A DNA stretch of 64,000 nucleotides, from contig CAZQVT010000001.1 in assembly GCA_964596875.1 (NCBI GenBank), positions 175,161 to 239,160 of the forward strand, read 5' to 3'. Position 1 is the first letter of the stretch. Every line of letters starts with the position of its first letter. The notes beneath the pieces are model-generated. The model had not been told where the DNA came from. It made no database searches and worked only from the letters and a program-made list of their open reading frames with translations. Positions 1 through 64,000 of the stretch are shown piece by piece. A program made the translations under genes and the position numbers. The DNA comes from an uncultured Candidatus Saccharibacteria bacterium. GTDB taxonomy: Bacteria > Patescibacteriota > Minisyncoccia > Phycocordibacterales > DATDWN01.

Positions 1-48
1 AAGGCTATTTTGTTGATAATGTCGTGATTTTGTGATAGTATTGGGGTT

Positions 49-1326
49 ATGTTGATAACTCGTACTCAAAGGTTTAAAAATTTTCTAACTTCGATAAAAC
101 TAGGATTTTTCTTGGCATACAGACAGGTAAGGGGAAGTAGTATAGGTACTACTGCTCTTATTGTTTTTATTATGACCCTTACCTTCCTTAACCTTGTAGT
201 TGTGCGTGGGGTTTTGGTAGGTCTTATTCAGAGTTCTACCGACCTTTTCCGAGAAAAGTATGCCGGAGATATTTTCATATCTACTCTTCCTAAAAAAACA
301 TACATTGAAAACAGTCCTAGTGTGGTAGAGATAGTAAAAAATATGCCATGGACTAGAGTTTATTCTGTTCGGTATGTTGAGGCAGGTACTGTAGAAGGCA
401 CATACAAAGAAAGAATCGACTTTACCGAGGATGCCAACATTGCTAACGGAGTTTTTACCGGCATTGATCCAATAAAAGAAGAAGAGACAACAAATATTTC
501 ATCTATGCTTATTGCGGGTTCCATGCTTACTCCCGAAGATACGGACAGTATCCTTATTGGTGCAAACACTTTGAAAAAATATCTTCCTATCGAGGCTCCA
601 GGGCTTTTACTTTTGGAAAATGTTGATGTTGGTTCAAGAGTTCGTATAAAAATAAATGGAAACGTAAAAGAGGTTACTATAAAAGGAATCATAAAAGGCA
701 AAGGTGCTTTTGATGACAGAGTTGTTATTTTAGACTCAGTACTTCGACCACTTATTGGTAGAACAGATTACAACGTAGATGAAATCGCAATAAAAGTTAA
801 AGACGGCACAGACCCGCTTGTTGTAAAACAGGCACTCATTAGTTCAGGTGTAGACAAGGATGCAAGAGTTCAGACTGTAGACGAGGCTCTCCCAAAGTTT
901 TTGAAAGATATCCAGGCAACTTTTGGACTTTTGGGTAATGCTATTGGTTCTATTGGTTTGGTTGTTGCCTCTATCACTATTTTCATTGTTATTTATATTA
1001 ACGCTATTACTCGAAGAAAGTTTATCGGTATTTTAAAGGGTATTGGCATTGACTCTACTGCAATCGAGTTTTCATACATTTTGCAGTCTATACTGTATGC
1101 AACGATGGGAGTTTTGGTAGGACTTGCAATACTTTATGGCTTTCTAGTTCCTTATATAGATGCTCATCCGATAAACTTTCCATTTAGTGACGGAATACTT
1201 GTTGCAGAGTATTCAAACACTCTTATTCGTGCAGGTCTTTTGCTTATTGCCACTATTTTTGCGGGTTACATTCCAGCAAGAATTGTCGTAAAGCAAAACA
1301 CTCTGGATGCAATTCTGGGAAGATAA
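49..1326 (+). CDS. ABC transporter permease, FtsX/MacB family
   Basis: 425-aa ORF with N-terminal TM, large extracytoplasmic loop and C-terminal TM bundle; followed 18 nt later by an ABC ATPase. Confidence 0.75.
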   Translation: MLITRTQRFKNFLTSIKLGFFLAYRQVRGSSIGTTALIVFIMTLTFLNLVVVRGVLVGLIQSSTDLFREKYAGDIFISTLPKKTYIENSPSVVEIVKNMPWTRVYSVRYVEAGTVEGTYKERIDFTEDANIANGVFTGIDPIKEEETTNISSMLIAGSMLTPEDTDSILIGANTLKKYLPIEAPGLLLLENVDVGSRVRIKINGNVKEVTIKGIIKGKGAFDDRVVILDSVLRPLIGRTDYNVDEIAIKVKDGTDPLVVKQALISSGVDKDARVQTVDEALPKFLKDIQATFGLLGNAIGSIGLVVASITIFIVIYINAITRRKFIGILKGIGIDSTAIEFSYILQSILYATMGVLVGLAILYGFLVPYIDAHPINFPFSDGILVAEYSNTLIRAGLLLIATIFAGYIPARIVVKQNTLDAILGR

Positions 1327-1343
1327 ACTATAAATTAATTTGT

Positions 1344-2036
1344 ATGGATTCAATAATTACAGTAAAAAACTTAGTAAAATCTTTTAAGTCTGGAGACTCA
1401 GAACTTGTCGTGCTTAAAGGTTTGGAAATTTCTGTGCCAAAGGGACAGTTCCTTTCTATTACTGGTCGTTCTGGTTCAGGAAAGTCAACACTTCTTTATC
1501 AACTAGGTTTGCTAGATCATCCAAATTCTGGAGATATAAAAATCGACGGCATAGATATTTCAAAACTAAATAATGAGCAGAGAACAAAGTTTAGATTAAA
1601 CAAACTGGGGTATGTGTTTCAGGATTATGCGCTTATTCCAGAACTTACAGCAATGGAAAATGTAGCGTTGCCACTTTTGATGCAGGGTGAAACTTTAGAA
1701 GAAGCAAAAAGTAAGGCGATAGATTCTCTAAACAGAATTGGTCTAGGAGATAAAATAAATAATATTCCAAACCAACTTTCGGGAGGACAACAGCAAAGAG
1801 TTTCCATTGCAAGAGCCATAGCGCATAATCCAACAATTATTTTTGCAGACGAGCCTACGGCGAACCTAGATACCGAAACATCGGATCAAGTGTTGGAAGC
1901 ATTTATAGATCTGCATAAACAAGGGCAAACCATTATCATGGTGACCCACGAAAAAGAATATTCGGAAAGGACAGATCGGGTGGTGCTACTGTCAGACGGA
2001 AAAATTATTTCAGACATAATGAATAAGAAAAAATAA
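1344..2036 (+). CDS. ABC transporter ATP-binding protein (MacB/LolD-type)
   Basis: Walker A GRSGSGKST, ABC signature LSGGQQQR, Walker B IIFADEPT. Confidence 0.9.
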   Translation: MDSIITVKNLVKSFKSGDSELVVLKGLEISVPKGQFLSITGRSGSGKSTLLYQLGLLDHPNSGDIKIDGIDISKLNNEQRTKFRLNKLGYVFQDYALIPELTAMENVALPLLMQGETLEEAKSKAIDSLNRIGLGDKINNIPNQLSGGQQQRVSIARAIAHNPTIIFADEPTANLDTETSDQVLEAFIDLHKQGQTIIMVTHEKEYSERTDRVVLLSDGKIISDIMNKKK

Positions 2037-2040
2037 AAAT

Positions 2041-3522
2041 ATGAAAACAAAAATACAAAACACAAAAAATTATATAATGACCCACAAGAAAACTTCAGTA
2101 GTTATTTTCTTGGTCCTTGCTTTTATCGCTTACAAAGTTTTTTCACCAAGTAGTTCTAAAACAGACCAATACCTAGTAAAAAGATCTGACATTGTTCAAA
2201 AAGTTATTGTAAACGGGAACACAAAAGCGATTCGGGACTCAAGTCTGGCTTTTGAAGTAAATGGAACAGTGAGAACAACACAAGTTTCTGTTGGTTCAAG
2301 AGTTGTTGTTGGACAAGCACTAGTAAGTCTTGACCAGTCAACACTGTATGCAGATTTACTAAAAGCACAGGCAAACGTTGCTAGTGAGCAGGCTAGATTG
2401 GACGAACTGAAAAAGGGTAGTAGACCAGAAGATATTGCTATTTCAGAAACAGAAGTTGCAAATGCAAAAGTAACTCTGGAAGATGCAGAAAGAAACTTAC
2501 AAAACAAAGTTGTCGATATTGTAAACAATAATATAGACCAGTTTTTCAGTAATCCAAAAACAGCAAACCCACAGTTCAATCTTGTGGTAAATGATACTCA
2601 GTTAAAAAATAATATAAATACTGGAAGATTTTTAGTTGAGGCTGTTATCCAAAATTGGACAAGTGCAGATATCGACAAAAACCTACCGCAAGTCGTTTCA
2701 CTTCTAGACAATGTTGCACTAGCAGTAAACTCGCAGTCACAGTCTAGTGGAGTCTCTCAAACTACAGTAGATGCATACCGAGCCTCTATTTCTAGTGCTA
2801 GATCTGCACTAACAACTGCGCGAGAAACACTAAACTCATCTAGATCAAAACTTGCACTAGCTGAAAAAAATCTTTCACTAAAGAAAAGTGGTAGTACTCC
2901 AGAGGCAATAAAAGCCCAAGAAGCAAAAGTTTTACAAAACGAAGCCCAGGTAGAAAGTGTACAAGCTCAACTAAGTAAAATGACACTTCGCTCACCACAA
3001 AATGGTGTTGTTACAAAACAAGACGCAAAAGTAGGTGAAATAGTGACTCCAGGAAAGGTTGTTGTTTCTGTAATTTCAGACAGCGATCTAGAAATCGAGT
3101 CTAATGTTTCAGAAGTAAGTATTGGAAAGGTGGCAGTAGGAAACTCAGTTGTTATTACTTTTGATGCATTTCCAGGAGAAACATTTTCAGGAAAAGTTTC
3201 ATATATCGAACCAGGGGAAACAGTTGTGGATGGTGTAGTAAACTACAAAGTGACAGTGGCTTTCAACGAAAAATATCCACAGATAAAATCTGGTTTAACA
3301 TCTAGACTTGAAATAATTACAGCAGAAAAGAAAGAAGTTATTTCTGTCCCAGAATACGCTGTTACAAAAAATGAGACTGGTTCATTTGTTACAAAAATAA
3401 ACGGAAAAACAACTTCACAAGTTCCAGTAACATTGGGTATACGAGGTCAGGATGGTTTTGTTGAGGTTGTGAGTGGTTTAAATGTGGGTGATTCGATAGA
3501 AACAGTCGCACAAGTAAAATAA
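2041..3522 (+). CDS. HlyD-family periplasmic adaptor (membrane fusion protein) of the efflux system
   Basis: N-terminal TM, long coiled-coil segment, C-terminal beta-rich domain; third gene of permease-ATPase-adaptor operon. Confidence 0.7.
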   Translation: MKTKIQNTKNYIMTHKKTSVVIFLVLAFIAYKVFSPSSSKTDQYLVKRSDIVQKVIVNGNTKAIRDSSLAFEVNGTVRTTQVSVGSRVVVGQALVSLDQSTLYADLLKAQANVASEQARLDELKKGSRPEDIAISETEVANAKVTLEDAERNLQNKVVDIVNNNIDQFFSNPKTANPQFNLVVNDTQLKNNINTGRFLVEAVIQNWTSADIDKNLPQVVSLLDNVALAVNSQSQSSGVSQTTVDAYRASISSARSALTTARETLNSSRSKLALAEKNLSLKKSGSTPEAIKAQEAKVLQNEAQVESVQAQLSKMTLRSPQNGVVTKQDAKVGEIVTPGKVVVSVISDSDLEIESNVSEVSIGKVAVGNSVVITFDAFPGETFSGKVSYIEPGETVVDGVVNYKVTVAFNEKYPQIKSGLTSRLEIITAEKKEVISVPEYAVTKNETGSFVTKINGKTTSQVPVTLGIRGQDGFVEVVSGLNVGDSIETVAQVK

Positions 3523-3545
3523 ATAAGTTAAAATAGAAATATAGT

Positions 3546-4463
3546 ATGACGCAAGACAGTATTCCGGAATATACAATTTTACTTTTCTATAAATACGTAA
3601 ATATAGAAAATCCAGAAAAACTACGAGATGAACAAAGAGCGCTTTGTGAAAAGTTAAAACTGAAGGGAAGAATTATTACAGCCAAGGAGGGAATAAATGT
3701 AACTCTAGAGGGTAAAACTGAAGATACAGAAAAATATCTAGAAGAATTTTTAAAGGATCCACGTTTCCAAAATACTCATATAAAAAGAAGTCCTGGAATA
3801 GGTGATGCTTTTCCTAAACTTTCTGTAAAAGCTAGAAAAGAAATAGTTACTTTAGGTAAAAGTCTGACAGAAGTTAAGTCAAAGGGTAAGGTAATAAAAC
3901 CTGAAGAGTTAAAAGAGTGGTTCCAAACAAAAAAAGTAGGTGAGGATTTTTATATTGTTGACCTTCGGAACGACTACGAGTTTAAGGTCGGGAGGTTTCA
4001 AGGTTCAATGATTCCTGAAAACTTACAAAACTTTCGCGATGTTCCACATGTTTTAAACCAACTGGAACCAATGAAAGATAAGCCAATGATCACTGTCTGT
4101 ACAGGAGATGTTCGCTGTGAAAAAGCATCTGCGTATCTGCAAGATCTTGGGTTCGATAATGCATACCATTTAGATGGTGGGATAGTTACATATATGGAAA
4201 AGTTTCCAGCCCAGGAGTTTTTGGGAACTTTATACGTTTTTGATAAACGTATCACTATGGACTTTGATTCTGCCAAAGGTGTCCAAGATAAACATACAGT
4301 CGTGGGAGAATGTGAGAAATGTAATGTTAAGTCCGAGAGATATGTGAACTGTAAAAATCCTCGTTGCAATAAACATTTCATTTGCTGTTTGGAATGTAGC
4401 GAAGAGGACGGTCGTTCATTTTGTTCCGAGGTTTGTAGAGAAAAAGTTCTTACAACAAAATAA
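3546..4463 (+). CDS. rhodanese-domain protein, TrhO/YceA-like (UPF0176, tRNA U34 hydroxylase family)
   Basis: N-terminal pattern LLFYKY...L...GRI..A.EGIN typical of UPF0176, rhodanese core, Cys-rich C-terminus. Confidence 0.6.
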   Translation: MTQDSIPEYTILLFYKYVNIENPEKLRDEQRALCEKLKLKGRIITAKEGINVTLEGKTEDTEKYLEEFLKDPRFQNTHIKRSPGIGDAFPKLSVKARKEIVTLGKSLTEVKSKGKVIKPEELKEWFQTKKVGEDFYIVDLRNDYEFKVGRFQGSMIPENLQNFRDVPHVLNQLEPMKDKPMITVCTGDVRCEKASAYLQDLGFDNAYHLDGGIVTYMEKFPAQEFLGTLYVFDKRITMDFDSAKGVQDKHTVVGECEKCNVKSERYVNCKNPRCNKHFICCLECSEEDGRSFCSEVCREKVLTTK

Positions 4464-4464
4464 A

Positions 4465-5148
4465 ATGAACAGACGATTCAAGTATTACACTCCTATAGTG
4501 ATGCAGAAGCTTGGATATGTCGTGTTTTATCCTTTACATCGTTTGTTTGTGGATATGGAAATAAGAGGTCGGGAAAATTTAGTCGGTTTAAATGGCCCGA
4601 TTATTTTGGCGTCCAACCATACAGGGGAAATGGATACTATGACAGTACACATGACGTTTCCTTTTTTCTCAAGATTTTTTCCTATTTACTACATTACTTC
4701 TCCAACACTAAAATACAATACATTTGGTTGGCGTAGTTATATATATGGCCAAACTTTCTTCCAACTTTTTGGTGGTTATGCTGTGCATTCAGGTTTTAAA
4801 GATTATGCTATTTCGCTTGAAGACCATATAGATTTGTTGGAACGAGGTCACACTGTGCAAATATATCCTGAAGGAAGAATAACAACAGATGGAAATATCG
4901 GTCCTGCAAGGGGCGGTCTGGGATATATGGTTTATAAAACAGGTGCAACTGTTTTACCGGTGGCTATAGATACTTTTTATGACTTGAGTTGGTATGACTA
5001 TTTTAGAAGAAAAAGAAAAGTCGTGGTTACGATATTAAAGCCATTATCTGAAAATGAAATTGCTACGGCATTCGAGCCCACAGTAGAGGACTACAGACAC
5101 ACAGGAGATTTAGTTTTAAATAAAATACAAGAAGTATTAAAAAAATAA
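4465..5148 (+). CDS. lysophospholipid acyltransferase (PlsC-like)
   Basis: HX4D-type motif NHTGEMD, PEGRIT motif. Confidence 0.6.
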   Translation: MNRRFKYYTPIVMQKLGYVVFYPLHRLFVDMEIRGRENLVGLNGPIILASNHTGEMDTMTVHMTFPFFSRFFPIYYITSPTLKYNTFGWRSYIYGQTFFQLFGGYAVHSGFKDYAISLEDHIDLLERGHTVQIYPEGRITTDGNIGPARGGLGYMVYKTGATVLPVAIDTFYDLSWYDYFRRKRKVVVTILKPLSENEIATAFEPTVEDYRHTGDLVLNKIQEVLKK

Positions 5149-5163
5149 TTTATATTAAAAAAA

Positions 5164-5192
5164 TTGACGTTTATTTAAATAAATGATATACT
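5164..5192 (+). promoter_or_regulatory. sigma70-like promoter TTGACG-17-TATACT driving GC-rich small ORF
   Basis: near-consensus -35/-10 with 17-nt spacer ~55 nt upstream of ORF; GGGAGG RBS at ~5233. Confidence 0.55.
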
Positions 5193-5247
5193 ATATATAG
5201 GTTAATCCGCTCAAGGTTTTGCCTTGGGAGAAGGGAGGTAGATCAAA

Positions 5248-5460
5248 ATGACGCCACTTGCGAGTGAAGTACCGATCGTTCCGAGCATCATTCCTCTGTT
5301 GTTCGGTGAAGAGGGTGACTCCGGAGACGACGGAGACAACGGAAGCTCCGGAGACGACGGAGACGGCGGAACCGGTCAGGGTGATGATCCGGGGGATTCT
5401 TCGGGAGATGACTCCGGACCCGACCATGACGACTACGGTCACGACTCCGATGCCGACTAG
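5248..5460 (+). CDS. small acidic Asp/Gly/Ser-rich protein (70 aa), GC-rich minicassette 1
   Basis: ATG 9 nt downstream of GGGAGG; hydrophobic N-terminus then D/G/S low-complexity tail; internal DNA tandem repeats; GC far above flanks. Confidence 0.4.
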   Translation: MTPLASEVPIVPSIIPLLFGEEGDSGDDGDNGSSGDDGDGGTGQGDDPGDSSGDDSGPDHDDYGHDSDAD

Positions 5461-5486
5461 TTCGGCATGTGACTGACTGACGAGAG

Positions 5487-5513
5487 CGCCACTACCAATC
5501 CGGTAGTGGCGCT
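5487..5513 (+). terminator. hairpin GCGCCACTACC-AATCC-GGTAGTGGCGC after small ORF
   Basis: perfect 11-bp inverted repeat followed by short T stretch. Confidence 0.5.
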
Positions 5514-5539
5514 CGAACTTTTATATTATAATTTTACAC

Positions 5540-6820
5540 ATGAGTATATTTAGTGATTTTAATGTTGTAAGATCAGAAGATTTTCTTGAGAATGGCATTC
5601 GAGTAGTGCTTTTTAAACGTGAAGGTGCTCCAATTACTACCACAGCAATTTTAAAATCTGGTTCAAGACATGATCCCGAATCTATGCCAGGGTTATCACA
5701 TTTTATAGAACATATGATTACAAACGGGTCAAAAGTTTTTCCTACTAAGGATCTTTTGGCAGAACATATAGAATCGGTAGGTGGTGTTTATAGGGCTAGT
5801 ACAGGTCAAGATTCTATGATTGTAGACACTGAAATTTCTGATAGAGCTGATTATTCAAGGGTGGTTGATATCTTTAAGGCAACATTATGTGAACCGTTGA
5901 TGGATATAAAGGTTTTTGAGAATGAAAAAAAAGTGGTTGTGAAAGAAATTAAAAAAAGTGAGTCAAATCCATCTCAAATTGTGATAAAAACTGCAAGACA
6001 GTTATTTTTTTATGGCACTCCGCTTGAACATCCTGTTCTGGGCGATGAAAAAGCAATATTAGATTTTAAGTATGAGGATGTTTTAGATCAACATGTAAAA
6101 CTATTTGATAAATCACGAATTAGCATTATTGTATCTGGTGATATTGAGATGGATATGGTTATTGAAAAATTGAATGAAATTTCGTTTTTAGAAGGAAATA
6201 ATTTTTTGCCAAAGGCTGATAATCTGAATTTTTTAAACGAAAAAAAAATAAAATCAACTTTTTTTGATACAACTCAAACTTATATTTATTTTGGTGTCCA
6301 AGCCCCAGCCTCGTTTACTAAGGATTCTCTACATTTAAATATTCTAGGAAGCATTCTTGCCGGAGGAAGAAATTCAAGGTTAACAAAAAAATTGAGATAT
6401 GAAAAAGGATTGGTGTACAATGTTGGTTTCGGAAGAATTGGTGGAGTAAAACAGGGTTCATGGAATATAATTACTGATACCACCGAGGACAAGGTTCAAG
6501 AAGTTATTGATGAAATTATTAGTGAGATTAGTGATATTAGAAATTTTGGAGTTAAAGATTCAGAATTGGAGTTCGTTAAGAATAAGAGAATAAAATCATT
6601 GAAAAGAAATATGCAGACATCAAATGATTGGGTTGATTTTCATGCAATTGCTGAGGTTTTTTCGGAACAAACTTATAGCATAAATACTTATGTAGAAGAT
6701 ATAAAGAATACTACTGTAGAAGATATAAAAAAAGTAATAGATAAATACTTAGTTGATGACAAATGGAAATTAGCATTGTGTGGTAGAATAAAAGAAGAAT
6801 CAGTTAATATTAATTGGTAG
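5540..6820 (+). CDS. M16-family zinc peptidase (insulinase/pitrilysin-like)
   Basis: inverted zinc motif HFIEH near N-terminus, ~425 aa. Confidence 0.75.
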   Translation: MSIFSDFNVVRSEDFLENGIRVVLFKREGAPITTTAILKSGSRHDPESMPGLSHFIEHMITNGSKVFPTKDLLAEHIESVGGVYRASTGQDSMIVDTEISDRADYSRVVDIFKATLCEPLMDIKVFENEKKVVVKEIKKSESNPSQIVIKTARQLFFYGTPLEHPVLGDEKAILDFKYEDVLDQHVKLFDKSRISIIVSGDIEMDMVIEKLNEISFLEGNNFLPKADNLNFLNEKKIKSTFFDTTQTYIYFGVQAPASFTKDSLHLNILGSILAGGRNSRLTKKLRYEKGLVYNVGFGRIGGVKQGSWNIITDTTEDKVQEVIDEIISEISDIRNFGVKDSELEFVKNKRIKSLKRNMQTSNDWVDFHAIAEVFSEQTYSINTYVEDIKNTTVEDIKKVIDKYLVDDKWKLALCGRIKEESVNINW

Positions 6821-6838
6821 TATATAATGTCTGTATAA

Positions 6839-7531
6839 ATGAAAAAAGAATACACAGCAAGTGTGCATGACAATTTATTTCTTCAATTTTCATATTTTTT
6901 TATAAAAATAACACTAGGGACGCTGGTTAGGCTCATTTGGGTAAAAAAAGTAGAGGGGCTCAAAAATATTCCGAAGGATGGACCCCTAATCATAGCATTC
7001 AACCACCAAAGTTTTTTTGATTTTTTGTGTTTTGTATCAGTATCACCAAGGAAAATACACTTTTTATCTGCTGAAAAATTTTTTTCTCATATTTTATGGG
7101 GGCCATTGGTTAAATTAACAAGTCAAATAAAAGTAGAAAGACAAAGCAGTGATAAAATTGGTCTTCATAAGATCGTTTATGAACATTTATCAAACAATAA
7201 GGTTATAGGGATTTTTCCAGAAGGAACAAGATCTCCTCACGAAAAAGAAATGCTATTGGCTTTTACTGGAGTTGCAGAGTTTGCTTTGCGTGGTGGAGTT
7301 CCAGTGGTACCAGTAGGTATTAGGGGTGCGTATGAAGTAATGGCAAAACATGATAAGACGCCAAAGTTCAAAAAAATAGTTACAATACATGTTGGTGAGC
7401 CAATGCATTTTAACGAGTATCACAAATCTAAACTTGATAAAAAAACATATAGACTTGTGACAAATAAAATAATGATAGAAATAGCCAAACTTTCGGAAAA
7501 AAATTATCCATATTTACATATAGAAGAATAA
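6839..7531 (+). CDS. 1-acyl-sn-glycerol-3-phosphate acyltransferase (PlsC family)
   Basis: NHQSFFD (HX4D) and FPEGTRS motifs. Confidence 0.75.
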   Translation: MKKEYTASVHDNLFLQFSYFFIKITLGTLVRLIWVKKVEGLKNIPKDGPLIIAFNHQSFFDFLCFVSVSPRKIHFLSAEKFFSHILWGPLVKLTSQIKVERQSSDKIGLHKIVYEHLSNNKVIGIFPEGTRSPHEKEMLLAFTGVAEFALRGGVPVVPVGIRGAYEVMAKHDKTPKFKKIVTIHVGEPMHFNEYHKSKLDKKTYRLVTNKIMIEIAKLSEKNYPYLHIEE

Positions 7532-8190
7532 TGAAAAATTTAGTAATTTTCGATGTAGACAACACTATAGTCAAGGGACAGAGTCAGGCGCTATTTATTA
7601 AATATTTGTATAAAAAAAAATATGTAAGTTCCTTTTATTACTTAACTTTGATATCTTGGGTAGTTTTATACAAATTTCATTTGGTTAAAGATCCGTTACC
7701 TCCTATGAAATATGGTTTATCCTTTATCAAGGGCAAGACCGTGAATGAAGGTGAAAAAATTGTGAACAATTTTTTCGATGAAGTTTTAGTGAAATATATT
7801 TATAAACAAGCGTTAGATATTATAAAAAAATATAAAAATGAAGGTTCAGACATAATATTAGTTTCAAATGCGCCTGATATTTTAGTAAAAAAGATTGCAA
7901 ACTACTTAGGAGTTGAAAATTTTTTATCTACAAAGGTTGAATCTGAAAACGGTGTCTATACAGGAAATATATTTGGTGAGATAATGTATGGTGAACAAAA
8001 ATTAATTGCAGTTAAAAAATATATTGAAGTCTCGGGTCACACGCTAGAAAATTCTTATGCATATGGAGATCATGATTCTGATATCCATCTTTTGAAAAAT
8101 GTTGCTCATCCGTATGCTGTAAATCCATCTGGAAAGCTTAAAAAAATTGCAATTAAAAATAATTGGCCCGTACTTAACTTTAGTCTATGA
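7531..8190 (+). CDS. HAD-IB family hydrolase (phosphoserine phosphatase-like)
   Basis: DxDxT motif FDVDNTI at N-terminus, C-terminal GD..D; start overlaps previous stop. Confidence 0.7.
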   Translation: MKNLVIFDVDNTIVKGQSQALFIKYLYKKKYVSSFYYLTLISWVVLYKFHLVKDPLPPMKYGLSFIKGKTVNEGEKIVNNFFDEVLVKYIYKQALDIIKKYKNEGSDIILVSNAPDILVKKIANYLGVENFLSTKVESENGVYTGNIFGEIMYGEQKLIAVKKYIEVSGHTLENSYAYGDHDSDIHLLKNVAHPYAVNPSGKLKKIAIKNNWPVLNFSL

Positions 8191-9737
8191 ATTTATTTGG
8201 TATCACATCCATTATAATATTTTTCGCAAGTATAGGCTTTGGGCTGTTTTTGTACTCATCCAACAGAGAGTCACGAGTAAACAGGTCGTGGTTTGTCGTT
8301 TCGATATTCGTCGGACTATGGGGGCTGTCTTTATATGGAGTTACTTCAACATCAAATATTTTTATAGCAGAAAAGTGGCAGTATCTACTAGATATTTCAG
8401 CGACTCTTATTCCCGTAACGTACTTTGCGTTTGTTTGTGACTTGCTGGGCATTAATAATAGTTGGTTTAGACGTCTCATACTTTACATGGGTGCAGTCGT
8501 ATCAATTTTTAGTGTAACTCCTTATTTTAAACTTGGTGTACATGAAAAGTATGGTTTTTATTGGGTTAATCCAGGTTTTTATTATGAGGTGTTTCCATTA
8601 TTTTTTGGTGGAGTAACACTTATATGTTTAGTTTTTTTGATAATTGGATATAAAAATTCTAAAGATAGTGTGTTCAAGGCTCAAATTAGAAACACATTGT
8701 TGGCAGGGATTATAGGTTTTGGTGGTGGAATTACAAATTTTTTCCCGCAAGTTATAAATATATATCCTTTCGGTAACTATTTTGTGATTCTTTACGTTGC
8801 TTTGATGAGTTATGGAGTTTTGAGATATAAACTTTTGAGTAAAAAAATTATATCCGCTCAACTAGTGAGCGGTGCAATTGTTTTAGTATTTTTGTTTAAT
8901 CTATTACAACCATCATCCTTATTGAACTGGATAGTTAATTTGATTTTGTTTATCTTAGTTCTTATATTTTCAATCTTACTGGTTAAGGGTGTATATAATG
9001 AAATTAGTCAAAAAGAGCAGATAGAGAAACTTGCGGATGATTTGCAAACTGCGAACCAAGGACAAGTAAACCTGATCCATGTTATGAACCACCAAGTTAA
9101 GGGACATTTGGGAAATGCAAAAAATATTTTTGCTGAACTTCTAACTGACGATTATGGAGCAATGCCGGAAGATGCAAAACCACTTTTGGAAAAAGGATTA
9201 CAAGAAACGAATTTGGGAGTGGAGTATGTGCAAAACATATTGCGAGGTGCTTCTGCTGTTACTGGAACTCTGCCTTTTGATATGAAGCCAATAAACTTTA
9301 AGGAAATAGTAGAGGCTGTTTTTGAAAAACAAAAAGGCTACGCAGAAAATAAAGGGCTAAATATTTCTTTGGATATTAAGGAGGGTAAATATGATTTGAC
9401 GGGGGACAGTATACAACTTTCTGAGGCGGTTAAAAATCTTATCGATAATTCCGTGAATTATACGGAAAAAGGAAATATAGATGTAACTCTTTCTCAAGAA
9501 GATAAAATAAGTTTTGTAATAAAGGATACTGGTGTGGGAATTTCGGATGAGGACAAGCCAAAACTATTTAAGTCTGGAGGAAGAGGAACTGATTCACTAA
9601 AAATAAATATAAACTCAACTGGTTATGGTTTGGCTTTTGTAAAAGGTGTTGCTGAAGCACATAAGGGGAAAGTCTCAGCAATATCAGAGGGCGTTGGCAA
9701 AGGATCACAATTTGTACTAGAATTGCCTAAAAACTAA
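8187..9737 (+). CDS. sensor histidine kinase with multi-TM N-terminal domain (orphan)
   Basis: ~6 TM helices, H-box HVMNHQVKGHL, N/G boxes (DNSVNYT, GVGISDED, GYGLAF); ATGA overlap with upstream gene. Confidence 0.8.
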   Translation: MNLFGITSIIIFFASIGFGLFLYSSNRESRVNRSWFVVSIFVGLWGLSLYGVTSTSNIFIAEKWQYLLDISATLIPVTYFAFVCDLLGINNSWFRRLILYMGAVVSIFSVTPYFKLGVHEKYGFYWVNPGFYYEVFPLFFGGVTLICLVFLIIGYKNSKDSVFKAQIRNTLLAGIIGFGGGITNFFPQVINIYPFGNYFVILYVALMSYGVLRYKLLSKKIISAQLVSGAIVLVFLFNLLQPSSLLNWIVNLILFILVLIFSILLVKGVYNEISQKEQIEKLADDLQTANQGQVNLIHVMNHQVKGHLGNAKNIFAELLTDDYGAMPEDAKPLLEKGLQETNLGVEYVQNILRGASAVTGTLPFDMKPINFKEIVEAVFEKQKGYAENKGLNISLDIKEGKYDLTGDSIQLSEAVKNLIDNSVNYTEKGNIDVTLSQEDKISFVIKDTGVGISDEDKPKLFKSGGRGTDSLKININSTGYGLAFVKGVAEAHKGKVSAISEGVGKGSQFVLELPKN

Positions 9738-10426
9738 TGGCACAGGAACAAGTTTGGGACAGGGAATACAAAACATCAAAGCTTTTAACAAAAGACAACA
9801 AACCACAGTCAGATGTGGTGCGTTTTGTTAAATACTTAAAAAAAGATATTAGTTTTCAAATAGAAGGTGCGCAAGTTTTAGATCTTGGTTCTGGCGCAGG
9901 TAGAAACAGTTTTTATTTTGCAGAACTGGGTGCGAGTGTTGTGGGGCTTGAGATATCTAAAACTGCAGTAGAGATCGCAAATAAATACGCAACTGTGGCT
10001 GGGCTCAATATAAAATACATAAAACAAAGTATTGGAGAGACTTTTCCGGTAGAGGATAGTTCAGTAGACATTTTATTAGATATTACATCTTCAAACTCAT
10101 TAGATGAAAAAGAAAGAGAAGTTTATTTAAGCGAATCTCACAGAGTTTTGAAAAATAATGGAATATTTTTTGTAAAAGCACTTTGTTCGGAAGGGGATGA
10201 GAATGCAAAATTTTTAATAAAAAACCATCCTGGTAAGGAAAAAGATACATATATAATGCCGGAACTTGGTGTCACAGAACGTGTTTGGAGTAAGCAGGAT
10301 TTTGTAGATACTTATTCAAAATATTTCAAAGTATTGAATATGGAGAAAAAAACTAGTTATTCGAGGATGAATGGTCGCGTCTACAAACGTAACTTCTGGA
10401 TTTGTTACCTAAAAACAGAAAAATAG
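9737..10426 (+). CDS. class I SAM-dependent methyltransferase
   Basis: motif I VLDLGSGAGRN; TAATG overlap with kinase. Confidence 0.8.
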   Translation: MAQEQVWDREYKTSKLLTKDNKPQSDVVRFVKYLKKDISFQIEGAQVLDLGSGAGRNSFYFAELGASVVGLEISKTAVEIANKYATVAGLNIKYIKQSIGETFPVEDSSVDILLDITSSNSLDEKEREVYLSESHRVLKNNGIFFVKALCSEGDENAKFLIKNHPGKEKDTYIMPELGVTERVWSKQDFVDTYSKYFKVLNMEKKTSYSRMNGRVYKRNFWICYLKTEK

Positions 10427-10512
10427 CATCGTCTGCGTTGTTGCAGTTCAGTTTTGTTTGTTCACCTTACTACCTGTAAGGCTCACTCACAAAACTTCCT
10501 GCGCCTAGCATC
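10427..10512 (+). repeat. intergenic structured hairpin element, copy A (nested stems GTTTTGT/ACAAAAC and CCTTAC/GTAAGG)
   Basis: ~95% identical to copy B at 28221-28303; shares core with copies C, D, E. Confidence 0.7.
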
Positions 10513-10569
10513 CAATACTATTTATCTCCTTTTAGATTTACAAATGTTGTTTATCTGTAAAAATAAACA

Positions 10570-10597
10570 TTGACAAAATAGTTTTATTGTGTAATTT
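10570..10597 (+). promoter_or_regulatory. sigma70-like promoter TTGACA-16/17-TAATTT for GC-rich ORF
   Basis: consensus -35, AT-rich -10, AGGAGGG RBS at ~10621. Confidence 0.5.
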
Positions 10598-10633
10598 TAA
10601 TGTTGAACTGTTCCGACCCAAGGAGGGTCAAAG

Positions 10634-11305
10634 ATGGCGAAAAGCGTGAAAAAGGCTAAGGCTCGTCGAAACAACTGGAAGCGCGAAGCGACCGAAATCA
10701 TGGAGTTGCTGAAGGGCGCCAAGGCAACCATCGAGGCTCTCGAGCTCAAGCAGACTCAGTCGGATTCGGAGCTCGTCGGGGTGAAGGCCGAACTCGAATC
10801 GGCGAAGGCCGAACTCGACAAGGCCAAGGAAGAACTCGGTGCCGTGAAGGCCAAGTTGGCCGAAGTGGAGGCCGGCCTGTCGGCGCTGGAGACCACCAAC
10901 AAGGACCTGGTCAACAGGAACTTCGCTCTGGAAAGCGGCTTCTACGGCTCGCGTAGCAAGTCGCGTCGGCTCGAGAGTCGAAATCGCGAACTGCGGTTGG
11001 AAATCGACTCGCGCCGTCGGCTCGCCGGGGTTCTGGCTGTGTTTCATCACGCCAGTACCTGCACGGAGGACTGCTTAGAGGAGTTCGCGGCAGCCGGCCG
11101 GGCTGTGGGCGTCGACATCGACAAGATCGACAAGGCCCATGTGTCGGAAGCCTACAAGGCAGCCGGCCGTCGGCTTCACAAGCTGACCTGGGAGAAGGGT
11201 ATCCGCATGACCAAGTCGCACATGAGCCCTCAGTCAGCGACGGACTCACTCGAGGCTACGATCAACGCTGTCGAGCAGATGCTCGGGATGCGCGATCGGG
11301 TCTAG
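10634..11305 (+). CDS. coiled-coil hypothetical protein (223 aa), GC-rich minicassette 2
   Basis: heptad-like E/K/A/L-rich N-terminal half; strong RBS; GC ~58% vs ~35% flanks. Confidence 0.5.
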   Translation: MAKSVKKAKARRNNWKREATEIMELLKGAKATIEALELKQTQSDSELVGVKAELESAKAELDKAKEELGAVKAKLAEVEAGLSALETTNKDLVNRNFALESGFYGSRSKSRRLESRNRELRLEIDSRRRLAGVLAVFHHASTCTEDCLEEFAAAGRAVGVDIDKIDKAHVSEAYKAAGRRLHKLTWEKGIRMTKSHMSPQSATDSLEATINAVEQMLGMRDRV

Positions 11306-11323
11306 CCGAGGGGTGTAGAAGGT

Positions 11324-11358
11324 GGGGTGGCTTCGGTCGCCCCAGCTTCTTTTTTTTA
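11324..11358 (+). terminator. GC-rich hairpin + T9 run
   Basis: GGGGTGGC-TTCG-GTCGCCCC stem (with wobbles) followed by TTTTTTTTT. Confidence 0.6.
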
Positions 11359-11385
11359 TTTGAAATTTTGATATCATTTATAGTT

Positions 11386-13167
11386 ATGGAAAAAACTACT
11401 AAATCATCAAAGAACATACCGATAAGAAAAATTTTTGAGCAATATTGGATTGGTACTGAAAGTAAAAGAACTTTACTGTCTCTTTCAGTAGCCTTTTTCT
11501 TTGTTGCTCAGGTTGTGAGAGTGGTAATTCCTATTTTTTATAAAAAATTCTTTGATTTATTGAGTAGCTCAACAAATCCTGGTTCGGATGTGAATAATTT
11601 AGTTCATATTATATATATAGTATTGGGTCTAAATATTGTAAGTTGGGTTTCATGGAGAGTTGGTGTAAACATGTATAATGTAATGGAATCTCGTGTAATG
11701 GCAAAATTAAAACAAAATGCCTTTAACTACTTAACTAGACATTCATACACATTTTTCGCCAACACATTTGGAGGAAGTTTGGTTCAAAAAATAGGCCGTT
11801 TCAGTAGAGCATTTGAGGCCATACTAGATACTTTGGTGTTTAACTTGATGCCACTACTCATTGCGATTTTCGGCTCGATTTATGTAACCTGGACTATAGT
11901 TCCAGTGGTGTCTCTAATGATAATTGCCTGGGTAATAGTTTTTGTTGTGTTTAGTTTTGTTTTCTCAAATTGGAAACTTAAATACGACGAAATATCTGCC
12001 AAGGCTGACACTGCAACTACGGCATATCTTTCTGACGCTATTACAAACAGCACAGCGATGTCTTTTTTTACTGGTCATGAACACGAGTCGAACGGATTCA
12101 AAGATGTAACACAAGATCAAGCAAATAAGACATTGTTTTCTTGGAGACTTGGGGATGTTGTTGATGCTGTACAAACATTACTCATTTTAATAATAGAGTT
12201 TTTTGTATTTTATTATGCTGTCAGATACTGGAAGTCGGGTCTAGCAACTGTCGGTACTTTTGTTTTGATACAGTCTTATATCATTGGTCTTGCAAACCAA
12301 CTTTGGGGACTGAACAGAATAATCCGAAACTTGTACCAAAGTATTGCTGACTCAAAAGAAATGGTGGAGATTTTGATAACTCCATATGAAATTCAAGACA
12401 AACCAGATGCAAAAGATATTGTTGTGAAAAATGGTGAGATAAAGTTCGAGAATGTTACTTTCAATTTTGGAAAAGGGGAAGATGCCTTGAAGGAAATTAA
12501 CCTTACTATCGGTGCCGGTGAAAAAGTTGCTGTGGTTGGTCATAGTGGTGCGGGTAAAACAACTTTGGTTAGACTTATTATGCGACTTTATAATATTACT
12601 TCGGGACATCTATATATAGACAACCAAGATATTGAAGAAGTAACACAAGACAGTTTGAGAAATAACATAAGTTTTGTTCCTCAAGATCCAATACTATTTC
12701 ACAGAACTCTAATGGAAAATATTAGATATGGAAAGCGTGATGCAACAGATGAGGAAGTTATACAGGCTTCAAAACTAGCACATTGTGATGACTTTATAGA
12801 TAAACTTCCTTTGAAATACGATACATATGTTGGTGAAAGAGGTATAAAACTTTCTGGAGGTGAAAGACAAAGGGTCGCTATTGCCAGAGCTTTACTTAAA
12901 AAAGCCCCGATACTTATTTTTGATGAAGCCACGTCGTCACTCGACTCATACTCAGAGTCACTTATTCAGGATGCGTTAGAAAACCTAATGAAAAATAGTA
13001 CAACAATAGTTATAGCCCACAGACTTTCCACTATAAAGAGAATGGATAGAATTATTTCTATGGATGAAGGCAGGATTGTAGAAATCGGAACACACGAAGA
13101 ACTGGCACACAAAGAAAATGGTTTGTATAAAAAGTTGTGGGACTTACAGGTTGGTGGTTTTGTTTAG
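11386..13167 (+). CDS. ABC exporter, fused permease/ATP-binding (MsbA-like)
   Basis: 6-TM domain then Walker A GHSGAGKT, signature LSGGERQR, Walker B ILIFDEATS; ATG at 11386 preferred over TTG at 11368. Confidence 0.85.
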   Translation: MEKTTKSSKNIPIRKIFEQYWIGTESKRTLLSLSVAFFFVAQVVRVVIPIFYKKFFDLLSSSTNPGSDVNNLVHIIYIVLGLNIVSWVSWRVGVNMYNVMESRVMAKLKQNAFNYLTRHSYTFFANTFGGSLVQKIGRFSRAFEAILDTLVFNLMPLLIAIFGSIYVTWTIVPVVSLMIIAWVIVFVVFSFVFSNWKLKYDEISAKADTATTAYLSDAITNSTAMSFFTGHEHESNGFKDVTQDQANKTLFSWRLGDVVDAVQTLLILIIEFFVFYYAVRYWKSGLATVGTFVLIQSYIIGLANQLWGLNRIIRNLYQSIADSKEMVEILITPYEIQDKPDAKDIVVKNGEIKFENVTFNFGKGEDALKEINLTIGAGEKVAVVGHSGAGKTTLVRLIMRLYNITSGHLYIDNQDIEEVTQDSLRNNISFVPQDPILFHRTLMENIRYGKRDATDEEVIQASKLAHCDDFIDKLPLKYDTYVGERGIKLSGGERQRVAIARALLKKAPILIFDEATSSLDSYSESLIQDALENLMKNSTTIVIAHRLSTIKRMDRIISMDEGRIVEIGTHEELAHKENGLYKKLWDLQVGGFV

Positions 13168-13204
13168 TATTTTCGACTAAACCTAAATGTGATAATATGT
13201 TCCT

Positions 13205-14182
13205 ATGGCTAAAAAAACTTTACTGTCTGGGGTAAAACCTACTGGACGACCACATATTGGAAACTATTTTGGAGCAATGAAACAGTTTGTAGATATGCAG
13301 GAGGAGTTCAACTGTATGTGCTTTATTGCTGACTATCACGCTCTAAACTTTATTCAAGATGGCGCTGAAATGAAACAAAAAATCCTAGATTTAACACTAG
13401 ACTATCTTGCTATTGGTTTGGATCCTAAAAAAACTCTTATTTACAAACAGTCAGATGTGTCAGAACACACAGAACTAACATGGATTTTCGACACAATAAC
13501 AACCATGCCTTACCTTATGCGAGCACACGCTTACAAAGATGCTGAGGCTAAAGACAAAGAAATAAATGTTGGAACTTTTAACTACCCAATGCTAATGGCA
13601 GCAGATATTCTTTTGTATGATGCCGATGTTGTGCCTGTGGGGCAGGACCAAAAACAACACATAGAATACACACGAGATACTGCACAAAAGTTTAATGGTA
13701 CTTTTGCAAGAGAATCAGGCCGCGAAGTTTTCAAACTTCCAGATGCAAAAATATTAGACACTGTTGCGGTAGTGCCAGGAACAGATGGACAAAAAATGTC
13801 TAAAAGTTATGGAAATACTATTCCACTTTTTGCCAGTGACGAAGAAATAGAAAAAGCTGTTATGTCTATTGTTACAGACTCAAGCGCAGTAGGTGAGGGT
13901 GGACGACCAGAAAATGTTTATGCGATTCATAGACTGATAAGAAGTGAAGAAGAGCTTGCTCCTATATATGCAGAAAATATGGGTAAGTACAAAAACTTAA
14001 AAGAAGCACTCATAAAAGATTTAAAAGAATTTATAAAACCACTTCGAGAGAAAAGAGAGCAACTTGCAAGTGATCCGGACTATGTTTTGGATGTTTTGAA
14101 AGAGGGCGGAAAGAGAGCAAAGGCCATTGCAGAAAAGAAAATGGAGGAAGTTAGAGAGGCTATCGGGGTCAAACTATATTAA
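13205..14182 (+). CDS. trpS: tryptophan--tRNA ligase
   Basis: class I HIGH-like PHIGNYFG and KMSKS motifs, ~325 aa. Confidence 0.9.
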   Translation: MAKKTLLSGVKPTGRPHIGNYFGAMKQFVDMQEEFNCMCFIADYHALNFIQDGAEMKQKILDLTLDYLAIGLDPKKTLIYKQSDVSEHTELTWIFDTITTMPYLMRAHAYKDAEAKDKEINVGTFNYPMLMAADILLYDADVVPVGQDQKQHIEYTRDTAQKFNGTFARESGREVFKLPDAKILDTVAVVPGTDGQKMSKSYGNTIPLFASDEEIEKAVMSIVTDSSAVGEGGRPENVYAIHRLIRSEEELAPIYAENMGKYKNLKEALIKDLKEFIKPLREKREQLASDPDYVLDVLKEGGKRAKAIAEKKMEEVREAIGVKLY

Positions 14183-14195
14183 ATTATCTTAACAA

Positions 14196-15983
14196 ATGAA
14201 TAGTATAAAAAAATACTTCAGTAGTGTGAGGTTTAGTCTAGGATATTCTTTTTTGTTTGCAAGGAATGAAACTATGTTTCTAGGGCTAATAAATGTCGTA
14301 ATTGGTGTGATGCCGTACGCTACAGCTTTTTTTCTTGGAAAACTTGTAGACACAATAGTTTCTGGAGCAGATAATAGTTCATTTCTTGGACTATGGTCAG
14401 TTTTAATACTTTACGCAATTGTAAGTTCTTTGCCATCATTTACCGGAAACTTTCAGAGATTTATAGCTAGAAAGAGAATGTCAAAAATGCAAGTGGGTAT
14501 GGAAGTTGAGATTGTTAAAATGAGAGAAAGAGTTGATATTTCAAAGTATGAAGACCCAAAATTTTTGGATTTAATACAAAGAACCTTCAGACAGGGACCA
14601 AATCCTGTATATCAATTGGGGATATCTCAATTTGATTTAACCCAATCAGTCACAAGTTTAATTGTTGGAACAGTACTAGCAATACATTTTGACCCACTTA
14701 TTTTTATAATAGTAATTGCTACCGCAATACCAGCTTTTATCGTTGATATTAAATTTGCTGGTATGGCTTGGAGTATTTGGGCAAAAGATTCAGTAGAACA
14801 GCGTAGACTTGGGGATTTAAGACAGCATATTTTTTTGCGCCACTCGTTAATTGAAACAAAACTATTTCAATCTTCAAATAAAATATTTAAGTGGATGGAA
14901 AAGATACTTACTGATTTTTCACGCAAGCAAATGGGAGTTGAAAGAAAAATCGTATGGTACACGACAATAACTGATATTTTGTCCTTGGTAGGTTTTGGTG
15001 TCGGATTAGTGTTGGTAGTAAAAGGTAATATATCTGGTGTTACAAAAGTAGGTTCAGTAGTTTATATTATTAGTACATTATCAAGTGTTCGAAGATCAAT
15101 AGCAAATTTCTTAAAAGATATTTCAAGTCAATTTGAAAATAATCTTATCGTTCAAGATATGATCGAGGTTTACAACACTAAACCGGTTATTATTGAAAAG
15201 ACTGAACCAACTTTTATTAACTTAAGTCATGCTCCAGAAATTGTTTTTGAGAATGTTGGTTTTAAGTATCAAGGTTCGGAAAAATGGAGTTTGAGAAATG
15301 TAAATCTAACTTTCAGTGCCGGAGATAATATTGGACTAGTTGGAAACAATGGTGCAGGTAAAACTACACTCGTAAAACTTATTTGTAGAATATATGACCC
15401 AACAGAAGGCAGAATACTTATAAATGATGTGGATTTGAAAGATATTTCTACAAAAGAATGGTGGTCATATTTGGCGGTTATGTTTCAGGATTATGCCAGT
15501 TACGACTTTCTAGTTAAAGATGCAATTGGTATTGGTAGGCCTGACAAACCTACAAACTTAACAAAAGTTATAGATGCCTCAAGGGTTGCACAGTCACATG
15601 ACTTTATCATGGATTGGAAAGACAAATATGATGAGCAACTCGGAGTGGATTTCAGTGGTAAAGAACCATCAAAGGGTCAGAAACAAAAACTTTCAATTGC
15701 AAAAATACTATATAGAGATGGTTTAGTCATGATTCTTGATGAGCCTACTGCATCAGTGGATGCTGAGTCAGAAGCAAAGATTTTTGATTCTATTGAAAAC
15801 TTACCAAAAGACAGAACGGCGATACTAATTTCTCATGACTTCTCTACCATTTCACAGTGCGATAAAATTTTTGTTTTGGATAAGGGCTCATTAATAGAGG
15901 AGGGAAGTCATAAAGAATTAATGGCCAAAAAGGGTATGTATTCTGAACTTTATAATCTTCAGGCAAAAAGATTCAAAAAATAA
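14196..15983 (+). CDS. ABC exporter, fused permease/ATP-binding
   Basis: TM domain + Walker A GNNGAGKT + Walker B ILDEPTAS. Confidence 0.85.
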   Translation: MNSIKKYFSSVRFSLGYSFLFARNETMFLGLINVVIGVMPYATAFFLGKLVDTIVSGADNSSFLGLWSVLILYAIVSSLPSFTGNFQRFIARKRMSKMQVGMEVEIVKMRERVDISKYEDPKFLDLIQRTFRQGPNPVYQLGISQFDLTQSVTSLIVGTVLAIHFDPLIFIIVIATAIPAFIVDIKFAGMAWSIWAKDSVEQRRLGDLRQHIFLRHSLIETKLFQSSNKIFKWMEKILTDFSRKQMGVERKIVWYTTITDILSLVGFGVGLVLVVKGNISGVTKVGSVVYIISTLSSVRRSIANFLKDISSQFENNLIVQDMIEVYNTKPVIIEKTEPTFINLSHAPEIVFENVGFKYQGSEKWSLRNVNLTFSAGDNIGLVGNNGAGKTTLVKLICRIYDPTEGRILINDVDLKDISTKEWWSYLAVMFQDYASYDFLVKDAIGIGRPDKPTNLTKVIDASRVAQSHDFIMDWKDKYDEQLGVDFSGKEPSKGQKQKLSIAKILYRDGLVMILDEPTASVDAESEAKIFDSIENLPKDRTAILISHDFSTISQCDKIFVLDKGSLIEEGSHKELMAKKGMYSELYNLQAKRFKK

Positions 15984-15984
15984 A

Positions 15985-16518
15985 ATGAAAAATGAAATAA
16001 AAATTATAGATAAGTTGCCCGTTGAAAGATGGGAGGAGTATAAAGAGTTAAGACTAGAAGCTCTAAGGACTGACCCAAGTGCCTTTTGGGCAGACTTTGA
16101 CTCCACTGAAAAGGTGGAAGATAAGGAGTGGAAAACCGAACTGGAAAGAAATATAAATGGCGATGAAATAATTATTTTTGCTGAATACGATAATAAATTA
16201 ATTGGTATGGGTACAGTTTATTTGTATGAAAGAGAAGATTGCAAACACAACGCCACATTGAAATCATTGTACGTTTCACCTGAACATAGAGGTAAAAAAA
16301 TAGGTGAAATTCTAGTAAAAAGAAGAATAGAGCTGATTCTTGAAAAACCTTACATTAGGAATATATTTTGTGAAATATTTGGGTATAACGTTTCTTCGAT
16401 AGAGCTTCATAAAAAACTTGGATTTGAAGAGGTTGGCAAAGTTAAGGATTTTATATTGCTAGATGGTAAGTATTTTGACTCACTAACTTTTCAAAAGAGG
16501 TTTGGTCAGAGAGAATAA
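15985..16518 (+). CDS. GNAT family N-acetyltransferase
   Basis: 177 aa, acetyl-CoA motif RGKKIGEIL. Confidence 0.7.
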   Translation: MKNEIKIIDKLPVERWEEYKELRLEALRTDPSAFWADFDSTEKVEDKEWKTELERNINGDEIIIFAEYDNKLIGMGTVYLYEREDCKHNATLKSLYVSPEHRGKKIGEILVKRRIELILEKPYIRNIFCEIFGYNVSSIELHKKLGFEEVGKVKDFILLDGKYFDSLTFQKRFGQRE

Positions 16519-16538
16519 ATATGTTAGATTAGGAACAT

Positions 16539-16648
16539 ATGATCCCGTAAGAAATAGAAGGAGATCGGGATTACCATTATCAGATAATTCAAATAATTAA
16601 ATAAGGAGTAGTAATTAAATATACGATCTCCTATTTCAAACGGGATGA
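16539..16648 (+). promoter_or_regulatory. structured leader / TIR element L1 enclosing aspS start codon
   Basis: 5' arm ATGATCCCGTAAGAAAT pairs with 3' arm ATTTCAAACGGGATGA (ATG = aspS start); same arms in L2 and L3. Confidence 0.6.
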
Positions 16649-18039
16649 CAAGAATTTATATTAAAGATTTGGGGGCACATGTGGGGGAGGAGGTCACTAT
16701 TAAAGGCTGGGTAGACGTACGCCGAGACCAAGGAAAAATGGTCTTTATCGATATGCGAGATATGTCTGGCCGAGTTCAGTGTGTGGTTTTGCCAAACTAT
16801 ACAGAGGTTATTGAAAAGGTTAAAGAAGTTAGAACAGAATGGGTTCTAGAACTAAAAGGAAAAGTAAACAAAAGACCAGAAAGAAACATTAAGGCTGGTG
16901 TACTAAACGGGGATATTGAGCTAGAGGTTACTGGACTAGAAGTTCTAAACAAGTCTGACACTATCCCTTTTGATATTTCAGGAGATACAAAAGAGATAAA
17001 CGAAGAGGTGAGACTAAAATATAGATATGTAGATCTTCGTTCTGACCGAATGCAGAAAAACATTCGAAACCGTCACAAGGTAATAAAACACATACGAGAT
17101 TTTCTAGATAAAGAAAACTTTATTGAGGTGGAAACTCCAATGCTAACAAAATCTACACCAGAAGGTTCTCGAGACTATGTTGTTCCAGCTAGACTATATC
17201 CTGGAAAGTTTTATGCATTGCCACAGTCTCCACAACAGTACAAACAACTACTTATGACATCTGGAGTTGAAAAATATTTCCAAATAGCCCGATGTATGCG
17301 TGACGAGGACACTCGTGGAGACAGACAACCAGAGTTTACACAACTTGATATGGAAATATCTTTCGTTGCACGCGAGGATGTAATGGAGCTAAACGAGAAA
17401 CTACTTATAGATCTAGTTACAAAACTTTATCCAGAAAAGAAAATCCAACAGGTTCCTTTCCCACGACTTACATATGCGGAGGCAATGGAGAAATACAACT
17501 CTGACAAACCAGACCTGCGAGAAGATAAAAACGATCCGAACCTTTTGGCATTCTGCTGGGTGATAGATTTTCCTTTCTTTGAGAAAACTGACACAGGAGC
17601 ATGGACATTTACTCATAACCCATTTTCTAGACCAAAACCTGAACACATGGATTGGTTAATGAAGAAAGAAAATATTGCTGAGATACTTACAACTCAATAC
17701 GACGTTGCGCTAAACGGCTTTGAAATCGGTGGGGGAAGTATAAGAAACCATAACCCAGAGGCACTAGAAAAAGTTTTTGAAATCATGGGTCACAGTATGG
17801 AAAACATCAAAGCAAACTTTGGTCACATGCTTTCTGCATTTTCATTAGGTACTCCACCGCACGGAGGTATAGCGTGGGGACTAGATAGACTTGTTATGCT
17901 ACTACAAAACGAACCAAACATTCGTGAAGTTATTCCTTTTGCAAAAACTGGTGAAGGTAAGGACCCTATGATGGATTCTCCAAGTGAAATCTCTGACGAG
18001 CAACTGCTTGAACTAAATATCAAAACACTAAAGAAATAA
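16645..18039 (+). CDS. aspS: aspartate--tRNA ligase (short form without GAD insertion)
   Basis: class II motifs FYALPQSPQ, GGGSIRNHN; N-terminal OB fold; 464 aa. Confidence 0.8.
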   Translation: MTRIYIKDLGAHVGEEVTIKGWVDVRRDQGKMVFIDMRDMSGRVQCVVLPNYTEVIEKVKEVRTEWVLELKGKVNKRPERNIKAGVLNGDIELEVTGLEVLNKSDTIPFDISGDTKEINEEVRLKYRYVDLRSDRMQKNIRNRHKVIKHIRDFLDKENFIEVETPMLTKSTPEGSRDYVVPARLYPGKFYALPQSPQQYKQLLMTSGVEKYFQIARCMRDEDTRGDRQPEFTQLDMEISFVAREDVMELNEKLLIDLVTKLYPEKKIQQVPFPRLTYAEAMEKYNSDKPDLREDKNDPNLLAFCWVIDFPFFEKTDTGAWTFTHNPFSRPKPEHMDWLMKKENIAEILTTQYDVALNGFEIGGGSIRNHNPEALEKVFEIMGHSMENIKANFGHMLSAFSLGTPPHGGIAWGLDRLVMLLQNEPNIREVIPFAKTGEGKDPMMDSPSEISDEQLLELNIKTLKK

Positions 18040-18056
18040 TTTGGTATAATTATTTC

Positions 18057-18359
18057 ATGAACTTAGAATATTTGTTTATATTAATTTTTTTACTGCTAAC
18101 TGGATTATTTATTGAATGGAAATACAAGATACATCTTTATCACTCTCGTCGCGAAAGATTTGTAGCTACATTGGTGATGTTTGTTATTGGTGTTGCATGG
18201 GATAATTTTTCAACATGGAGAGGTCACTGGATGTTTCCAGCAGAGGGAACTATCGGTATAAAAATTGGCTTTATCCCAATTGAGGAATATTTGTTTATAT
18301 TAATTGTCCCATTTTGGGTTCTGACAGTTTATAAATTAGTTGTAAAAAAAGTAAAATAG
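18057..18359 (+). CDS. lycopene cyclase domain-containing small membrane protein
   Basis: 100 aa, 3 TM, PxEE-like IPIEEYLF motif. Confidence 0.45.
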   Translation: MNLEYLFILIFLLLTGLFIEWKYKIHLYHSRRERFVATLVMFVIGVAWDNFSTWRGHWMFPAEGTIGIKIGFIPIEEYLFILIVPFWVLTVYKLVVKKVK

Positions 18360-18360
18360 T

Positions 18361-19089
18361 ATGCCGGATGAGTTTCTAGTTAAAACACATATTTTTGAAG
18401 GTCCATTGGACACACTCCTTTCTCTTATTGAAAAAAGGAAACTTTTCATAAACGATATTTCACTTGCACAGGTTGCCGATGACTATATCGCGTATATAAA
18501 AACTCTAGAAAATTTTCCAATAGCCGACTCCTCACATTTTATTCTTATCGCATCAACCTTAGTTTTAATTAAATCAAAATCTTTACTACCAGACTTGCAA
18601 CTAACCCCCGAAGAAGAAGAAAACATTCACAACCTTGAGGATAGACTAAAGCAGTACCAAAAATATAAGGCACTTTCGCAACATTTGAAAGAAAAGTTTG
18701 GGATAAACATAGAGTACCTAAGACTTCCAAGCAAAGAAAAAAAGATCGTTTTTACTCCTGACAAAAACACTGACATCTCTAAAATGCGTGAAGCGGTAAA
18801 AATACTTATCCAAAACCTACCTAAAAAAGAATTCGTCCCAAAGGCTATAGTTCAAAAAGTTATTTCACTTGAGGAAATGATGGATAATTTGTCGGAAAGA
18901 ATCACAAAGAGTTTCAAAATGAGTTTTAAGGATTTTTCTGGACACGGCAAGGCGGAAAAGGTAAATGTGATAGTGAGTTTCCTTGCGATGCTTGAACTAG
19001 TAAAACAGGGGATAATAAATGTAAGACAAGATGCGGACTTTCATGATATTGAAATGGAGACACAATCCATCGGTGTTCCAAGGTATTAA
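18361..19089 (+). CDS. scpA: segregation and condensation protein A
   Basis: N-terminal FEGPLDxLLxLI signature. Confidence 0.85.
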   Translation: MPDEFLVKTHIFEGPLDTLLSLIEKRKLFINDISLAQVADDYIAYIKTLENFPIADSSHFILIASTLVLIKSKSLLPDLQLTPEEEENIHNLEDRLKQYQKYKALSQHLKEKFGINIEYLRLPSKEKKIVFTPDKNTDISKMREAVKILIQNLPKKEFVPKAIVQKVISLEEMMDNLSERITKSFKMSFKDFSGHGKAEKVNVIVSFLAMLELVKQGIINVRQDADFHDIEMETQSIGVPRY

Positions 19090-19090
19090 A

Positions 19091-19213
19091 ACTTCCAAAT
19101 TTGGCGATCTACTCGTTTCAAAATTGAAAATGTTCGTCACCTTACTACTTGTAAGGCTTCTCACATTTTCAATTCCTCAACTTTGTGTCTCATCCAAATT
19201 GTGAAAGTTTGTT
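19091..19213 (+). repeat. intergenic structured hairpin element, copy C
   Basis: outer stem ATTGAAAATG/CATTTTCAAT, internal loop TTCGTCA/CTTCTCA, inner stem CCTTAC/GTAAGG, 3' tail CAAATTGTGAAAGTTTG; homologous to copy D. Confidence 0.7.
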
Positions 19214-19236
19214 GTATAATAAAAATATAAAATAAA

Positions 19237-19770
19237 ATGAATTTAGAAAAACAAATTGAGGCAATACTTTTTTATACTGGGGAACCGGTGAAAATTAGTT
19301 TTTTGGCGAAAACTTTAGAAGTAAAAATAGATGCTATTCGCGAGGCGCTTCAAAACCTTGTAACTAGTTTGGAAAATAGAGGTCTAAAGATGGTGGAACA
19401 CAACGAGGAAGTCTCTCTCGTTACTTCACCTGAACTTGCACCACTTATAGAGAAAATCATAAAAGAAGAAAGAGAAAGAGAGTTGGGCAGAGTAGGGCTA
19501 GAGACTCTTACTATTGTGGCTTACAAAGGACCTATATCTAAAAAGGAAATAGAGTACATAAGAGGGGTAAACTCTCAATACGCTATACGAAACCTGCTTT
19601 TGCGTGGCCTTATAGAGCGAAATGGTGTGGATGGCAGGGTGGTTTACACTGTTACATCTGATACAATTAGATTTCTGGGACTTACAAAAATTTCAGACCT
19701 TCCAGAGTATGCAGAAATGAACAAAAGTCTAGAAGTGGCAGACGAAACAACAGATGAAGTAGAAGAGTAA
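19237..19770 (+). CDS. scpB: segregation and condensation protein B
   Basis: ScpB-like winged-helix repeats, 177 aa, downstream of scpA. Confidence 0.85.
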   Translation: MNLEKQIEAILFYTGEPVKISFLAKTLEVKIDAIREALQNLVTSLENRGLKMVEHNEEVSLVTSPELAPLIEKIIKEERERELGRVGLETLTIVAYKGPISKKEIEYIRGVNSQYAIRNLLLRGLIERNGVDGRVVYTVTSDTIRFLGLTKISDLPEYAEMNKSLEVADETTDEVEE

Positions 19771-19774
19771 AAAA

Positions 19775-20713
19775 ATGGAGCATCAAAAAATTTCTAAAAA
19801 ATTATATATATTTAATATTGTTTTGGTTTTGGCGGTAGTTTTCATGACTTTTCTTTTATACCAAAACTCTATTCAGAAAAAAGTTGAAAAAATAGTAAAA
19901 GCGAAGGTGGAGAAAAAAAGTTTGGCAATGTTTGAAAATGTAAATGTGAAAGCAAAAGCAGTTTTGGTTTACGACTTAGCTGACAACAGAGTTTTGTATG
20001 CAAAAAACGAGGGAACTCAGTTGCCACTTGCATCTATCACAAAACTAATGACGGCTTTGGTTGCTACAGAACTTTTACCAAAAGACTCCAAGATAACATT
20101 AAAAAGTGAGTTTTTGCGTGAAGAGGGGGACTCTGGCTTAGCGGTTTCAGAGTCTTGGAACCTAAAAGAGTTGCTAGACTTTTCACTTGTGACTTCTTCT
20201 AACGACGGTATGCGTTCAGTAGCGTCTGTTATAGGTGCAGTTAAACTAAACTCAAAAGACTATGACTTGGGAAGAAAAGATTTTATTGAAAAAATGAACA
20301 AGCGTGCAAAAGAGTTGGGTCTAGCACAAACTTTCTTTGTAAATGAAACAGGTCTTGATGTGGGCAATGTAAGTGGGGGATATGGCTCTGCAAATGATGT
20401 AACAAGTCTAGTAAAGTACATGATACGAAACAGACCAGAAATACTAGAAGCTACAAAGTTTCAAAAACTAACTATAGATTCTGATACAAAAAAACATACA
20501 GCAAAAAATACAAACGATATTGTAAACGAGATACCGGGACTGTTTGCATCTAAAACTGGATACACAGATATGGCCGGTGGAAACCTAGTTGTTGCTTTTG
20601 ATCCAAGTTTGGGTAAACCAATAATTGTTACTGTGTTGGGTTCTACACAAGATGGAAGGTTCACCGATGTGGAAACTCTAGTTGATGTAACACTAGATTA
20701 CTTAAACCAATAG
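19775..20713 (+). CDS. D-alanyl-D-alanine carboxypeptidase (S11, PBP5-like)
   Basis: N-terminal TM, SxxK motif SITK, SxN motif SSND, KTG motif. Confidence 0.8.
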   Translation: MEHQKISKKLYIFNIVLVLAVVFMTFLLYQNSIQKKVEKIVKAKVEKKSLAMFENVNVKAKAVLVYDLADNRVLYAKNEGTQLPLASITKLMTALVATELLPKDSKITLKSEFLREEGDSGLAVSESWNLKELLDFSLVTSSNDGMRSVASVIGAVKLNSKDYDLGRKDFIEKMNKRAKELGLAQTFFVNETGLDVGNVSGGYGSANDVTSLVKYMIRNRPEILEATKFQKLTIDSDTKKHTAKNTNDIVNEIPGLFASKTGYTDMAGGNLVVAFDPSLGKPIIVTVLGSTQDGRFTDVETLVDVTLDYLNQ

Positions 20714-20840
20714 AAAATTTTCAAATTTGGCCAATCTCATCTTCTAAATTTTCAAAATTCTCGTCACCTTAGCACTAACTAAGGCTTCTCACATTTTCAA
20801 AATTTATAAGCGACCTTGTCTCAAATTGTGAAAGTTTGAA
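20714..20840 (+). repeat. intergenic structured hairpin element, copy D
   Basis: inner stem CCTTAG/CTAAGG compensatory relative to copy C; conserved flanks and GTGAAAGTTTG tail. Confidence 0.7.
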
Positions 20841-20850
20841 AAGTTTTTGT

Positions 20851-20898
20851 AAACGAAAAGGCCGACACGATAGTCTGTATGACCTGATCGTATCGGCC
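20851..20898 (-). terminator. hairpin GGCCGA(T)ACGAT...ATCGT(G)TCGGCC + TTTTCGTTT ending GC-rich minicassette 3
   Basis: 11-bp imperfect inverted repeat followed by T run on - strand, just after stop of 20917 ORF. Confidence 0.55.
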
Positions 20899-20916
20899 GA
20901 AGCCCGTGTGTGTGGG

Positions 20917-21186
20917 CTAGAACCGCTTACTGACGTACTTGAGTGCTTCCCAGGTGAGTAACACCAGTGAGGAGTACACGATTGGCAGTGACGCCAGTCC
21001 GTACTCGTAGCTCTCGGTGAACATGGAGACCATGAGTCCCAGAGTCAGTACTCCGTGCAGAAGCAGGGGAACGAAGTACAGTACTATTGCAGGGAGAACG
21101 AGGCTAATGATTGCCCCGAACACCCTGAGCCACTTGTCGTCTCGATACCCGCCCATGAGGAGCGGGTTAAAGCCCAAGCATCCCAT
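20917..21186 (-). CDS. hypothetical small membrane protein (89 aa, ~2 TM), gene 3 of GC-rich minicassette 3
   Basis: ATG preceded by GGAGGAGCG; hydrophobic helices; GC-rich. Confidence 0.45.
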   Translation of the reverse strand: MGCLGFNPLLMGGYRDDKWLRVFGAIISLVLPAIVLYFVPLLLHGVLTLGLMVSMFTESYEYGLASLPIVYSSLVLLTWEALKYVSKRF

Positions 21187-21194
21187 CGCTCCTC

Positions 21195-21299
21195 CTACAT
21201 CTTGAAGGCGATAACCGCCAGGATTACGGCGATGCAGCCCAAGGCGAATTGGATTTCTCTTGTAGCCTTCTTGAAGTACTCGAACTGTTCTTCGGTCAT
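21195..21299 (-). CDS. 34-aa single-TM peptide (MTEEQFEYFKKATREIQFALGCIAVILAVIAFKM), gene 2 of minicassette 3
   Basis: not in ORF track (<60 aa); ATG 6 nt after TAGGAGGCT RBS; stop 8 nt before next ATG. Confidence 0.4.
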   Translation of the reverse strand: MTEEQFEYFKKATREIQFALGCIAVILAVIAFKM

Positions 21300-21309
21300 G
21301 CCTAGCCTC

Positions 21310-21735
21310 CTATCGAAGTTGGACCATCTCGCCGACCACGTCGTCCTTGCCTTCGAGGCTTTGGACGATGAAGTTGGTTGCTCCGCAGGCGTCGCAGAGG
21401 AACTTCACGACATCCATCTTCTGGATCTCGAGTTCCTCCACCTTGTCGATCGTGACGAAGTTCTTGTCGACGATCTTGCCGAGATGCACTCGGACCTTGC
21501 CCGTTGTGTTCAACTTGAACGCGATCACTCCGGGCTTGGTGTCGTACCGGAGCTTCATCCCGATGGCGCTGTGAGGCACGATGGTGAACTGGACGGAGTT
21601 TTCAAGTGCGATCGCGTACGGCTTCATGGGCTGGGTTGTTTCCACCCAGTAAACCATTGAAACTATCGCGACCGTGAGTGCGCAAATGACGAGTATTCCT
21701 CGCCAGTGGCGGGACAGAGTAGTGTCTTCGGTCAT
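21310..21735 (-). CDS. hypothetical membrane-anchored protein (141 aa, N-terminal TM), gene 1 of minicassette 3
   Basis: ATG 6 nt after GGAGGCC RBS, consensus promoter upstream. Confidence 0.5.
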   Translation of the reverse strand: MTEDTTLSRHWRGILVICALTVAIVSMVYWVETTQPMKPYAIALENSVQFTIVPHSAIGMKLRYDTKPGVIAFKLNTTGKVRVHLGKIVDKNFVTIDKVEELEIQKMDVVKFLCDACGATNFIVQSLEGKDDVVGEMVQLR

Positions 21736-21754
21736 GCTGTGGCCTCCGATATTA

Positions 21755-21782
21755 ATTATATCATTTATACAGTATAAGTCAA
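21755..21782 (-). promoter_or_regulatory. consensus sigma70 promoter TTGACT-16-TATAAT (on - strand)
   Basis: read from reverse complement; 5'UTR GTATAAATGATATAATTAATATCGGAGGCCACAGCATG is homologous to 5'UTR of cassette 6. Confidence 0.6.
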
Positions 21783-21798
21783 GGTATAAAAACCTTCA

Positions 21799-21828
21799 TT
21801 TTAGACACATTTCCGGCCTTAGGGTATA
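21799..21828 (+). promoter_or_regulatory. putative asnB promoter TTAGAC-18-TATACT, near-leaderless
   Basis: -10 element ends 8 nt before ATG at 21837; divergent from cassette 3 promoter. Confidence 0.3.
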
Positions 21829-21836
21829 CTTTGTAC

Positions 21837-23684
21837 ATGTGTGGAATATCAGGCGTTATAGGCCAAAATCTAGACGATAAAGAGGGTATTATAGGCAAAA
21901 TGGTAGAAAGGATTACTCACCGTGGACCAGACGATGATGGTTTTTATGTAGACAAAAGTGTGGGTCTTGGAATGCGTCGTCTAGCTATTATCGACCTTGA
22001 AACTGGCAGGCAACCTATAACATCCGAGGACGGCAAACTAATTATTTTTTTCAATGGGGAAATCTACAACTACAAAGAGTTGAAAAATGATTTAAAGAAA
22101 AAAGGACACAAGTTCACAACATCATCAGACACAGAAGTTATTTTGAAAATGTATGAGGAGCACGGCAAAGACATGCTACCAAAACTTCGTGGCATGTTTA
22201 CATTTTCTATATACAACACAGAAACAAAACATTTGTTTATCGCTCGAGACTTTTTTGGTATCAAGCCACTTTATTACCTGATACAAAATGAAAACATCGT
22301 GGCGTTTTCTTCGGAAATAAAATCCTTTATAGATTTCCCAGGGTTCCAAATGGAGGTAAACCACAACGCTGTTGTGAACTATCTTTCATTCCAGTACAAC
22401 CCACTTGTGGAGACATTTTTCAAAAATGTTTACAAACTTCCACCAGCACACTACCTGTCTATAGATACAGACAAAAATGAAATCGAAATCCAGAAATATT
22501 GGAGCATGTCTTTTGAACAAGACGAGACTTTGGACGAACAACTAACAGCTGACAAGATTTTGGAAACAATGAAAGACTCTGTTGAACACCACATGATAGC
22601 AGATGTTCCTGTCGGTGCTTTTCTTTCTGGAGGTATCGACAGTAGTATCATAACGACTTTGATGCAGGAAATACGCGGAGAAAAAAAGATCAAAACTTTT
22701 ACTGTTGGTTTTAACACCTTGACCGAGGGGGAAGAAGCAAAAGAAACATCTAGTTTCCTTGGCACTGACCATACTGAACTCAGTGTCGGTCCTGACGAGT
22801 ATTTTTCCGTGCTTCCAAAAGTTGTATACCATTTTGATGAACCTATTGCGGACCCATCTGCAGTTGGACTTTATTTTGTTGCACAGGAGGCGCGAAAACA
22901 TGTGAAAGTTGTACTTTCTGGTGAAGGATCGGACGAACTTTTTGGTGGATACAATATTTACCTAACTCCACAAGACTCCGACAAACTTTTATGGCTCCCA
23001 AAAAGCATTGTAAAAATGCTAACCAGTCTACCTTTTGAGTTTTACGGCAAAAACTATTTGCGACGTGTGTCTATGAAACTCGAAGACTGGTATATCGGCC
23101 AAAAGTATTTCAATGGCTCTATTTTTACACGCCAAGAAATAAAAGATTTGTGGAACGGTGGCAACGAAAAGTTTATGTCGCTTAGTTCGCTTTTCAAACA
23201 AACAAAGGGTCTGAGTGACTCTACCTCAATGCAGTTTATAGATATAAACACATGGCTGGTCGGAGATATTTTGGCAAAGGCAGACAAAATGACAATGGCA
23301 AACTCGCTTGAACTTCGAGTACCGTTTCTAGATACCGAGGTAGCAAAACTTGCTGGAACTTTGCCTGACAAATACAAATGGAAGGGTAAGGTAACAAAGT
23401 ACCTACTTCGTGAAGCTTTTAAAAATGTTATTCCAGAAAGTGCTCGAAACAGAAGAAAGCTTGGTTTTCCAACTCCTGTTAAGGACTGGTTTACAAAAGA
23501 CAGACAAGACGTGTATGACACTATTTTGCAAAACGAGTATATAAAAAAACACATGAATGTATACCGTATTCAAAATATTATTGATGACCACTTGGAAGGA
23601 AAGAGCGAAAACTCTAGAAAGATTTACACATTACTAATGCTCGCCCTATGGTACAATACTTTCATAAAAGCAAACCAAAAATAG
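21837..23684 (+). CDS. asnB: asparagine synthase (glutamine-hydrolysing), possibly peptidoglycan-amidating
   Basis: N-terminal MCGI nucleophile, SGGIDSS PP-loop; ATG 21837 preferred over TTG 21831. Confidence 0.85.
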   Translation: MCGISGVIGQNLDDKEGIIGKMVERITHRGPDDDGFYVDKSVGLGMRRLAIIDLETGRQPITSEDGKLIIFFNGEIYNYKELKNDLKKKGHKFTTSSDTEVILKMYEEHGKDMLPKLRGMFTFSIYNTETKHLFIARDFFGIKPLYYLIQNENIVAFSSEIKSFIDFPGFQMEVNHNAVVNYLSFQYNPLVETFFKNVYKLPPAHYLSIDTDKNEIEIQKYWSMSFEQDETLDEQLTADKILETMKDSVEHHMIADVPVGAFLSGGIDSSIITTLMQEIRGEKKIKTFTVGFNTLTEGEEAKETSSFLGTDHTELSVGPDEYFSVLPKVVYHFDEPIADPSAVGLYFVAQEARKHVKVVLSGEGSDELFGGYNIYLTPQDSDKLLWLPKSIVKMLTSLPFEFYGKNYLRRVSMKLEDWYIGQKYFNGSIFTRQEIKDLWNGGNEKFMSLSSLFKQTKGLSDSTSMQFIDINTWLVGDILAKADKMTMANSLELRVPFLDTEVAKLAGTLPDKYKWKGKVTKYLLREAFKNVIPESARNRRKLGFPTPVKDWFTKDRQDVYDTILQNEYIKKHMNVYRIQNIIDDHLEGKSENSRKIYTLLMLALWYNTFIKANQK

Positions 23685-23685
23685 C

Positions 23686-24741
23686 ATGACAGACGTTTTA
23701 AAAGTAGTAATCCCATCAGTTCTTACATTTCTTATAGGTATTGGTATTACTCCTTTTTTCACAAATATATTTTTTAAATATAAAATGTGGAAAAAGTCTC
23801 CTCGTACCCAAAATGCTGACGGGGTTTCAAAAGATTTTGCAGATACTCACAACACAACCGCAGAACTTTCTACGCCAAGAGTTGGAGGGGTTATTATTTG
23901 GGTTTCGGTTTTGTGTACGGTTATTATCATTTACTTTATCTCAAAGGTTTTTCCAAACGACCTTACTTTGAAACTAAACTTTTGGAGCAGAAGCCAAACA
24001 TACATACCTATAGGTACACTTATTTTTGCATCTCTTATTGGTCTTGCAGATGATCTTATGCAGATTTTTGGAAAAGGGGAGTATGCTCGAGATCCGCTTA
24101 TCTATAGAAAAATAAAAATATTTTTTATTAGTGTTATCGGGCTACTTATCGGTTTTTGGTTTTATGACAAGCTACAGTTTACCGCGATACATATTCCTTT
24201 TGACGGAGAGCTGGAACTAGGTCTGTGGTTTATTCCATTTTTGGTTGTCGTTATGCTTGGGGTTTTCTCTGGAAGTGTTATAGACGGTATGGACGGGCTT
24301 TCGGGGGGAGTAATGTCTGTTGTATTTACAGCATATTCTGTTATTGCTTTTACAAACAACCAGGTGGATATTTCTGCACTTTGTGCTGTTATTGCGGGAG
24401 GCATTTTGGCTTTTCTTTGGTTCAATATTCCACCGGCAAGGTTTTATATGGGGGAAACGGGGATACTGGGACTTACCGTAACACTTTCTGTTATAGCATT
24501 TCTAACTGACTCTGTTTTGGTTCTGCCACTTATTGCATTGCCACTAGTAGCAACTTCACTTTCAGTTGTTATACAGATAGTTGGTTACAAATATTTTAAT
24601 AAAAAAAGAGTTTTCCGTGTCGCGCCATTGCACCACCATTTTGAAGCACTAGGCTGGCCAAGGACAAAAATTGTTATGAGGTATTGGGTTATTTCCGTAG
24701 TTTGTGCAATCTCTGGGGTAATTATTTCAATAATTAGTTAG
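23686..24741 (+). CDS. mraY: phospho-N-acetylmuramoyl-pentapeptide transferase
   Basis: motifs GLADD, DGMDGLSGG, PLHHHFE; 10 TM. Confidence 0.85.
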   Translation: MTDVLKVVIPSVLTFLIGIGITPFFTNIFFKYKMWKKSPRTQNADGVSKDFADTHNTTAELSTPRVGGVIIWVSVLCTVIIIYFISKVFPNDLTLKLNFWSRSQTYIPIGTLIFASLIGLADDLMQIFGKGEYARDPLIYRKIKIFFISVIGLLIGFWFYDKLQFTAIHIPFDGELELGLWFIPFLVVVMLGVFSGSVIDGMDGLSGGVMSVVFTAYSVIAFTNNQVDISALCAVIAGGILAFLWFNIPPARFYMGETGILGLTVTLSVIAFLTDSVLVLPLIALPLVATSLSVVIQIVGYKYFNKKRVFRVAPLHHHFEALGWPRTKIVMRYWVISVVCAISGVIISIIS

Positions 24742-24746
24742 AAATT

Positions 24747-25859
24747 ATGGAGGAGTTTAGATATGAGTACGAACATGTGGGCAGAGATTCTGAAGATGTT
24801 GCAAAATCAGTAGAGTCAAAAAGAGCAGATAGAGAATTATACGATGAATTCCATGTATATTCAGTAGAGAATATTTCTGCGGCGTTAGATTCTTTGGATG
24901 AAGCAAGATTGGAAGAAGGCCTAAGTGCTGAATTAAGGGTTAAGGCACTTAACGGAAGATTAAAAAATGCTTACGCGTCTTTTATTCAAAGTTCTACATT
25001 TGAGGTTAAAAAGAGTTTAATTAGGGACTTGTCTCAAGATAGCGCCTTGCTTGATGAAATGTTAGATAAGTCGCTAGTAGTTAGTGATGTTGATGATATT
25101 CCTCCAGAAATGATTGCTAAAATTTTGAGATTAAGACTAGTTTCGAATGAAAGAAGGGAAAAAATTCTAAATGAGAAACTGGGAGAAATGTTGGGTGAAG
25201 TTAAAAAACAAATAATTGAAGGAATAAAACAAGGAATTGTTAAAAGGACTGAAGAAGAGGTGGATAAAATAATTAGTTCCTTTAGTTTTAAAACTTTTGA
25301 CCCATTTTTTATAGGTCATACAGCTTACGCACTTCATAATGCCAGTATAAGAGTTATAGAACTTGCGACAGATGTAAATGTTGAACAAGCACCTCATTTT
25401 ATTTTGCATGAAATAATGCATTCACTCTCTGGTATTACAATACTGGGAGAGAAAAATCCTATTGATGATAAGGTAGATACTATTACAAATCAAAGAGTTG
25501 GCTTGATGTTTTTTGGCTTCGATCACGAAAGCGGCAAATTAAATGGTAGAAAATTAGATTGGATAAATGAAGCTGTTACTGAAGAAATTACAATGAATTT
25601 ATCTGGGAAATCGGTGAATGTGTATTCTGTAGAAAGAAGAAAGTTAAAAAAGCTTTATGAACTAGGAGTTGATCGTGAAATAATATATAATGCATACTTT
25701 GAGGACTACAATCCTGACGATCCTGAAAGAGTTCCTCATTGGAAAAAGTTTGTAGCAGAACTAAAGAAAATTTTCCCGGATATGTCTGTTTTGCAAGCAT
25801 TGGAACATGTTAGTTCTTTGGTAGAAGAAGAGATTAAAAATGAAAAAACTCAAAGTTGA
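24747..25859 (+). CDS. hypothetical protein with HExxH motif (HEIMH) in the murD position of the dcw cluster
   Basis: 370 aa, acidic, no Mur ligase motifs. Confidence 0.45.
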   Translation: MEEFRYEYEHVGRDSEDVAKSVESKRADRELYDEFHVYSVENISAALDSLDEARLEEGLSAELRVKALNGRLKNAYASFIQSSTFEVKKSLIRDLSQDSALLDEMLDKSLVVSDVDDIPPEMIAKILRLRLVSNERREKILNEKLGEMLGEVKKQIIEGIKQGIVKRTEEEVDKIISSFSFKTFDPFFIGHTAYALHNASIRVIELATDVNVEQAPHFILHEIMHSLSGITILGEKNPIDDKVDTITNQRVGLMFFGFDHESGKLNGRKLDWINEAVTEEITMNLSGKSVNVYSVERRKLKKLYELGVDREIIYNAYFEDYNPDDPERVPHWKKFVAELKKIFPDMSVLQALEHVSSLVEEEIKNEKTQS

Positions 25860-26940
25860 TATACCATTTTTAATATCAGTTGTGATTTTGGTAGTTGGAG
25901 GCTACCTTATTTTTCGTTCTGCATCTTTGGGACTACTTTCTAAACAGTCTCTAAAGTACGCAGGTGTTGCTTTCAACCAAACTGTTTTTGGACTTATAGG
26001 TGGAACGATCATTTGTTTTATTACCTCTAAAATAGACTATAGAGTCTACCGAAAATTTGCCTTTCCTATACTTATTGGTTCTGTCATAGCCACACTTTTG
26101 GTTTTTGCACCCGGAATCGGTTTTGCTCACGGAGGTGCGCACAGATGGATAAAAATCGGTACACTTTCATTCCAACCTTCTGAGTTTCTAAAGATCGGCT
26201 ATATTATTTTTCTTGCGGCATGGTTTGCCTCGGTAAAAGATAGAGTAAAACAGTTTAAATACGGGCTTCTGCCTTTTATGATTGTGTCTGGGATTGCGGG
26301 TATAGTTTTGCTCATACAGCCGGACACAGATACTTTTATGATCACTGTGTTTGCTGGTCTTGCGATATATCTTTCTAGTGGAGGACAATGGAAACATATT
26401 TTGGTTTTGGGAATTTGTTGCGTTCTTGGTATTGGTTTACTCGCAATGCAGAGGCCGTATGTAAAAAGTAGAATCATGACTTTTATAAATCCAGCAAATG
26501 ACGCACTGGGAAGTGGTTATCAAATCCAACAGTCACTTATTGCGGTGGGAAGTGGAGGAATGTTCGGGCGAGGTTTCGGACAAAGTATTCAAAAGTTTAA
26601 TGTACTTCCGGAACCTATCGGAGATTCTATTTTTGCTGTAGCAGCGGAAGAGTTCGGTTTTGTTGGTGCTGTTGGGATAATATTTTTGTTTATATTTTTT
26701 GCTGTTCGTGGGCTTAAAATTGCCTCAAACACCACAGATGCTTTCGGTAGACTAATGGTTGTGGGAATTGTTATAATGATTTCAACTCAAGCCTTTGTAA
26801 ACATAGGTGCGATGGTGGGAGTTTTGCCACTTTCGGGTATTACTTTGCCTTTTATAAGTCATGGTGGTACGGCATTGTTTATGACACTTGCAGAGGTTGG
26901 AATCATATTAAACATTTCGAAGTTTAGGAAAAATAAATAA
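25840..26940 (+). CDS. ftsW: FtsW/RodA/SpoVE family peptidoglycan glycosyltransferase
   Basis: 10-TM SEDS protein, 366 aa. Confidence 0.85.
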   Translation: MKKLKVDIPFLISVVILVVGGYLIFRSASLGLLSKQSLKYAGVAFNQTVFGLIGGTIICFITSKIDYRVYRKFAFPILIGSVIATLLVFAPGIGFAHGGAHRWIKIGTLSFQPSEFLKIGYIIFLAAWFASVKDRVKQFKYGLLPFMIVSGIAGIVLLIQPDTDTFMITVFAGLAIYLSSGGQWKHILVLGICCVLGIGLLAMQRPYVKSRIMTFINPANDALGSGYQIQQSLIAVGSGGMFGRGFGQSIQKFNVLPEPIGDSIFAVAAEEFGFVGAVGIIFLFIFFAVRGLKIASNTTDAFGRLMVVGIVIMISTQAFVNIGAMVGVLPLSGITLPFISHGGTALFMTLAEVGIILNISKFRKNK

Positions 26941-26952
26941 CACATCCTCATT

Positions 26953-27078
26953 ATGAATCCCGTAAGAAATTATTTAGTTAAAAGGATGAATGTGGTTATG
27001 TGTGATAAAATTATTCGAACAAACATTATTATTAATTTTATATACGGAAACTAAAGTTTCCTATTTCAAACGGGATGA
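26953..27078 (+). promoter_or_regulatory. structured leader / TIR element L2 enclosing murG start codon
   Basis: 5' arm ATGAATCCCGTAAGAAAT, penultimate hairpin ACGGAAAC-TAAA-GTTTCC, 3' arm TATTTCAAACGGGATGA. Confidence 0.6.
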
Positions 27079-28208
27079 AAATATTACTTACTGGTGGAGG
27101 TAGCGCAGGACATTTTTACCCACTTGTTGCGGTTGCACAAAAACTAAATGAACTAGCAAAAGAAAACAGGCTTTTGAAACCAGAGTTGTACTATATGTCG
27201 ACTGACCCTTTTGACGAAAACCTTTTGTACGAAAACAGTATTACCTTTATAAAAGTAAACGCGGGAAAAATCCGAAAAGATAAAACACTTTCGAACAGAA
27301 TCCTAAACTTTATGGATTTGTTTAGTACTTTTCACGGAGTGCTTACAGCGCTTTGGAAAGTTTTTGTTATTTATCCAGATGTAGTTTTTGGAAAAGGGGG
27401 CTATGTGAGTTTCCCAGCACTTTTTGCAGCAAGGTTTCTAGGAATACCGGTAGTGATACACGAGTCAGACAGTAAACCTGGAAAAGTAAACGCTTGGGCT
27501 GGAAAGTTTGCAACAAAAGTTGCGGTTTCATACCCCGATGCCGCTTCATACTTTAAGGCTGAAAAAACTGCCTACACCGGTAACCCGATAAGAAAAGAAA
27601 TAGAAGACCCACAAGTTTCTGGTTCACACGAGCATTTTGGTTTCGACAGCAGTATACCTACAGTTTTTGTTATAGGTGGTTCACAGGGTGCTCGTTTCAT
27701 AAACAGCGCTATCATGGATGCTTTGCCAGAACTTGTAAAGAAATACCAAGTCATACATCAGACGGGCGTAAACAACCTTTCCGTTATTCAGGAGACTTCT
27801 GCGGTGGTGCTTTTAAACAGTGAACACAAGGAAAGATACGTGGCAATACCGTACCTAAACGCCCTAAACCTGCGTATGGCGGCGGGGGCTGCAGATGTGA
27901 TAGTATCACGAGCAGGTTCAACTATATTTGAAATAGCGAGTTGGGGCAGGGCTTCTATTATTATCCCTATCCCAGAGCCAACAAGTCATGACCAAAAAAC
28001 AAACGCTTATGCCTATGCTAGAAGTGGCGCTGCGGTTGTAATAGAAGAAAAAAACATGGCACCAGGAATACTACTAGCAGAGATACAAAGAGTAGTAACT
28101 GTTGAAAAAGAAAAAATGCAGGCTGCAGCAAAAGCATTTTCTAGAAGAGATTCTGCAAGACTCATAGCCGAAGAGTTGATAGCAATCGGCCTACAACACG
28201 AGAGATGA
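27075..28208 (+). CDS. murG: undecaprenyldiphospho-muramoylpentapeptide beta-N-acetylglucosaminyltransferase
   Basis: N-terminal ILLTGGGSAGH motif, GT28 fold. Confidence 0.85.
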   Translation: MKILLTGGGSAGHFYPLVAVAQKLNELAKENRLLKPELYYMSTDPFDENLLYENSITFIKVNAGKIRKDKTLSNRILNFMDLFSTFHGVLTALWKVFVIYPDVVFGKGGYVSFPALFAARFLGIPVVIHESDSKPGKVNAWAGKFATKVAVSYPDAASYFKAEKTAYTGNPIRKEIEDPQVSGSHEHFGFDSSIPTVFVIGGSQGARFINSAIMDALPELVKKYQVIHQTGVNNLSVIQETSAVVLLNSEHKERYVAIPYLNALNLRMAAGAADVIVSRAGSTIFEIASWGRASIIIPIPEPTSHDQKTNAYAYARSGAAVVIEEKNMAPGILLAEIQRVVTVEKEKMQAAAKAFSRRDSARLIAEELIAIGLQHER

Positions 28209-28220
28209 TTAAAATTAACT

Positions 28221-28303
28221 CATCTGCGTTGTTGCAGTTCAGTTTTGTTCGTTCACCTTACTACTTGTAAGGCTCACTCACAAAACATCCTGCGCCTAGC
28301 ATC
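28221..28303 (+). repeat. intergenic structured hairpin element, copy B
   Basis: ~95% identical to copy A over ~85 nt. Confidence 0.7.
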
Positions 28304-28336
28304 TGAACCAATTTAAATCATCTCAGAACAAATTAT

Positions 28337-29800
28337 ATGAACGATAAAAAAGTAGTAACAAGATTCGCACCTAGTCCAACTGGGTTCATGCATATAGGCG
28401 GTGTTCGCACTGCTCTTTTTGCATACTTGTACGCTAAAAAAATGAAAGGTACTTTTATACTTCGTATCGAAGACACTGATAAGGCACGAGAAGTGGAAGG
28501 TTCAATAGGTCACATACAAGAGTCGCTAAAATGGCTAGGTATCGACCCAGACATAGGTCCAAACAATCCTGGCGAGTTCGGTACTGTTATCCAGTCTGAG
28601 AGACTTCCATCATATCTAGAGTATGCAAATAAACTAATAGAAAAAGGTTTGGCATATCCTGACCCCTATACTGCAGAAGAACTAGATGCTTTTCGTAAAA
28701 AAGCTGAGGAAGAAAAAAGACCTTTTCTGTACCGTGACCACAGACCAGAAAAATTTGAAACTTGGGATGGTAAAAAACCTTTGCGTCTAAAAGTTCCAGA
28801 AATAAAAAGATACAAATGGACCGATGCTGTTCGTGGTGAACTGGAGGCGGGACCAGAAGCACTAGATGACTTTGTGCTTATCAAAGCAGACGGATATCCG
28901 ACATACAACTTTGCACATATTATAGACGACTTAAACATGGGCGTGACACATATCATGCGCGCTGATGAGTTTATTTCTAGCATGCCAAAGTTTCTTTCAC
29001 TATATGATGCACTTGAAATCCCATATCCTGTTTTTGTAACACTTCCTCCTATACTTAAAGACGACCGCACAAAAAAACTTGGTAAAAGAGACGGAGCAAA
29101 AGATATTTTAGAATACAGAACAGAGGGATATCTGCCAGAAGCCATGGCAAACTTTCTCGCACTTATCGGTTGGAACCCGGGTACAGAACAAGAAGTATTT
29201 ACAAAAGATGAACTTATAAACGCATTTGAAATAGAAAAAATTCAGAAATCTGGAGGCGCATTTAACGAGGAAAAACTAGACTGGATGAACAAAGAGCACA
29301 TGAAAAGATTGGACTTAAAAACTGTAACAGACGAGATTGTTTCTCGTCTAAAAAAGTGTGACAAGTTTCAAAATAGTGAAAAGTTTGAAGACTCTGCATT
29401 TGTAGAGAAAGTTTGTCATATAATCTTTGACCATATTTCAAAATGGGGAGATGTAGATGTACAAGCAGGGGAGGGGGAATATGACTTTTATTTCGGCATA
29501 CCCGCATATGACACTACCCTACTTTCATGGAAGGGAAGTAGTCTAGAAAACTCCAAAAAACACCTTGAGTGGGTTTTGGAGAAACTATCTAGTTTGAATG
29601 AAGTAGAGTTTGCAGACGCAGAAAAAATAAAAGCGCATATTTTTGACTATGCTACAGAACAAGGACGTGGTGATGTATTGTGGCCGCTACGAGTTTCACT
29701 TTCTGGCCTAGAAAAAAGCCCTGACCCATTTTCACTTCTTTCTATATTTGGAAAAAATGAAAGCATAAACAGAATAAAAAATGCATTAAATAAGTTGTAA
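28337..29800 (+). CDS. gltX: glutamate--tRNA ligase
   Basis: N-terminal RFAPSPTGFMHIGGVRTALF (HIGH), KLGKRDG (KMSKS-like). Confidence 0.9.
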   Translation: MNDKKVVTRFAPSPTGFMHIGGVRTALFAYLYAKKMKGTFILRIEDTDKAREVEGSIGHIQESLKWLGIDPDIGPNNPGEFGTVIQSERLPSYLEYANKLIEKGLAYPDPYTAEELDAFRKKAEEEKRPFLYRDHRPEKFETWDGKKPLRLKVPEIKRYKWTDAVRGELEAGPEALDDFVLIKADGYPTYNFAHIIDDLNMGVTHIMRADEFISSMPKFLSLYDALEIPYPVFVTLPPILKDDRTKKLGKRDGAKDILEYRTEGYLPEAMANFLALIGWNPGTEQEVFTKDELINAFEIEKIQKSGGAFNEEKLDWMNKEHMKRLDLKTVTDEIVSRLKKCDKFQNSEKFEDSAFVEKVCHIIFDHISKWGDVDVQAGEGEYDFYFGIPAYDTTLLSWKGSSLENSKKHLEWVLEKLSSLNEVEFADAEKIKAHIFDYATEQGRGDVLWPLRVSLSGLEKSPDPFSLLSIFGKNESINRIKNALNKL

Positions 29801-29805
29801 AAATA

Positions 29806-31077
29806 ATGAGATGGCAGAAATACATACTTTTTCTAATACTCCTACTTTCAACTAGTATTGCTATTGCCCAAAACGCCACAACTTCAGAAGTTCTAAAAAA
29901 CAAAATCGACGAAAGAAACAACCAGATAAAAAAACTTGAAGAAGAAATAAAAGTCTACAACAAAGAAGTAGAAACTGCTGGCAAACAAGCCAAGACTTTG
30001 CAGACTACACTAAAAACTCTTGACCTTACCAAAAAGAAAATCGAAACGGATATTTCGCTTACAGAAAACAAAATAACTAAAACTACCCTAACTATAGATC
30101 AACTTGGTCAAGAAATAGGTACTACTAGAAGCAAAATAGATGTAAACAAACAGGCTATAAGTGCGGCACTCAAAAATAGACAGTACATGGACAGTACTGA
30201 CTTTATTAGTATGATGCTGTCGAAAAAAAGTCTGGGTGAAATATGGGGCGACATAGACGACATAGAGGAAGTTCGTGAAGCGATACGTGTAAAGACTTTG
30301 GAGTTAGACTCTCTAAAGAAAAATATGGAAAACAATCAAGAAAATCTAAAAGGTGAAAAGACCAACTTGGTTACCCTAAAACAAGACCTCTCTGGTAAAA
30401 AACAAGCCGTAGAATACACAACTCAGGAAAAGGCTGCGGTGCTAGTTGAAACAAAAAATAAAGAACAAACATACAAAGAACTTGTAAAAACAAAACAACA
30501 ACAAAAAGATCAGTTCGAGAAAGAACTTTTCGAATACGAGTCACAACTAAAATATCTTATCGACCCAAACAGTTACCCTAAAGGTAGAAGCGGAATTTTT
30601 GCGTGGCCACTAGATAAAGTTATCATTACACAAAAGTTTGGTAAAACTGTTGGCGCAGAAAAACTATACGCATCTGGTAGTCACAATGGTGTAGACTTTG
30701 GCGCAAGTATTGGAACAAGAGTTAAAAATGTTTTAGACGGAGAAGTTGTGGGTACAGGGGACACAGACAAATACCCTGGCTGTTACTCTTTTGGTCGCTG
30801 GGTTATGGTAAAACACGGCAATGGTCTCTCTACAATATACGGACACCTTTCTGTGATAAGTGTGCAGAAAGGTCAAACACTTAAGACTGGAGATACGATA
30901 GGTTTTTCTGGAAACACAGGTTACTCTACTGGTCCGCATTTACATATATCTGTTTATGCGACTCAAGGTGTGCGTATAGAAAAATACGTAAATAGTAGGG
31001 GATGTAAAGAGGCGACTCTCCCACTTGCCGACATCAAAGCCTACCTAGACCCACTGGCATACTTCCCATCACTTTAG
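29806..31077 (+). CDS. M23 family metallopeptidase with N-terminal coiled coil (EnvC-like)
   Basis: signal/TM, long coiled coil, HNGVDFGA...GNTGYSTGPHLH M23 motifs. Confidence 0.85.
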   Translation: MRWQKYILFLILLLSTSIAIAQNATTSEVLKNKIDERNNQIKKLEEEIKVYNKEVETAGKQAKTLQTTLKTLDLTKKKIETDISLTENKITKTTLTIDQLGQEIGTTRSKIDVNKQAISAALKNRQYMDSTDFISMMLSKKSLGEIWGDIDDIEEVREAIRVKTLELDSLKKNMENNQENLKGEKTNLVTLKQDLSGKKQAVEYTTQEKAAVLVETKNKEQTYKELVKTKQQQKDQFEKELFEYESQLKYLIDPNSYPKGRSGIFAWPLDKVIITQKFGKTVGAEKLYASGSHNGVDFGASIGTRVKNVLDGEVVGTGDTDKYPGCYSFGRWVMVKHGNGLSTIYGHLSVISVQKGQTLKTGDTIGFSGNTGYSTGPHLHISVYATQGVRIEKYVNSRGCKEATLPLADIKAYLDPLAYFPSL

Positions 31078-31101
31078 GCATATATTTGGTATAATAAACA
31101 T

Positions 31102-31308
31102 ATGAAAAAACCTAGAACAAACCAAGGATTTGTAGTGAAAATTGTTTTGATCATCGTTGCGCTTATCTTTGTGAAATACTATTTCCATATAGATATAGTT
31201 GAATGGTATAAGTCTCCTACAGGCCAAAAGTACGTTGGAAGTATCTGGAATATGATAAAGGACTTCTACAACTGGGCCGACAACTACGCTAGGACTAAGG
31301 TGTTTTAG
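31102..31308 (+). CDS. small hypothetical membrane protein (68 aa)
   Basis: ORF only; stop abuts stop of convergent RloB-like gene. Confidence 0.25.
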   Translation: MKKPRTNQGFVVKIVLIIVALIFVKYYFHIDIVEWYKSPTGQKYVGSIWNMIKDFYNWADNYARTKVF

Positions 31309-31830
31309 TTACGAATTGAATAATTTATGTATTTCAGGAAAGTATGTTTTGAAAATAATATTGTTTGGTATTATCTTTATTAAATCAATATTTTTCATGT
31401 GTTGTGCTTCCTTGCCGAAGTGGCTCAAAAAATTCTTTTTACAGATGGATCTGAAATTTTTTGAATCGATAGTATTTTTGATTTTTTTACCCACTATTTC
31501 CAGTAAGACACCCTCTGGATTGGGGTTACATAATTGAACTTTGTGGCGAAGACCTTTTATGTATAGTGCTATTTTTTGAGAATCATCAAGATCGTAGTCC
31601 GCCATAAAAAAGAAGTGGATTTTCTCACTTAGTTTTTTTGGTTTAATTTCATACTTTCGTGTTAAGCTAGAAACTTTATTACTGAAAGTCTTTAAGTCAT
31701 TAAACCCCCCCATAATCTCATATTTAAAAGATAAGGGCTTTGAGCAAAAATAAGTTTTGAAAAATCCAAAAAGATTGTATTCTGTGGGTCCTTCACAACA
31801 TATCACATATACATCCTTGGTACTTCTCAT
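31309..31830 (-). CDS. RloB-like (TOPRIM-like) protein, AbiLii-like
   Basis: N-terminal VYVICCEGPTEYNLF matches RloB family CEGxxTExxYF signature; 14 nt downstream of AAA_21 ATPase gene. Confidence 0.6.
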   Translation of the reverse strand: MRSTKDVYVICCEGPTEYNLFGFFKTYFCSKPLSFKYEIMGGFNDLKTFSNKVSSLTRKYEIKPKKLSEKIHFFFMADYDLDDSQKIALYIKGLRHKVQLCNPNPEGVLLEIVGKKIKNTIDSKNFRSICKKNFLSHFGKEAQHMKNIDLIKIIPNNIIFKTYFPEIHKLFNS

Positions 31831-31843
31831 AAATAGTTTATTT

Positions 31844-33052
31844 TTAAATAAATTGCTTGATCATGTGTTCGAATCCAATTGTATCAGGTGTGCCTCCAAG
31901 CAAACCGAGTCTATACTTCTTCTTTAAATTATCCCTATTTTTTACATCCTTCAATTCAGATACCTTGTAAACAATTGAATTATGCTTCTCTTTTTCCACA
32001 ATAAAAGTTTGATCAAGATTCAGGAGCTCTAAGGTTTCGTGATTATGTGTCGCAAAAAAAATTTGAGCATTACCAGTATTTATATCTTTGTTTTTAAATA
32101 AAGATATAATTGATTTCTCTATTTCTGGGTGAAAATACAAATTTGTCTCGTCATAGACAACTAAACCGCCCTTTTTGAAGACAGTAAGTAAATTATATAT
32201 ATGTGCAAAAAGCTCCTTTGTTCCAGCTGATTCTTGCATTAAATCTACGCTTTCATAAAAACCTTTATGTGAAACTTTCACTGATGATGTATTGTTTTCA
32301 ATATCAAGTGATTCAATAGTGTCGTCAAATCGACTCATTATATCTCTAGTAAGTTTTATCATTTCTTCTTTCTTGTTTTTTTCAGCAGTACTTATTCGAA
32401 ATGCATGAGATATTATTCCAAAAATAGTTGGCATAGAATCTAGCTCCGCAGTTTTCGTAAACCAGGACTTTAAATCCCTAAAATAATTAAAATCTTGACC
32501 AGCCCTAAACCCCTCTATTAGATGTGATAGAAGGGTTTGGTACTCAGCAAGCTTTAAAACTGAAAAATATGATTTATGATCTTTGAAGTCTGGGCCAAAA
32601 GTTATTTTTCCATTGAGTCTGTTGAATACAAGCTTAGGTTTTCCAGATTTTAACTTTGTGTTAGTTACGAACAGAGTTTCCGAGCTAATATTTTTTCTAT
32701 CCTTAATTTCTATGTCGTATTTGTAATAGTTTTCATTCAACAAAATATCTATACCAAGCTTGGTTGGTTTATTTTTAAAAGTAGAATGAAAGTTGTTGTA
32801 GGCTAAAATAGTGTCTTTTTGTTCAGGAGTAAGTGTTGTTTTTGTATACATTAAACGTATAAGCGAACTGATTGCTTTTAAAATAGTACTTTTGCCACTA
32901 GCATTAGCACCGTAGAATCCATTTAGAAGAGAAATCTTCTGATTTTTAAAGTTTAAATATCCATCTTCAGTAGTAGAACCTCCCTTTATAAAGTTCAATT
33001 CTAGTGGTTTACCAACAGAATAAAAGTTTGCTAAACGTATTTTTGTTATCAT
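31844..33052 (-). CDS. AAA_21/ABC-type ATPase, RloA/AbiLi-like
   Basis: Walker A GANASGKST, Walker B VVYDE, H-loop ATHNHE; 402 aa; low GC. Confidence 0.7.
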   Translation of the reverse strand: MITKIRLANFYSVGKPLELNFIKGGSTTEDGYLNFKNQKISLLNGFYGANASGKSTILKAISSLIRLMYTKTTLTPEQKDTILAYNNFHSTFKNKPTKLGIDILLNENYYKYDIEIKDRKNISSETLFVTNTKLKSGKPKLVFNRLNGKITFGPDFKDHKSYFSVLKLAEYQTLLSHLIEGFRAGQDFNYFRDLKSWFTKTAELDSMPTIFGIISHAFRISTAEKNKKEEMIKLTRDIMSRFDDTIESLDIENNTSSVKVSHKGFYESVDLMQESAGTKELFAHIYNLLTVFKKGGLVVYDETNLYFHPEIEKSIISLFKNKDINTGNAQIFFATHNHETLELLNLDQTFIVEKEKHNSIVYKVSELKDVKNRDNLKKKYRLGLLGGTPDTIGFEHMIKQFI

Positions 33053-33557
33053 ATTAATATTTATGCAATAAAATGTACAATTTAAAGTATAGTACCTTAA
33101 ATTAAATACGTCAAACCTTAGGGCAGGGGACTTCCCTACAAATAATAGGAAATTTTAGAACCTCAAATAATGGGGTTCGGATGGTAAAAGGGGTGCTATC
33201 TAGGTACCTAGAAAAGAGAACTCTAAGCCAATTATTTGGTGCATTTTTATATATAAATATTTAATGAAAACCATTTAATGATTAAACTGAACAAACGAAT
33301 CTTTTGAGCAAACCCCCTTAGGGACTATGCTAAAAAGATATATTGTGCGACACGGCTATATACTCCCCCCCTCTATATAACTAACTAAAAACAATAAAAC
33401 ATTTAATTACTAAAATAATTGAATATGTAATTATTTTGCATCAAAAAAATCCCGCCCCCACCCCACCCTGGTTCAGCCGGTTTACACAAAAGTAAAAATA
33501 CATATACTTATTACGAAACACAATATCCGTTCTTTTCGGTTTCTGGAGGTTCGCGCC

Positions 33558-34007
33558 ATGAATGGCATTGAAGGAAACGTTCAGCTGGTGTTCGTGCTGA
33601 TGGGCGTGATCTCTGGTCTTTTGGGCGGAATTGCCCACGCCAAGAAACGGCACGGTTTGGGGTGCTACAAGAACGGCACTCTGAGTCTGACACCACAGTG
33701 GTACCGCTGTGGCAGTTGCTGGACTGCCGTAGTCTTCTACGCGGTTTTCATGGGCTGCATTTTTGCGCTCATGCACGACATTTACTACGCTGGCACTCAG
33801 ACAGTTGGAGGTGCCATCGGACAAGTTGTCGTCACGTTTTTTGGTGTCATATTGTCTGCCGTGTTGACGTTAGCGGTGGCACTGCTGGGCTTGCTTGCCA
33901 TCGGCTACTCGGAACATCGCTGGCCTCAGTGTCGTAAGTATAAGTGGATCTCCTACAGCTTCGCAGTCATCGTTCGAACGTATCTCTATCACCTCACTAG
34001 ATACTAG
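33558..34007 (+). CDS. hypothetical integral membrane protein (149 aa, ~4 TM, Cys-containing), GC-rich minicassette 4
   Basis: ATG 7 nt after GGAGG; GC-rich. Confidence 0.45.
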   Translation: MNGIEGNVQLVFVLMGVISGLLGGIAHAKKRHGLGCYKNGTLSLTPQWYRCGSCWTAVVFYAVFMGCIFALMHDIYYAGTQTVGGAIGQVVVTFFGVILSAVLTLAVALLGLLAIGYSEHRWPQCRKYKWISYSFAVIVRTYLYHLTRY

Positions 34008-34028
34008 GAGCGCAGACAACCACCACAC

Positions 34029-34077
34029 ATCGCAAGTCGCAAGATCCGGAGGATCGCAAGGCGACTTGCGATTTTCC
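34029..34077 (+). terminator. 12-bp perfect hairpin ATCGCAAGTCGC...GCGACTTGCGAT + TTT
   Basis: immediately after 33558-34007 ORF; two further small hairpins follow. Confidence 0.55.
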
Positions 34078-34198
34078 ATATATAAAAATACAGGCTACTT
34101 GCCTGTTTCACATAAATACAAATAGCCCTTGCGGGCCATTTGTCTAATTAGTATAACTCTGGGGCTTTTGTATAGATAGTAAGTTATGCACAGGTAAC

Positions 34199-34232
34199 AA
34201 AAGACCACCTTTCTTTCGATTGGTGGTCTTTT
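34199..34232. terminator. bidirectional hairpin AAAAGACCACC...GGTGGTCTTTT
   Basis: A-run/T-run flanked perfect 7-bp GC-containing stem, 2 nt from stop of 34235 gene. Confidence 0.55.
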
Positions 34233-34234
34233 GT

Positions 34235-34705
34235 TTATTTGTTTATGGCTATTTGATTTGAACCATCATTTAGGTATTTACCCCAACAAGGCTTTGATGA
34301 AATCCAAGGTTGTGTTCCCTGTCTCTCATACAAGTCTCGGGCGTAAGCAGTATTTCCTTCGATAGTGTAGATATCCATACCTTTGTCAGTTGCAGTATCC
34401 AAGTGGTAATACTCGTTTATCTGCATAACTCCAACATCGGCATTGTTTACTCTACCTCGGTGAATTTCTCCGTCCTCGTCTAGTTGTCTAAATGTAGACT
34501 CACAACGAGCAATCTGTACCATGATAGGAATATCTTTGAAGTACTGACGAACGTACTGTTCTGTACTCATCATCTTTTCAACTTCTTTGTTTGATATTTC
34601 TCTTACTACTTTGTATGAGGAGTTTTCTACTTTTGGCTGTGTATTTCCTAGGACCTTTACGTTTGCTGTAGTAGTACCTGTAAATGTGGAAAGAACCATG
34701 AACAA
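34235..34705 (-). CDS. secreted lysozyme-like / lytic transglycosylase domain protein
   Basis: signal peptide; CES...GVMQIN resembles SLT/GEWL catalytic Glu-Ser and MQI motifs. Confidence 0.5.
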   Translation of the reverse strand: MFMVLSTFTGTTTANVKVLGNTQPKVENSSYKVVREISNKEVEKMMSTEQYVRQYFKDIPIMVQIARCESTFRQLDEDGEIHRGRVNNADVGVMQINEYYHLDTATDKGMDIYTIEGNTAYARDLYERQGTQPWISSKPCWGKYLNDGSNQIAINK

Positions 34706-34904
34706 ACTAACTGCTGTGAAATTTAAAATATGTTTATTTTAAGTTGTAATTCAGACGTAATTGAATAGGTTGCCCTTTTCAAAAGAAAAACTCAGGAAAT
34801 CTGAGTTAGGTATATATTAGCATATCTTGGACTTCTTGTCAATATAAAACAATAGATTTGGGGTATTGGCAAGGCTTAGAAAACTCATATTTATAGCCAT
34901 ATTA

Positions 34905-34954
34905 TTGTGAAAAAACACCACACAAGAAAACCACAAATTTTGCAACTTGTGGTT
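34905..34954 (-). terminator. dnaJ intrinsic terminator (AACCACAA...TTGTGGTT + T run on - strand)
   Basis: 8-bp stem then TTTTCTTGTGTGGTGTTTTTT on - strand ~30 nt past dnaJ stop. Confidence 0.55.
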
Positions 34955-34982
34955 CCTGTTGGTTAAAAGTTTTTAACTTTTT

Positions 34983-36053
34983 CTATAGACCCTCGTTTCT
35001 AAGACCCTCTATAGTCTTTTTTGCGTCTTTTGAGAGTTTGTGAGGCATAACTATGCTTGTTATGACCAATATATCACCCCTACTTCCCCTATCTAGGGCG
35101 ACACCCTTGCCTTTGATACGAAGTATTTCTCCATGTTTTAGACCCTCTGGTACTTTTAGGGTGATATCGCCTTCTAGAGTTTTGATAACAGTTTCGCCTC
35201 CCAGGATGGCATCGGTAAGTTTGACTGGAAGATCCATGACAAGGTTTGCACCTTCTTTTCTAAAGAAAGCATGTTTTTTAACGTAAACCTTTATATACAA
35301 GTCTCCTGACTGGCCAGAGGCTATGGCTTCCCCTGCCCCAGATAGGCGGATCATTTCTCCACTTTCTATACCTGCGGGAATATGGACTTTTATCTCTGTT
35401 TCGCGTTTTAGTAGGCCCTCTCCGCGACAAGTTTCACATTTATTTTTAGGGACTTTGCCAGCACCGTGACAGACGTCACATGTTGTTTGAGTTTCAAACT
35501 GACCAAAGAATGTTCTTTTGACTTCGCGAATAGAGCCCTTGCCGTTACATTTTGAACAAGTCGCTTGTTCGCTACCTTTTTGTCCACCAGAACCATTGCA
35601 AGTCTCACATTTTGAAACCTTGTTTAGTAGAACTGTTTTGTCTACTCCAAAGACAGAGTCTTCGAAAGATATTTCAGTGTCGATAGATATGTCACGACCT
35701 CTTTTTGATTGTCTTCTTCCACCACCGCCAAATACATCACCAAAGATGTCACCAAAGTCGAACTCGAAGCCACCGTTCGCACCCTGCGTAAACTGTGAGA
35801 AGTCAAAACCTTCAAATCCGCCACCGAAACCACCTCCTCCCATGTTTGGACCGGCAGAGCCAAACTGGTCGTACTGCGCACGTTTCTGGTCATCAGAAAG
35901 AATCGAGTAAGCCTCGTTTATTTCTTTGAACTTTGCATCATCGCCAGTTTTTTTGTCCGGGTGATATTTATGGGCTAGGGTTCGAAAAGCCTTTTTGATC
36001 TCGTCTTTTGAGGCCTTTTTGTCGACGCCCAAAGTTTGGTAGTAATCTTTCAT
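34983..36053 (-). CDS. dnaJ: molecular chaperone DnaJ
   Basis: J domain with HPD, G/F region, four CxxCxGxG zinc-finger repeats; start at MKDYYQTLGV preferred over upstream extension. Confidence 0.9.
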   Translation of the reverse strand: MKDYYQTLGVDKKASKDEIKKAFRTLAHKYHPDKKTGDDAKFKEINEAYSILSDDQKRAQYDQFGSAGPNMGGGGFGGGFEGFDFSQFTQGANGGFEFDFGDIFGDVFGGGGRRQSKRGRDISIDTEISFEDSVFGVDKTVLLNKVSKCETCNGSGGQKGSEQATCSKCNGKGSIREVKRTFFGQFETQTTCDVCHGAGKVPKNKCETCRGEGLLKRETEIKVHIPAGIESGEMIRLSGAGEAIASGQSGDLYIKVYVKKHAFFRKEGANLVMDLPVKLTDAILGGETVIKTLEGDITLKVPEGLKHGEILRIKGKGVALDRGSRGDILVITSIVMPHKLSKDAKKTIEGLRNEGL

Positions 36054-36160
36054 GATTGTTATTATAAGGTTTTTTTGGGTAATGTATAGGTTTGACCACA
36101 CCCTATCTATAATGTAGTCTGTATTGTGGAATACGGGTCATCTTGGCCCACGGAGAAACC

Positions 36161-36496
36161 ATGAGCGAGTCTCTTTTGGGTGAGGTTAAGTTCCCAGTGC
36201 AGTTTGCCTGCGATATCTGCGGGCATCACTTTTCGTGCGAGCGAGAGGGCCTGAAGAGCCACGAAGTCAACAGGAGGCACTTTATCAGACTGATTCGTAC
36301 CACGGTCGTTGCGGCCTGTCCCGCGTGCGATGCAAACGTGGGCAGATCATTCGATGAGCTGCTTCCGGATGCTCCTAACACTCTCGGTGAACTGCGAGCG
36401 CAGTACAAAGTCGCCCGCGGCAACGGTGCTGGGCCTCTCGAGGCCATCGGCTTCGCCAAGTTCAAGATTCGTCTCGTCAAGCGGAGGATCGCATGA
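36161..36496 (+). CDS. hypothetical Cys4 zinc-ribbon protein 1, GC-rich minicassette 5
   Basis: CxxC...CxxC, Arg/Lys-rich tail, GGAG RBS; ATG 36161 preferred over TTG 36143. Confidence 0.4.
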   Translation: MSESLLGEVKFPVQFACDICGHHFSCEREGLKSHEVNRRHFIRLIRTTVVAACPACDANVGRSFDELLPDAPNTLGELRAQYKVARGNGAGPLEAIGFAKFKIRLVKRRIA

Positions 36497-36783
36497 ATCG
36501 TCAGCGCCATCGGTTTGTATGCAGCAATTGTAGTACCTCATTCGAACCGGAGTGTCCGGTCGTCCCAACGGAGAACGTTCGGTCTGAAGTTCCGAAGGCG
36601 AAGCTCCTGGAGGCGAGTTGTCCGCTTTGCGGTTACACGGTCAAGATGATCGTGAACGGAGTGTTGGACATCGAGAGGCTTCATAGCGATCCGGTGAAAC
36701 GTCAGTACTTCCATCACAGGCGTCGCGGAATGGATGCTCCTCTAGCCAGGCGCTTGGCGAACCGGCTCGCCACAAGAAACTAG
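36493..36783 (+). CDS. hypothetical Cys4 zinc-ribbon protein 2 (translationally coupled)
   Basis: ATGA start/stop overlap with previous ORF, GGAGG RBS, CxxC...CxxC, basic C-terminus. Confidence 0.4.
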   Translation: MNRQRHRFVCSNCSTSFEPECPVVPTENVRSEVPKAKLLEASCPLCGYTVKMIVNGVLDIERLHSDPVKRQYFHHRRRGMDAPLARRLANRLATRN

Positions 36784-36806
36784 TTCCCGCCCCTCTGGGG
36801 CATACC

Positions 36807-36841
36807 AGCCCGTGGCCGAGTTCGCTCGTCGCGGGCTTTGT
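36807..36841 (+). terminator. hairpin AGCCCG...CGGGCT + TTT after zinc-ribbon pair
   Basis: 6-bp GC stem with weak U tract; also GCCCC-TCT-GGGGC hairpin at 36789-36801. Confidence 0.4.
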
Positions 36842-36853
36842 CACATCTCTTTG

Positions 36854-38755
36854 CTATTTATTGTCTTCTGGTTTCTTTTCCTCAAAGTCCGCGTCTCGAA
36901 CATTATCCCCTTCTTGTTTTGGAGCCTCAGTTCCAGCACTAGCGTTTGCTTTGTTTATCGCCTCCCCTATTTTAGATGTTTCGTTTGAAAGATCTACAGT
37001 AGCTTTTTTAATCGCTTCTATCTCTGAAGCAGTATTTGCAAGTACATCTTTCAATGCTTTAGATTTTTCTTCTACACTTGCTTTTACATCACTAGGCACT
37101 TTGTCGCCTGCATCTTTTAATGCTTTTTCTGCTGTGTAGATAAGTTGCTCACCAATGTTTTTTGCTTCAACAAGATCTTTTTTCTTTAAGTCGTCTTGTG
37201 CGTGCATCTCTGCGTCCTTTTGCATTTTTTCTATGTCCTCTTTAGAAAGTCCAGAACGAGCCTCTATGCGAATAGACTGCTCTTTGTTTGTCGCTTTATC
37301 TTTTGCTTTTACTGATAGGATTCCGTTTGCATCTACATCAAATGAAACTTCTACCTGAGGCATACCTCTTGGTGCAGGTGGAATACCGTCTAGAATAAAT
37401 CTACCTAGGGACTTGTTGTCACTTGCCATCGCTCTTTCACCTTGAACAATGTGAATTTCTACAGAAGTTTGATTGTCGGCTGCCGTAGAGAAAACTTGTG
37501 AACGACTTGCAGGGATAGTCGTGTTTCTCTCAACTAGTTTTGTTGCAACACCTCCCATAGTTTCGATACCAAGAGAAAGTGGAATAACATCTAGAAGTAG
37601 AACGTCTTTAACATCACCAGCAAGTATTCCACCTTGGATAGCAGCACCTAGGGCTACAACTTCGTCTGGGTTTATAGACTTGTTTGGATCTTTCTGGAAG
37701 AACTCTTTAACTTTTTCTGCAATTTTTGGCATTCTTGTCTGTCCTCCTACTAGGATAACTTCATTTACTTGTGAAGTAGAAAAACCTGAAGCCTCCATAG
37801 CTCTTTTTGTGATAGCCATTGCTCGGTCAATGAATTCTGCTGTAAGCTCCTCTAGTTTTGCTCGAGTTATTTTTATAAGCAAGTGTCGTGGACCAGAAGC
37901 ATCAGATGTTATGAACGGAATATTTACTTCAGACTCCATTGCCGTAGAAAGTTCTATTTTTGCTTTCTCTGCAGCCTCATCAAGGCGCTGTAGTGCTAGA
38001 GTGTCGCCTCTTAGGTCTATACCAGATTCCTTTTTAAATTCATCTGCAAGGAAGTTAATAATTTTTTGGTCAATATCTTTACCTCCCAAGTGTGAGTCTC
38101 CGTCTGTAGATTTTACCTCTATAACAGAGTCCCCTACTTCTAGAACTGACACGTCGAATGTTCCGCCTCCAAAGTCGAACACTACGATTTTCTCTTCTTT
38201 TTTACCCTTGTCAAAACCGTATGCAAGTGCTGCGGCTGTTGGCTCGTTTATGATTCGCAATACTTCAAGACCTGCAATAGCGCCAGCGTCTTTTGTTGCC
38301 TGTCTTTGTGAGTCGTTAAAGTATGCAGGCACTGTGATGATAGCCTGTGTTACTTTCTCACCTATTTTTGCTTCTACATCTGCTTTGATTTTTGAAAGCA
38401 CCATTGCAGATATTTCTTCTGGAGAATAGTTTTTATCTCCCATCTTTACACTTACCCCGCCCGTAGAGCCTTTTGAAACAGCAAAAGGAACTATTGCTTT
38501 GTCTTTTTGAACAGCTTCATCGTCAAATGTGTGACCAATGAATCTTTTGATCCCAAAAACTGTGTTTGTTGGGTTTGTTACTGCCTGTCTTTTTGCTAAG
38601 AGGCCCACAAGTCTTTCACCAGTTTTAGATGTTGCGATGATAGAAGGTGTTGTTCTTGCACCCTCTGAGTTTTCTAATATTTTTGGTTGCCCTGCTTCCA
38701 TGATTGCGACAGCAGAGTTTGTTGTACCTAAGTCGATACCTATTATTTTTGCCAT
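36854..38755 (-). CDS. dnaK: molecular chaperone DnaK (Hsp70)
   Basis: [16 protein letters not shown], full 633-aa Hsp70. Confidence 0.95.
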
Positions 38756-38774
38756 AAATTTTGTTTGTTAGTCA

Positions 38775-38900
38775 CAGAGCTTCCATTTTTGAAAAATTTC
38801 TTTGTTGGAACTTCGGAAACTCTCGTCACCTTATACTAGATAAGGCTCCTCGCTTTTCCTTGTTCCGCCTCGAACTTTTCTCAAAAACTGAAAGCGTGTG
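38775..38900 (+). repeat. intergenic structured hairpin element, copy E (in dnaK upstream region, + orientation)
   Basis: CTCGTCA-CCTTAT-ACTAG-ATAAGG-CTCCTCGC with outer GGAAA/TTTCC; compensatory stem change vs copies C and D. Confidence 0.65.
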
Positions 38901-38931
38901 GTTGATTAAAACTAGTAAAAATAAAACAAAA

Positions 38932-39237
38932 TTAATTTGAGTTTGGGCCTCTTGGTTTAGATCCTAGTGCGTAAACAGTAGCTAGTTTATATTTTTTAGA
39001 TACAAATAAAGTTTTAACAAAGTTGAAGATAGTTGTTTCAGTCTTTGAAACAATAGAAAGTAATAGGTCTCTACCCTTTAGAAGTAGTTGTTCAGTTAAG
39101 TATACAAAATCCAGTAGTCTAGCTTTTACTCTGCTACCTTCAAGGTAAACGAAAAATCTTGCACGAATAAGTTTGCCTTCCTTGTCTCGAAGTACTTTTT
39201 CTACGATATTAACTTGTGATTTTGTGACTTGTGTCAT
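38932..39237 (-). CDS. hypothetical protein between grpE and dnaK (101 aa)
   Basis: ORF only; ATG 39237 just after grpE stop; ORF-track TTG start at 39246. Confidence 0.3.
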   Translation of the reverse strand: MTQVTKSQVNIVEKVLRDKEGKLIRARFFVYLEGSRVKARLLDFVYLTEQLLLKGRDLLLSIVSKTETTIFNFVKTLFVSKKYKLATVYALGSKPRGPNSN

Positions 39238-39238
39238 T

Positions 39239-39838
39239 TTATTCAAAGTGTGCGACTTTTACTTTGGGCGCTCTTATCTCTTTTCCATTTAGTTCATATC
39301 CTACTTGTATTACGTCCAATATTTTACCCTCGTCATCCTTGCTGTCAACTTTTACTGTTTCTATGGCCTCATCTCTCTTACTATCATACATTTGTCCAAC
39401 AGGGTTTATTACATTTAAACCATGACCTGCCAAGGCGTTTAGAAGTTGAGTTCTTATATATTCGATACCAACTCTCCAGTTTTTATCTACTTTTTCCCAA
39501 GTCTCTTTGTTTCGCATTGCGTTGTCAAAAGAGTCTAGTGCTGGAATTATCTCAGAAATAAGGTCGGCTTTTGCAAACTTTAAAAACTCAGACTTTTCAT
39601 CCGCATCTCGTTTTCTAGAGTTAAGAAACTCTGCTTTATCGCGTTGCCAAGCATCCAAAATTTCTGCATTTTTCTTTTGCAACTCCTTTATTTGGGCCTT
39701 TAGTTTTTCTGTGCGGTCTTTTATCTCAGGAGCAAGGTTTTCCGGCATATCTTCAAAAGTGACATCGTCACCTGGGTCTGTGTCTACCTCGTCTTTTGTT
39801 ACTCTATTTAACTCTTCATCTCTCTGGTCATCATTCAT
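39239..39838 (-). CDS. grpE: nucleotide exchange factor GrpE
   Basis: coiled-coil N-terminus and C-terminal beta-domain typical of GrpE; start at MNDDQRDEEL. Confidence 0.85.
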   Translation of the reverse strand: MNDDQRDEELNRVTKDEVDTDPGDDVTFEDMPENLAPEIKDRTEKLKAQIKELQKKNAEILDAWQRDKAEFLNSRKRDADEKSEFLKFAKADLISEIIPALDSFDNAMRNKETWEKVDKNWRVGIEYIRTQLLNALAGHGLNVINPVGQMYDSKRDEAIETVKVDSKDDEGKILDVIQVGYELNGKEIRAPKVKVAHFE

Positions 39839-39891
39839 AGGACTGTATTTTAACACAAAAAATATATGGGTCAAATGTAGCACTTTGATTT

Positions 39892-39913
39892 AGTCGCCAT
39901 AGTACGAGGCGGT
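39892..39913 (+). repeat. direct repeat DR1 (AGTCGCCATAGTACGAGGCGGT, extends to ~35 nt)
   Basis: identical 22-mer at 40240-40261; both followed by (T)TTTTCGT. Confidence 0.7.
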
Positions 39914-39956
39914 CATTTTCGTATAAATATGTTATGTTAATTTCGGAGGTGCACAG

Positions 39957-40220
39957 ATGGCTTTTTGTCGACTTACTCGTGTAGTAAAGAAAGATGGAAC
40001 CACCAGGGATGTACTCCAGGTGTTTTACGATGATCAAAAGATCGAACCGGTAATTCTTGAAAAAGGAGAAGGAACTCAATATGTTATAGAAGGGACCACA
40101 ACCATCTTTGGGAATTCAGAAGAAATGCTTCCCGAAGATCTCAAGGCTGAGGTGCTGGCGATTCGTGATTCGATTGAGCGTGGTGAATTCGTAGACATTG
40201 ATCACAAGCTCGACAAGTGA
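39957..40220 (+). CDS. hypothetical small protein (87 aa), minicassette 6
   Basis: GGAGG RBS 7 nt upstream; 5'UTR homologous to cassette 3; flanked by direct repeats. Confidence 0.4.
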   Translation: MAFCRLTRVVKKDGTTRDVLQVFYDDQKIEPVILEKGEGTQYVIEGTTTIFGNSEEMLPEDLKAEVLAIRDSIERGEFVDIDHKLDK

Positions 40221-40239
40221 CCGTCACGTACGGCGATTA

Positions 40240-40261
40240 AGTCGCCATAGTACGAGGCGGT
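40240..40261 (+). repeat. direct repeat DR2 (terminator-like CGCC...GGCG + T6)
   Basis: copy of DR1 348 nt downstream. Confidence 0.7.
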
Positions 40262-40460
40262 TTTTTCGTTGGGTGATCTCTTAGTCTAGAGTAATTTACT
40301 CGTCGCCACTCCTAAATTCTCTCCGACCGCTGACTCGCTTGTTTTGTTTGCTAACAAAACATAGCTCCGTCTTCGAAGAGTAAAGAAAAAGCCCCATAAA
40401 AGGGGCTGTTTTCTATCTCTTCGACCAATGTGGAACGAAAATTTATTAAAATTTTCTCCT

Positions 40461-40517
40461 GGGAAACCCACAGTTTTCCCAATCTTTCCTCCACGGGAAA
40501 ACACCCAGTTTTCCCGA
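40461..40517. repeat. two tandem near-identical hairpins (C/T)GGGAAAAC-ACCCA-GTTTTCCC
   Basis: 9-bp stems 34 nt apart, REP-like. Confidence 0.55.
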
Positions 40518-40526
40518 CCCCTTTCT

Positions 40527-40594
40527 GCACCTCAGTGGAGTAAAAGAAAAACGCCCCTAAGGGCGTTAGTCTATCTTTTACTCCACTGAGGTGC
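40527..40594 (-). terminator. 20-bp perfect inverted repeat hairpin whose one arm is the last 7 codons of rpsI, nested canonical terminator in loop
   Basis: GCACCTCAGTGGAGTAAAAG...CTTTTACTCCACTGAGGTGC; loop contains CGCCCTTAGGGGCG+T5 on - strand. Confidence 0.6.
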
Positions 40595-40972
40595 TTTTCT
40601 CGCTTTTTTCAGACCGAATTTTCTTCTTTCCTTAGATCGTGGATCTCGTTTTAGGAAACCTGCTTTCTTTAGAGTTTTTCTTAGCATTTCGTCCCCTTCT
40701 ACAAGTGCTCTTGCAATACCGTGTCGCATTGCTTCTGACTGTGAGTGGATTCCTCCACCAACTATCTTTGCAGTGATCTTGAACTTTTCAGGAGTGTCTT
40801 TCAAAGGTTCTTTAACGATGTCTTGCATTCCCTTTATAGCAAAGTATTCATGTAGGTCTTTGTCGTTTACAACAAAACTTGTTTTAGATGCAGGAGTAAG
40901 TCGAACACGCGCAACAGAAGTTTTTCTTCTTCCAACAGTTTCTATGTATTTTTCTGATTTTGTTTTTTCCAT
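40571..40972 (-). CDS. rpsI: 30S ribosomal protein S9
   Basis: C-terminal ...KARKAPQWSKR. Confidence 0.9.
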   Translation of the reverse strand: MEKTKSEKYIETVGRRKTSVARVRLTPASKTSFVVNDKDLHEYFAIKGMQDIVKEPLKDTPEKFKITAKIVGGGIHSQSEAMRHGIARALVEGDEMLRKTLKKAGFLKRDPRSKERRKFGLKKARKAPQWSKR

Positions 40973-40988
40973 ATGTTTATTCAGTCTG

Positions 40989-41333
40989 TTATTCTGTTAT
41001 GATCAAATTATTCATCATCTTTGTTCGAAGTTTGTTCTTTGGAAGCATACCTGAAACAGCCTCTTTGAAAAGTTCACTGTATCCTTTTTTAGCAATAACT
41101 TGCTCCATAGTAGGCTGTCTTAGACCTCCTGGGTATCCAGAGTATCTACTGTAAGTTTTTTGTTTTCTCTTTGAGTCAAGGATAAGAGCTTTTGAAGTGT
41201 TTTTGATTTCAACCTTTACATCTGGAATAGAGTTTTTAGCAAATGTACCTAGGTTTTTACCCATTAGAAATACTGCTGCTTGTGTAGCTATTCTTCCGAT
41301 TCTTTTGTTTTCTGCGTCTAATGTGTATTTCAT
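40989..41333 (-). CDS. rplM: 50S ribosomal protein L13
   Basis: L13 N-terminal pattern, precedes rpsI. Confidence 0.85.
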   Translation of the reverse strand: MKYTLDAENKRIGRIATQAAVFLMGKNLGTFAKNSIPDVKVEIKNTSKALILDSKRKQKTYSRYSGYPGGLRQPTMEQVIAKKGYSELFKEAVSGMLPKNKLRTKMMNNLIITE

Positions 41334-41354
41334 AAAATTATATTTACTTAAAAA

Positions 41355-41702
41355 CTATACCAACTCTACTATTGCCATCAAACTTCCATCTGAAACTCTT
41401 GCAGGAAGTTTTGTGATTCTTGTATAACCACCTTTTCTGTCTGCATACTTTGGAGCAACATCTTTTACGATTTTAGTTGCGCCGATAGCTCCTATTTGTG
41501 ATACAAGGTTTCTTCTAGACGCTACTGTTCCTAGTCTTCCCGCAGTAATAAGTTTCTCTACCATAGGTCGTAGTTCTCTAGCCTTTGCGTCTGTAGTTTT
41601 TATTTTGCCCTCTAGAACCAATGCCAAAGCCAAAGACTTCATAAGTCCGTTTCTTACTTTTCTTTCTCGTCCGAATTTTCTGTTTGCTTTGTGATGATTC
41701 AT
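41355..41702 (-). CDS. rplQ: 50S ribosomal protein L17
   Basis: MNHHKANRKFGRE... L17 signature, after rpoA. Confidence 0.9.
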   Translation of the reverse strand: MNHHKANRKFGRERKVRNGLMKSLALALVLEGKIKTTDAKARELRPMVEKLITAGRLGTVASRRNLVSQIGAIGATKIVKDVAPKYADRKGGYTRITKLPARVSDGSLMAIVELV

Positions 41703-41724
41703 GTTAATAAATTACAAATGCTAA

Positions 41725-42678
41725 TTATTTTAGTGTTATTCCAAAAGTCTCTAGAACTTCTTTGATTTCTGCTACTCCTTTTGCTCCCATTCCTTCGATA
41801 TCTAGAAGATCCTTTTCTTTTTTTCTTGCTAGACCACCTACTGTTCGAATGTTTGCGTTTGAAAGGGCGTTTAAAGTTCTTGCTGAAAGGTTTAGAGTCT
41901 CGATTCTTGTTTTAAGAGAATCTTCGTCTGCAGCACTCTTTGTGAAGGGACCCTCACTTTCAGGGCTAGATAGTACCACATCTTCCTCTTTAAAACCAAT
42001 AATAGCTTTTAGCTGAGTTATCATAGTTTCGATACTCTTTTCTAGAGCCTCTTTAGGAGAAATAGTTCCATCTGTCTCGATAAAGATTTTTAGTCTGTTG
42101 AAATCTGTTCTGTCGCCTACACGCATGTTCTCTACTTCGTATGAAACTCGTCTGATAGGTGTGAAAATAGCATCAACTGTGATAGAGCCAATATCTACTC
42201 TGTTTTTTTGTAGAACCTCCTTTGGAACGAATCCAAGTCCCTTTTCTACAGTTATTTCCATGTTTAGTTCAGCATTTTTGTCTGTAAGGTTTGCAATAAC
42301 TAGATCTGGGTTAAGAACCTCAACACCTCCAGGAAGTTTGATATCAGAAGCTTTTACTTCTTTTGCACCTTTTACTTTTAGAGTTAGTGTCTGAGGCTCG
42401 TTTCCTACCATGTTGATTCTAAGTCTCTTTAGGTTTAGAAGCATAGTAATAGCGTCTTCTTTTACACCAGAAAGTGTAGAAAATTCATGCTCAATACCGT
42501 CTATTTTTACAGAAGTAACCGCTACTCCAGGTAGAGATGAAAGAATGATTCTTCTTAGAGAGTTTCCAAGAGTGTGTCCGTATCCAGGATAAAGACCGTC
42601 TATTTCATAAGAGCCACTGAAGTCAACTTCAGATACAATTTTTGGTTTTGATGGGATAACGATTGTGTAGTCAGACAT
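41725..42678 (-). CDS. rpoA: DNA-directed RNA polymerase subunit alpha
   Basis: NTD dimerisation motifs and CTD; 317 aa. Confidence 0.9.
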   Translation of the reverse strand: MSDYTIVIPSKPKIVSEVDFSGSYEIDGLYPGYGHTLGNSLRRIILSSLPGVAVTSVKIDGIEHEFSTLSGVKEDAITMLLNLKRLRINMVGNEPQTLTLKVKGAKEVKASDIKLPGGVEVLNPDLVIANLTDKNAELNMEITVEKGLGFVPKEVLQKNRVDIGSITVDAIFTPIRRVSYEVENMRVGDRTDFNRLKIFIETDGTISPKEALEKSIETMITQLKAIIGFKEEDVVLSSPESEGPFTKSAADEDSLKTRIETLNLSARTLNALSNANIRTVGGLARKKEKDLLDIEGMGAKGVAEIKEVLETFGITLK

Positions 42679-42758
42679 ATAGGGTAAGTTATTTTTTAAT
42701 AATTATTTAATAAATTTGTGAACTATAGTATACATTAAAACAATTAAAGAATCAAGAC

Positions 42759-43370
42759 CTATCTACTGTAGAACTCGATAACAGTGTTCAAGTCGAACAT
42801 ATTATCAACTTTGTTATATATAGGCTTTCCTTGCACTTCTCCTGCTCTCTTTCCTGCATCTAGTTTTAACCATGAAGGTAGTGATGAGTTTTTGAACTTT
42901 TCATCTAGGTTTACAAACAGAGGTTTGTTTGCAGAACGGTCGTTTATCTCTACCTTGTCCCCTATTTTTAGTCTCATAGAAGGAGTATCTACTTTTCTAC
43001 CGTTTACTTTCATATGACCATGAGAAACCATTTGTCTACTACCAGAACGAGTTGTTGCGAAACCTAGTCTGTATACTACGTTGTCTAGTCTTGATTCTAG
43101 ATATTCGAAAATAAGTTGAGGAGCGTGAGAAGTTTTCTTTGCTATAGCTTCTTTAACGTAGTTTGAGAACTGCTTTTCTGAAAGGCCATAAATAAATCTA
43201 GCTTTTTGCTTTTCGTTAAGTTGTGTACCAAACTCTGACTTTGGTTTTGAAAAGCCCTTTCTAGTTTTTGACTTTCTTTCTAGATGAAGAGCGTACTTTT
43301 GAGTTTGTGTCTTCTCAAAGATTGGTGCTCCTAGTCTTCTAGCTATTTTGTATTTTGGTCCTGTTATCAT
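42759..43370 (-). CDS. rpsD: 30S ribosomal protein S4
   Basis: S4 N-terminus and S4 RNA-binding domain. Confidence 0.9.
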   Translation of the reverse strand: MITGPKYKIARRLGAPIFEKTQTQKYALHLERKSKTRKGFSKPKSEFGTQLNEKQKARFIYGLSEKQFSNYVKEAIAKKTSHAPQLIFEYLESRLDNVVYRLGFATTRSGSRQMVSHGHMKVNGRKVDTPSMRLKIGDKVEINDRSANKPLFVNLDEKFKNSSLPSWLKLDAGKRAGEVQGKPIYNKVDNMFDLNTVIEFYSR

Positions 43371-43388
43371 AATTTTTTTATGTTACTT

Positions 43389-43817
43389 TTATACTCTTCT
43401 CGGCTTTTTAGGCTTTGGTCCATTATGTGGTACAGGAGTAACGTCTTTTATAGAACTAATGTTCATTCCTTTTGAAATGAATCCTCTGATACCAGACTCT
43501 CTTCCTGATCCTACTCCTTTTACAACAACAGAAACCTCCTTCATACCCATAGTTGCTGCCTTTGCTCCTACGATTTCACCAACTTTTGCAGCTGCGAAAG
43601 GTGTACCTTTTTTAGCACCTTTGAAACCAATAGCTCCTGATGATGAAGTTGAAAGTACATTTCCTTTACTGTCTGTTAAAACGATCTGTGTGTTGTTGTA
43701 TGAAGATTGAACATACAAAATACCAACATCAACTTTCTTTTTTGATACTGTTGCAACTGGAGCATTTTTCGCTCCACCTTCACCTCCCTCTGTTTTTACA
43801 ATTCTTTTTTTACCCAT
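43389..43817 (-). CDS. rpsK: 30S ribosomal protein S11
   Basis: S11 C-terminal conserved region. Confidence 0.9.
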   Translation of the reverse strand: MGKKRIVKTEGGEGGAKNAPVATVSKKKVDVGILYVQSSYNNTQIVLTDSKGNVLSTSSSGAIGFKGAKKGTPFAAAKVGEIVGAKAATMGMKEVSVVVKGVGSGRESGIRGFISKGMNISSIKDVTPVPHNGPKPKKPRRV

Positions 43818-43833
43818 ATATTTTATTCAAATT

Positions 43834-44211
43834 TTATTTCTTATCGGCTACTTTTCTACCAGTACCCATAGTTTTCTTGGCACCTCGTTTAGTTCTGGCA
43901 TTAGTTTTAGTTCTTTGGCCTCGTACAGGAAGGTTTCGAGCGTGTCTTGTGCCTCTGTAAGTCTTGATATCTTTTAGTCTTTTAATGTTTCCAGCAACAT
44001 CTCGCTTTAGGTCTCCCTCTATTTTAAGAGTTTCAATAACCTTTCTGATAGCATTTTCTTGGTCAATAGTAATATCCTTTGGCTTTGTGCCATAGTCTAC
44101 CTTTGCCTTATCCAAAATAGTGTGAGAAAGAGAACGTCCTACACCGTAAAGCACAGTTAGTCCAATTTCAATTCTTTTCTCTTCTGGTATTGTGATTCCA
44201 AGTATTCTCAT
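43834..44211 (-). CDS. rpsM: 30S ribosomal protein S13
   Basis: MRILGITIPEEKR... S13 signature. Confidence 0.9.
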   Translation of the reverse strand: MRILGITIPEEKRIEIGLTVLYGVGRSLSHTILDKAKVDYGTKPKDITIDQENAIRKVIETLKIEGDLKRDVAGNIKRLKDIKTYRGTRHARNLPVRGQRTKTNARTKRGAKKTMGTGRKVADKK

Positions 44212-44236
44212 TTTGATATTTATTTAAATTTAGTTT

Positions 44237-44353
44237 GTTTGAGCTATTATCCTTGTCTTTGCTTGTGTCTTGCGTTTGCCGAACACACAACATAAACATA
44301 GCCCTTTCTTCGGACTACTTGGCAACTTGGACAGATTTTTTTAACAGATGATT
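44237..44353 (-). CDS. rpmJ: 50S ribosomal protein L36 (38 aa, [38 protein letters not shown])
   Basis: not in ORF track (<60 aa); hand-translated from reverse complement; zinc-ribbon CxxC...C...H pattern; between rpsM and infA. Confidence 0.8.
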
Positions 44354-44365
44354 TAACTTTCATAT

Positions 44366-44587
44366 TTATACTCTTTTTACAATCCTACCTTTTCCTCCAT
44401 ACGGATCGATTTCTACAGCGACTTTGTCGCCAACAAGAACTCGGATTCTGTGTAATCGCATTTTCCCTGAAAGATAAGTTAACATTTCCACCTCATTATC
44501 AAGTCTTTTAACCTTGAAAAACGTATTTGGAAGGGCCTCTATAACTTGGGCCAAAACAGCATCATCTTTTTTATTTTGATCCTGCAT
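44366..44587 (-). CDS. infA: translation initiation factor IF-1
   Basis: S1-like OB fold ...[28 protein letters not shown]; start at MQDQNKK. Confidence 0.85.
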
Positions 44588-44699
44588 TATTATATGTATC
44601 TTTTTTGAAAAATAACTATTAAGTAAAACCCTCAAACGCTCAAAATTTGTACAAGTAACATCCTAACAGAACTATGGGTATTAAGTCAATGCCCTAGCC

Positions 44700-46091
44700 C
44701 TATTCTAAAGTTAAGGTATTTACAAGGCTTACATCCTCTGGGTTTCTAGGTATGTTTTGGTTCCAAAAAGGCTTGGTTTCGATCCATGCTTCACTAACTG
44801 CTGGATACTGACTTATGACCACTTTTGCTGACTTTTTAGAGAGGCCAAGTAACTCAGTTTTAAGTTTGTTTTCATCAAAAACCCATACAAAATTAGCATT
44901 TCCTCCTATAGTAAACGATACTTGCTTGTCCACATCAGTAAAATTGTTTATCTTGAATTCTAGACTAGAAAGGTTAAGTATTTTTACAGCCTCAGACTCA
45001 ACATCAGGCATGAGTTTGTTTAGTAAGGCCTTTGAAAGTGCCCCCTTATCAAAAATAATAGCAGTTACTTTTGCTTTCTTTCGCAATGTCACATCTTGTT
45101 TGGTTGTGTCAGGAACTTGGACAGTATTTTCAAATTCAAATGAAAGTCCGTCTTTATACGAAACAAAATTTGCTGGTATTTGAGCTTCGATATCTTTAAG
45201 AAGAGTTGCTTCCAGTTCAGTTTTCATTTCTTTGTCTGAAGCGTCTAGTGTTTCCTTAGAAACCACTTTTTGCATACCAGAAAAACCTCCTGTCATTTCT
45301 GTCTTTGATCTAGCGTACACAGATGTATATTTAGGATCGCCCTTAAAACCAGGAATAGTAAAGTCTTTTAGGCCAATGTTGTAGGAAACTCCAGGTTTGT
45401 CTGCTTCTACAGTGACTTCTACGCTTCCCGGCACTGTTTTGCCGTCTTTTACCTCTCTACCAGGCACAGTTGCGGGAGCTATAAGTCTAAAAATAAGGCC
45501 TTCTGGGGTTTGGAAACGAGTAGTAGCAACAAGTTTTTGTGGCTGATTGTTAAAGTTGTTATAAATCACGATCTTTCCAGAACTTTTTCTATCTACTTTT
45601 TCTTCTCCAGAGGCTTTCGCTGTTTTTTCTATATCTTTAGACACGGTTACAGTCTGGAAACTTAAACCAGTCGCAACATCTTTTTTCGCGGTAAATGACT
45701 CTGAAATAGTTTTCTGTTCCTGTTTTGGAGAAATTTTTACAGTCGCTTTTTTGAAAAAAGCAGATACTGCAAATGCCAAAACTAAAATTAATACAAGTGA
45801 AGAAATGTAAAACCATTTTTTAGAAGGTTTTTTAGGTTCATTGAACTCGTATTTGTATGAAGGGGCATTGAAAGTCTCTGGAGGAGTTTTTATAAGTGGC
45901 TCTATCTTCATAGGAGCCTGTTTTATTATTGGAACTGGTCTAGAAAAGTCTTCTGCCATTTTAGGCATTTCTTCTGGCTCATCACGGTATTTTGGAGTCG
46001 GTGCCGGCTTTTCAGTTTCTCGTCTTCCAGCGAGTTTAACATTTCGAATAGATTTTTTAGGAACTACGTCCTGTACTACGTTCTTTTTCAT
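44700..46091 (-). CDS. hypothetical membrane-anchored protein (Pro/Lys-rich cytoplasmic N-terminus, one TM, large external domain); possibly PilN/O-like
   Basis: 463 aa; TM at ~aa 95-117; follows actin-like ATPase gene. Confidence 0.35.
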   Translation of the reverse strand: MKKNVVQDVVPKKSIRNVKLAGRRETEKPAPTPKYRDEPEEMPKMAEDFSRPVPIIKQAPMKIEPLIKTPPETFNAPSYKYEFNEPKKPSKKWFYISSLVLILVLAFAVSAFFKKATVKISPKQEQKTISESFTAKKDVATGLSFQTVTVSKDIEKTAKASGEEKVDRKSSGKIVIYNNFNNQPQKLVATTRFQTPEGLIFRLIAPATVPGREVKDGKTVPGSVEVTVEADKPGVSYNIGLKDFTIPGFKGDPKYTSVYARSKTEMTGGFSGMQKVVSKETLDASDKEMKTELEATLLKDIEAQIPANFVSYKDGLSFEFENTVQVPDTTKQDVTLRKKAKVTAIIFDKGALSKALLNKLMPDVESEAVKILNLSSLEFKINNFTDVDKQVSFTIGGNANFVWVFDENKLKTELLGLSKKSAKVVISQYPAVSEAWIETKPFWNQNIPRNPEDVSLVNTLTLE

Positions 46092-46153
46092 CCATTTTAT
46101 TGTAACTCAACCAAGTTGTTTTGCAAACAAAATAAACGTGGATAAATATAGAT

Positions 46154-47350
46154 TTAGTTAAAAACTTTTTTGAAAAACAGCGCGATTAGAACTATAAACT
46201 CATCCAACAAAAAGCCAGATTCATTTGTATAAAATGTGGAGGTCTTTTCTAGGTTGATATGTTCAAGTTTAAGATTTCTTCTAAAAATATTAGTTGTGTC
46301 AGTTTTTGGTATAGAAAGAAAATCTATATACATTTGTGCGACATCATTTTCAGCCGTTAAAAACATTTTACTAGGTAGATTCATGTCTGGAGAAAGTTCA
46401 GTTAGGGCGTTCTCTATATAAACTGCCCACTCACTTTCAACAGCCACAATAATATCTGCCATTTTTTTACCAGTTTCATCTTCTAGTTTTTTAGACAAGT
46501 ATAGTCTAAGAGTTGACTCGGCTATTTCGGTTGAAACGCCGAAACTTTTTGCTATCTGCCTTATAATAAAGTTTCTCCCAGACGGAATAGTTACAGTATC
46601 TGTAATAATATCCCCCCTTACCAAAGTAATGTCTGTGACTTCACCCGTCACATCCATAATAATAAAGTTTTGCTCCTTTGTGAACAAATCTCTGATAACT
46701 GAAAAAGAAATAAGTGGGAACGTATTAAAAATTACATTTTCATTTGAAACATGAGTGTGCTTGTTTAAAGCCCCCAATACTTTGTTTATAAAACTATCAC
46801 TAACAACTGACATATATAAAGATGCATCAAAAGACTTTGTATTTTTACCAATAGCATTTTCTAGGGTGTAACCGTTGATTTTACTGTGTACTATACTTCT
46901 TTCTATTACTTCAAAGTCGTGACCGGAGTCCTTATTTAGTTCGCTTTTAAGAAGTTCTACTTCTTCTGTCATTATATTGTTTAAAAACGTAGGAGTTATT
47001 ACGAACTCCTTGTCTTTTTCCAGGTGGATGCTTTTTGTTTTAGAAATAAACCATGGCGAAGAAAAAGAAACTAAAATTCTGTCGAATTTTTTCTTTTTTC
47101 CTACCCAATACTTATGCTCGAGACCTTTTTGGGTCATTGTTGAGAGCATTTCCTCTAAAAGAGCATGCATTTCCGCCTCCAACTTTTCACCCTCAACTTT
47201 TTCTGAGATAAGGAAAAACTTTTTAATTACATAAATAAACCTAGGTTTCTCATTTTTAGGAAAAACTACAATGCCGCCTGTAGTGCTACCGTTTCCAATA
47301 TCAATAAGTATCACAACTTTTTCACTTTTTGAGTTTAGAAAAGAAAACAT
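46154..47350 (-). CDS. actin-like (ASKHA) ATPase, PilM/FtsA-like
   Basis: phosphate-1 ILIDIGNGST and phosphate-2 IIMDVTGEVTDI motifs. Confidence 0.4.
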   Translation of the reverse strand: MFSFLNSKSEKVVILIDIGNGSTTGGIVVFPKNEKPRFIYVIKKFFLISEKVEGEKLEAEMHALLEEMLSTMTQKGLEHKYWVGKKKKFDRILVSFSSPWFISKTKSIHLEKDKEFVITPTFLNNIMTEEVELLKSELNKDSGHDFEVIERSIVHSKINGYTLENAIGKNTKSFDASLYMSVVSDSFINKVLGALNKHTHVSNENVIFNTFPLISFSVIRDLFTKEQNFIIMDVTGEVTDITLVRGDIITDTVTIPSGRNFIIRQIAKSFGVSTEIAESTLRLYLSKKLEDETGKKMADIIVAVESEWAVYIENALTELSPDMNLPSKMFLTAENDVAQMYIDFLSIPKTDTTNIFRRNLKLEHINLEKTSTFYTNESGFLLDEFIVLIALFFKKVFN

Positions 47351-47398
47351 GATACAAATATTCTATCACAGAGAACGATAACAAAGAAAACAGTTCGT

Positions 47399-49144
47399 CT
47401 AATTTAGTACTCCTTTTATTCTACGAACACCAGCTGATACAGCCTCCTCTTTTTGGATTTTAAATGTTCCTAGGTTTCCAATATTTTCCACATGAGGACC
47501 ACCGCAAAACTCTTTTGAAAATGCTGTGTCTAGATTCTCACCAATATAATAAACATTTACTTCATCGGGATATTTTTCGCCAAAAAAGTGCAGTGCGCCG
47601 GTTTTTTCTGCATCTTCTTTTTTCATTACAACTTTGTGCACTGGCAAAGCTTCCTTAATCTTCTCATTTACAAGATCTTCTACTTTTTGTCTTTCTTCGT
47701 CAGTTAGTTTGCGTGGAAAAGCGAAGTCAAAACGCAATCTTTCAGGAGTTATGTTACTTCCCTTTTGAGAAACCTCACCGCCTAATATATCTCGAAGTGC
47801 CTTATGCAAGAGGTGTGTGGCTGTGTGGTATTTTGTTTCCATTTCACCAGTACCAGAAAGCCCACCCTTAAACTTTTGTTCTGAACCCGCTCTAGAAAGT
47901 TCTTGGTGTTTCTCAAAGTCTTGTTTAAATTTTTCCAAATCAACATTTACCCCTCTTTCTTTTGCCAGTTCTGCCGTAAGTTCTATTGGAAAACCATAAC
48001 TAGTGAAAAGCACAAAAGCATCAGTGCCTTTTTCAAACTCCTTCATTCCAGACTCTAAAGTCTTTTCAAATTTTATTATTTCATCCTCAATAACTTTTTT
48101 TGTGTGTTCAATATCAAAACCGTATATAGAGTACAACTCATTTGAAGAAATATTTTTAGAAACCTCGATTATTTTATCTATACTTAACCCTATTTTCTTT
48201 GCGTGTATATACGCTCGCCGGAGTAGTCTTCTAAGTATATAACCTCTGTCTGTGTTTGAAGGCAAAACACCGTCGTTTATCATAAACACAGATGTTCTTA
48301 CATGATCCGCTATTATTCTTCCAGATTTATCAGTGTTTCCTATTAGATTCAAAATATAGTCAAACACATCTGTTTCAAAAACGCTTTTCTTACCCTGCAC
48401 AACAGCCACCATTCTTTCGAAACCAGCGCCAGTGTCTACATTTTTGTTTGGTAGTTCACTTACTACTTTTCCATCTTTTGATAGGTACTGCATAAAAACG
48501 TTGTTCCAAATCTCCACAACTCTTTGCTCGTCATCTGCTTTTAGGTACTCGTCTAAAGTCATTCCAGAGTTTAACTCCCCTGTAAGGTCATAGAACATTT
48601 CTGTGTCTGGGCCACAAGGGCCATTTGGACCAGCAGCCCACCAGTTCTTTTCTTTTGGTCTAAAATAAATTCTCTCGCCAGTTATATTGTTTTTAGCAAA
48701 AATTTCTTTCCAGATTTCCTCTGACTCTGTGTCTCTTGGTGCATTTTCATCTCCTTCAAAACAAGTGACATAAAGTCTTTGTGGATCAAGACCGAAACCA
48801 TAGTCTTTGTTTGTAAGTAGTTCATAACTCCAGTTTATGGATTCCTTTTTCCAGTAGTCACCTAGTGACCAGTTTCCCATCATTTCAAAAAATGTAAGGT
48901 GGGTGTTGTCCCCGACTTCGTCTATATCATTTGTTCTAACGCATTTTTGTATGTCAGCTAGCCTTTTGCCTTGAGGATGTGTTTCACCTAGCAAATAAGG
49001 TACTAAAGGTTGCATACCTGCGGTGTTAAAAAGCACAGAAGGGTCATTTTGAGGCACAAGCGAAGCCGAAGGGATAATAGAGTGCCCTCGTGTTTCGAAA
49101 AACTTTAAAAATCTCTGTCTTATTTCGTTTGATGTCATAAACAT
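47399..49144 (-). CDS. alaS: alanine--tRNA ligase (short form, lacks C-terminal C-Ala domain)
   Basis: class II AlaRS N-terminus FETRGH, FNTAGM; editing HxxxH motif HTATHLLH; 581 aa. Confidence 0.9.
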   Translation of the reverse strand: MFMTSNEIRQRFLKFFETRGHSIIPSASLVPQNDPSVLFNTAGMQPLVPYLLGETHPQGKRLADIQKCVRTNDIDEVGDNTHLTFFEMMGNWSLGDYWKKESINWSYELLTNKDYGFGLDPQRLYVTCFEGDENAPRDTESEEIWKEIFAKNNITGERIYFRPKEKNWWAAGPNGPCGPDTEMFYDLTGELNSGMTLDEYLKADDEQRVVEIWNNVFMQYLSKDGKVVSELPNKNVDTGAGFERMVAVVQGKKSVFETDVFDYILNLIGNTDKSGRIIADHVRTSVFMINDGVLPSNTDRGYILRRLLRRAYIHAKKIGLSIDKIIEVSKNISSNELYSIYGFDIEHTKKVIEDEIIKFEKTLESGMKEFEKGTDAFVLFTSYGFPIELTAELAKERGVNVDLEKFKQDFEKHQELSRAGSEQKFKGGLSGTGEMETKYHTATHLLHKALRDILGGEVSQKGSNITPERLRFDFAFPRKLTDEERQKVEDLVNEKIKEALPVHKVVMKKEDAEKTGALHFFGEKYPDEVNVYYIGENLDTAFSKEFCGGPHVENIGNLGTFKIQKEEAVSAGVRRIKGVLN

Positions 49145-49159
49145 ATATTAGCAATTAAA

Positions 49160-50947
49160 CTACTTTTTTGCAGTTTTGTTTACTATTTTTTCAAGAGTAT
49201 TTATATCTTTCTCGATTTCTTTTATCCCATTTTTCCAGAAGTCAGGATTCCTTAAGTCCAGACCAATTGCCTTAAAAGTATCCTCAGGACTTTTTGAACT
49301 GCCAGTAGAAAGGAACTGTTTGATTTTTTCTATATAGTTTTTGTCTTGTTTGTACTTAGCATATAAAACTTTACTAGTTAGTTGTCCAAACGCGTATGAG
49401 TAAACATAGAAAAAATATCGAAGATGAGGCCATCCTACAAAAAAGTATCCGTCTTTTGGTCCAAAGTTAATGTCCCCGGCATAACTTTTCATGTGCTTGT
49501 TCATGCTGTTTGCAAGTTCTTCTTTCGACATAGAACCATTTTTTCTTATTGTGTTGTGCATTTCCAACTCAAAGTTGAAACATGCTATTTGTCTAAAAAT
49601 AGTAGCTATATCGTCCTGGATTTTGTCATGCAGGGCTATTACTTTTTCCTCCTCTGACAATTTTTCAAACATTTCATAAAATAAGAAATACTCAAAAAGT
49701 GTACTTGCTACTTCTGCTGTAGACATAGAATAGCCTTCGTATATAGATGGCTGAGTTTTGGCAAACTCTGTATGTATAGCGTGACCCATTTCGTGAGCAA
49801 ATGTAGAAAGCGAGTACATATTATCCGCATGGTTTAGCATAACAAATGTTGGTGTGCCATGGTTTGGCGAACAGTATGCACCACCACGTTTGCCTACTTT
49901 TGGATATGCATCTATCTGACCATTTGTAACAAAAGTTTTCAAAATTTCAGCAAATTTTGGATCAACTTTGTTAAATATATCCTGCAAAACTTTGTACGAA
50001 GTTTCATAATCATACGAAGAGTTGGTTTTTCCAACGGAAGCCGATCTATCAGAGTAATTTAGTTTAGAAACACCCAACATTTTTGCTTTTACCTTGTAAA
50101 ACTTTTTAGATACCGCAAAGTTTTTTGTAACAACATCTACCAAACTTAGTACAGTACTTTTGTCATTTTCATATGAAAGTACTGTGGCATCATAGGCCTC
50201 CTTGAAACCACGCAATTCGTCGTCAATTTTTTTGTCTGTAACTATTGCATTCAGTTCGCTTTCAGCCATCTCTGAGATAGAAAAGTACACCTCCATTACT
50301 TTGTTTTGAAGTTCATACCTATCTTTTTGACTTGGGAGATCTTTTATAAGTGCTTCTGCCTCGGGCAAGGAAATAGTCTTGCCATTATGCTCAACAGTTC
50401 TTTTGCTTTTTATATCACCAACGGCTTTTGTCCACATACTGCTAGAAGGTAGGGACTTAAGTGAAAGTATTTTTTCTTCAGGCTCTGTTAGCAAATATCT
50501 GCTGTTTTCAAATACTTTTTTTAGATAGTAGTTGTACTTCTCTAGTTTTTTACTTTTCAAAAAAACTTTTTGTTGCTTTTGACTTACTTTTGAAAGGTTT
50601 AATTGGAAAAATAATACAGAGTTTCCAATCTTTTGTAACTTTTGTGAGACAAGGTTCATTTTAGACTTTATATCTTCGTTGAAACTGTTTATGTCTCCAG
50701 CCAAATGCAAGTAAAAATATGTTTTTGAAACAGGTAAGTCTTCAAGTGCCTCAAACTCTTTAAAAGCCTTCAGAAGCTCAACGTCGCTGGATAAGTATTT
50801 TGCATTTTTTTGGTACTTTTTAGCAAAAGCGAGATATGCTTTTTCAGCGCCATCTAGGTCCTTGTCAATTTGAGGGTCCTTAGGAGACTTGTATAGCACA
50901 GACAAATCCCACTCTTTTTTTATTTTTACATTTTCTGATTTTGCCAT
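49160..50947 (-). CDS. pepF: oligoendopeptidase F (M3B)
   Basis: HEMGH zinc motif, ~595 aa. Confidence 0.85.
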   Translation of the reverse strand: MAKSENVKIKKEWDLSVLYKSPKDPQIDKDLDGAEKAYLAFAKKYQKNAKYLSSDVELLKAFKEFEALEDLPVSKTYFYLHLAGDINSFNEDIKSKMNLVSQKLQKIGNSVLFFQLNLSKVSQKQQKVFLKSKKLEKYNYYLKKVFENSRYLLTEPEEKILSLKSLPSSSMWTKAVGDIKSKRTVEHNGKTISLPEAEALIKDLPSQKDRYELQNKVMEVYFSISEMAESELNAIVTDKKIDDELRGFKEAYDATVLSYENDKSTVLSLVDVVTKNFAVSKKFYKVKAKMLGVSKLNYSDRSASVGKTNSSYDYETSYKVLQDIFNKVDPKFAEILKTFVTNGQIDAYPKVGKRGGAYCSPNHGTPTFVMLNHADNMYSLSTFAHEMGHAIHTEFAKTQPSIYEGYSMSTAEVASTLFEYFLFYEMFEKLSEEEKVIALHDKIQDDIATIFRQIACFNFELEMHNTIRKNGSMSKEELANSMNKHMKSYAGDINFGPKDGYFFVGWPHLRYFFYVYSYAFGQLTSKVLYAKYKQDKNYIEKIKQFLSTGSSKSPEDTFKAIGLDLRNPDFWKNGIKEIEKDINTLEKIVNKTAKK

Positions 50948-50969
50948 GATTTGTAGTGAAATTTAGTTA

Positions 50970-51581
50970 TTATTTTATGTATTTGGTTAACACCTGGAAA
51001 TCCTTAAGGATAGTTTCCTTATTTGAGCCATCATACAGGGCAACGGCTGGATGGTAAAGGGGTATTATCGAAATAGGGCCGTAATTTGTTTTTGCTATAA
51101 ATTCCTTACCGTGCAACTCGCCAATAGTGCCGATTTGTTCAACAAGACCGAAATGGTTCATAACATAATCCATAGAAAATCTTCCTAGTGTTGCAATAAC
51201 CTGAGGCTGGATTATTTCTATCTGTCTGTCTAGAAATGGCGCGTACATTTTTATCTCTTCAACAGTCGGATCTCTATTTTCTTGTGGCCTATCTTTTACA
51301 ATGTTTGTTATGTAGACATCACTTCTGTTTAAATGAATGGACTCCAGCATACTATCTAAAACTTTTCCAGATTTACCACAAAAAGGTCTTCCAGTTTCTG
51401 CTTCATTTTTTCCTGGAGCCTCTCCTATAAACAATATGTGTGCAGTGTGACTTCCCTCACCTACTACAGGAAAATATTTATTCTCAATTCTGTATTCGTA
51501 TAGTGGTGATTCCTTCAGTTGCAAAAGTTCGTCTCTAATCTCTTGCATTTTTACAAACCTTTCTTCTAATGATAGTGACAT
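50970..51581 (-). CDS. uracil-DNA glycosylase family 4
   Basis: GEAPG...E...G.PF.G..G motif; start at MSLSLEE preferred. Confidence 0.8.
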   Translation of the reverse strand: MSLSLEERFVKMQEIRDELLQLKESPLYEYRIENKYFPVVGEGSHTAHILFIGEAPGKNEAETGRPFCGKSGKVLDSMLESIHLNRSDVYITNIVKDRPQENRDPTVEEIKMYAPFLDRQIEIIQPQVIATLGRFSMDYVMNHFGLVEQIGTIGELHGKEFIAKTNYGPISIIPLYHPAVALYDGSNKETILKDFQVLTKYIK

Positions 51582-51585
51582 ATTT

Positions 51586-52194
51586 TTATAGATATTTTTT
51601 CTTTCGAATAACCGAATCCTCTGGTGACCACCAGTCACTAGACTCTGTGGTCATAACAGTCCCAGCGATTTTCTTTGCTATTGGAGTTTTTAAAAGGCTT
51701 ATAGCATAATCTATTCTATCAAATGCCCTGGTGTTGCCTATATCGATTTCTTCCTTCAGAGATATTATCCACTCTAAAATGTCAGCATCTTTGACCAAAA
51801 TAGACTCCCGAGACTCTCTTTTTTCATATTCACCCAACGTATTTAGAATGTCCTTACCAAATGGAACTGAGTCAGAAATATCTTGTATAGCACTGTGTTC
51901 TTTTCTTTCTACATATTTTTGGTGAATATGGTTTAAGTCAGAAATACGAGTTTCTGAGACGTCGTGAAATAAAGCCATTTTCAAAACCTTTGACTCATCA
52001 ACATTTCCGTCTAGTTGCGAAAGTGTATATGCAATAAAAACCGTCCTACTTATATGCTCTGCTACTGACTGCTTACCTGTACCTAAAAAATGAAAACCGC
52101 TTCTTGGGGTTTTTGCGAGCATACCAACTTCGTATAAAAAGTTAGCAATATTTTTGTACTCGCTTGTGACTTTAGTTGTGCTTTTCTTTTTCAT
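51586..52194 (-). CDS. HD-domain phosphohydrolase
   Basis: H...HD...D metal-binding pattern (FHDVSE). Confidence 0.7.
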   Translation of the reverse strand: MKKKSTTKVTSEYKNIANFLYEVGMLAKTPRSGFHFLGTGKQSVAEHISRTVFIAYTLSQLDGNVDESKVLKMALFHDVSETRISDLNHIHQKYVERKEHSAIQDISDSVPFGKDILNTLGEYEKRESRESILVKDADILEWIISLKEEIDIGNTRAFDRIDYAISLLKTPIAKKIAGTVMTTESSDWWSPEDSVIRKKKYL

Positions 52195-52195
52195 A

Positions 52196-53023
52196 CTAGA
52201 GTGATTCTATTTCATCTACGACTTTTTGCGTCTTTGCAGAGTTGAAACCTAGTCCCAACAACAAATCTGGGTTAAGAAGTAAAGTTTTACAAAGCACCAC
52301 CCCCTTGTCCAACAAATATTTTTTCTCACGGCCATTTAGTGACAAAAGACATGTGAGTGGGTGAAGTTTTGACTCCAAGATCATGTCGTGAAGGTTTCCG
52401 ACGGGCGGATAGTTCCAACCTATCATTCGTAAACCTCCCTGACAAGAACCGTATTCTATGGCCGTAGAGGTAAACTTTGTGTTTGTTACAAGCCAACCTT
52501 CATCTAGTTGTCTTTCTTTACCATACCTAAATGTCATTTTTCTCAAATCATCAAAACGAGCTTTCACATATAGAGCAATTTTTAAATCAGATTTTACACC
52601 GAGTTCATTATGAAACTTTGCTTCTACCATTATTAGTTTTTCTTCATTCCACGCCACAACATCCACCTCGTGCTCCACACAAAAACCACGAACAATTTTT
52701 CCAGTTTCTGCGGTGTAACCTTTCTGTCTGAAAATCTCGGCAACAAAATCTTCGAAAGGAAAACCAGATGGCCCCAACTCCATTATCGCTCTTTTTAGGG
52801 AGTACTTTAAAGCAATAGGCTTTTCTTCTTTATGAAGTAGTTCAAAAGCGTGTTTGTAAAGTTCGTGTGTGCTAATTTCTTTCGTAAGGTGTGACTTTAT
52901 GTGTTCAATAATATCCTGAACGGACTTGCTCGATGCCCCTGCTTTTTTAAGCGAACGTTCTAGTTTTTCGACATCAAATAACTCTTTTGTTCCGTCTGCT
53001 TTTACTACGTATATAGGTCCCAT
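52196..53023 (-). CDS. ATP-cone domain fused to restriction-endonuclease-like (Mrr_cat, PD-(D/E)xK) domain
   Basis: N-terminal VVKADGTKELFDVEKL ATP-cone-like; C-terminal D...EAK nuclease-like core. Confidence 0.45.
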   Translation of the reverse strand: MGPIYVVKADGTKELFDVEKLERSLKKAGASSKSVQDIIEHIKSHLTKEISTHELYKHAFELLHKEEKPIALKYSLKRAIMELGPSGFPFEDFVAEIFRQKGYTAETGKIVRGFCVEHEVDVVAWNEEKLIMVEAKFHNELGVKSDLKIALYVKARFDDLRKMTFRYGKERQLDEGWLVTNTKFTSTAIEYGSCQGGLRMIGWNYPPVGNLHDMILESKLHPLTCLLSLNGREKKYLLDKGVVLCKTLLLNPDLLLGLGFNSAKTQKVVDEIESL

Positions 53024-53059
53024 ACAAACATTATCGCACAGAACAGTGACCAGGCAAAA

Positions 53060-54142
53060 TTAATTTGTTTTCTCTATAATTCCTCCACCTAAGCAGACTT
53101 CATCGTCATAAAATACAGCTGACTGTCCTACAGCAATAGCGCTTTGTGGTGTTTGAAACTCAATATTATATATATCTCCGTCTTTATTTATTACACACGA
53201 AACTTTTTCTTGTCTGTATCTTATCCGAACACTAGTTTTATAGGGAAACTGCATTTCCTGACCAGAACAAAAATGAAGGTTTTTGATTTCGAAACCTTTT
53301 ATATTGTTTACAGTTTCTATTTCAAGTTCTTTACTTGCAACAGTCACTGTATTTTTTTCTAAATCTTTTTTGATTACGAAAAATCTAGGATCTTCTGGAG
53401 ACTTTTTTGTTATCGTAAAGCCATGTCTTTGGCCTATAGTTAAAAACTGTGAACCTTCATGAAAACCAATAACTTCCCCGAGAGTATTTAACACATCACC
53501 TCTTTTTGCCTCTATAAAATGCGATAGAAACTCTTTTATATCGATATTTCCCATAAAGCAAAGCCCCTGGCTGTCTTTTTTAGTAGCAGTTGGTAGTTTG
53601 AAACTTTCTGCAAGCTTTCGAACTTCTGGTTTTGTTAGGTGTCCCACTGGAAACATAATGTGTTTCAGTTGGTCTTGGTTAAGAGTGTAAAGGAAATAAC
53701 TCTGGTCTTTTTCCTTGTCGACAGACTCAGTTAGATTAAACACACCATCCTTTTCAATATTTTGTGCGTAGTGACCAGTTGCGACAAAGTCAGCACCCAT
53801 TTCTTTAGCTTTGTTTAGAAACACACCAAACTTAACGTACTTGTTGCAAAAAACATCTGGGTTTGGAACTCTACCCTCTCTATACTCGCGTATCATGTAA
53901 TCCACTACCTCTTGCTTGTATTCTTTTTCACAATCTAGTGTGATAAAGGGCACATTGAGCGTTGCACAAACTCGCATTGCAGAAAGTCTTTCTTCTTTCC
54001 AGTCGCAGGGCATAAAATCTGGGTACCAAACCTTCAAAAATACGCCTGTTACATCGAAACCCTGCTCTTTTAGCAATGCCAAAGAGACGGATGAGTCCAC
54101 TCCGCCTGAAACACCCACAAAGACTTTCTTTGTTTTGTTCAT
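53060..54142 (-). CDS. mnmA: tRNA 2-thiouridine(34) synthase
   Basis: PP-loop VGVSGGVDSSV, catalytic Cys pattern. Confidence 0.9.
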   Translation of the reverse strand: MNKTKKVFVGVSGGVDSSVSLALLKEQGFDVTGVFLKVWYPDFMPCDWKEERLSAMRVCATLNVPFITLDCEKEYKQEVVDYMIREYREGRVPNPDVFCNKYVKFGVFLNKAKEMGADFVATGHYAQNIEKDGVFNLTESVDKEKDQSYFLYTLNQDQLKHIMFPVGHLTKPEVRKLAESFKLPTATKKDSQGLCFMGNIDIKEFLSHFIEAKRGDVLNTLGEVIGFHEGSQFLTIGQRHGFTITKKSPEDPRFFVIKKDLEKNTVTVASKELEIETVNNIKGFEIKNLHFCSGQEMQFPYKTSVRIRYRQEKVSCVINKDGDIYNIEFQTPQSAIAVGQSAVFYDDEVCLGGGIIEKTN

Positions 54143-54169
54143 AAGTTAAAATCTATAACACAAAAAGCA

Positions 54170-55153
54170 TTAAATGTCTAAATGTAGTCTACGGTTGGTT
54201 TTATGTTCTTCAAAATTTTTACCATAGTACATTTTGCCGTCCTGGCCAGTTAAAAAGAAAAGATACTTTGTTTTTGCTGGGTAAAGGGCTGCGACAATAG
54301 AATCCATTCCAGGGTTATTGATCGGGCTTGGTGGTAAGCCTTTATTTTTATATGTATTGTATGGAGAATCTATTTTCAAGTCGTTTAGTGTAAGTTCAAA
54401 TGTTCCCTTGCCGTTTATATACACAAAAGTCGTGTCTAGCTGCAACGGCATATCTATTTCTATTCGTTTCCAAAGTATGCCCGAAACAATATTTTTGTCC
54501 GCCTTACTTCTGGTTTCTGCTTCTATGATAGAAGCCATTGTAATTATTTCCTTTAGCGAATGCGTGGATGTCGCAATACCAGGCAACGTTTTGATTTTCG
54601 CCTCAAAGTTTTGACTCATTAAGTTTACGATTGTCTTTGGTCTTGCTGTTGAACTTATAAAATATGTGTCAGGAAAAAGATACCCCTCTTTATTCTTTGC
54701 TAGTTTTATAAATTCATCTTCATCAAAATCATTTAGTTGCTTGTTTAAACTATCGGCAATATCATAAATAGTCCATCCTTCAAAAATAGTTATCTTTCGA
54801 GTTTCCATATGAAACCTACCCTTTATAAGTCTGTATGCTATACCAACCGGCCCAGATCTTTCATCTAAAAGATAATCCCCTGCAATAACTTTTCTTTCAC
54901 CTCCTAAAATAATTACAGCACTTCTAAATACAAACTCATGTCTTATAACCCCAGATTCATGTAGATGATTCGTAATGTTTTGCAAGGACTCCCCTTGTTC
55001 GATGGTTACTACTTCGTTAAATGGAAAGTTCGAAGGTGGTCTTTGTAGGTATGCTAAAAAACTTAAAAATACAATCATTGAAGAACCAACAATATAGTAA
55101 TACTGAGTTTTCTTTGGTAGCTCTTTCCAGTTTTTATACAGTTCCTTCAGCAT
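54170..55153 (-). CDS. mltG: endolytic murein transglycosylase MltG/YceG family
   Basis: N-terminal TM + YceG-like domain. Confidence 0.75.
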   Translation of the reverse strand: MLKELYKNWKELPKKTQYYYIVGSSMIVFLSFLAYLQRPPSNFPFNEVVTIEQGESLQNITNHLHESGVIRHEFVFRSAVIILGGERKVIAGDYLLDERSGPVGIAYRLIKGRFHMETRKITIFEGWTIYDIADSLNKQLNDFDEDEFIKLAKNKEGYLFPDTYFISSTARPKTIVNLMSQNFEAKIKTLPGIATSTHSLKEIITMASIIEAETRSKADKNIVSGILWKRIEIDMPLQLDTTFVYINGKGTFELTLNDLKIDSPYNTYKNKGLPPSPINNPGMDSIVAALYPAKTKYLFFLTGQDGKMYYGKNFEEHKTNRRLHLDI

Positions 55154-55170
55154 GTAGTTTATTATCTAGT

Positions 55171-56481
55171 TTATACAGGAAGATTTGAAGGAGCCTCAGC
55201 TTTCTTAGACTCAATTCTGTTAACAGTAGGAGTAGTAGATACGACACCAGGAAAGTGAAAAAGTGTTGCCAACTCTTCAGTGTTTAGAATAAAATGTGGA
55301 CTCTGGTATGGAGCGTAATAGTAAGCACGTCTTTTAAACGCATCCAACAGATCTTGTTTCTCTTCGTTTCGTTTCTTATCGCTTCTTTTTTTCCATGCTA
55401 GAAACACATTACTGTACCTTTCGTCAGACCCTCGTGCAGGTTTGAAACCATTTAGACTAGAGTTAAAGTGAGTTATACCCCCAACTATACCTCCTAGGTT
55501 AGAAGGGTCAAATACATCGTTTGGAGCAAAATATATTGCACGAATACCCACATCGAAGCCACTTTTAGAAATACTTCGACTCAGTGCATTTATGGTTTCC
55601 TTTTCTACATCTGTAAGTTGTCTACCAGTACCAGGAATAAGTTTGCCCTCCTTGTCTTTTTCACCTTTTGTACCAGCGATTATCTTTTCTATTTGCTCCC
55701 TTGCTGCCTCTTTCCAACGCAAATCTTTTTTCTCCCATCTATCCCAAATGTCTTTTGGTCGAAATGTCTCCCATATTTTTGCATTACTCCAGGTTTTGCC
55801 TGGATCTTTTTCTTCAGCTTTGTGTGACCTCACTATGATTTGAATCCAGACTTGATGTCTAGAGTCAAGGTTACCCAAAAACTCTATAAGTGGTGTCATT
55901 GGATCTATTTTGTATTCTTCTTTTGGATCCTTATCCATTCCATAGTCAACATAGGTTTTAATTGGAAAAACATCATCTTTTGTTAGATCAAACTCTGTAG
56001 CCCACATTGTGATTTGTGTTGGGTCATAACTTACTGGAAGTGTGTAGTCTTCTACCACATGTATTTCTATACCTGGATATTGTGAATAAAGGTTTGCTTC
56101 AATATTTGCCTTAAATGCTTTTCTTGTCCAAACAAAAAACCTTACTTCACCATTTATAGATGCGATTTCCAGTGAAAAATGTGCTCGAACTTTTCCTTCC
56201 CAATACTTTTCAAACCAGTTTTTTTCACCAACAGTTTGATATAGAGATGCAATGAAAAACTCTGCAGCCTTTGGCGACTTATATACCTCGCGAGGAAGTT
56301 TTATTTCCAAAAGCAAATGTGTTTGTTTTGCCTGAAATTGTGCACGAACATACATAACCCACAAACTCCATGCTATATAAAGTATAATTGCCGGTATCCA
56401 AACATAAGCCGAGTAAAGTATAAACTTCAAAGTCATCTGCCCAACAGGCCCCTTGAAAAGATCTATATAGATTTGAAACAT
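55171..56481 (-). CDS. hypothetical membrane protein (436 aa)
   Basis: N-terminal TM pair, no recognised motifs. Confidence 0.4.
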   Translation of the reverse strand: MFQIYIDLFKGPVGQMTLKFILYSAYVWIPAIILYIAWSLWVMYVRAQFQAKQTHLLLEIKLPREVYKSPKAAEFFIASLYQTVGEKNWFEKYWEGKVRAHFSLEIASINGEVRFFVWTRKAFKANIEANLYSQYPGIEIHVVEDYTLPVSYDPTQITMWATEFDLTKDDVFPIKTYVDYGMDKDPKEEYKIDPMTPLIEFLGNLDSRHQVWIQIIVRSHKAEEKDPGKTWSNAKIWETFRPKDIWDRWEKKDLRWKEAAREQIEKIIAGTKGEKDKEGKLIPGTGRQLTDVEKETINALSRSISKSGFDVGIRAIYFAPNDVFDPSNLGGIVGGITHFNSSLNGFKPARGSDERYSNVFLAWKKRSDKKRNEEKQDLLDAFKRRAYYYAPYQSPHFILNTEELATLFHFPGVVSTTPTVNRIESKKAEAPSNLPV

Positions 56482-56543
56482 ATAAACAAATTATAACAAT
56501 TCGAAAAATAAAAAACCACCGATCGCTCGGTAGTTTTCTATTT

Positions 56544-57581
56544 TTATGCGTTACTGTATTTTCCGTCTTTAGATTTTTTGAAGAATTTTGGATTCTGAAG
56601 ATTCACCATGATTGTGTTTTCCTTTACGTATCTCTCTTTCAAAACCTTACTTACTATCTCGTCTTTAGTTAGTGGGCCGTTTTTGTCGATAATGCCTTTT
56701 ATAACATCTCGTACAACTCCTGACATATATCCCCATTCAGACAAAGCGTATAGACCTCGTCCAACCAAAACAAATCTTGGGTCCTTGATAAGTTCGTTGT
56801 GAGTAGTAGCAACATGAGCCTTTTTATTGAAAAGTTCTGTAATAAGTTTCGCTACTTCTCTAAAGTGTATTGGAGAACCGTGTCTTCTGATCACTAGGTA
56901 TGCATAGTCTCGCATGCCTTTTGCGTTAATGTTTTGAGAGTCAGACTTACCCCATTCTCCTAATGGGTTTTTGTCTATAAGTTTTGAAAGAGTTAGCCAT
57001 CTTTTCGCTATTTCTGCATTTTTGTATTTTTCTGAAACGTCTTTAATGTTTTCTAGAAACTTTTCGATCATGTCAGACTCTAAAAGAATCTCATCGTCAG
57101 AAAGCGTAGAGTAAAGTTCTCGTAGTGAAGCGTGAATTTTCTTTGAAAGTTCCTTGTCTACTGACCATCGGTGCTTGAACTCGTTGTCTTCTTTTTCCTT
57201 TGTAAAGTCTTCACCTATAACTAGTAGGAAGTGTATCTGGTTTTGTGTAGCCTTGTCTTTTGAAATATGCTTTAACAAAGCTTCCTCAGATATAGTAGAA
57301 CCAAGGTCAGTCAGAAGTTTAAATAACTCGTCAAAAGCTTCTTTTTCTTTTGCGTATTCTTTAGACTTTCTTATGTTTATTATTGAGTAGTTTTCAATCT
57401 GTCGAACTCTTTCTCGAGTTATTTTGTACTTCTTTCCAATAGCTTCTAGGGTCATTCTCTTTGTGTCATCTCCTAGTCCAAAACGAGAAACTAAAACATC
57501 TCTAGATCTGTCAGAAACAACACTAAGCAGTCTTTTGACTACTTGTTTTGGTTTGAATTTGATTGGTGTTTTTTCACTCAT
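56544..57581 (-). CDS. hypothetical protein with N-terminal sigma-70 region-4-like HTH
   Basis: LEAIGKKYKITRERVRQIENYSI resembles sigma70 r4 HTH. Confidence 0.4.
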   Translation of the reverse strand: MSEKTPIKFKPKQVVKRLLSVVSDRSRDVLVSRFGLGDDTKRMTLEAIGKKYKITRERVRQIENYSIINIRKSKEYAKEKEAFDELFKLLTDLGSTISEEALLKHISKDKATQNQIHFLLVIGEDFTKEKEDNEFKHRWSVDKELSKKIHASLRELYSTLSDDEILLESDMIEKFLENIKDVSEKYKNAEIAKRWLTLSKLIDKNPLGEWGKSDSQNINAKGMRDYAYLVIRRHGSPIHFREVAKLITELFNKKAHVATTHNELIKDPRFVLVGRGLYALSEWGYMSGVVRDVIKGIIDKNGPLTKDEIVSKVLKERYVKENTIMVNLQNPKFFKKSKDGKYSNA

Positions 57582-57718
57582 ATTTTGATAAAAGCCTAAT
57601 TTTTTAATAAATACCCTAGACTTACGTCGTCTATTTGTATCATTATACTGGTTTTAAGTCAAGCCTTGACCTTTTTCCGTATAATAGAGTTAAAAAAGAG
57701 GTTATTTGGGCCCCGAAA

Positions 57719-60082
57719 CTAGTTAATAACAAAATTTACTAGACGGTTTTTAACGTAAATAACTTTGATTATGTTTTTCCCTATAAGCCACTTATCCACA
57801 CCTGGAGCGCCTTTGGCCAGGCTAACTATTTCTTGTTCTGACATCTCGTAGTTTATATCGCATTCTCCCCTAACCTTTCCGTTTATTTGTATAGCAATTT
57901 TTACCTCTACTTCTTGTAGTTTTTTTGGATCTGCTTTTGGCCAACTTTCCAAAACGAGTAAATTTTTATTTCCTAGACTGTGCCAAATCTCTTCTGTCAT
58001 GTGTGGCGCAAAAGGAGAAAGAATTTTCAAAAATAATTCAAAACTTTTCTTTGGAACTGTCTCCGAACGCTCCATTTCATTTAGTAAAATCATCATACTC
58101 GAAACAGCAGTGTTGAAACCAAGGTTTTCTATGTCGTCAGTAACTTTTTTTATGGTTTTATTTAGCAGTATTTCAAACTTTTCAGTTGGTTTTGTGTTTG
58201 TGACCTTATCAGATAGTCTCCAAACTCTTTCAAGGAATCGTCGAACGCCAAAAATATTGTCTTCATTCCATGCTACAGACTGGTCAAAAGGTCCCATGAA
58301 CATTTCATACATTCGCAAGGTGTCCGCGCCATAATTTTTTATTATTTCATCTGGGTTTATCACATTACCAAACCTTTTCGACATTTTTCTACCATCAGAT
58401 GCGATAATAAGACCTACATTTTGAAGTTTTTTAAAAGGTTCTTTTGTAGAAACCACTCCAATATCATATAGAAACTTATGCCAGAAACGAGCATAGATAA
58501 GATGTCTGGTTGCATGTTCTGCTCCTCCTACATAAAGGTCTACCATGTTCCAGTACTTATCTTTCTTCTTGTCCACAAGTGCTTTTTTGTTGTTTGGATC
58601 CATGTATCGCAAGTAATACCATGAAGAACCCGCCCACTGGGGCATAGTATTGCTCTCTCTTTTTAGATTTTTACCTCCGACTTTTACATTCATCCACTTT
58701 GAAACTGCAACAAGTGGTGACTCAGCCTCTCCTGTAGGTTCGTATGACTTCACTTTTGGAAGTTTTACTGGAAGATCCTTTTCTTTTAGTGGAACAATGG
58801 TTGTGCCATCTCGCAAAACTGGAATAGGCTCACCCCAATATCTTTGTCGACTGAAAACCCAGTCACGAAGTTTGTATTTTGTTACTATTCTTCCACGTAC
58901 AAAACGAACTATCTCTACTTTTGCCTTTTGCGACTGCATTCCTGTAAAGTCTCCGGAGTTAACTAAAACCTCTACCCCGTCTCGATCCTCTACAACCTTG
59001 ATTATCGGCAGGTTGAATTTTTTTGCAAAAGCACCGTCACGCTCATCGTGTGCAGGTACACCCATAACAGCACCTGTTCCGTAACTCGCTAGAACATAGT
59101 CTGCTGTCCAAATAGGAATACGTTCATTGTTAACAGGGTTTACAGCATGAATACCCTTTAGTTCCACCCCTGTTTTTTCTTTTTCGTCTTTTGTTCTGTC
59201 TATTTCTGACTTATTTTTTACAGAGTTGAAATATTTTACAACCTCGTCTTTGTTTTCTATCTGAGGCCACAGTCTTTCGATGACTTCATGTTCTGGCGAA
59301 AGTACAAGGTATGTTGCGCCAAAAATAGTATCCGCTCGTGTTGTGAAAACTTTTATTTTTTCTCCAGAACGCCAAACTTCAAACTCTATTTCACTTCCAA
59401 CAGACTTTCCTATCCAATTTCTTTGGCTTTCTTTTATTGATTCTGGCCAGTCTAGAGCGTCTAGGTCAGAAAGTAGTCTTTCAGCGTAGTCAGTAATGCG
59501 CAAAACCCACTGGCGTATCGGTTTTTTTTCAACTACGGCACCGCATCTTTCACATTTACCCCCCTCTACATCTTCGTTCGATAGAACTGTTTTATCTACC
59601 GGACACCAGTTTACAGGTTCGTTTGACTCATAGGCCAAACCTTTCTCTAGAAGTTTTAAAAAGATCCATTGTGTCCATTTATAAAAGTTTGGGTCGGTTG
59701 TGTTTACTTCTCGAGACCAGTCATAGTCTAGACCGATAATTTCTAGTTGTTTTTTAAACCTTGCTACATTTTTTTTAACAGCAATTTCAGGGTTGGTTTT
59801 GTTTTTTATTGCATAGTTTTCTGCCGGTAGTCCAAACGCATCAAAACCCATAGGGTGAAGTACGTTTAACCCCTGCATTCTTTTCATTCTAGAAATAATA
59901 TCTGTCGCAATATATCCCTTTGGGTGTCCTACATGCAGACCCTCACCACTCGGGTATGGAAACATATCCAAAACATAGTATTTTTTCTTTTTGGAATTGT
60001 CCTGTGTTTTAAAGGCTTTTTTCTTAGACCATTCTCTCTGCCACTTTTTTTCAACAGCCAAATGGTTGTAATCTTTCTTCAT
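57719..60082 (-). CDS. leuS: leucine--tRNA ligase
   Basis: HVGHP HIGH motif, KMSKS (KMSKR), 787 aa. Confidence 0.95.
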   Translation of the reverse strand: MKKDYNHLAVEKKWQREWSKKKAFKTQDNSKKKKYYVLDMFPYPSGEGLHVGHPKGYIATDIISRMKRMQGLNVLHPMGFDAFGLPAENYAIKNKTNPEIAVKKNVARFKKQLEIIGLDYDWSREVNTTDPNFYKWTQWIFLKLLEKGLAYESNEPVNWCPVDKTVLSNEDVEGGKCERCGAVVEKKPIRQWVLRITDYAERLLSDLDALDWPESIKESQRNWIGKSVGSEIEFEVWRSGEKIKVFTTRADTIFGATYLVLSPEHEVIERLWPQIENKDEVVKYFNSVKNKSEIDRTKDEKEKTGVELKGIHAVNPVNNERIPIWTADYVLASYGTGAVMGVPAHDERDGAFAKKFNLPIIKVVEDRDGVEVLVNSGDFTGMQSQKAKVEIVRFVRGRIVTKYKLRDWVFSRQRYWGEPIPVLRDGTTIVPLKEKDLPVKLPKVKSYEPTGEAESPLVAVSKWMNVKVGGKNLKRESNTMPQWAGSSWYYLRYMDPNNKKALVDKKKDKYWNMVDLYVGGAEHATRHLIYARFWHKFLYDIGVVSTKEPFKKLQNVGLIIASDGRKMSKRFGNVINPDEIIKNYGADTLRMYEMFMGPFDQSVAWNEDNIFGVRRFLERVWRLSDKVTNTKPTEKFEILLNKTIKKVTDDIENLGFNTAVSSMMILLNEMERSETVPKKSFELFLKILSPFAPHMTEEIWHSLGNKNLLVLESWPKADPKKLQEVEVKIAIQINGKVRGECDINYEMSEQEIVSLAKGAPGVDKWLIGKNIIKVIYVKNRLVNFVIN

Positions 60083-60127
60083 ATAGAACTTATACTACCT
60101 AAAATCTGCTCACCTTGCAAAACAAAA

Positions 60128-61114
60128 CTAACTAGAAATGTATTTTTTGTTTATATTTATAGAAGCGTATCCTAGAGCAATAAATATCATACCAAGCAAT
60201 ATAAGTGATAGTGGCCATCCAAGAGAATCGGCAAAGTATTTTGAAGTAATATAAGAGACGTGAGCAACTAGGAAAACTGTACTTAGAACTAGAATATTTC
60301 GATTCTTAACCAAAACAGACAAGTAAATTCCAGCCAAAACTATAAAGAAGAACAGCATTTGCCAAACACCAGAGTCGAACACTTTGCTATAAGCCGCACC
60401 AAGCACTCCCAAACTTCCAAGGGCGTACAAAGATTCAGAAAGTTTTGAATTCCATGTATTAGTGAATGCATAACCAAACAACATATATGAAACACCCATA
60501 ACCATAGTCAGATTGGCATAGAAGTCAGGATGCATATAGAACTGGCCAGAAAGCATTGCATTTACAAACAAATATACAAATGCAGTCCCGTTTGCAAAAC
60601 TAAATAGTGTCAGTACTACATTCTTTTGAACCATAGTTAGTAGCACATAAAAGACTGTTAGGATTCCAAACACAGTAACCATTGGCCAATTTCCAGTTGC
60701 ATGCATTTCATATAGTAGTACACCGGCTCCAGATGGTATTAGGATCCCACCAATAGCATGGAAAACTTGTCCGATTTTGTCTTCTGGTTTTGTTGCTAAA
60801 AATACTGAGCCAGTTCCAGCAAATACCAAACCTAGTCCCAATGTAACAAGCACTCTACCTCCAGAACCAATTTCGTCCCAGATCTGTCCCACAAAAATAA
60901 CAATACCGATAACAACAATAGCAGCGCCTACAAGGTAAAGTATTCGGTTCAGAGAATAGTGTGTAGACTCCTCCTGTTTAGGCTTAATAGGAACATTTAG
61001 AATGGGTGCTGAGGGTTGTGAAGCAAATCCAAATTTGGAGGCCACTTCTTCTCTTGAAATTTCTCCTGTACTTATTTTTGCACTTAACTCTTGAAACAAT
61101 TGATCTTTATTCAT
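60128..61114 (-). CDS. hypothetical polytopic membrane protein
   Basis: 328 aa, ~8 TM. Confidence 0.4.
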   Translation of the reverse strand: MNKDQLFQELSAKISTGEISREEVASKFGFASQPSAPILNVPIKPKQEESTHYSLNRILYLVGAAIVVIGIVIFVGQIWDEIGSGGRVLVTLGLGLVFAGTGSVFLATKPEDKIGQVFHAIGGILIPSGAGVLLYEMHATGNWPMVTVFGILTVFYVLLTMVQKNVVLTLFSFANGTAFVYLFVNAMLSGQFYMHPDFYANLTMVMGVSYMLFGYAFTNTWNSKLSESLYALGSLGVLGAAYSKVFDSGVWQMLFFFIVLAGIYLSVLVKNRNILVLSTVFLVAHVSYITSKYFADSLGWPLSLILLGMIFIALGYASININKKYISS

Positions 61115-61121
61115 ATTTTTA

Positions 61122-61700
61122 TTATTTATTTTTAGTCCAGCCTAAAACTATTAGGTCGTTTTGGTAATAATATCTGTCATTGTCATTTATAAGGTTCATT
61201 TTCTTTTTATTTCTACCCTTAGACAAAAACCAACCAGAAGTATATGAACTTCCGCCAAATGGGAACATGAAATATTCACCTCCTGTAGAATCTTTTGACA
61301 AAGTAACTCCATCTGGAGAAGTGTATAGACTGTTGTCTAAAATAAGTTGCTGTTGTTCTGACAAACTTAACTCTCTACTTTCGTTTGTCTTTGTATTGTG
61401 TAGAAATAATCTAGAGTTAAACGAGATATTTTGTTGTTTATTGTATGGATCTGTAACTACCAAGTCATTGTTTGTTAGTATCTTGCTACCAAAAACTGAA
61501 TATTTTTGAGAAAGCAGACTTGAGCAGTTGTAGTTACCGTAATAGTAGTTTGTATCTGTACATGTGGCATACACAAAGTTGTAGTCTGTTTTTACAAACA
61601 AGTTTGGCAAATAAATACCAAGCGCTACTGTAAATATAAGTAGCACAGGCAACATAAACGCCACCAATACTAGCCAATTCTTTTTTAGAAAATCATTCAT
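61122..61700 (-). CDS. hypothetical secreted/membrane-anchored protein
   Basis: N-terminal TM/signal, Asn/Tyr-rich. Confidence 0.35.
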   Translation of the reverse strand: MNDFLKKNWLVLVAFMLPVLLIFTVALGIYLPNLFVKTDYNFVYATCTDTNYYYGNYNCSSLLSQKYSVFGSKILTNNDLVVTDPYNKQQNISFNSRLFLHNTKTNESRELSLSEQQQLILDNSLYTSPDGVTLSKDSTGGEYFMFPFGGSSYTSGWFLSKGRNKKKMNLINDNDRYYYQNDLIVLGWTKNK

Positions 61701-61720
61701 ATATGTTTTATTAATAATAA

Positions 61721-62137
61721 TTACTCTGTTGTTTGGCCGTCAAAGTCAGCTTCGTTTTCCACGGCATCTTGTTTAGTCTCTCGAATTATACCATCCTTGT
61801 GGTGTGGGGGCATGTATATAGTGTATAAACTAAGACGCCCACTACCAGTGTTAATTACATTATGCTCTGCGCCTTTTGGAATCACCACAGCATCACCGTC
61901 TGAAACCTCATATTCAGTTTGGTTTATTAAAACCTTGCCTGTGCCCGACTCAAATCTAAAAAACTGATCGTTGTCTGGATGAGTTTCAAGACCAATCTCT
62001 TCTCCGGGTAAAAGCGACATCAAAACTAACTGGCTTTGTTCCCCTGTGTACAAAACCTTTCTAAAACTAGTGTTTTCTGTTGTTAACTTCTCAATATTAT
62101 CCTTGTATCCTTTTTTCATAACCCAATTATACCACAA
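61721..62137 (-). CDS. cupin domain protein
   Basis: G(X)5HXH...E...G...P.G..H cupin motifs. Confidence 0.6.
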   Translation of the reverse strand: MWYNWVMKKGYKDNIEKLTTENTSFRKVLYTGEQSQLVLMSLLPGEEIGLETHPDNDQFFRFESGTGKVLINQTEYEVSDGDAVVIPKGAEHNVINTGSGRLSLYTIYMPPHHKDGIIRETKQDAVENEADFDGQTTE

Positions 62138-62196
62138 AAATCGATAGATTGAATTCTGATAGAGTTCAGAATTTAGATGAGATTCAAGGCGGACAA

Positions 62197-62240
62197 GAAA
62201 AATAACTTGAGCCTTATAAGTATAAGGTGAAAGTTATTTT
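62197..62240 (+). repeat. diverged hairpin element, possible copy F (outer AAAATAACTT/AAGTTATTTT, inner CCTTATA/TATAAGG)
   Basis: same CCTTAN...NTAAGG inner stem and GTGAAAGTT tail as copies C-E but different internal loop. Confidence 0.4.
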
Positions 62241-62264
62241 ATCGCAGTCCAACACAGAAGATCG

Positions 62265-63266
62265 CTAAATTCTGAACTCTATAACGTCGCCGTCCTTTAC
62301 AATATACTCCTTCCCCTCCGTCCTAACCTGCCCCTTCTCTCTCGCTACTGCATATGAACCAGACGCAAGTAAGCCATCGCAGTGAACAACTTCTGCACGT
62401 ATAAACTTATCTTTAAAGTCTGTATGTATTGCTGTTCCTGCCATAGGCGCGCTCCAACCTTTCTCTATAGTCCATGCGCGACTCTCGTCCTCACCTGTCG
62501 TAAAATAAGTAATTAGTCCCAAAGTTTCGTATGCTTTTTTAATTAGATCGTCGAAACCCTTTTCAAAAACTGGATCAATCTCAACAAAGTTTCCAGGGAT
62601 TCTATCTTTTACATCCAAAACATTTTCACTACTCGCCTCCGATGTGTTTAGTGCATACAAAATAGGTTTCATCGTCAAAAGGTGCATGTTTTTTACAACT
62701 TCTAGTTCTTCTTCGGTCAGCAAAAGAGTATTTGCAAGTTTGCCTTGTTTTAAAGTCTCCTGTACTTTTGTAAGAACTTCGTTTTCAAAAACAGCTTCTT
62801 TTTTGTTTTGTTTTACTTCACGCTGAATATTTCCAAGTCTTTTTGTTATAGTTTCGTCATCCGCCAAAACTAGTTCGTAGTTTATAACATCTATATCTCC
62901 TAGTGGGTCAACTTTTCCATGCACATGGATAACATCGTCGTCCTTGAATACTCGCACCATTTCAAGAATCGCATCTACCTCACGAATATTAGTCAAAAAT
63001 TTATTTCCTAGACCTTCTCCTGCTGCCGCCCCTTTTACAAGACCTGCAATATCAACAAACTCGATAACTGCTGGGATAGTTTTCGCAGATTTAGAAAGTT
63101 CTGAAAGTTTCCAAAGTCTTTCGTCTGGAACAGGCACAATACCAACAGATGGGTCGATAGTACAAAAAGGATAGTTTTCTGCCGGAACGCCTTTTTTTGT
63201 AAGTGCATTAAAAAGCGTAGATTTACCCACGTTTGGAAGGCCAACGATACCTATAGAAAGTTTCAT
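62265..63266 (-). CDS. ychF: ribosome-binding ATPase YchF (Obg family)
   Basis: G1 GLPNVGKST, C-terminal TGS domain. Confidence 0.85.
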   Translation of the reverse strand: MKLSIGIVGLPNVGKSTLFNALTKKGVPAENYPFCTIDPSVGIVPVPDERLWKLSELSKSAKTIPAVIEFVDIAGLVKGAAAGEGLGNKFLTNIREVDAILEMVRVFKDDDVIHVHGKVDPLGDIDVINYELVLADDETITKRLGNIQREVKQNKKEAVFENEVLTKVQETLKQGKLANTLLLTEEELEVVKNMHLLTMKPILYALNTSEASSENVLDVKDRIPGNFVEIDPVFEKGFDDLIKKAYETLGLITYFTTGEDESRAWTIEKGWSAPMAGTAIHTDFKDKFIRAEVVHCDGLLASGSYAVAREKGQVRTEGKEYIVKDGDVIEFRI

Positions 63267-63390
63267 CCCGTTTGAGATAGGAAACCTGTGGTTTCCGTAG
63301 TTAAATTATGTTTTATTAAATTATTTCGACCACTTAGTTATTTATAAATATATTTTTCAACATTAACCACGTAATCTCTTACGGGATCAT
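63263..63390 (-). promoter_or_regulatory. structured leader / TIR element L3 enclosing ychF start codon
   Basis: on - strand: ATGATCCCGTAAGAGAT ... ACGGAAACCACAGGTTTCC TATCTCAAACGGGATGA. Confidence 0.6.
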
Positions 63391-63406
63391 ATTTTATAAA
63401 TATGAC

Positions 63407-63949
63407 TTATTTTCTTCTGAAAATCAATTCTCCAGATACCAAAACAAAAACAAGTACTACTAAAACGGGAACAATGATAGAAAAAGGATGTTCTATTTGA
63501 GGTGCATTTGTTTTCAGTTTGTTGTTTAGAAAACCAATAACTATTGCAGTCCACCAACCTGCCTGAGAAATAGTAGACGCTAGTGTAATTCTAAATTTTG
63601 CAAGATTTGGCAAAACAGTTTCGTCTGTTACCTCTCCCATACTTTTTTTAATAATGTGAAGATATACACCATTTAAACCAACTACTAGCACTGCAAATAT
63701 TTTCAAAGTAGAAAGACCACTAACACTACCTTTCATCAAAATAAGAGGAATACCTGTTAGAACTAAAAGTGTCCAGCCTATCCAAATAAGTGGTTGAGTT
63801 ACATTTGCAACCTGATTAACAAAAGTGAGTTTCACTTTTTTAAGTAACCAAAGAAGTCCAAAAGTATCAATAACAATAACACTTCCAAAACCAACAATAA
63901 GCGAAACGAAATGTACAAACAAAACTATATGGTTAATTTCAATATTCAT
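63407..63949 (-). CDS. hypothetical membrane protein (180 aa, ~5 TM)
   Basis: ORF with hydrophobic helices. Confidence 0.4.
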   Translation of the reverse strand: MNIEINHIVLFVHFVSLIVGFGSVIVIDTFGLLWLLKKVKLTFVNQVANVTQPLIWIGWTLLVLTGIPLILMKGSVSGLSTLKIFAVLVVGLNGVYLHIIKKSMGEVTDETVLPNLAKFRITLASTISQAGWWTAIVIGFLNNKLKTNAPQIEHPFSIIVPVLVVLVFVLVSGELIFRRK

Positions 63950-64000
63950 ATAAACAGTTTACTAATAATTTGAATATAAAAAAAGAGCCCGCCCCCTCGC

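Follow-up and report, generated by a model that had tools for sequence, protein, structure and literature searches.

A short acidic-peptide gene beside an M16 peptidase gene in Parcubacteria: a candidate peptide-peptidase module

The genomes of CPR bacteria are full of unannotated small genes. Among described systems, the combinations PqqA/PqqF and SboA/AlbE-AlbF pair a precursor peptide with an M16 protease, and in PqqA-like cases it is the C-terminal core that is conserved. Proteases are also encoded together with cognate inhibitors, as in the staphopain/staphostatin and serralysin-type protease/Inh pairs. Short ORFs of the trpL, hisL and pheL type act as leader-peptide transcription attenuators, while Pup, DSS1/Sem1 and the C-terminal tail of SSB represent small disordered polyacidic proteins. 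M16B peptidases process small peptides, dedicated RiPP precursors among them, and include proteases of class III lanthipeptides (PMC8960859). Morons are independent transcription units added between conserved phage genes (PMC3594210).

The locus described here was compared with each of these systems. It lies in a 64-kb window (the whole stretch of DNA that was analysed, 64,000 nucleotides) and, with six other Parcubacteria metagenome loci, makes up the set of seven loci considered below. Its centre is a cassette (cassette 1, window positions 5164-5525) that consists of a promoter, a 5' hairpin, a Shine-Dalgarno sequence (SD), a 70-codon ORF with an in-frame 27-nt duplication and a 13-bp terminator, and that is followed by a peptidase gene. 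The features are as follows.

5164-5192, plus strand: predicted sigma-70-type promoter, with -35 box TTGACG (5164-5169), a 17-nt spacer and TG-extended -10 box TATACT (5187-5192)
5210-5228, plus strand: 5'-UTR stem-loop CTCAAGG-ttttg-CCTTGGG, seen in the sequence immediately 5' of the SD
5231-5239, plus strand: SD AAGGGAGGT, which includes GGGAGG and ends 9 nt before the ATG at 5248
5248-5460, plus strand: coding sequence of a 70-aa acidic peptide, from the ORF list and the homologues
5319-5371, plus strand: in-frame tandem duplication, 27 nt x 2.0 with 92% matches and a 9-nt sub-period, found by TRF and a repeat finder
5484-5523, plus strand: intrinsic terminator with a 13-bp perfect stem (5484-5496 / 5502-5514), a 5-nt loop and a T-rich tail
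5527-5539, plus strand: -10 box TATAAT (5527-5532) followed by 7 nt and the ATG of the peptidase gene, with no SD, abutting the cassette terminator
5540-6820, plus strand: M16 (pitrilysin-family) zinc peptidase of 426 aa with an HFIEH motif, starting 80 nt 3' of the peptide ORF

The original prediction of a self-contained unit holds throughout its layout, from the TTGACG-17-TATACT promoter and the GGGAGG SD to the 70-aa ORF, whose translation (5248-5460) is identical to the peptide given there. The hairpin described with it is perfect as claimed but measures 13 bp rather than 11 bp, and both the tandem repeats and a GC content far above that of the flanks were recovered (27 nt x 2.0; 57-64% versus 14-37%). 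A consensus scan of the cassette promoter matched 10 of 12 positions, with a TG preceding the -10 box, and a -35/-10 pair occupies the equivalent place in five of the six homologous cassettes. The match is good in the L005, L088 and L002 cassettes, whose -35 is of the TTGACA type, and weaker in those of L093 (TAGACA) and L086; the L087 cassette has no such pair at the equivalent place. This element would function as the cassette promoter. The 5'-UTR stem-loop is also present in the minimum-energy and centroid folds, and stems stand at the same 5'-UTR place in L005 and L093 (CTCAGG/CCTGGG and CTCAGG/CCTGAG) and in L088 (GCCGTA/TACGGC), where they may contribute to mRNA stability. Single promoter or terminator matches occur in shuffled sequence at least as often as in the real sequence, and the evidence beyond chance for a cassette gene is comparative. 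We infer that the cassette is a self-contained, independently transcribed and expressed small gene.

The GC-rich stretch has three open frames, two sense and one antisense (70, 72 and 83 aa), so the length of an ORF is by itself no evidence for a gene. The +1 ORF put forward earlier as the alternative does exist (5258-5476, 72 aa), and the frame starting at 5248, formerly favoured over it by SD spacing, is now favoured by the homologues as well. Between the window and L005 the core differs by 13 synonymous and 3 non-synonymous codon changes, with 3, 2 and 15 differences at codon positions 1, 2 and 3, respectively, and between L005 and L087 by 12 synonymous and 4 non-synonymous changes. The remaining five frames are either not conserved or contain stops in homologues. 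By this comparison the 5248 frame is the coding frame and is under purifying selection.

Homologues of the peptide comprise P0001 (locus L005), P0069 (locus L093), P0070, the members at L086, L088 and L002, and a remnant at L087. They retain the start (an ATG 6-10 nt after the SD, lost only at L087), the stop and the core, and they differ from the window mainly by synonymous third-position changes. The ORFs measure 213, 183, 177, 132, 81 and 72 nt and in-frame indels account for all differences; the variation in repeats and length between homologous loci, a check named by the original prediction, is in frame throughout and never breaks the frame. Members span 23-70 aa, with an N-terminal part and a Gly/Asp/Ser linker that vary in frame via 9-nt and 27-nt repeats. 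Constraint falls on the C-terminal 16-26 residues, with the family core GDSS-x-DD(S/T)GPD(H/S)DDYG inside a stretch that reads roughly GDSS-x-DD(S/T)GPD(H/S)DDY(G/S)-x-(D/E)S and corresponds to GDDPGDSSGDDSGPDHDDYGHDSDAD in the window peptide. The core Tyr is replaced by Met in L002, and no Cys is conserved. HMMER over 1.84 billion representatives together with a word-indexed profile search returned only P0001, P0069 and P0070, and the peptide family is therefore very small. An exact-sequence cluster look-up returned no further members, back-translated peptide patterns gave no confirmed relatives in JGI metagenome contigs or IMG/VR, and Pfam, PHROGs, NCBIfam and PDB profile searches gave no significant match to the peptide. 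Across these collections the family is tiny, restricted to one lineage and outside any known family.

The window peptide consists of 30% Asp and Glu and contains no Lys or Arg. Its residues 14-19 form a conserved I-phi-P-phi-phi-[C/F] hexamer, which is followed by the variable Gly/Asp/Ser linker. The 27-nt repeat and its 9-nt sub-period are each a multiple of 3, and the duplication adds about 9-10 acidic-linker residues relative to P0001 and P0069, at the position of a 10-residue alignment gap. AlphaFold2 modelled the peptide with no secondary structure (pTM 0.12), which agrees with the earlier suggestion of a disordered product; the peptide is predicted to be intrinsically disordered. The hydrophobic leader, which had been considered as a secretion signal, did not survive inspection. 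A Sec or Tat signal would have a basic n-region, an uninterrupted run of 10-15 or more hydrophobic residues and a cleavage site. The window N-terminus comprises only 12 hydrophobic residues, three of them prolines, without a basic n-region, and the homologues of 23-60 aa have charged sequence in its place or none, with only the I-phi-P-phi-phi-[C/F] hexamer in common. Judged by inspection and from these alignments the hydrophobic N-terminus is neither conserved nor a signal peptide, and nothing was found in support of a secreted or metal-binding peptide. The peptide resembles Pup, DSS1/Sem1 and the SSB tail in its size, its extreme acidity and its predicted disorder, and also in carrying a short conserved acidic-aromatic motif at the C-terminus, which by analogy could dock onto a partner. 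Unlike a true relative of these proteins, however, it shows no sequence relationship to them (the PDB profile search was empty), and unlike Pup it lacks a GGQ/GGE end and any ligase or proteasome context.

In all seven loci the next gene, approximately 75-85 nt downstream of the cassette, encodes the M16 peptidase. The upstream neighbours of the cassette vary and include an acyltransferase, a glycosyltransferase, a Flg_new_2 protein, an acyltransferase fragment and a MetRS-like protein (by inspection), among others. Precomputed Pfam annotation places PF00675 and PF05193 on P0002, which is identical to the window M16 protein, and the HxxEH zinc motif, the Peptidase_M16 and M16_C domains and a length of approximately 420-430 aa are those of an M16B peptidase. 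NCBIfam gave the window protein sub-threshold matches only, to the pitrilysin, PqqF and YfmF models (PqqF: 35.8 bits against a cutoff of 320). The L005 enzyme is only 24-29% identical to all other M16 proteins of the set (183 aligned residues), yet in the cassette core identity reaches 90%, and homology extends to the terminator and the TATAATATAAT junction despite the divergent M16. Because the core is equally conserved beside two very different M16 enzymes, there is no sign of co-evolution between peptide and enzyme. L087 combines an intact M16 gene with a cassette from which promoter and start codon are gone, which indicates that the peptidase does not need the cassette.

The cassette-bearing M16 genes group together in a neighbour-joining tree, and M16 orthologues at 56-60% identity (L089, L091 and L092) have no cassette upstream. 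Gene order around the M16 gene differs at these three loci too, and no clean empty site was seen. In L091 and L092 the M16 gene lies inside an operon, 2 nt after a class II tRNA-synthetase gene (probably aspS, judging from its Pfam domains) and before scpA and scpB. Distant M16 genes served as a negative control, and an acidic ORF was found upstream at none of 80 such loci. An M16-alignment scan of metagenomes returned only distant M16 genes (22-29% identity) and no new family members, and neither pI nor net charge differed between M16 proteins with and without a cassette. The original prediction had mentioned neither the pairing with an M16 gene nor the contrast in GC3 and SD use with host genes.

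The junction between the two genes is compact. The cassette stop codon lies 24 nt before the terminator stem, and only 25 nt separate the end of the terminator from the M16 ATG. All 13 pairs of the stem are kept across a five-locus alignment, five of them with compensatory double changes, which indicates structural selection on the terminator. Five loci share the block TTTATAWTATAAT with an ATG 6-8 nt after it, and in L088 and L002 a comparable TATAAT precedes the M16 ATG by 8-10 nt; in all seven loci a TATAAT box stands 6-10 nt before the M16 ATG with no SD. A -10-like hexamer was found 5-15 nt before the start codon in 15 of 43 host genes. The TATAAT at 5527-5532 is probably the promoter of a leaderless M16 mRNA, from which translation would start at the 5' end.

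Cassette 1 stands out as an island of 60% GC in a genome of 37%, with 57-64% GC in 100-nt windows over 5250-5450 against 14-37% in its flanks and 37% in the whole window. Its GC of 0.60 and GC3 of 0.59 compare with 0.29-0.37 and 0.20-0.29 in 11 neighbouring genes, and its Asp codons are used at a GAC:GAT ratio of 13:5 versus 3:29 in the M16 gene (p = 9e-6). The 64-kb window holds five GC-rich, SD-led, moron-like units, cassette 1 included, and an SD precedes 8 of 8 ORFs of these islands versus 0 of 43 host genes (Fisher p = 1.6e-9). One of the four other islands is wedged between dnaJ and dnaK. None of these four has a link to a peptidase, and none has relatives in viral-contig scans, phage records (tblastn) or the compared loci. 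The neighbours of cassette 1 encode an ABC transporter, a rhodanese, acyltransferases, a HAD hydrolase and a histidine kinase, with dnaK and dnaJ elsewhere in the window. No flanking repeats or mobility genes were found at the cassette, and the viral contigs and phage records searched contained no phage or plasmid relatives of it. GC3 is 0.47-0.78 in all seven copies of cassette 1, although about half of the core codons are synonymously changed, and this persistence argues against a recent import under amelioration.

The same persistence in seven diverged copies would mean that the composition is kept by selection and is no decaying relic of a transfer. It is conceivable, albeit improbable in our judgement, that these Parcubacteria possess a distinct gene class that is short, GC3-rich, SD-led and bracketed by hairpin and terminator, with its composition selected, in an AT-rich genome in which the host genes do without an SD and are often leaderless, and that the peptide and the M16 enzyme form a new effector-processing module. 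Our literature search turned up no account of SD use in Parcubacteria or CPR genomes, nor of GC-rich cassettes there. Were such a class real, it would imply that a special regulon, perhaps one of small effector peptides of an episymbiont, has a regime of translation or mRNA stability to itself, or alternatively that exchange with an SD-using, GC-rich partner organism continues.

The reading that we tentatively prefer, while giving it somewhat less than an even chance, is a peptide-peptidase module in which the cassette is an autonomous small-protein gene and the peptide a dedicated ligand of the M16 enzyme, either as substrate or as regulator. The peptide is probably such a ligand because its gene sits directly before the M16 gene in every relative found. 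According to this model, the strong sigma-70 promoter, the 5' stem-loop and the strong SD would drive synthesis of the peptide, and the 13-bp hairpin would end the transcript, while transcription of the M16 gene would start at a leaderless promoter of its own, which adjoins the cassette terminator. An abundant acidic peptide would then serve as the dedicated ligand of a chambered M16B-type peptidase, with the conserved C-terminal core as the part recognised by the enzyme. The enzyme might cleave and turn over the peptide, which would make the latter a substrate or precursor; the peptide might instead fill the chamber and restrain the enzyme as a competitive regulator. We infer that peptide and peptidase interact physically, in one direction or the other. 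Adjacency is not interaction, however, and since the M16 promoter region abuts the cassette terminator the linkage of the two genes could be regulatory or purely physical. As in known protease-inhibitor pairs, a small protein is encoded right beside a protease and the pairing survives rearrangements, but known inhibitors are folded and of about 100 aa or more, whereas the peptide is predicted to be disordered and is as short as 23 aa.

A horizontally acquired, moron-like cassette is on balance an unlikely explanation, although one to be taken seriously. The peptide would then have a role apart from the peptidase, such as that of a polyanionic mimic or decoy aimed at the proteins of another cell or of a phage, and the constant M16 adjacency would reflect one ancestral insertion and a shared terminator-promoter junction that is hard to split. 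Like a phage moron, the cassette is a small ORF with its own sigma-70 promoter and intrinsic terminator and with deviant base composition and codon usage (GC3 0.59 versus 0.20-0.29 in host genes, and an Asp codon bias opposite to that of the M16 gene). It has an SD that 43 of 43 host genes lack, four more such islands occur in the same 64 kb, and it is absent upstream of the M16 orthologues in related genomes. The moron definition fits except for the phage setting (PMC3594210): the cassette stands among housekeeping genes in a cellular CPR chromosome, and the searches for phage or plasmid relatives, mobility genes and flanking repeats were all empty. Unlike a moron, moreover, it persists under purifying selection in several species and is never without an M16 gene beside it. 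A single ancestral insertion does not account for L005, where the cassette is paired with an M16 of another subfamily, and the high GC3 kept in seven copies also speaks against this explanation. We regard as still less probable a RiPP-type or cofactor-type precursor. Enzymes encoded elsewhere would in that case modify the conserved acidic C-terminus with its Tyr, and the M16 enzyme would afterwards set it free. A very small ORF for a short, unstructured peptide adjoins an HxxEH M16 gene here as in the known pairs, and the core is conserved as it is in PqqA or MftA. In typical RiPPs, in contrast, conservation runs the other way: here it is the C-terminus that is conserved, and the N-terminus varies or is missing. 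The known pairs further differ in that no maturase (radical SAM, LanKC or PqqB-E), Cys or Glu-x3-Tyr is conserved here, the Tyr is not invariant and the peptide gene, instead of heading an operon, forms a transcription unit by itself and has its own terminator; the core has D-x-D-D-Y in place of the Glu-x3-Tyr of PqqA, with no pqq genes nearby. In the shortest homologues, of 23 and 26 aa, there is no leader that could be cut off, which disfavours simple maturation by a leader peptidase. M16B peptidases are nevertheless bona fide RiPP proteases (PMC8960859), and the window M16 has its weak, sub-threshold PqqF match. At L088 the module is flanked by radical SAM or SPASM genes, and a radical SAM-SPASM gene at this locus precedes an acidic 44-aa ORF that contains Cys; in L086 a radical SAM or SPASM gene is found 2 kb upstream. 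A radical SAM link was rejected as a conserved feature, being present in only two of seven loci and not in the window; the L086 and L088 proteins had no tblastn match in the 64-kb window, no modifying enzyme lies within about 5 kb of the window cassette, and no NCBIfam or Pfam precursor family was matched.

The remaining explanations assign the cassette a role in cis or as RNA. A leader peptide or attenuator, in which translation of the Asp/Gly-rich ORF would sense charged tRNA or amino acids and control read-through into the M16 gene, appears quite improbable. It would account for a short ORF rich in one or two amino acids (here 30% Asp and Glu) followed by an intrinsic terminator directly before a structural gene, with only 25 nt from the terminator to the ATG of an M16 gene that has no SD, and for the position of M16 2 nt after the class II tRNA-synthetase gene (probably aspS) in cassette-less genomes. 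Unlike attenuators, however, the locus has no antiterminator: no such pairing is conserved, the five-locus consensus fold contains the terminator only, and a stop-codon hairpin in the fold of the window is not conserved in L005 or L093. Conservation extends beyond the codon run, as non-Asp residues (SGPD, YG) are maintained through synonymous changes. The stop codon 24 nt before the stem, the conserved TATAAT that gives the downstream gene its own -10 box at leaderless distance, and the persistence of the L087 M16 gene beside a start-less cassette likewise count against it, and the strong SD and 5' stabilising hairpin suit a product made in quantity, in a cassette otherwise built as a normal expressed gene. 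Least probable is that the 5248 frame is not the coding one and that the locus specifies a structured small RNA or a product of the +1 (Thr/Glu/Pro) or antisense frame, both of which are open in the window. Structured RNAs typically stand out by their high GC in AT-rich genomes, and folding of 5200-5525 gave a z-score of about -2.8. The opposite strand scored equally, however, and the terminator makes up most of what is stable in the fold, so that there is no case for a structured RNA and this candidate was rejected; Rfam gave no match at gathering threshold in the whole window and ARAGORN found nothing. In the 5248 frame it is mostly codon position 3 that is substituted. Sense position 1, on which the third positions of the antisense ORF fall, rarely changes, and in the alternative frames homologues show stops or unrelated sequence without a consistent start. 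As far as the alignments go, this last explanation already fails the comparative test.

What was a small ORF in a CPR genome is, by these comparisons, a gene under purifying selection that is linked to a biochemically testable enzyme. To our knowledge, bacterial M16B peptidases are mostly without known substrates, and the paired 23-70-residue peptide is therefore a ready-made candidate ligand. The contrast between host genes, with no SD and a GC3 of approximately 0.25, and the five inserted units, with a strong SD and a GC3 of 0.6-0.8, provides a clean and checkable signal that bears on gene flow or specialised expression in ultra-small symbionts.

The acidic peptide of cassette 1 (window 5164-5525) is encoded by a self-contained unit with its own promoter, Shine-Dalgarno (SD) sequence, ORF and terminator, as the original prediction had proposed. 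Sequence scanning located the TTGACG-17-TATACT promoter at the claimed place, and the ribosome-binding site, the 70-aa ORF at 5248, the tandem repeats and a GC content above the flanks were each present as described. The terminator hairpin was indeed perfect, with a stem of 13 bp rather than the predicted 11 bp.

Promoter TTGACG-17-TATACT with a TG-extended -10 box, by consensus scan
SD sequence AAGGGAGGT, ending 9 nt 5' of the ATG at 5248
5248-5460, peptide ORF, 70 codons
Tandem duplication, two 27-nt copies with a 9-nt sub-period, in frame inside the peptide ORF, by repeat finding
Terminator, perfect 13-bp hairpin with a T-rich tail 3', at the cassette end

The cassette island reaches 57-64% GC in 100-nt windows, against 14-37% in its flanks and 37% for the window overall. 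Promoter and terminator scans returned site numbers no higher than in shuffled sequence. Over the cassette, two frames are open on the sense strand and one on the antisense strand; ORF length is therefore no proof of a gene. Rfam and ARAGORN scans for structured RNA gave no matches, and the folding z-score, a modest -2.8, was equal on both strands and came mostly from the terminator.

To resolve the frame, homologues recovered through protein searches and by walking to orthologous M16 (zinc peptidase) genes were compared. An independent Logan contig (SRR12712864) encodes the identical 70-aa peptide. The M16 protein is 65% identical in the nearest genome representative, a Candidatus Zambryskibacteria MAG, which places the window in a Parcubacteria-group bacterium of the candidate phyla radiation (CPR).

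Peptide homologues in related metagenome loci
P0001, locus L005, 60 aa
P0069, loci L093-L095, 58 aa
P0070, 43 aa
Homologue in L086, 43 aa
Homologue in L088, 26 aa
Homologue in L002 and L090, 23 aa
5'-truncated gene copy in L087

Common to the homologues is a C-terminal core, GDSS-x-DD(S/T)GPD(H/S)DDY(G/S)-x-(D/E)S; the longer members also have an I-phi-P-phi-phi-[C/F] hexamer in common. Comparison of the window with L005 across the 27 core codons gives 13 synonymous and 3 non-synonymous codon changes, with nucleotide differences of 3/2/15 at codon positions 1/2/3; L005 and L087 differ by 12 synonymous and 4 non-synonymous codons. Every length difference is a multiple of three. The +1 Thr/Glu/Pro frame and the antisense frames contain stops or unrelated sequence in homologues, and third positions of the antisense ORF, which are sense position 1, are nearly invariant. 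These comparisons identify the 5248 frame as the coding frame, upholding the original preference for it, and a non-coding or other-frame product fails on the codon-position pattern and the lack of conservation of other frames. In L087 (5790-5918), deletions have removed the promoter, start codon and N-terminal coding part. What is left of the ORF, behind a TGA, is 35 codons in frame; the terminator is retained and the M16 gene is intact. This is probably a decaying copy, a recent pseudogene.

At every peptide-carrying locus the next gene, about 75-85 nt 3' of the cassette, encodes an M16 peptidase with the HxxEH motif and Peptidase_M16 and M16_C domains. All 13 terminator pairs are kept in an alignment of five loci, five of the pairs via compensatory double changes. 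The conserved junction runs from terminator stem to T-run, TTTATAWTATAAT, 6-8 nt and the M16 ATG, and has no SD before that ATG. This layout, with a -10 box 6-8 nt from the ATG and no SD, suggests that the M16 mRNA is leaderless, its putative promoter abutting the cassette terminator. Almost every locus has a different gene 5' of the cassette. Cassette-bearing M16 genes group together in a neighbour-joining tree, M16 orthologues of 56-60% identity lack the cassette, and none of 80 distant M16 loci had an acidic ORF upstream. L005 is the most telling case: its M16 is just 24-29% identical to all others and thus belongs to a different subfamily, yet the core of its cassette matches the window's at 90% identity, with homologous terminator and -10 junction. 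Since the pairing persists although the genes on either side have been rearranged, and recurs with an M16 enzyme of another subfamily, it points to functional coupling of the two genes.

In L091 and L092 the M16 gene lies 2 nt after a class II tRNA-synthetase gene and before scpA and scpB. The window's class II synthetase gene (16645-18361), probably aspS, is followed by a 320-nt gap and no M16 gene, which would fit a move of the M16 gene to 5540 in this lineage. In L088, an 85-aa acyltransferase N-terminal fragment (9526-9783), homologous to window gene 6839-7531, terminates precisely at the cassette -35 box, which suggests that the module moved or inserted by a rearrangement cutting that gene. 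A conserved 5' leader abuts the window ATGs at 16645 (+), 27075 (+) and 63266 (-). It consists of a short hairpin and, 3' of that, CCTAT(T/C)TC(A/T)AACGGG, and may act in translation or regulation. The three genes it precedes encode the class II synthetase (aspS/asnS/lysS type), a glycosyltransferase-28 enzyme (gene read as murG) and a YchF-type GTPase; of these, the murG-type copy is also conserved upstream of 11151 in L091.

Cassette 1 looks like an expression unit atypical for the host genome. Its GC3 (third-position GC) is 0.59 against 0.20-0.29 in eleven neighbouring genes, and its Asp codons GAC:GAT number 13:5, against 3:29 for the M16 gene (p = 9e-6). Four further islands share its design, with a consensus-like promoter, strong SD, terminator hairpin and GC3 of 0.64-0.78, and their ORFs have no family match.

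10587-11392, 223-aa coiled-coil protein
20837-21766, minus strand, three small membrane-type proteins (141, 34 and 89 aa)
33505-34075, 149-aa membrane protein
36093-36951, opposite strand between dnaJ and dnaK, two Cys-rich zinc-ribbon-like proteins (111 and 96 aa)

An SD is present before 8 of 8 island ORFs versus 0 of 43 host genes in the window (p = 1.6e-9), and in 15 of those 43 a TATAAT-like hexamer lies 5-15 nt upstream of the start codon; together the host counts suggest widespread leaderless mRNAs. Gene starts in L089, L091 and L092 resemble the window's irrespective of GC content. Because related Parcubacteria of about 50% GC also lack SDs, the island donors are probably not close relatives. 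GC3 is 0.47-0.78 in all seven diverged cassette copies, each adjoining an AT-rich M16 gene; this lasting bias does not look like a fading import.

The main alternative to coupling is a moron-like accessory gene with no relation to the M16 enzyme. The islands match phage morons as defined (PMC3594210), apart from not being located in a phage, and a search for phage relatives found none. Against a leader-peptide attenuator, an unlikely reading, stand the absence of an alternative RNA structure, the conserved amino-acid sequence of the peptide and a -10 box belonging to the M16 gene itself. The peptide may be a RiPP or cofactor precursor, but the module has no conserved maturase, and radical SAM genes lie near just 2 of 7 loci and not in the window. 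One gene pair in L088 (11340-12822, minus), convergent with the M16 gene, comprises a GC-enriched radical SAM-SPASM gene and then a 44-aa ORF (MEPGFVSLSEQAKGRVARMSATGCDDTCSAYPEEGGDDGGGRDD), and resembles a RiPP pair of the sactipeptide or ranthipeptide type. More promoter-SD-ORF-terminator mini-cassettes occur near the M16 genes of L088 (about 13394-13468 and 12994-13203, both +) and L002 (about 11330-11420, minus; 11729-11827, +). Among their products are several short acidic peptides of Pro/Gly/Asp type (MADDDCPEPADHGLDRDGNPPSDN; MSYSMTDLDPGPTDPGPEPDPGPAKTVE) and one basic 32-mer.

The peptide itself is 30% Asp+Glu with no Lys or Arg. Its proposed disorder is supported by an AlphaFold2 model from a four-sequence alignment (no secondary structure, pTM 0.12, mean pLDDT 63). 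The proposed secretion is not supported: the "hydrophobic leader" is no signal peptide, as it lacks a basic n-region, is broken by prolines, and is swapped for charged residues or missing in homologues. The original observation is confirmed, and its interpretation is partly right, being correct on frame, self-contained unit and disorder and mistaken on secretion. No relatives were found in Pfam, PHROG, NCBIfam or PDB, and exhaustive HMMER searching of 1.84 billion representatives returned only two other members. By these comparisons the acidic mini-proteins are a new, very small family, genetically tied to the M16 peptidase.

M16B enzymes act specifically on small unstructured peptides, RiPP precursors included (PMC8960859). 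Under functional coupling, the acidic peptide would be a dedicated ligand of a chambered M16B enzyme, which would recognise the conserved C-terminal core and either cut the peptide (substrate or precursor) or be blocked by it (regulator). This model is weakened by the 23-26-aa members, which have no leader to remove, by a test for charge complementarity that showed none, and by the persistence of the L087 peptidase without a working cassette. The comparative evidence is solid, and from the sequences a testable peptide-M16 hypothesis would follow.

Follow-up and report, generated by a model that had tools for sequence, protein, structure and literature searches.

The window, a 64-kb stretch of a genome that, judged by its sequence, is that of a low-GC Paceibacteria/Parcubacteria bacterium of the candidate phyla radiation, contains five GC-rich self-contained mini-operons, perhaps six, lodged among housekeeping genes. 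The five units (cassettes C1 to C5) lie at 5.2, 10.6, 20.9-21.8, 33.5-34.1 and 36.1-36.8 kb and a sixth candidate, C6, at 39.9-40.3 kb. Sliding-window GC content, with a median of 0.365, peaks at 0.51 (5.2-5.6 kb), 0.63 (10.8-11.2 kb), 0.55 (21.0-21.6 kb), 0.54 (33.6-34.0 kb) and 0.58 (36.4-36.8 kb). Our analysis covered these 64 kb and pieces of about 20 kb from relatives, and the comparison with relatives (given here as L numbers) yielded some ten contigs of other samples with homologous GC-rich units in matching intergenic slots. The TrpRS of the closest relative found is 76% identical to that of the window, and for DnaK the nearest homologues reach 91-94% identity.

A common build was recognized in C1 to C5 from the sequence and from scans: a promoter, a GGAGG-type ribosome-binding site (RBS), between one and three small ORFs and, as the terminator, a GC-rich hairpin with a trailing T-run, the RBS lying 5-9 nt upstream of the start codon at every cassette ORF. 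Cassette C1 (5164..5524, plus strand; GC 0.60, GC3 0.59; sequence and promoter/terminator scan) has the promoter TTGACG-17-TATACT (5164-5192), a 5'UTR with a small hairpin and GGGAGG, an ORF for an acidic, Asp/Gly-rich protein of 70 amino acids (5248-5460) that includes a 27-bp tandem repeat (5319-5371), and a terminator hairpin with its T-run (5484-5514). Cassette C2 (10570..11358, plus strand; GC 0.61, GC3 0.78) starts with TTGACA (10570-10575), a 16-nt spacer and TAATTT (10592-10597), followed by the hairpin GACCC-aagga-GGGTC enclosing the RBS (10615-10629), an ORF of 223 amino acids (10634-11305) and a terminator and T-run (11323-11344). The C2 protein is predicted to form a long coiled coil and then a small helical domain, and its AF2 model (pLDDT 84) gave no fold match. 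The tricistronic C3 (20850..21782, minus strand; GC3 0.72-0.78) runs from the promoter TTGACT-16-TATAAT (21782-21755) through C3a (141 amino acids, N-terminal membrane helix; 21735-21310), C3b (34 amino acids, membrane helix; 21299-21195) and C3c (89 amino acids, multi-pass membrane; 21186-20917) to a terminator consisting of a long hairpin with a TTTTCGTTT tail (20898-20860). The promoters of C1 and C3 were the top two promoter-like sites in 19 kb, that of C3 being the best, whereas those of C2 and C5 were unscored by the scan and yet are conserved in relatives.

Cassette C4 (33481..34078, plus strand; GC3 0.64) combines the scanned promoter TTTACA-16-TATACT (33481-33508), a CTGGAGG RBS, an ORF for a predicted four-pass membrane protein of 149 amino acids with no homologue found (33558-34007), and a terminator hairpin and T-run (34030-34071). 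The bicistronic C5 (36092..36845, plus strand; GC3 0.64-0.66) lies between dnaJ and dnaK, which are on the opposite strand, and contains the promoter TTGACC-17-TAGTCT (36092-36120), C5a (111 amino acids; 36161-36496) and C5b (96 amino acids; 36493-36783), both with CxxC zinc-ribbon motifs and with stop and start codons overlapping as ATGA, and a terminator with TTTGTCA (36807-36837). The candidate C6 (39887..40269, plus strand) is borderline in composition (GC 0.43, GC3 0.39, at the limit of host values) and lacks a clear -35 element; it comprises the 3' half of a terminator, 27 nt long, upstream (39887-39913, tail to 39922), an ORF of 87 amino acids (39957-40220) and a full long hairpin with TTTTTTCGT (40222-40261). 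The original prediction of six high-GC cassettes of one build was thus borne out for five. Defence-like genes neighbour the units.

The GC3 of the C1 to C5 ORFs (0.59-0.78) contrasts with 0.287 ± 0.041 (maximum 0.38) in 31 host genes, and codon choice is reversed relative to the host, AAG accounting for 0.91 of Lys codons vs 0.22 and ATC for 0.72 of Ile codons vs 0.16. Since the 60-nt flanks on each side of C1 to C3 have a GC content of only 0.10-0.28, the edges of these cassettes are sharp and match the transcription unit, while those of C4 to C6 are not sharp (flank GC 0.32-0.48).

Palindromic repeats occur near C2 and C3 and were grouped by blastn into family A (10427..10516, with a second copy, 96% identical, at 28223-28303) and family B (19097-19209 and 20716-20840). 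Their folding z-scores range from -4.2 to -6.1, the minus strand being the more stable in both families, and in relatives copies occupy orthologous positions and, in one case, a non-orthologous one (L175 1674-1778, after AlaRS, absent from the window). The earlier proposal that such a hairpin abuts cassettes 2 and 3 is correct as to adjacency, but copies at 19.1 and 28.2 kb have no cassette and the element is missing from orthologous cassette-2 slots; these repeats are separate palindromic intergenic elements outside the cassettes.

The cassette proteins belong to no recognized family, C1 being without a match in Pfam, PHROG or PADLOC, and no homologues were found in phage, plasmid and viral collections, apart from a weak PHROG match of C5a (phrog_15404, E=3.7e-4). 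A word-indexed search of 5.8 billion clusters returned no candidate for C5a, the other cassette proteins having entered that search as one concatenated query that failed to retrieve itself. Exhaustive phmmer against 1.84 billion cluster representatives showed the C2 family to be rare, with about 11 members (13 matches at E<=0.001, 11 aligned). All eight members looked up are on low-GC Paceibacteria contigs, and those with a visible flank lie upstream of TrpRS and/or just downstream of a methyltransferase or ABC gene. The contigs with the C2 family at this junction are L162, L163/L164, L169, L170, L171 and L176-L178, and on the 902-bp contig L168 the only visible neighbour is part of a GNAT gene. 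Of the ORFs described as lacking recognizable homology, C2, C3c and C5 have homologues in the same slots of relatives.

Comparison of these slots revealed that unit content is variable, being present or absent, tandemly duplicated or replaced, while promoters and terminators are conserved. The slot of C1, between two acyltransferase genes, is vacant in L176, and in L163 it is occupied by a GC-rich gene of DUF397, a mostly actinobacterial family; the methyltransferase|TrpRS slot of C2 holds three GC-rich genes in differing combinations among relatives. Compensatory changes (GACCC/GGGTC, GGCCC/GGGCC, GGTCC/GGACC) preserve pairing in the C2 RBS hairpin, and the C2 terminator is conserved too. At the carboxypeptidase|AsnB slot of C3, L002 has a C3c homologue (47% amino acid identity) and a terminator with 92% identity across 51 nt, with no C3a and a different upstream ORF. 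The content of the C4 slot differs in L172 and L175, and both flanking sequence blocks are conserved. The dnaK|dnaJ slot is filled in three genomes, L174 and L175 having two-gene units homologous to C5 (C5a 29-30%, C5b 31-43% amino acid identity) with conserved promoter and terminator, and is empty in L172/L173 (50-bp gap). By DnaK identity rather than a tree, the C5-bearing L175 is, among the genomes compared, the least similar to the window (91%), which suggests that the empty site reflects loss and not an unfilled site. At rpsI|grpE (C6), one terminator family ends unrelated ORFs in L172, L174 and L175, with two tandem cassettes in L172, so that the apparent direct repeat upstream of C6 is best interpreted as what is left of another cassette in tandem. 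The AspRS|ScpA slot contains cassette #1 (L176), cassette #2 (L177), both in tandem (L002) or neither. The junction comparison suggested by the original prediction thus showed polymorphism at dnaK|dnaJ, rpsI|grpE, methyltransferase|TrpRS and AspRS|ScpA, even though cassettes 2, 3c and 5 occupy the same loci at high GC in sister genomes. Cassette ORFs have diverged to 29-50% amino acid identity vs 91-94% for DnaK.

These observations indicate that the units are probably long-lived, fast-changing accessory genes in fixed slots, moron-like and exchanged by ordinary recombination. A different origin, by independent and recent arrivals from GC-rich donors (a bacterial host or GC-richer Patescibacteria) that are slowly ameliorating, seems unlikely to us. 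The composition and codon usage of the cassettes do resemble those of a genome of ~55-60% GC, and the L169 homologue of C2 and C6 itself are near host composition, as expected of older arrivals; the DUF397 gene also fits a transfer. Most gene transfer in Patescibacteria is reported to occur between Patescibacteria (PMC12455944), in agreement with such donors. However, no donor-like homologue of C2 was found among the 1.84 billion representatives, the searches for C5a and, in phage and plasmid collections, for the remaining cassette proteins were equally fruitless, and the GC-rich blocks of C1 to C3 stop sharply at the transcription start and terminator, their promoters being host-like and AT-rich. 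Moreover, the same families, slots, promoters and terminators persist across ~0.9 synonymous substitutions per site, as estimated from host genes, in which four-fold-site identity between genomes is 0.47-0.62. In the C2 family this identity is 0.05-0.41, that is, saturated, and GC3 is still 0.65-0.78 in all lineages except L169 (0.33).

Under a simple amelioration model, GC3 would be expected to drop to ~0.47 or lower. Since synonymous sites are saturated and yet GC3 remains near 0.7 across the clade, the GC content of the cassettes appears to be maintained and not the fading scar of a transfer. Polarized singleton changes in the GNAT cassette, 60 strong-to-weak vs 45 weak-to-strong, come close to balancing, in line with a steady state. 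The most likely cause may be selection acting on transcript composition, at the level of nucleotides or codons, an explanation we advance with low confidence, and against it stands the difficulty of sustaining selection at hundreds of synonymous sites in a small-genome symbiont. Biased gene conversion seems an improbable cause, given that flanking genes inside the recombination tracts remain AT-rich. Tentatively, the cassettes may instead be re-imported repeatedly from GC-richer Patescibacteria that remain unsampled, or from mobile elements of these. Identities of the GNAT protein (0.91 between L002 and L170, ~0.73 between both and L163) do not track those of the neighbouring methyltransferase (0.84-0.89), a pattern compatible with repeated import, as are the DUF397 gene and a compositionally native GNAT homologue, 48% identical and near TrpRS, in the Parcubacteria genome L030 (GC 0.54), which recent transfer would also explain.

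The proposal that the units form a dedicated cassette-capture or mobile minigene system retained its modular units and polymorphic junctions, but as a whole it is quite improbable. Here the terminator-like hairpins would be recombination sites, like integron attC or IS200/IS605 subterminal hairpins, and an ORF together with its hairpin would be placed behind resident promoters by an integrase or Y1 HUH transposase whose gene lies elsewhere. Several features fit: a single conserved 50-57 nt hairpin closes the unrelated ORFs at rpsI|grpE, including the tandem cassettes; half a hairpin lies upstream of C6; the TTGAC of the C5 -35 element lies in the flank retained at the empty site, bounding the insert as TTGAC...TTGTC; and at the C3 slot the window and L002 differ in promoter-proximal ORFs but have the distal ORF and terminator in common. 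However, the hairpin families are slot-specific, and blastn-short of cassette ends found no site common to different slots, similarity being confined to orthologous slots or tandem duplicates. The UTR sequence attributed to cassettes 1, 3 and 6 amounts to the RBS and a few bases, and TTTTCGT, proposed as a common tail, occurs 19 times in the window vs 18.0 ± 4.4 expected. Integron attC core sites (RYYYAAC/GTTRRRY) were not visible in the hairpins, and each unit has its own promoter. As predicted, a mobilizing enzyme was absent from the window: no integrase, transposase or HUH protein was found in a Pfam search of most ORFs >100 amino acids, outside which were ORFs named by translation or synteny alone (aaRS, ABC transporters, MraY/FtsW/MurG and ribosomal proteins). 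Finally, orthologous ORFs date back as far as the clade itself, the vacant dnaK|dnaJ site suggests loss, and the one traced swap was carried on a multi-kb tract of homologous recombination.

In an AT-rich genome, an island of high GC is usually an RNA gene, and each island here has several overlapping ORFs on both strands, so that the ORFs could be chance frames, which arise easily in GC-rich DNA, within structured non-coding RNA genes. This reading is very improbable given that no Rfam or tRNA matches were obtained, that GGAGG precedes every proposed ORF at the correct spacing, that, with the exception of C1 and C6, the frame chosen for each cassette ORF has a GC3 above its GC1 and GC2, and that amino acid motifs and position-specific conservation are seen in the C2, C3c, C5 and GNAT families. 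Identity at codon positions 1, 2 and 3 was 0.67, 0.69 and 0.58 for C2 and 0.55, 0.79 and 0.39 for C3c, and the GNAT cassette is 73-91% identical in amino acids between genomes; by these sequence measures, the cassette ORFs appear to be protein-coding and under constraint. A chimeric assembly or contaminating GC-rich reads, conceivable in an AT-rich metagenome-assembled genome and given an N-gap with duplication in the L174 cassette, is effectively refuted by the way each island is bordered by a host-type promoter and, no more than a few tens of bases away, by the adjoining host gene, and by the presence of C2 in the same context in an independent Logan assembly and of homologous units in matching slots in six or more other samples or assemblies, which show the units to be real.

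In our preferred reading of fixed slots and ordinary recombination, each unit would be self-sufficient and insulated by its own sigma70-type promoter, structured 5'UTR with a strong RBS and strong hairpin terminator, allowing expression without disturbing adjacent housekeeping operons. The units would be old in the clade, keeping their promoter and terminator modules while the small ORFs, whose products are membrane, zinc-ribbon, coiled-coil or acidic proteins, evolve apart very rapidly or give way to others. Replacement may proceed through homologous recombination with DNA of diverged relatives in the conserved flanking housekeeping genes, as seen once between L176 and L177, which are ~98% identical except for tracts of 83% identity spanning ABC3-AspRS-cassette-ScpA; the difference in cassettes lies inside such a tract together with flanking housekeeping genes, which points to this route of exchange. 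Tandem duplication, and deletion between repeated terminator/UTR modules, as L002, L176, L177, L172 and the half terminator of the window suggest, may add to it, and a dedicated recombinase would be unnecessary. The closest known likenesses are phage morons, here as moron-like units in chromosomal slots, and chromosomal gene-transfer hotspots, here as fixed intergenic slots. Altogether, judging from the types of protein encoded, how fast they change and the defence-like genes nearby, diversifying selection probably acts on the proteins, whose role would lie in envelope, host or phage interactions.

The original prediction, that promoter-ORF-terminator cassettes of foreign composition lie dispersed among the housekeeping operons of the window, captured a real and non-random pattern. 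Sliding-window GC analysis showed five islands protruding, at the positions claimed, from a background of about 36.5% GC, and the units considered here are C1 (5.2 kb), C2 (10.6 kb), C3 (20.9-21.8 kb, ORFs C3a to C3c), C4 (33.5-34.1 kb), C5 (36.1-36.8 kb, ORFs C5a and C5b) and C6 (39.9-40.3 kb). In frames preceded by a GGAGG site, the unit ORFs had a GC3 of 0.59-0.78, with C and G both raised at third codon positions, while host genes averaged 0.287 +/- 0.041 (maximum 0.38, n=31). Codon choice was reversed between the two classes, AAG accounting for 0.91 of the Lys codons in the units versus 0.22 in host genes, CTC plus CTG for 0.67 versus 0.09 of Leu, and ATC for 0.72 versus 0.16 of Ile. At C6 a unit is indeed present, but its GC-rich composition is marginal (GC 0.43, GC3 0.39). 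Cassette 2 was recovered in an independent assembly and homologues of the units turned up in many other samples; low-GC relatives carried 22 GC islands in 866 kb, compared with five in the 64-kb window, and similar GC-rich promoter-ORF-terminator units were found in L006 and L078, contigs of more distant low-GC Paceibacteria.

In C1 to C3 the GC-rich block runs approximately from the predicted transcription start to the terminator, and the 60 nt beyond it on each side have a GC of 0.10-0.28; the flanks of C4 to C6 have a GC of 0.32-0.48 and their edges are not sharp. The promoters of C3 and C1 outscored every other sigma70-like site in 19 kb, and that of C4 scored 10/12; the scan missed the promoters of C2 and C5, which are kept in relatives as TTGACA/C-16/17-TA(A/G)T(A/C/T)T. 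The sequence links proposed to join the six cassettes into one system fall away, because no end or UTR sequence is common to different slots, that is, to the different intergenic gaps that hold units, because the supposed signature TTTTCGT occurs at chance frequency in the window, and because the hairpin element that does adjoin cassettes 2 and 3 is also present at 19.1 and 28.2 kb without a cassette.

Six slots were compared in up to ten relatives, and at all six a fixed core-gene junction, as in chromosomal hotspots, held varying content. Between the methyltransferase and TrpRS genes, the window carries C2 followed by an ABC gene, L162 a C2 homologue only, L163 and L164 a GC-rich 193-aa ORF, a GC-rich GNAT gene and a C2 homologue, L170 and L176-L178 a C2 homologue with the GNAT gene, and L002 the GNAT gene only, while the C2 homologue of L169 is not GC-rich (GC3 0.33). 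The proteins of this slot are 30-50% identical between genomes, and the promoter, the terminator and an RBS-enclosing hairpin showing compensatory changes were all kept. The dnaK-dnaJ gap is filled in the window, L174 and L175 by the two-gene C5 unit, which is encoded on the other strand and keeps its ends from genome to genome; its proteins are 29-43% identical across genomes whose DnaK sequences are 91-94% identical. In L172 and L173 the unit is absent and the gap is 50 bp; DnaK identities among the compared genomes, used here in place of a tree, suggest that loss is the more likely origin of the vacant site, since L175, the least DnaK-similar to the window, has the unit. In the window, C5 (36092-36845) lies between dnaJ (34983-36101) and dnaK (36854-38755) and is transcribed opposite to both, so that any read-through transcript from dnaK to dnaJ would be antisense to it; the two chaperone genes are uncoupled, compared with the 50 bp that separate them in L172. 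The C5-type cassette of L174, a public MAG, contains an N-gap (12415-12515 of that contig) with a duplicated 55-nt segment on both sides, which is a scaffolding artefact that fuses two C5-type ORFs in naive translation.

Between rpsI and grpE, ORFs that bear no relation to one another end in one family of long-hairpin terminators in the window (C6), L174 and L175, as do two tandem cassettes in L172. These terminators form two subfamilies that align poorly, which left RNAalifold uninformative. A 27-nt repeat upstream of C6 corresponds to the 3' half of this terminator and is best read as the relic of a lost tandem neighbor. Downstream of C6 (40290-40600) there are bidirectional terminator hairpins at 40390-40407 and 40550-40567, a similar motif pair, GGGAAACCCACAGTTTTCCCAATC and GGGAAAACACCCAGTTTTCCCGACC, at 40461-40517 that is conserved in L172, and a stretch (40292-40433) 90% identical in L175. 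Between the DD-carboxypeptidase and AsnB genes, L002 shares C3c (47% amino acid identity) and its terminator (92% nucleotide identity) with the window, has another upstream ORF and lacks C3a. The junction between two acyltransferase genes holds C1 and an M16 peptidase in the window, a low-GC 141-aa gene and a GC-rich DUF397 gene in L163, and a methyltransferase in L177, and it is empty in L176. The gap between AspRS and ScpA holds a tandem pair of paralogous cassettes in L002, whose terminators are almost identical and whose 5' UTRs are built alike; L176 keeps the first of the two, L177 the second and the window neither. Considering the near-identical tandem terminators of L002 and L172, the single copies of L176 and L177 and the half terminator of the window, we infer that duplication and deletion between repeated modules would yield the tandem, single-copy and half-terminator states.

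None of the nine unit proteins had a meaningful family match in Pfam, PHROG or PADLOC; in PADLOC, C2 gave only coiled-coil noise (E of at least 0.001) and the others no match. C1 encodes an acidic, Asp/Gly-rich protein of 70 aa with a 27-bp tandem repeat in its gene, the hydrophobic stretches of C3a, C3b, C3c and C4 suggest small membrane proteins, and C5a and C5b, a gene pair whose stop and start overlap, both encode zinc-ribbon proteins. The C2 protein combines a long coiled coil with a small helical domain, and its AF2 model (pLDDT 84), a 125-residue single helix plus that domain, had no fold match in the PDB. An exhaustive search of 1.84 billion proteins yielded about 11 representatives of the C2 family with invariant residues. 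C5a, searched by itself, had no candidate in a word-indexed search of 5.8 billion clusters. Because these invariant residues are present, because C3c, C5a, C5b and the GNAT cassette have homologues in relatives and because substitutions in the unit families cluster at third codon positions or spare second positions, comparative sequence evidence identifies the unit ORFs as genuine coding genes. In tblastn searches, all unit proteins except C2 had no match in phages or plasmids and the DUF397 protein of L163 had none in plasmids, and neither the C2 family profile nor the C6-type terminator pattern matched viral contigs.

The reading of the units as mobile cassettes holds in part: they are modular and their content changes from genome to genome, but they are not the passengers of a capture enzyme. 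Pfam searches of most window ORFs above 100 aa, other than those assigned only by translation or synteny, revealed neither an integrase nor a transposase nor an HUH protein, and comparison of the unit ends showed no site shared by different slots. C5 is bordered by a 5-bp TTGAC/TTGTC repeat, too short to weigh as a transposon end. The one exchange that could be traced separates L176 from L177. Their identity of about 98% falls to 83% in two stretches, ABC3-AspRS and ScpA, that bracket the AspRS-ScpA cassette in which they differ, and this difference is a homologous-recombination import from a diverged relative in which the cassette was carried with its flanks; this pair is the single example of recombination in the flanking core genes. 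The same two contigs are strongly mosaic (4358-6522 and 10524-15121), with several multi-kb tracts at about 83% identity or unalignable, a sign that strains of the group may often take up DNA of diverged relatives by homologous recombination.

Among known systems, the units behave as long-lived occupants of chromosomal hotspots exchanged by homologous recombination, resembling phage morons most closely in design and core-gene-flanked transfer hotspots in dynamics. Oliveira, Touchon, Cury and Rocha reportedly described in 2017 chromosomal hotspots of horizontal transfer, or flexible islets, between core genes, many of which are said to have no mobile-element genes and to turn over through homologous recombination within the core genes beside them. 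The units likewise place variable accessory content at a few fixed positions between core genes and show flank-mediated recombination, as in L176 and L177; they differ in that the islets are tiny (0.35-0.95 kb), each a complete promoter-to-terminator unit, and all moved toward high GC relative to a genome of 36% GC, a shift held over about 0.9 synonymous substitutions per site. Morons are a concept credited to Hendrix and colleagues and reviewed in 'The moron comes of age' (PMC3594210). A phage moron consists of its own promoter, one or a few small accessory ORFs and its own terminator, inserted between genes that are adjacent in relatives, and its composition differs from the surrounding DNA. 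The units similarly have predicted promoters and terminators of their own around accessory ORFs, with ends kept in orthologues and GC3 far above that of the host, and the dnaK-dnaJ junction of L172 and L173 and the acyltransferase junction of L176 are empty. Unlike morons, they lie between chromosomal housekeeping genes (dnaK/dnaJ, rpsI/grpE, trpS) rather than in a phage or prophage, have no phage genes near them and no homologues in phage or viral collections, and stay at one slot across the clade with conserved regulatory ends.

Type I toxin-antitoxin and small-membrane-protein loci share with the units very small hydrophobic ORFs (C3b, 34 aa; 40-43 aa in L172 and L175), a strong promoter of their own, a 5' UTR structure partly masking the RBS, a strong terminator and an intergenic location, but neither an antisense RNA partner nor a family match was identified and most units encode larger or non-membrane proteins. 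Like integron cassettes and CALINs, clusters of attC sites lacking an integrase, the units have small ORFs, orphans for the most part, and behind each ORF an imperfect palindrome about 50-60 nt long whose sequence is kept at a given locus even though the ORFs before it are unrelated; the tandem arrangement in L172 and L002 and the atypical composition are further points in common. An integron attC site, located at the cassette 3' end, has R'' (RYYYAAC) and R' (GTTRRRY) cores and extrahelical bases, and an integron comprises intI, attI and a resident Pc promoter reading an array of promoterless cassettes. The unit hairpins, by contrast, lack attC cores by eye (for example, ACCGTCACGTACGGCGATTAAGTCGCCATAGTACGAGGCGG then TTTTTTCGT), end in T-runs like intrinsic terminators and belong to different families in each slot, and the units have their own promoters, are dispersed singly over 35 kb and have no integrase among the Pfam-searched window ORFs; they thus lack the defining traits of integron cassettes, as they do those of transposon passengers. 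A minigene of the IS200/IS605 type or of another transposon, including MITE-like ones, is contradicted by the lack of a Y1 HUH TnpA or other transposase among the searched ORFs and by the ends of the six units sharing no sequence, and no unit protein matches a PADLOC model of known anti-phage defense systems.

Several other elements of the window merit description. Pfam searches and synteny with annotated relatives defined a compact housekeeping gene content comprising ABC transporters, TrpRS, AspRS, ScpAB, DD-carboxypeptidase, AsnB, MraY-FtsW-MurG, GluRS, grpE-dnaK-dnaJ, ribosomal proteins with RpoA, AlaRS and LeuRS, with no tRNA genes in the window. The relatives retrieved with TrpRS and DnaK were all Patescibacteria of the Paceibacteria/Parcubacteria group; TrpRS scans of genomes and metagenomes gave a best relative at 76%, closer ones being reached solely through DnaK and C2-family look-ups. 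Genes run rightward in the left half and leftward in the right half, and the cumulative GC skew has its maximum at about 31.5 kb, a pattern as expected of a replication terminus. The orientations converge at about 31-34 kb (plus-strand genes to 31077, minus-strand genes from 31309), and a variable region made of a defense-like gene pair, a conserved non-coding block and C4 sits at the skew peak. The pair (31309-33052, minus strand) encodes an AAA_21 ATPase of 402 aa (Pfam E=2e-21) and a 173-aa partner without a family, an arrangement resembling two-gene anti-phage systems; it has a host-like low GC, lies beside C4 and is missing at the corresponding place in both L172 and L175. The conserved non-coding stretch at 33100-33400, adjoining C4, matches L172 in blocks of 28-47 nt at 87-100% identity and L175 over 226 nt at 75%, and it contains a core, AAAAAGATATATTGTGCGACA, matched at 95-100% over 19-22 nt in four distant Paceibacteria loci (L047, L037, L008 and L084). 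It had no Rfam family at threshold and may be an undescribed small RNA or regulatory region. Upstream of the C4 promoter, at 33447-33470, the run CCCGCCCCCACCCCACCC (minus strand GGGTGGGGTGGGGGCGGG then T7) has four G-tracts and may be a G-quadruplex-type motif or the surviving 3' half of a minus-strand terminator. Rfam gave no match for the whole window at the gathering threshold and only chance-level matches at E<=1 for 33.0-34.3 kb.

Two related families of palindromic repeats of about 90-125 nt are intergenic and directly follow stop codons: family A at 10427-10516 and 28223-28303, and family B at 19097-19209 and 20716-20840. Further copies occur in L006 (14190-14290), L002 (5243-5315), L172 (18048-18128) and L175 (1674-1778 and 20780-20882); some are orthologously placed, and the window lacks the L175 copy located after AlaRS (1674-1778). 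Both families fold far better than shuffled sequence (z -4.2 to -6.1), the minus strand being more stable, and had no Rfam match; given this folding and the mixture of orthologous and non-orthologous copies, they resemble either an element of the REP or MITE kind or a family of small RNAs. A role of the hairpin repeat as the cassette attachment site was rejected, as it is absent from the orthologous slots of relatives and present at cassette-free places.

Acquired genes are usually AT-richer than their host and then ameliorate. Host genes had a four-fold-site identity of 0.47-0.62 between genomes, equivalent to an estimated divergence of about 0.9 substitutions per site when saturation is taken near 0.30, and within the C2 family this identity was saturated (0.05-0.41), with a GC3 of 0.65-0.78 in every lineage except L169. 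In a simple two-rate model with an equilibrium GC3 of 0.28 and about 0.45 substitutions per site per lineage, amelioration would erase about 60% of the GC3 excess, bringing a starting value of 0.80 to about 0.47. The GNAT cassette diverged in step with its flanks and held its GC3 at 0.65-0.75, and its polarized singletons were almost balanced (60 GC-to-AT versus 45 AT-to-GC). Since GC3 persists through synonymous saturation and these singletons are balanced, the high GC of the units is near steady state, either maintained in place or restored by repeated renewal of the ORFs from a GC-rich pool missing from public data. Selection acting on the codon or transcript composition is the explanation we lean toward, given that the units retain their slot, promoter, terminator and family and that no outside pool is visible. 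Re-import of ORFs from a GC-rich pool nevertheless stays alive as a rival, favored by the relatedness of the GNAT gene, which is out of step with the neighboring gene, and by a Parcubacteria genome of 54% GC that has a compositionally native GNAT homologue. Biased gene conversion is unlikely to be the source of the high GC, as the recombined flanking genes stay AT-rich.

A bolder form of the selection argument, to which we attach only a slim chance, is that the slots are fixed expression slots with a resident promoter and a conserved terminator, whose hypervariable small genes are kept by selection in a second, GC-rich codon and transcript dialect instead of being relics of transfer. Such a dialect might keep these genes stable and translatable when the AT-rich bulk mRNA, or the tRNAs reading A/U-ending codons, came under attack during phage infection or toxin action. 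Compatible with this idea are the GC3 of about 0.7 that outlasts saturation, the compositional edges that coincide with the transcription unit in three units out of six and the lack of a visible donor pool; if it were true, the units would be a composition-coded gene class.

Overall, what is new is that hypervariable mini-operons share, and hold, one GC-rich composition throughout a clade of the candidate phyla radiation, a case of which the literature search brought up no description. To our knowledge, the strain-variable genes of candidate-phyla-radiation bacteria, whose genomes are tiny, are almost unstudied. In one Paceibacteria clade, this variable fraction consists of miniature, self-insulated transcription units that occupy fixed places between essential genes and are exchanged by plain homologous recombination. 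Units with a GC3 of about 0.7 in a genome with a GC3 of about 0.29, at saturated synonymous sites, contradict the expected amelioration and offer a clean natural case for studying what holds local base composition off the genomic equilibrium. Moreover, the slots pinpoint the genes for the most rapidly evolving small proteins of these symbionts, which become candidates for interaction with the host, the envelope or phages.

Follow-up and report, generated by a model that had tools for sequence, protein, structure and literature searches.

Strand-specific nested hairpin repeats at gene ends in Patescibacteria and Dormibacteraeota

Two near-identical copies and their family

The window, by which we mean the whole 64,000-nucleotide stretch of DNA that was analysed, has a GC content of about 35%. 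The ORFs in it that match a Pfam family are all housekeeping genes, namely aminoacyl-tRNA synthetases, mur/fts genes, ribosomal protein genes, dnaK/dnaJ/grpE and ABC transporters. The nearest named relatives of its MurG are from Parcubacteria group bacteria and, at about 65% identity, from Candidatus Zambryskibacteria, and the genome is therefore assigned to the CPR (Patescibacteria). Five GC-rich islands lie between the housekeeping genes (approximately 5190-5520, 10600-11350, 20850-21750 on the minus strand, 33440-34080 and 36100-36850), with peaks of 45-54% GC in 500-nt windows against about 35% for the genome. Each of these small islands has one to three orphan ORFs with no Pfam match, together with a leader that is AT-rich and promoter-like and a hairpin that is GC-rich and terminator-like. 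A homologous cassette is present at the same site in one related locus (L009), and other cassettes are found in the dnaJ-dnaK spacer of two more (L002 and L005).

Two intergenic sequences in the window, copies A and B, are closely similar. An earlier note on this DNA had placed A after a methyltransferase gene and B, 17.8 kb away, between murG and gltX, with about four differences over about 85 nt. All of this is borne out: the methyltransferase ORF ends at 10426, murG ends at 28208 and gltX starts at 28337, and a pattern search of the window allowing up to three mismatches found exactly two sites, the cores of A (10432-10512, plus strand) and B (28223-28303, plus strand), which differ at 3 of 81 nt. 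The three differences all fall at unpaired positions of the predicted fold. The similarity can be extended without gaps to 117 nt at 85% identity, and this pair is the sole long direct repeat of the window. The full hairpins extend beyond this span of about 85 nt, reaching from 10409 to 10535 and from 28204 to 28322. The left arm of A takes in the last five codons of the methyltransferase ORF and its TAG stop codon (10424-10426), and B starts inside the last codon and TGA stop codon of murG.

A and B are the closest two members of a family of six copies, all intergenic and 115-130 nt long, each of which folds as a single long nested hairpin. The features are as follows.

10409..10535, element on the plus strand, best-folding strand minus: copy A, full hairpin; RNA fold of the minus strand -54.8 kcal/mol, z = -10.5
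10432..10512, plus strand: copy A, 81-nt conserved core
10432-10444, plus strand: copy A, 5' box TCTGCGTTGTTGC
10463-10481, plus strand: copy A, apical hairpin CACCTTAC-TACCT-GTAAGG
10501-10512, plus strand: copy A, 3' box GCGCCTAGCATC
19089..19210, plus strand: copy #2 (subfamily I), between scpA and scpB; 132 bits
20713..20836, plus strand: copy #3 (subfamily I), directly 3' of the stop codon of a D-Ala-D-Ala carboxypeptidase gene; 88.6 bits
28204..28322, plus strand: copy B, full hairpin; RNA fold of the minus strand -45.5 kcal/mol, z = -7.6
28223..28303, plus strand: copy B, 81-nt core, with 5' box at 28223-28235, apical hairpin at 28254-28272 and 3' box at 28292-28303
38766..38896, plus strand: copy #5, between dnaK (minus strand) and the gene upstream of dnaK; 86.3 bits
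62161..62291, minus strand: copy #6, after a ychF-like gene (62265-63266, minus strand); 75.8 bits

The window has six occurrences of the apical motif CACCTTA-N4-12-TAAGG, where 0.09 would be expected; five are on the plus strand (10463, 19138, 20765, 28254 and 38827) and one is on the minus strand (62212). Scoring of every window position with a covariance model found the same six copies and no others, with 76-132 bits for one strand of a copy and 19-31 bits for the opposite strand; A scores 89.5 bits on the minus strand, and B scores 101 bits on the minus strand against 21.8 on the plus strand. Copy #3 precedes GC-rich cassette 3, copy #5 is the sole window copy antisense to its neighbours and copy #6 has a perfect 12-bp terminal inverted repeat (TTCAGAATTTAG/CTAAATTCTGAA).

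A 21-base apical pattern was scanned against one genome per GTDB species and gave 51 loci in about 15 genomes, almost all of them CPR (Zambryskibacteria, Paceibacterota, Parcubacteria, Minisyncoccia and MAGs labelled Saccharibacteria); several of the CPR genomes have 6-13 copies each. The copies fall into three subfamilies, of which subfamily II includes A and B, and there are also some chimeras. One chimera (L058) has a subfamily II core within subfamily I arms. The only non-CPR record title among the 51 genome loci is that of a contig labelled Nitrospira sp. (L050, JBEBJM010000007.1), the element and AT-rich flanks of which resemble the CPR copies; this 15-kb contig may be mis-binned.

Structure, strand and placement

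The element consists of an apical stem-loop flanked by TCA...CTC, variable inner stems with compensatory changes, the boxes TCTGCGTTGTTGC and GCGCCTAGCATC, which form a predicted irregular helix with tandem G·A pairs and asymmetric loops, and outer arms that are specific to each locus and always mutually complementary. RNAalifold predicts 23 consensus pairs from an alignment of 65 copies, and 20 of the 23 have compensatory double changes. Standard pairs fill 96.4% of the cells, compared with 77.2% when partners are shuffled, and none of 500 shuffles reached the observed value; there are 233 double-change cells against 55 in the shuffles, and sliding the partner by 1-3 columns reduces pairing to 33-51%. 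The earlier note had considered structural constraint on the hairpin, which these figures confirm. It had also drawn a local hairpin, CTGC-GTTGTT-GCAG, which is not the conserved pairing of the family: in the fold common to the family, the GCAG in the 5' arm has a distant partner, the CTGC just 5' of GCGCCTAGCATC, and this pair covaries among the copies (GCTG/CAGC, GCAC/GTGC and GCGGCC/GGCCGC).

The two strands of the element are not equivalent. In all 62 CPR copies, some of which are orthologous and hence non-independent, the better RNA fold is on the strand opposite to the CACCTTA orientation (the bottom strand), with means of -48.5 kcal/mol for the bottom strand and -34.1 for the top strand. 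The bottom-strand folds contain 264 G·U pairs and only 9 A·C 1x1 mismatches. With DNA folding parameters the difference between the strands has the same direction and is smaller. The folds indicate that the structural constraint acts on one strand only, the one antisense to the upstream gene; it is possible that the wobble asymmetry arises from mutation, for instance through a deamination bias.

The placement of the element relative to genes is also regular. Of 60 copies, 55 have the same orientation as the gene on their 5' side, and the end of that gene's stop codon is 47-52 nt 5' of the apical core in 41 of 56, in a set that includes orthologous copies and in which the genes of the relatives were called by simple ORF heuristics. 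The best-folding strand is antisense to the upstream gene because of this co-orientation. The hairpin starts 0-5 nt 3' of the upstream stop codon or includes it, and a paired third base of the stop codon covaries with its partner (A-T for TAA, G-C for TAG). In the 3' direction the next gene is 10-100 nt or more away.

At about 31 kb of the window the cumulative GC skew peaks and the gene orientation flips from plus to minus, which looks like a replication terminus or simply a point of transcription convergence. This switch bears on which strand of the element is the lagging-strand template; from the GC skew, the best-folding strand is predicted to be the leading-strand template for co-directional genes. 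Beside the switch is a non-coding stretch of 400 nt (33053-33440), adjoined by an ORF (31844-33052, minus strand) with an AAA_21 (AbiEii-like ATPase) domain, which may be a defence-related gene.

Two further resemblances were put down to coincidence. The apex GAGCCGUAC...GUACGGUGA slightly resembles domain V of group II introns, and the Rfam intron models gave no match. B contains the string ATCCTGC, which is like an RP4-type nic site, and this string is not conserved in the other copies.

Junctions in relatives and in a second phylum

Copy B is absent from the murG-gltX junction in all the relatives examined (L002-L013). In the loci of eight relatives, whose MurG proteins are 79-92% identical to that of the window, murG and gltX overlap or are 1-9 nt apart; in the window the distance is 128 nt and the spacer is copy B. 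Similarly, scpA and scpB are separated by 4 nt (CATT) in L002 and by 147 nt, with copy #2, in the window, and L009 has the GC-rich cassette adjacent to the site of copy #3 and lacks copy #3 itself. The element is thus present or absent at identical junctions of related genomes and is therefore mobile, one of the readings that the earlier note had offered.

Recent duplication of A to give B, which had also been suggested, is not supported. A degenerate subfamily II element directly follows the methyltransferase gene in L068 and L069 (protein 81% identical), and L066 and L067, which are as distant, have no element there. The site upstream of dnaK, occupied by copy #5 in the window, also has an element in L002 and L004. 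Judged by these occupied sites, A and #5 are old copies. At the dnaK site the elements of the window (38766-38896) and of L002 (19176-19307) belong to different subfamilies and are 62% identical, and they share conserved outer ends (GAGCTTCCA...AAGCGTG). The pattern hints at exchange of the inner sequence within an outer 'socket' that persists.

The cores of A and B are 96% identical and their outer arms 53%. The mean identity among 14 copies of subfamily II, drawn from 7 genomes, is 84% for the 81-nt core and 61% for the 18-nt outer arms. The core of B is 94% identical to a copy in the Zambryskibacteria MAG PPGI01 despite a MurG identity of about 64%, so high core identity is a property of the family. 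A and B nevertheless share a derived compensated pair, GTTTTG...CAAAAC where all the others have ATTTTG...CAAAAT, and therefore belong to one lineage within the genome. Five of seven orthologous pairs have 88-95% identity in the element and 77-83% in the adjacent 450 nt of coding DNA. The pair from L051 and L052 (83% against 87%) and the pair at the dnaK site (62% against 81%) are not better conserved than the upstream coding DNA, and another pair is about equal (77% for the element, 76% for coding DNA).

Copies of the element are also found outside the CPR. JGI metagenome contigs were searched for TCTGCGTTGTTGC followed after 45-65 nt by GCGCCTAGCATC, a pattern of 25 specified bases, and at least 120 contigs matched, compared with about 0.02 expected by chance. 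The inner stems of these copies are wholly different in sequence and the architecture is the same: CA...TG stands beside the boxes, TCA...CTC flanks the apex, and the outer arms are long and complementary. Among the matches listed, the loci have 40-70% GC, the bottom strand folds better in 116 of 119 distinct copies and the upstream gene, called by simple ORF heuristics, is co-oriented in 73 cases and opposed in 17. The 12 nt outside the boxes, again among the matches listed, are 75.6% Watson-Crick paired, with 13% bottom-strand wobble and 1.2% top-strand wobble; they comprise 77 different arm sequences, and shuffling the partners among copies gives 44% Watson-Crick pairs.

The largest GC-rich group among the matches listed is Candidatus Dormibacteraeota, as judged from named PurB homologues. 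In one such locus (L081, 8758-8945) a hairpin of about 190 nt fills the purB-purC spacer, with a fold of -122 kcal/mol on the bottom strand and -96 on the top strand. In L190 purB and purC overlap as ATGA, which is the empty site, and the element is therefore mobile in this second phylum too. The named MAG with this empty purB-purC site, GCA_035937155.1, has a canonical copy between purF and purM instead.

The flanks of 14 well-delimited copies contain no common direct repeat or target-site duplication. Models with duplication of TA, of TAA or of the stop codon, compared by eye and with position profiles, were rejected, none of them fitting most copies. The two best-resolved junctions have short direct repeats of unequal length. 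At B, the ancestral GATGATTAAAATTATGAA has become GATGATTAAAATTA/ACTCA...GAACAAATTA/TATGAAC, with the direct repeat AAATTA; at purB/purC, AAATGATCGCC has become AAGTGA/TTTTGCGATCCC...CCCGTGA/TCGCAGG, with the direct repeat GTGA.

In both of these cases the outermost stem pairs inserted DNA with pre-existing flank, which is the stop region of murG on the left of B and the first codons of purC on the right of the purB/purC element. At the A locus the C-terminal codons of the methyltransferase gene differ between the window (10409-10431) and L068 (3660-3800), and the right arm tracks each. The junction sequences suggest that the palindrome may extend itself into its flanks after insertion. The outermost arms of B are at 28204-28222 and 28304-28336, and the arms differ at every locus. 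No conserved terminal inverted repeat was found; the termini vary yet stay complementary (AACTT/AAGTT, AGCTT/AAGCT, GGCTT/AAGCC).

Nature of the element

On balance we lean towards reading A and B as copies of a non-autonomous, hairpin-forming interspersed repeat, similar to REPs, REPINs and MITEs in lifestyle, that acts via one single strand and is possibly domesticated. Such a repeat would colonise the first nucleotides after a stop codon, or overlap the stop codon, mostly in the orientation of the upstream gene, and its propagation, its function or both would depend on one strand folding as a single-stranded nucleic acid. This is likelier to be single-stranded DNA handled by a trans-acting enzyme than RNA, because the bottom strand has no conserved promoter and the corresponding position in Dormibacteraeota is coding sequence. 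The boxes TCTGCGTTGTTGC and GCGCCTAGCATC would then be the likely recognition site of a protein. The palindrome probably grows outward on its unconstrained side by self-templated synthesis of the fold-back, quasipalindrome type, which would account for arms in which a stop or start codon that was already there is mirrored on the opposite side. The host may then have kept many copies, for instance in the role of terminator-like or mRNA 3'-end structures, since most orthologous pairs are better conserved than the neighbouring coding sequence.

An enzyme was looked for in several ways. No transposase, integrase, reverse transcriptase or HUH/Y1 enzyme is present among the Pfam-matched ORFs of the 64-kb window. 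Scans of the loci, which are 8-20 kb long outside the window, with nhmmer and the covariance model for an autonomous parent returned only short full-length units; this holds for all 74 nhmmer matches, none of which flanks an ORF. Clustering of the ORFs neighbouring 120 metagenome loci gave no recurrent enzyme, only orthologous housekeeping genes such as purB and purL. Viral contigs contained no match to the element and plasmids no meaningful one. We found no description of CPR repeats of this kind in the literature, and the box sequences appear in no paper found.

The element lacks the defining features of classical MITEs, REPINs, attC sites and IS200/IS605-derived elements. The REP, BIME and REPIN sequences of Proteobacteria, which are mobilised by RAYT (Y1 HUH) transposases, are like it in being short, non-coding, palindromic, multi-copy, intergenic and often just 3' of stop codons; they are also non-autonomous, form single-strand hairpins with strand-specific recognition, and have been co-opted for effects on mRNA stability, termination or translation. 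A REPIN, however, has two conserved REP units at its ends, whereas the element is one nested hairpin with a conserved apex, internal boxes and variable ends. REP units of 20-40 nt with 5' GTAG/GGAG and inverted doublets are not found in the 65-copy alignment, and no RAYT gene, which in those systems is itself bordered by the repeats, lies within the 64-kb window. The hosts also differ, the element being found in CPR and Dormibacteraeota, and REPs are specific to a species or RAYT whereas the boxes of the element are common to several phyla.

Bacterial MITEs (Correia/NEMIS, ERIC/IRU, RUP and Bacillus bcr1) share with the element a length of about 100-190 nt, a non-coding and multi-copy nature, insertion polymorphism, hairpin potential and co-transcription with neighbouring genes. 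Classical DDE-type MITEs have a fixed target-site duplication and a conserved terminal inverted repeat, both of which the element lacks, and no parent IS with common ends was found for it. In contrast to MITEs, its orientation and position are tightly fixed to the stop codon and compensatory evolution continues up to its termini. PATEs derived from IS200/IS605 resemble it in the lack of target-site duplication, in their strand-specific hairpins and in the single-stranded DNA chemistry that is implied, but have two separate subterminal hairpins and a fixed tetra- or pentanucleotide just 5' of the insertion site. The element has one nested hairpin and no conserved flanking tetranucleotide on either strand, and its folded strand is the predicted leading-strand template, the opposite of what is expected for the IS200/IS605 type.

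That A and B represent instead a cis element with a host function seems somewhat unlikely to us, although more probable than the other rivals. The element would act at the ends of genes, either to insulate or terminate transcription in one direction or as a structure for the 3' end or processing of mRNA. With its flanking A and T tracts, the strong hairpin of the bottom strand would block antisense transcription into the upstream gene, while the weaker sense-strand hairpin, interrupted by A·C mismatches, would permit read-through of the operon. It could also modulate the termination of translation like E. coli REPs within 15 nt of a stop codon; REPs near stop codons in E. coli are reported to down-regulate translation and are the nearest functional precedent (PMC12306157).

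The orientation bias and the wobble asymmetry of the element suit a direction-specific role, as does the conservation of five of seven orthologous pairs above flanking coding DNA. The element sits between co-transcribed genes (murG-gltX, scpA-scpB, purB-purC and purF-purM), and A4 and T4 tracts flank the base of the hairpin in subfamily I copies. Rho-independent (bidirectional) terminators are likewise gene-end hairpins flanked by an A-tract and a T-tract, but their stems are 7-20 bp whereas that of the element is about 50 bp with conserved boxes; the element is, unlike them, a dispersed homologous family located between co-transcribed genes. A plain terminator would not need boxes of 12-13 nt that are identical across phyla, and neither strand of A or B has a U-tract following the hairpin. 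A scan with a terminator consensus flags only the small CTGC...GCAG stem with TTCAGTTTTG inside A and B. The copies are also dispensable, with close relatives lacking them at the same junctions. Conservation above coding DNA, together with the identity of the boxes across phyla, fits a function at the level of the host at least as well as selfish mobility.

It is improbable that the copies are small RNA genes on the bottom strand, encoding stable hairpin RNAs of about 120-190 nt with the irregular helix as a protein-binding motif. The strand-specific covariation rich in G·U pairs is a classic signature of structured RNA, folding z-scores are about -10, and the conserved non-canonical features, namely the asymmetric loops and the tandem G·A pairs, are of a kind typically seen in RNA motifs. 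However, no conserved promoter-like sequence is present upstream on the bottom strand, where the sequence in Dormibacteraeota is the coding region of purC, and a 90% bias to lie antisense to neighbours would not be expected of independent genes. There was no match to Rfam 15 at the gathering threshold in the whole window or in twenty GC-rich loci, and at E <= 10 nothing meaningful was found for the regions of A and #2 and nothing at all for the Dormibacteraeota copy. ARAGORN detected no tRNA or tmRNA.

We regard as very improbable the possibility of single-strand recombination sites, similar to integron attC, that capture the GC-rich orphan-gene cassettes. An attC site is also an imperfect hairpin of 60-140 nt that directly follows an ORF, is co-oriented with it, has a structured bottom strand and conserves only short boxes around a variable middle, and A and #3 are directly upstream of GC-rich cassettes 2 and 3. 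Against this, the R'' (RYYYAAC) and R' (GTTRRRY) core sites are absent from the ends of the element, no integrase is encoded in the window, and the genes 5' of the element are syntenic housekeeping genes, found too in relatives that have no element there, rather than arrays of cassettes. The element is missing beside cassettes in L009 and L066, and B, #2 and #6 have no cassette. The association of A with GC-rich cassette 2 in the earlier note is coincidental: relatives have cassettes at the same sites and lack the element there.

Chance, an assembly artefact or slowly evolving intergenic DNA almost certainly does not account for the similarity of A and B: none of 100 dinucleotide-preserving shuffles gave such a match, B with its flanks is identical at every base in an independent Logan assembly, the window has no other long intergenic repeats, and there are hundreds of homologous copies elsewhere.

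We would propose more tentatively that the A/B-type core marks a previously undescribed superfamily of strand-specific hairpin elements in Patescibacteria (CPR), Dormibacteraeota and other lineages of 50-70% GC, which would be new either as a class of mobile DNA or as a widespread structured RNA. Its marks would be the boxes TCTGCGTTGTTGC and GCGCCTAGCATC as an irregular helix and a bottom-strand GAG-stem-UGA apex. As mobile DNA, the folded single strand would be handled by a dedicated enzyme, integrate at stop/start junctions and then extend the palindrome into its flanks.

The base-exact conservation of the core across phyla, the five of seven better-conserved pairs and the constraint on one strand point to specific machinery for single-stranded nucleic acid that has not been described previously. 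If identified, this machinery could give a new mechanism of transposition or recombination, or a new class of regulatory RNA or DNA. CPR bacteria have tiny, tightly packed genomes and are considered poor in mobile DNA, but the CPR window has about one copy of the element per 10 kb, and the element splits translationally coupled essential genes (murG/gltX, scpA/scpB and purB/purC) without killing them. The element could serve as a marker linking the CPR with Dormibacteraeota and Chloroflexota-related lineages, a link that could reflect horizontal transfer or the shared ancestry that some phylogenies suggest. Repeats of this kind will confuse the calling of gene starts and stops, and assembly, in such genomes.

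A second, unrelated family of hairpin repeats, about 120-140 nt long and with no Rfam match, is present in the window at 16535-16650 (plus strand), 26945-27080 (plus strand) and 63261-63405 (minus strand), immediately upstream of the start codons of an aspS-like gene, murG and the ychF-like gene. The ftsW-murG spacer that holds one of these copies is only 6 nt long in relatives, and this family therefore also looks inserted. The three copies have common ends (ATGA(A/T)CCCGTAAGA...CTCCTATYTCAAACGGGATGA), and their internal stem covaries (ACGGAAAC/GTTTCC against GGAGATCG/CGATCTCC).
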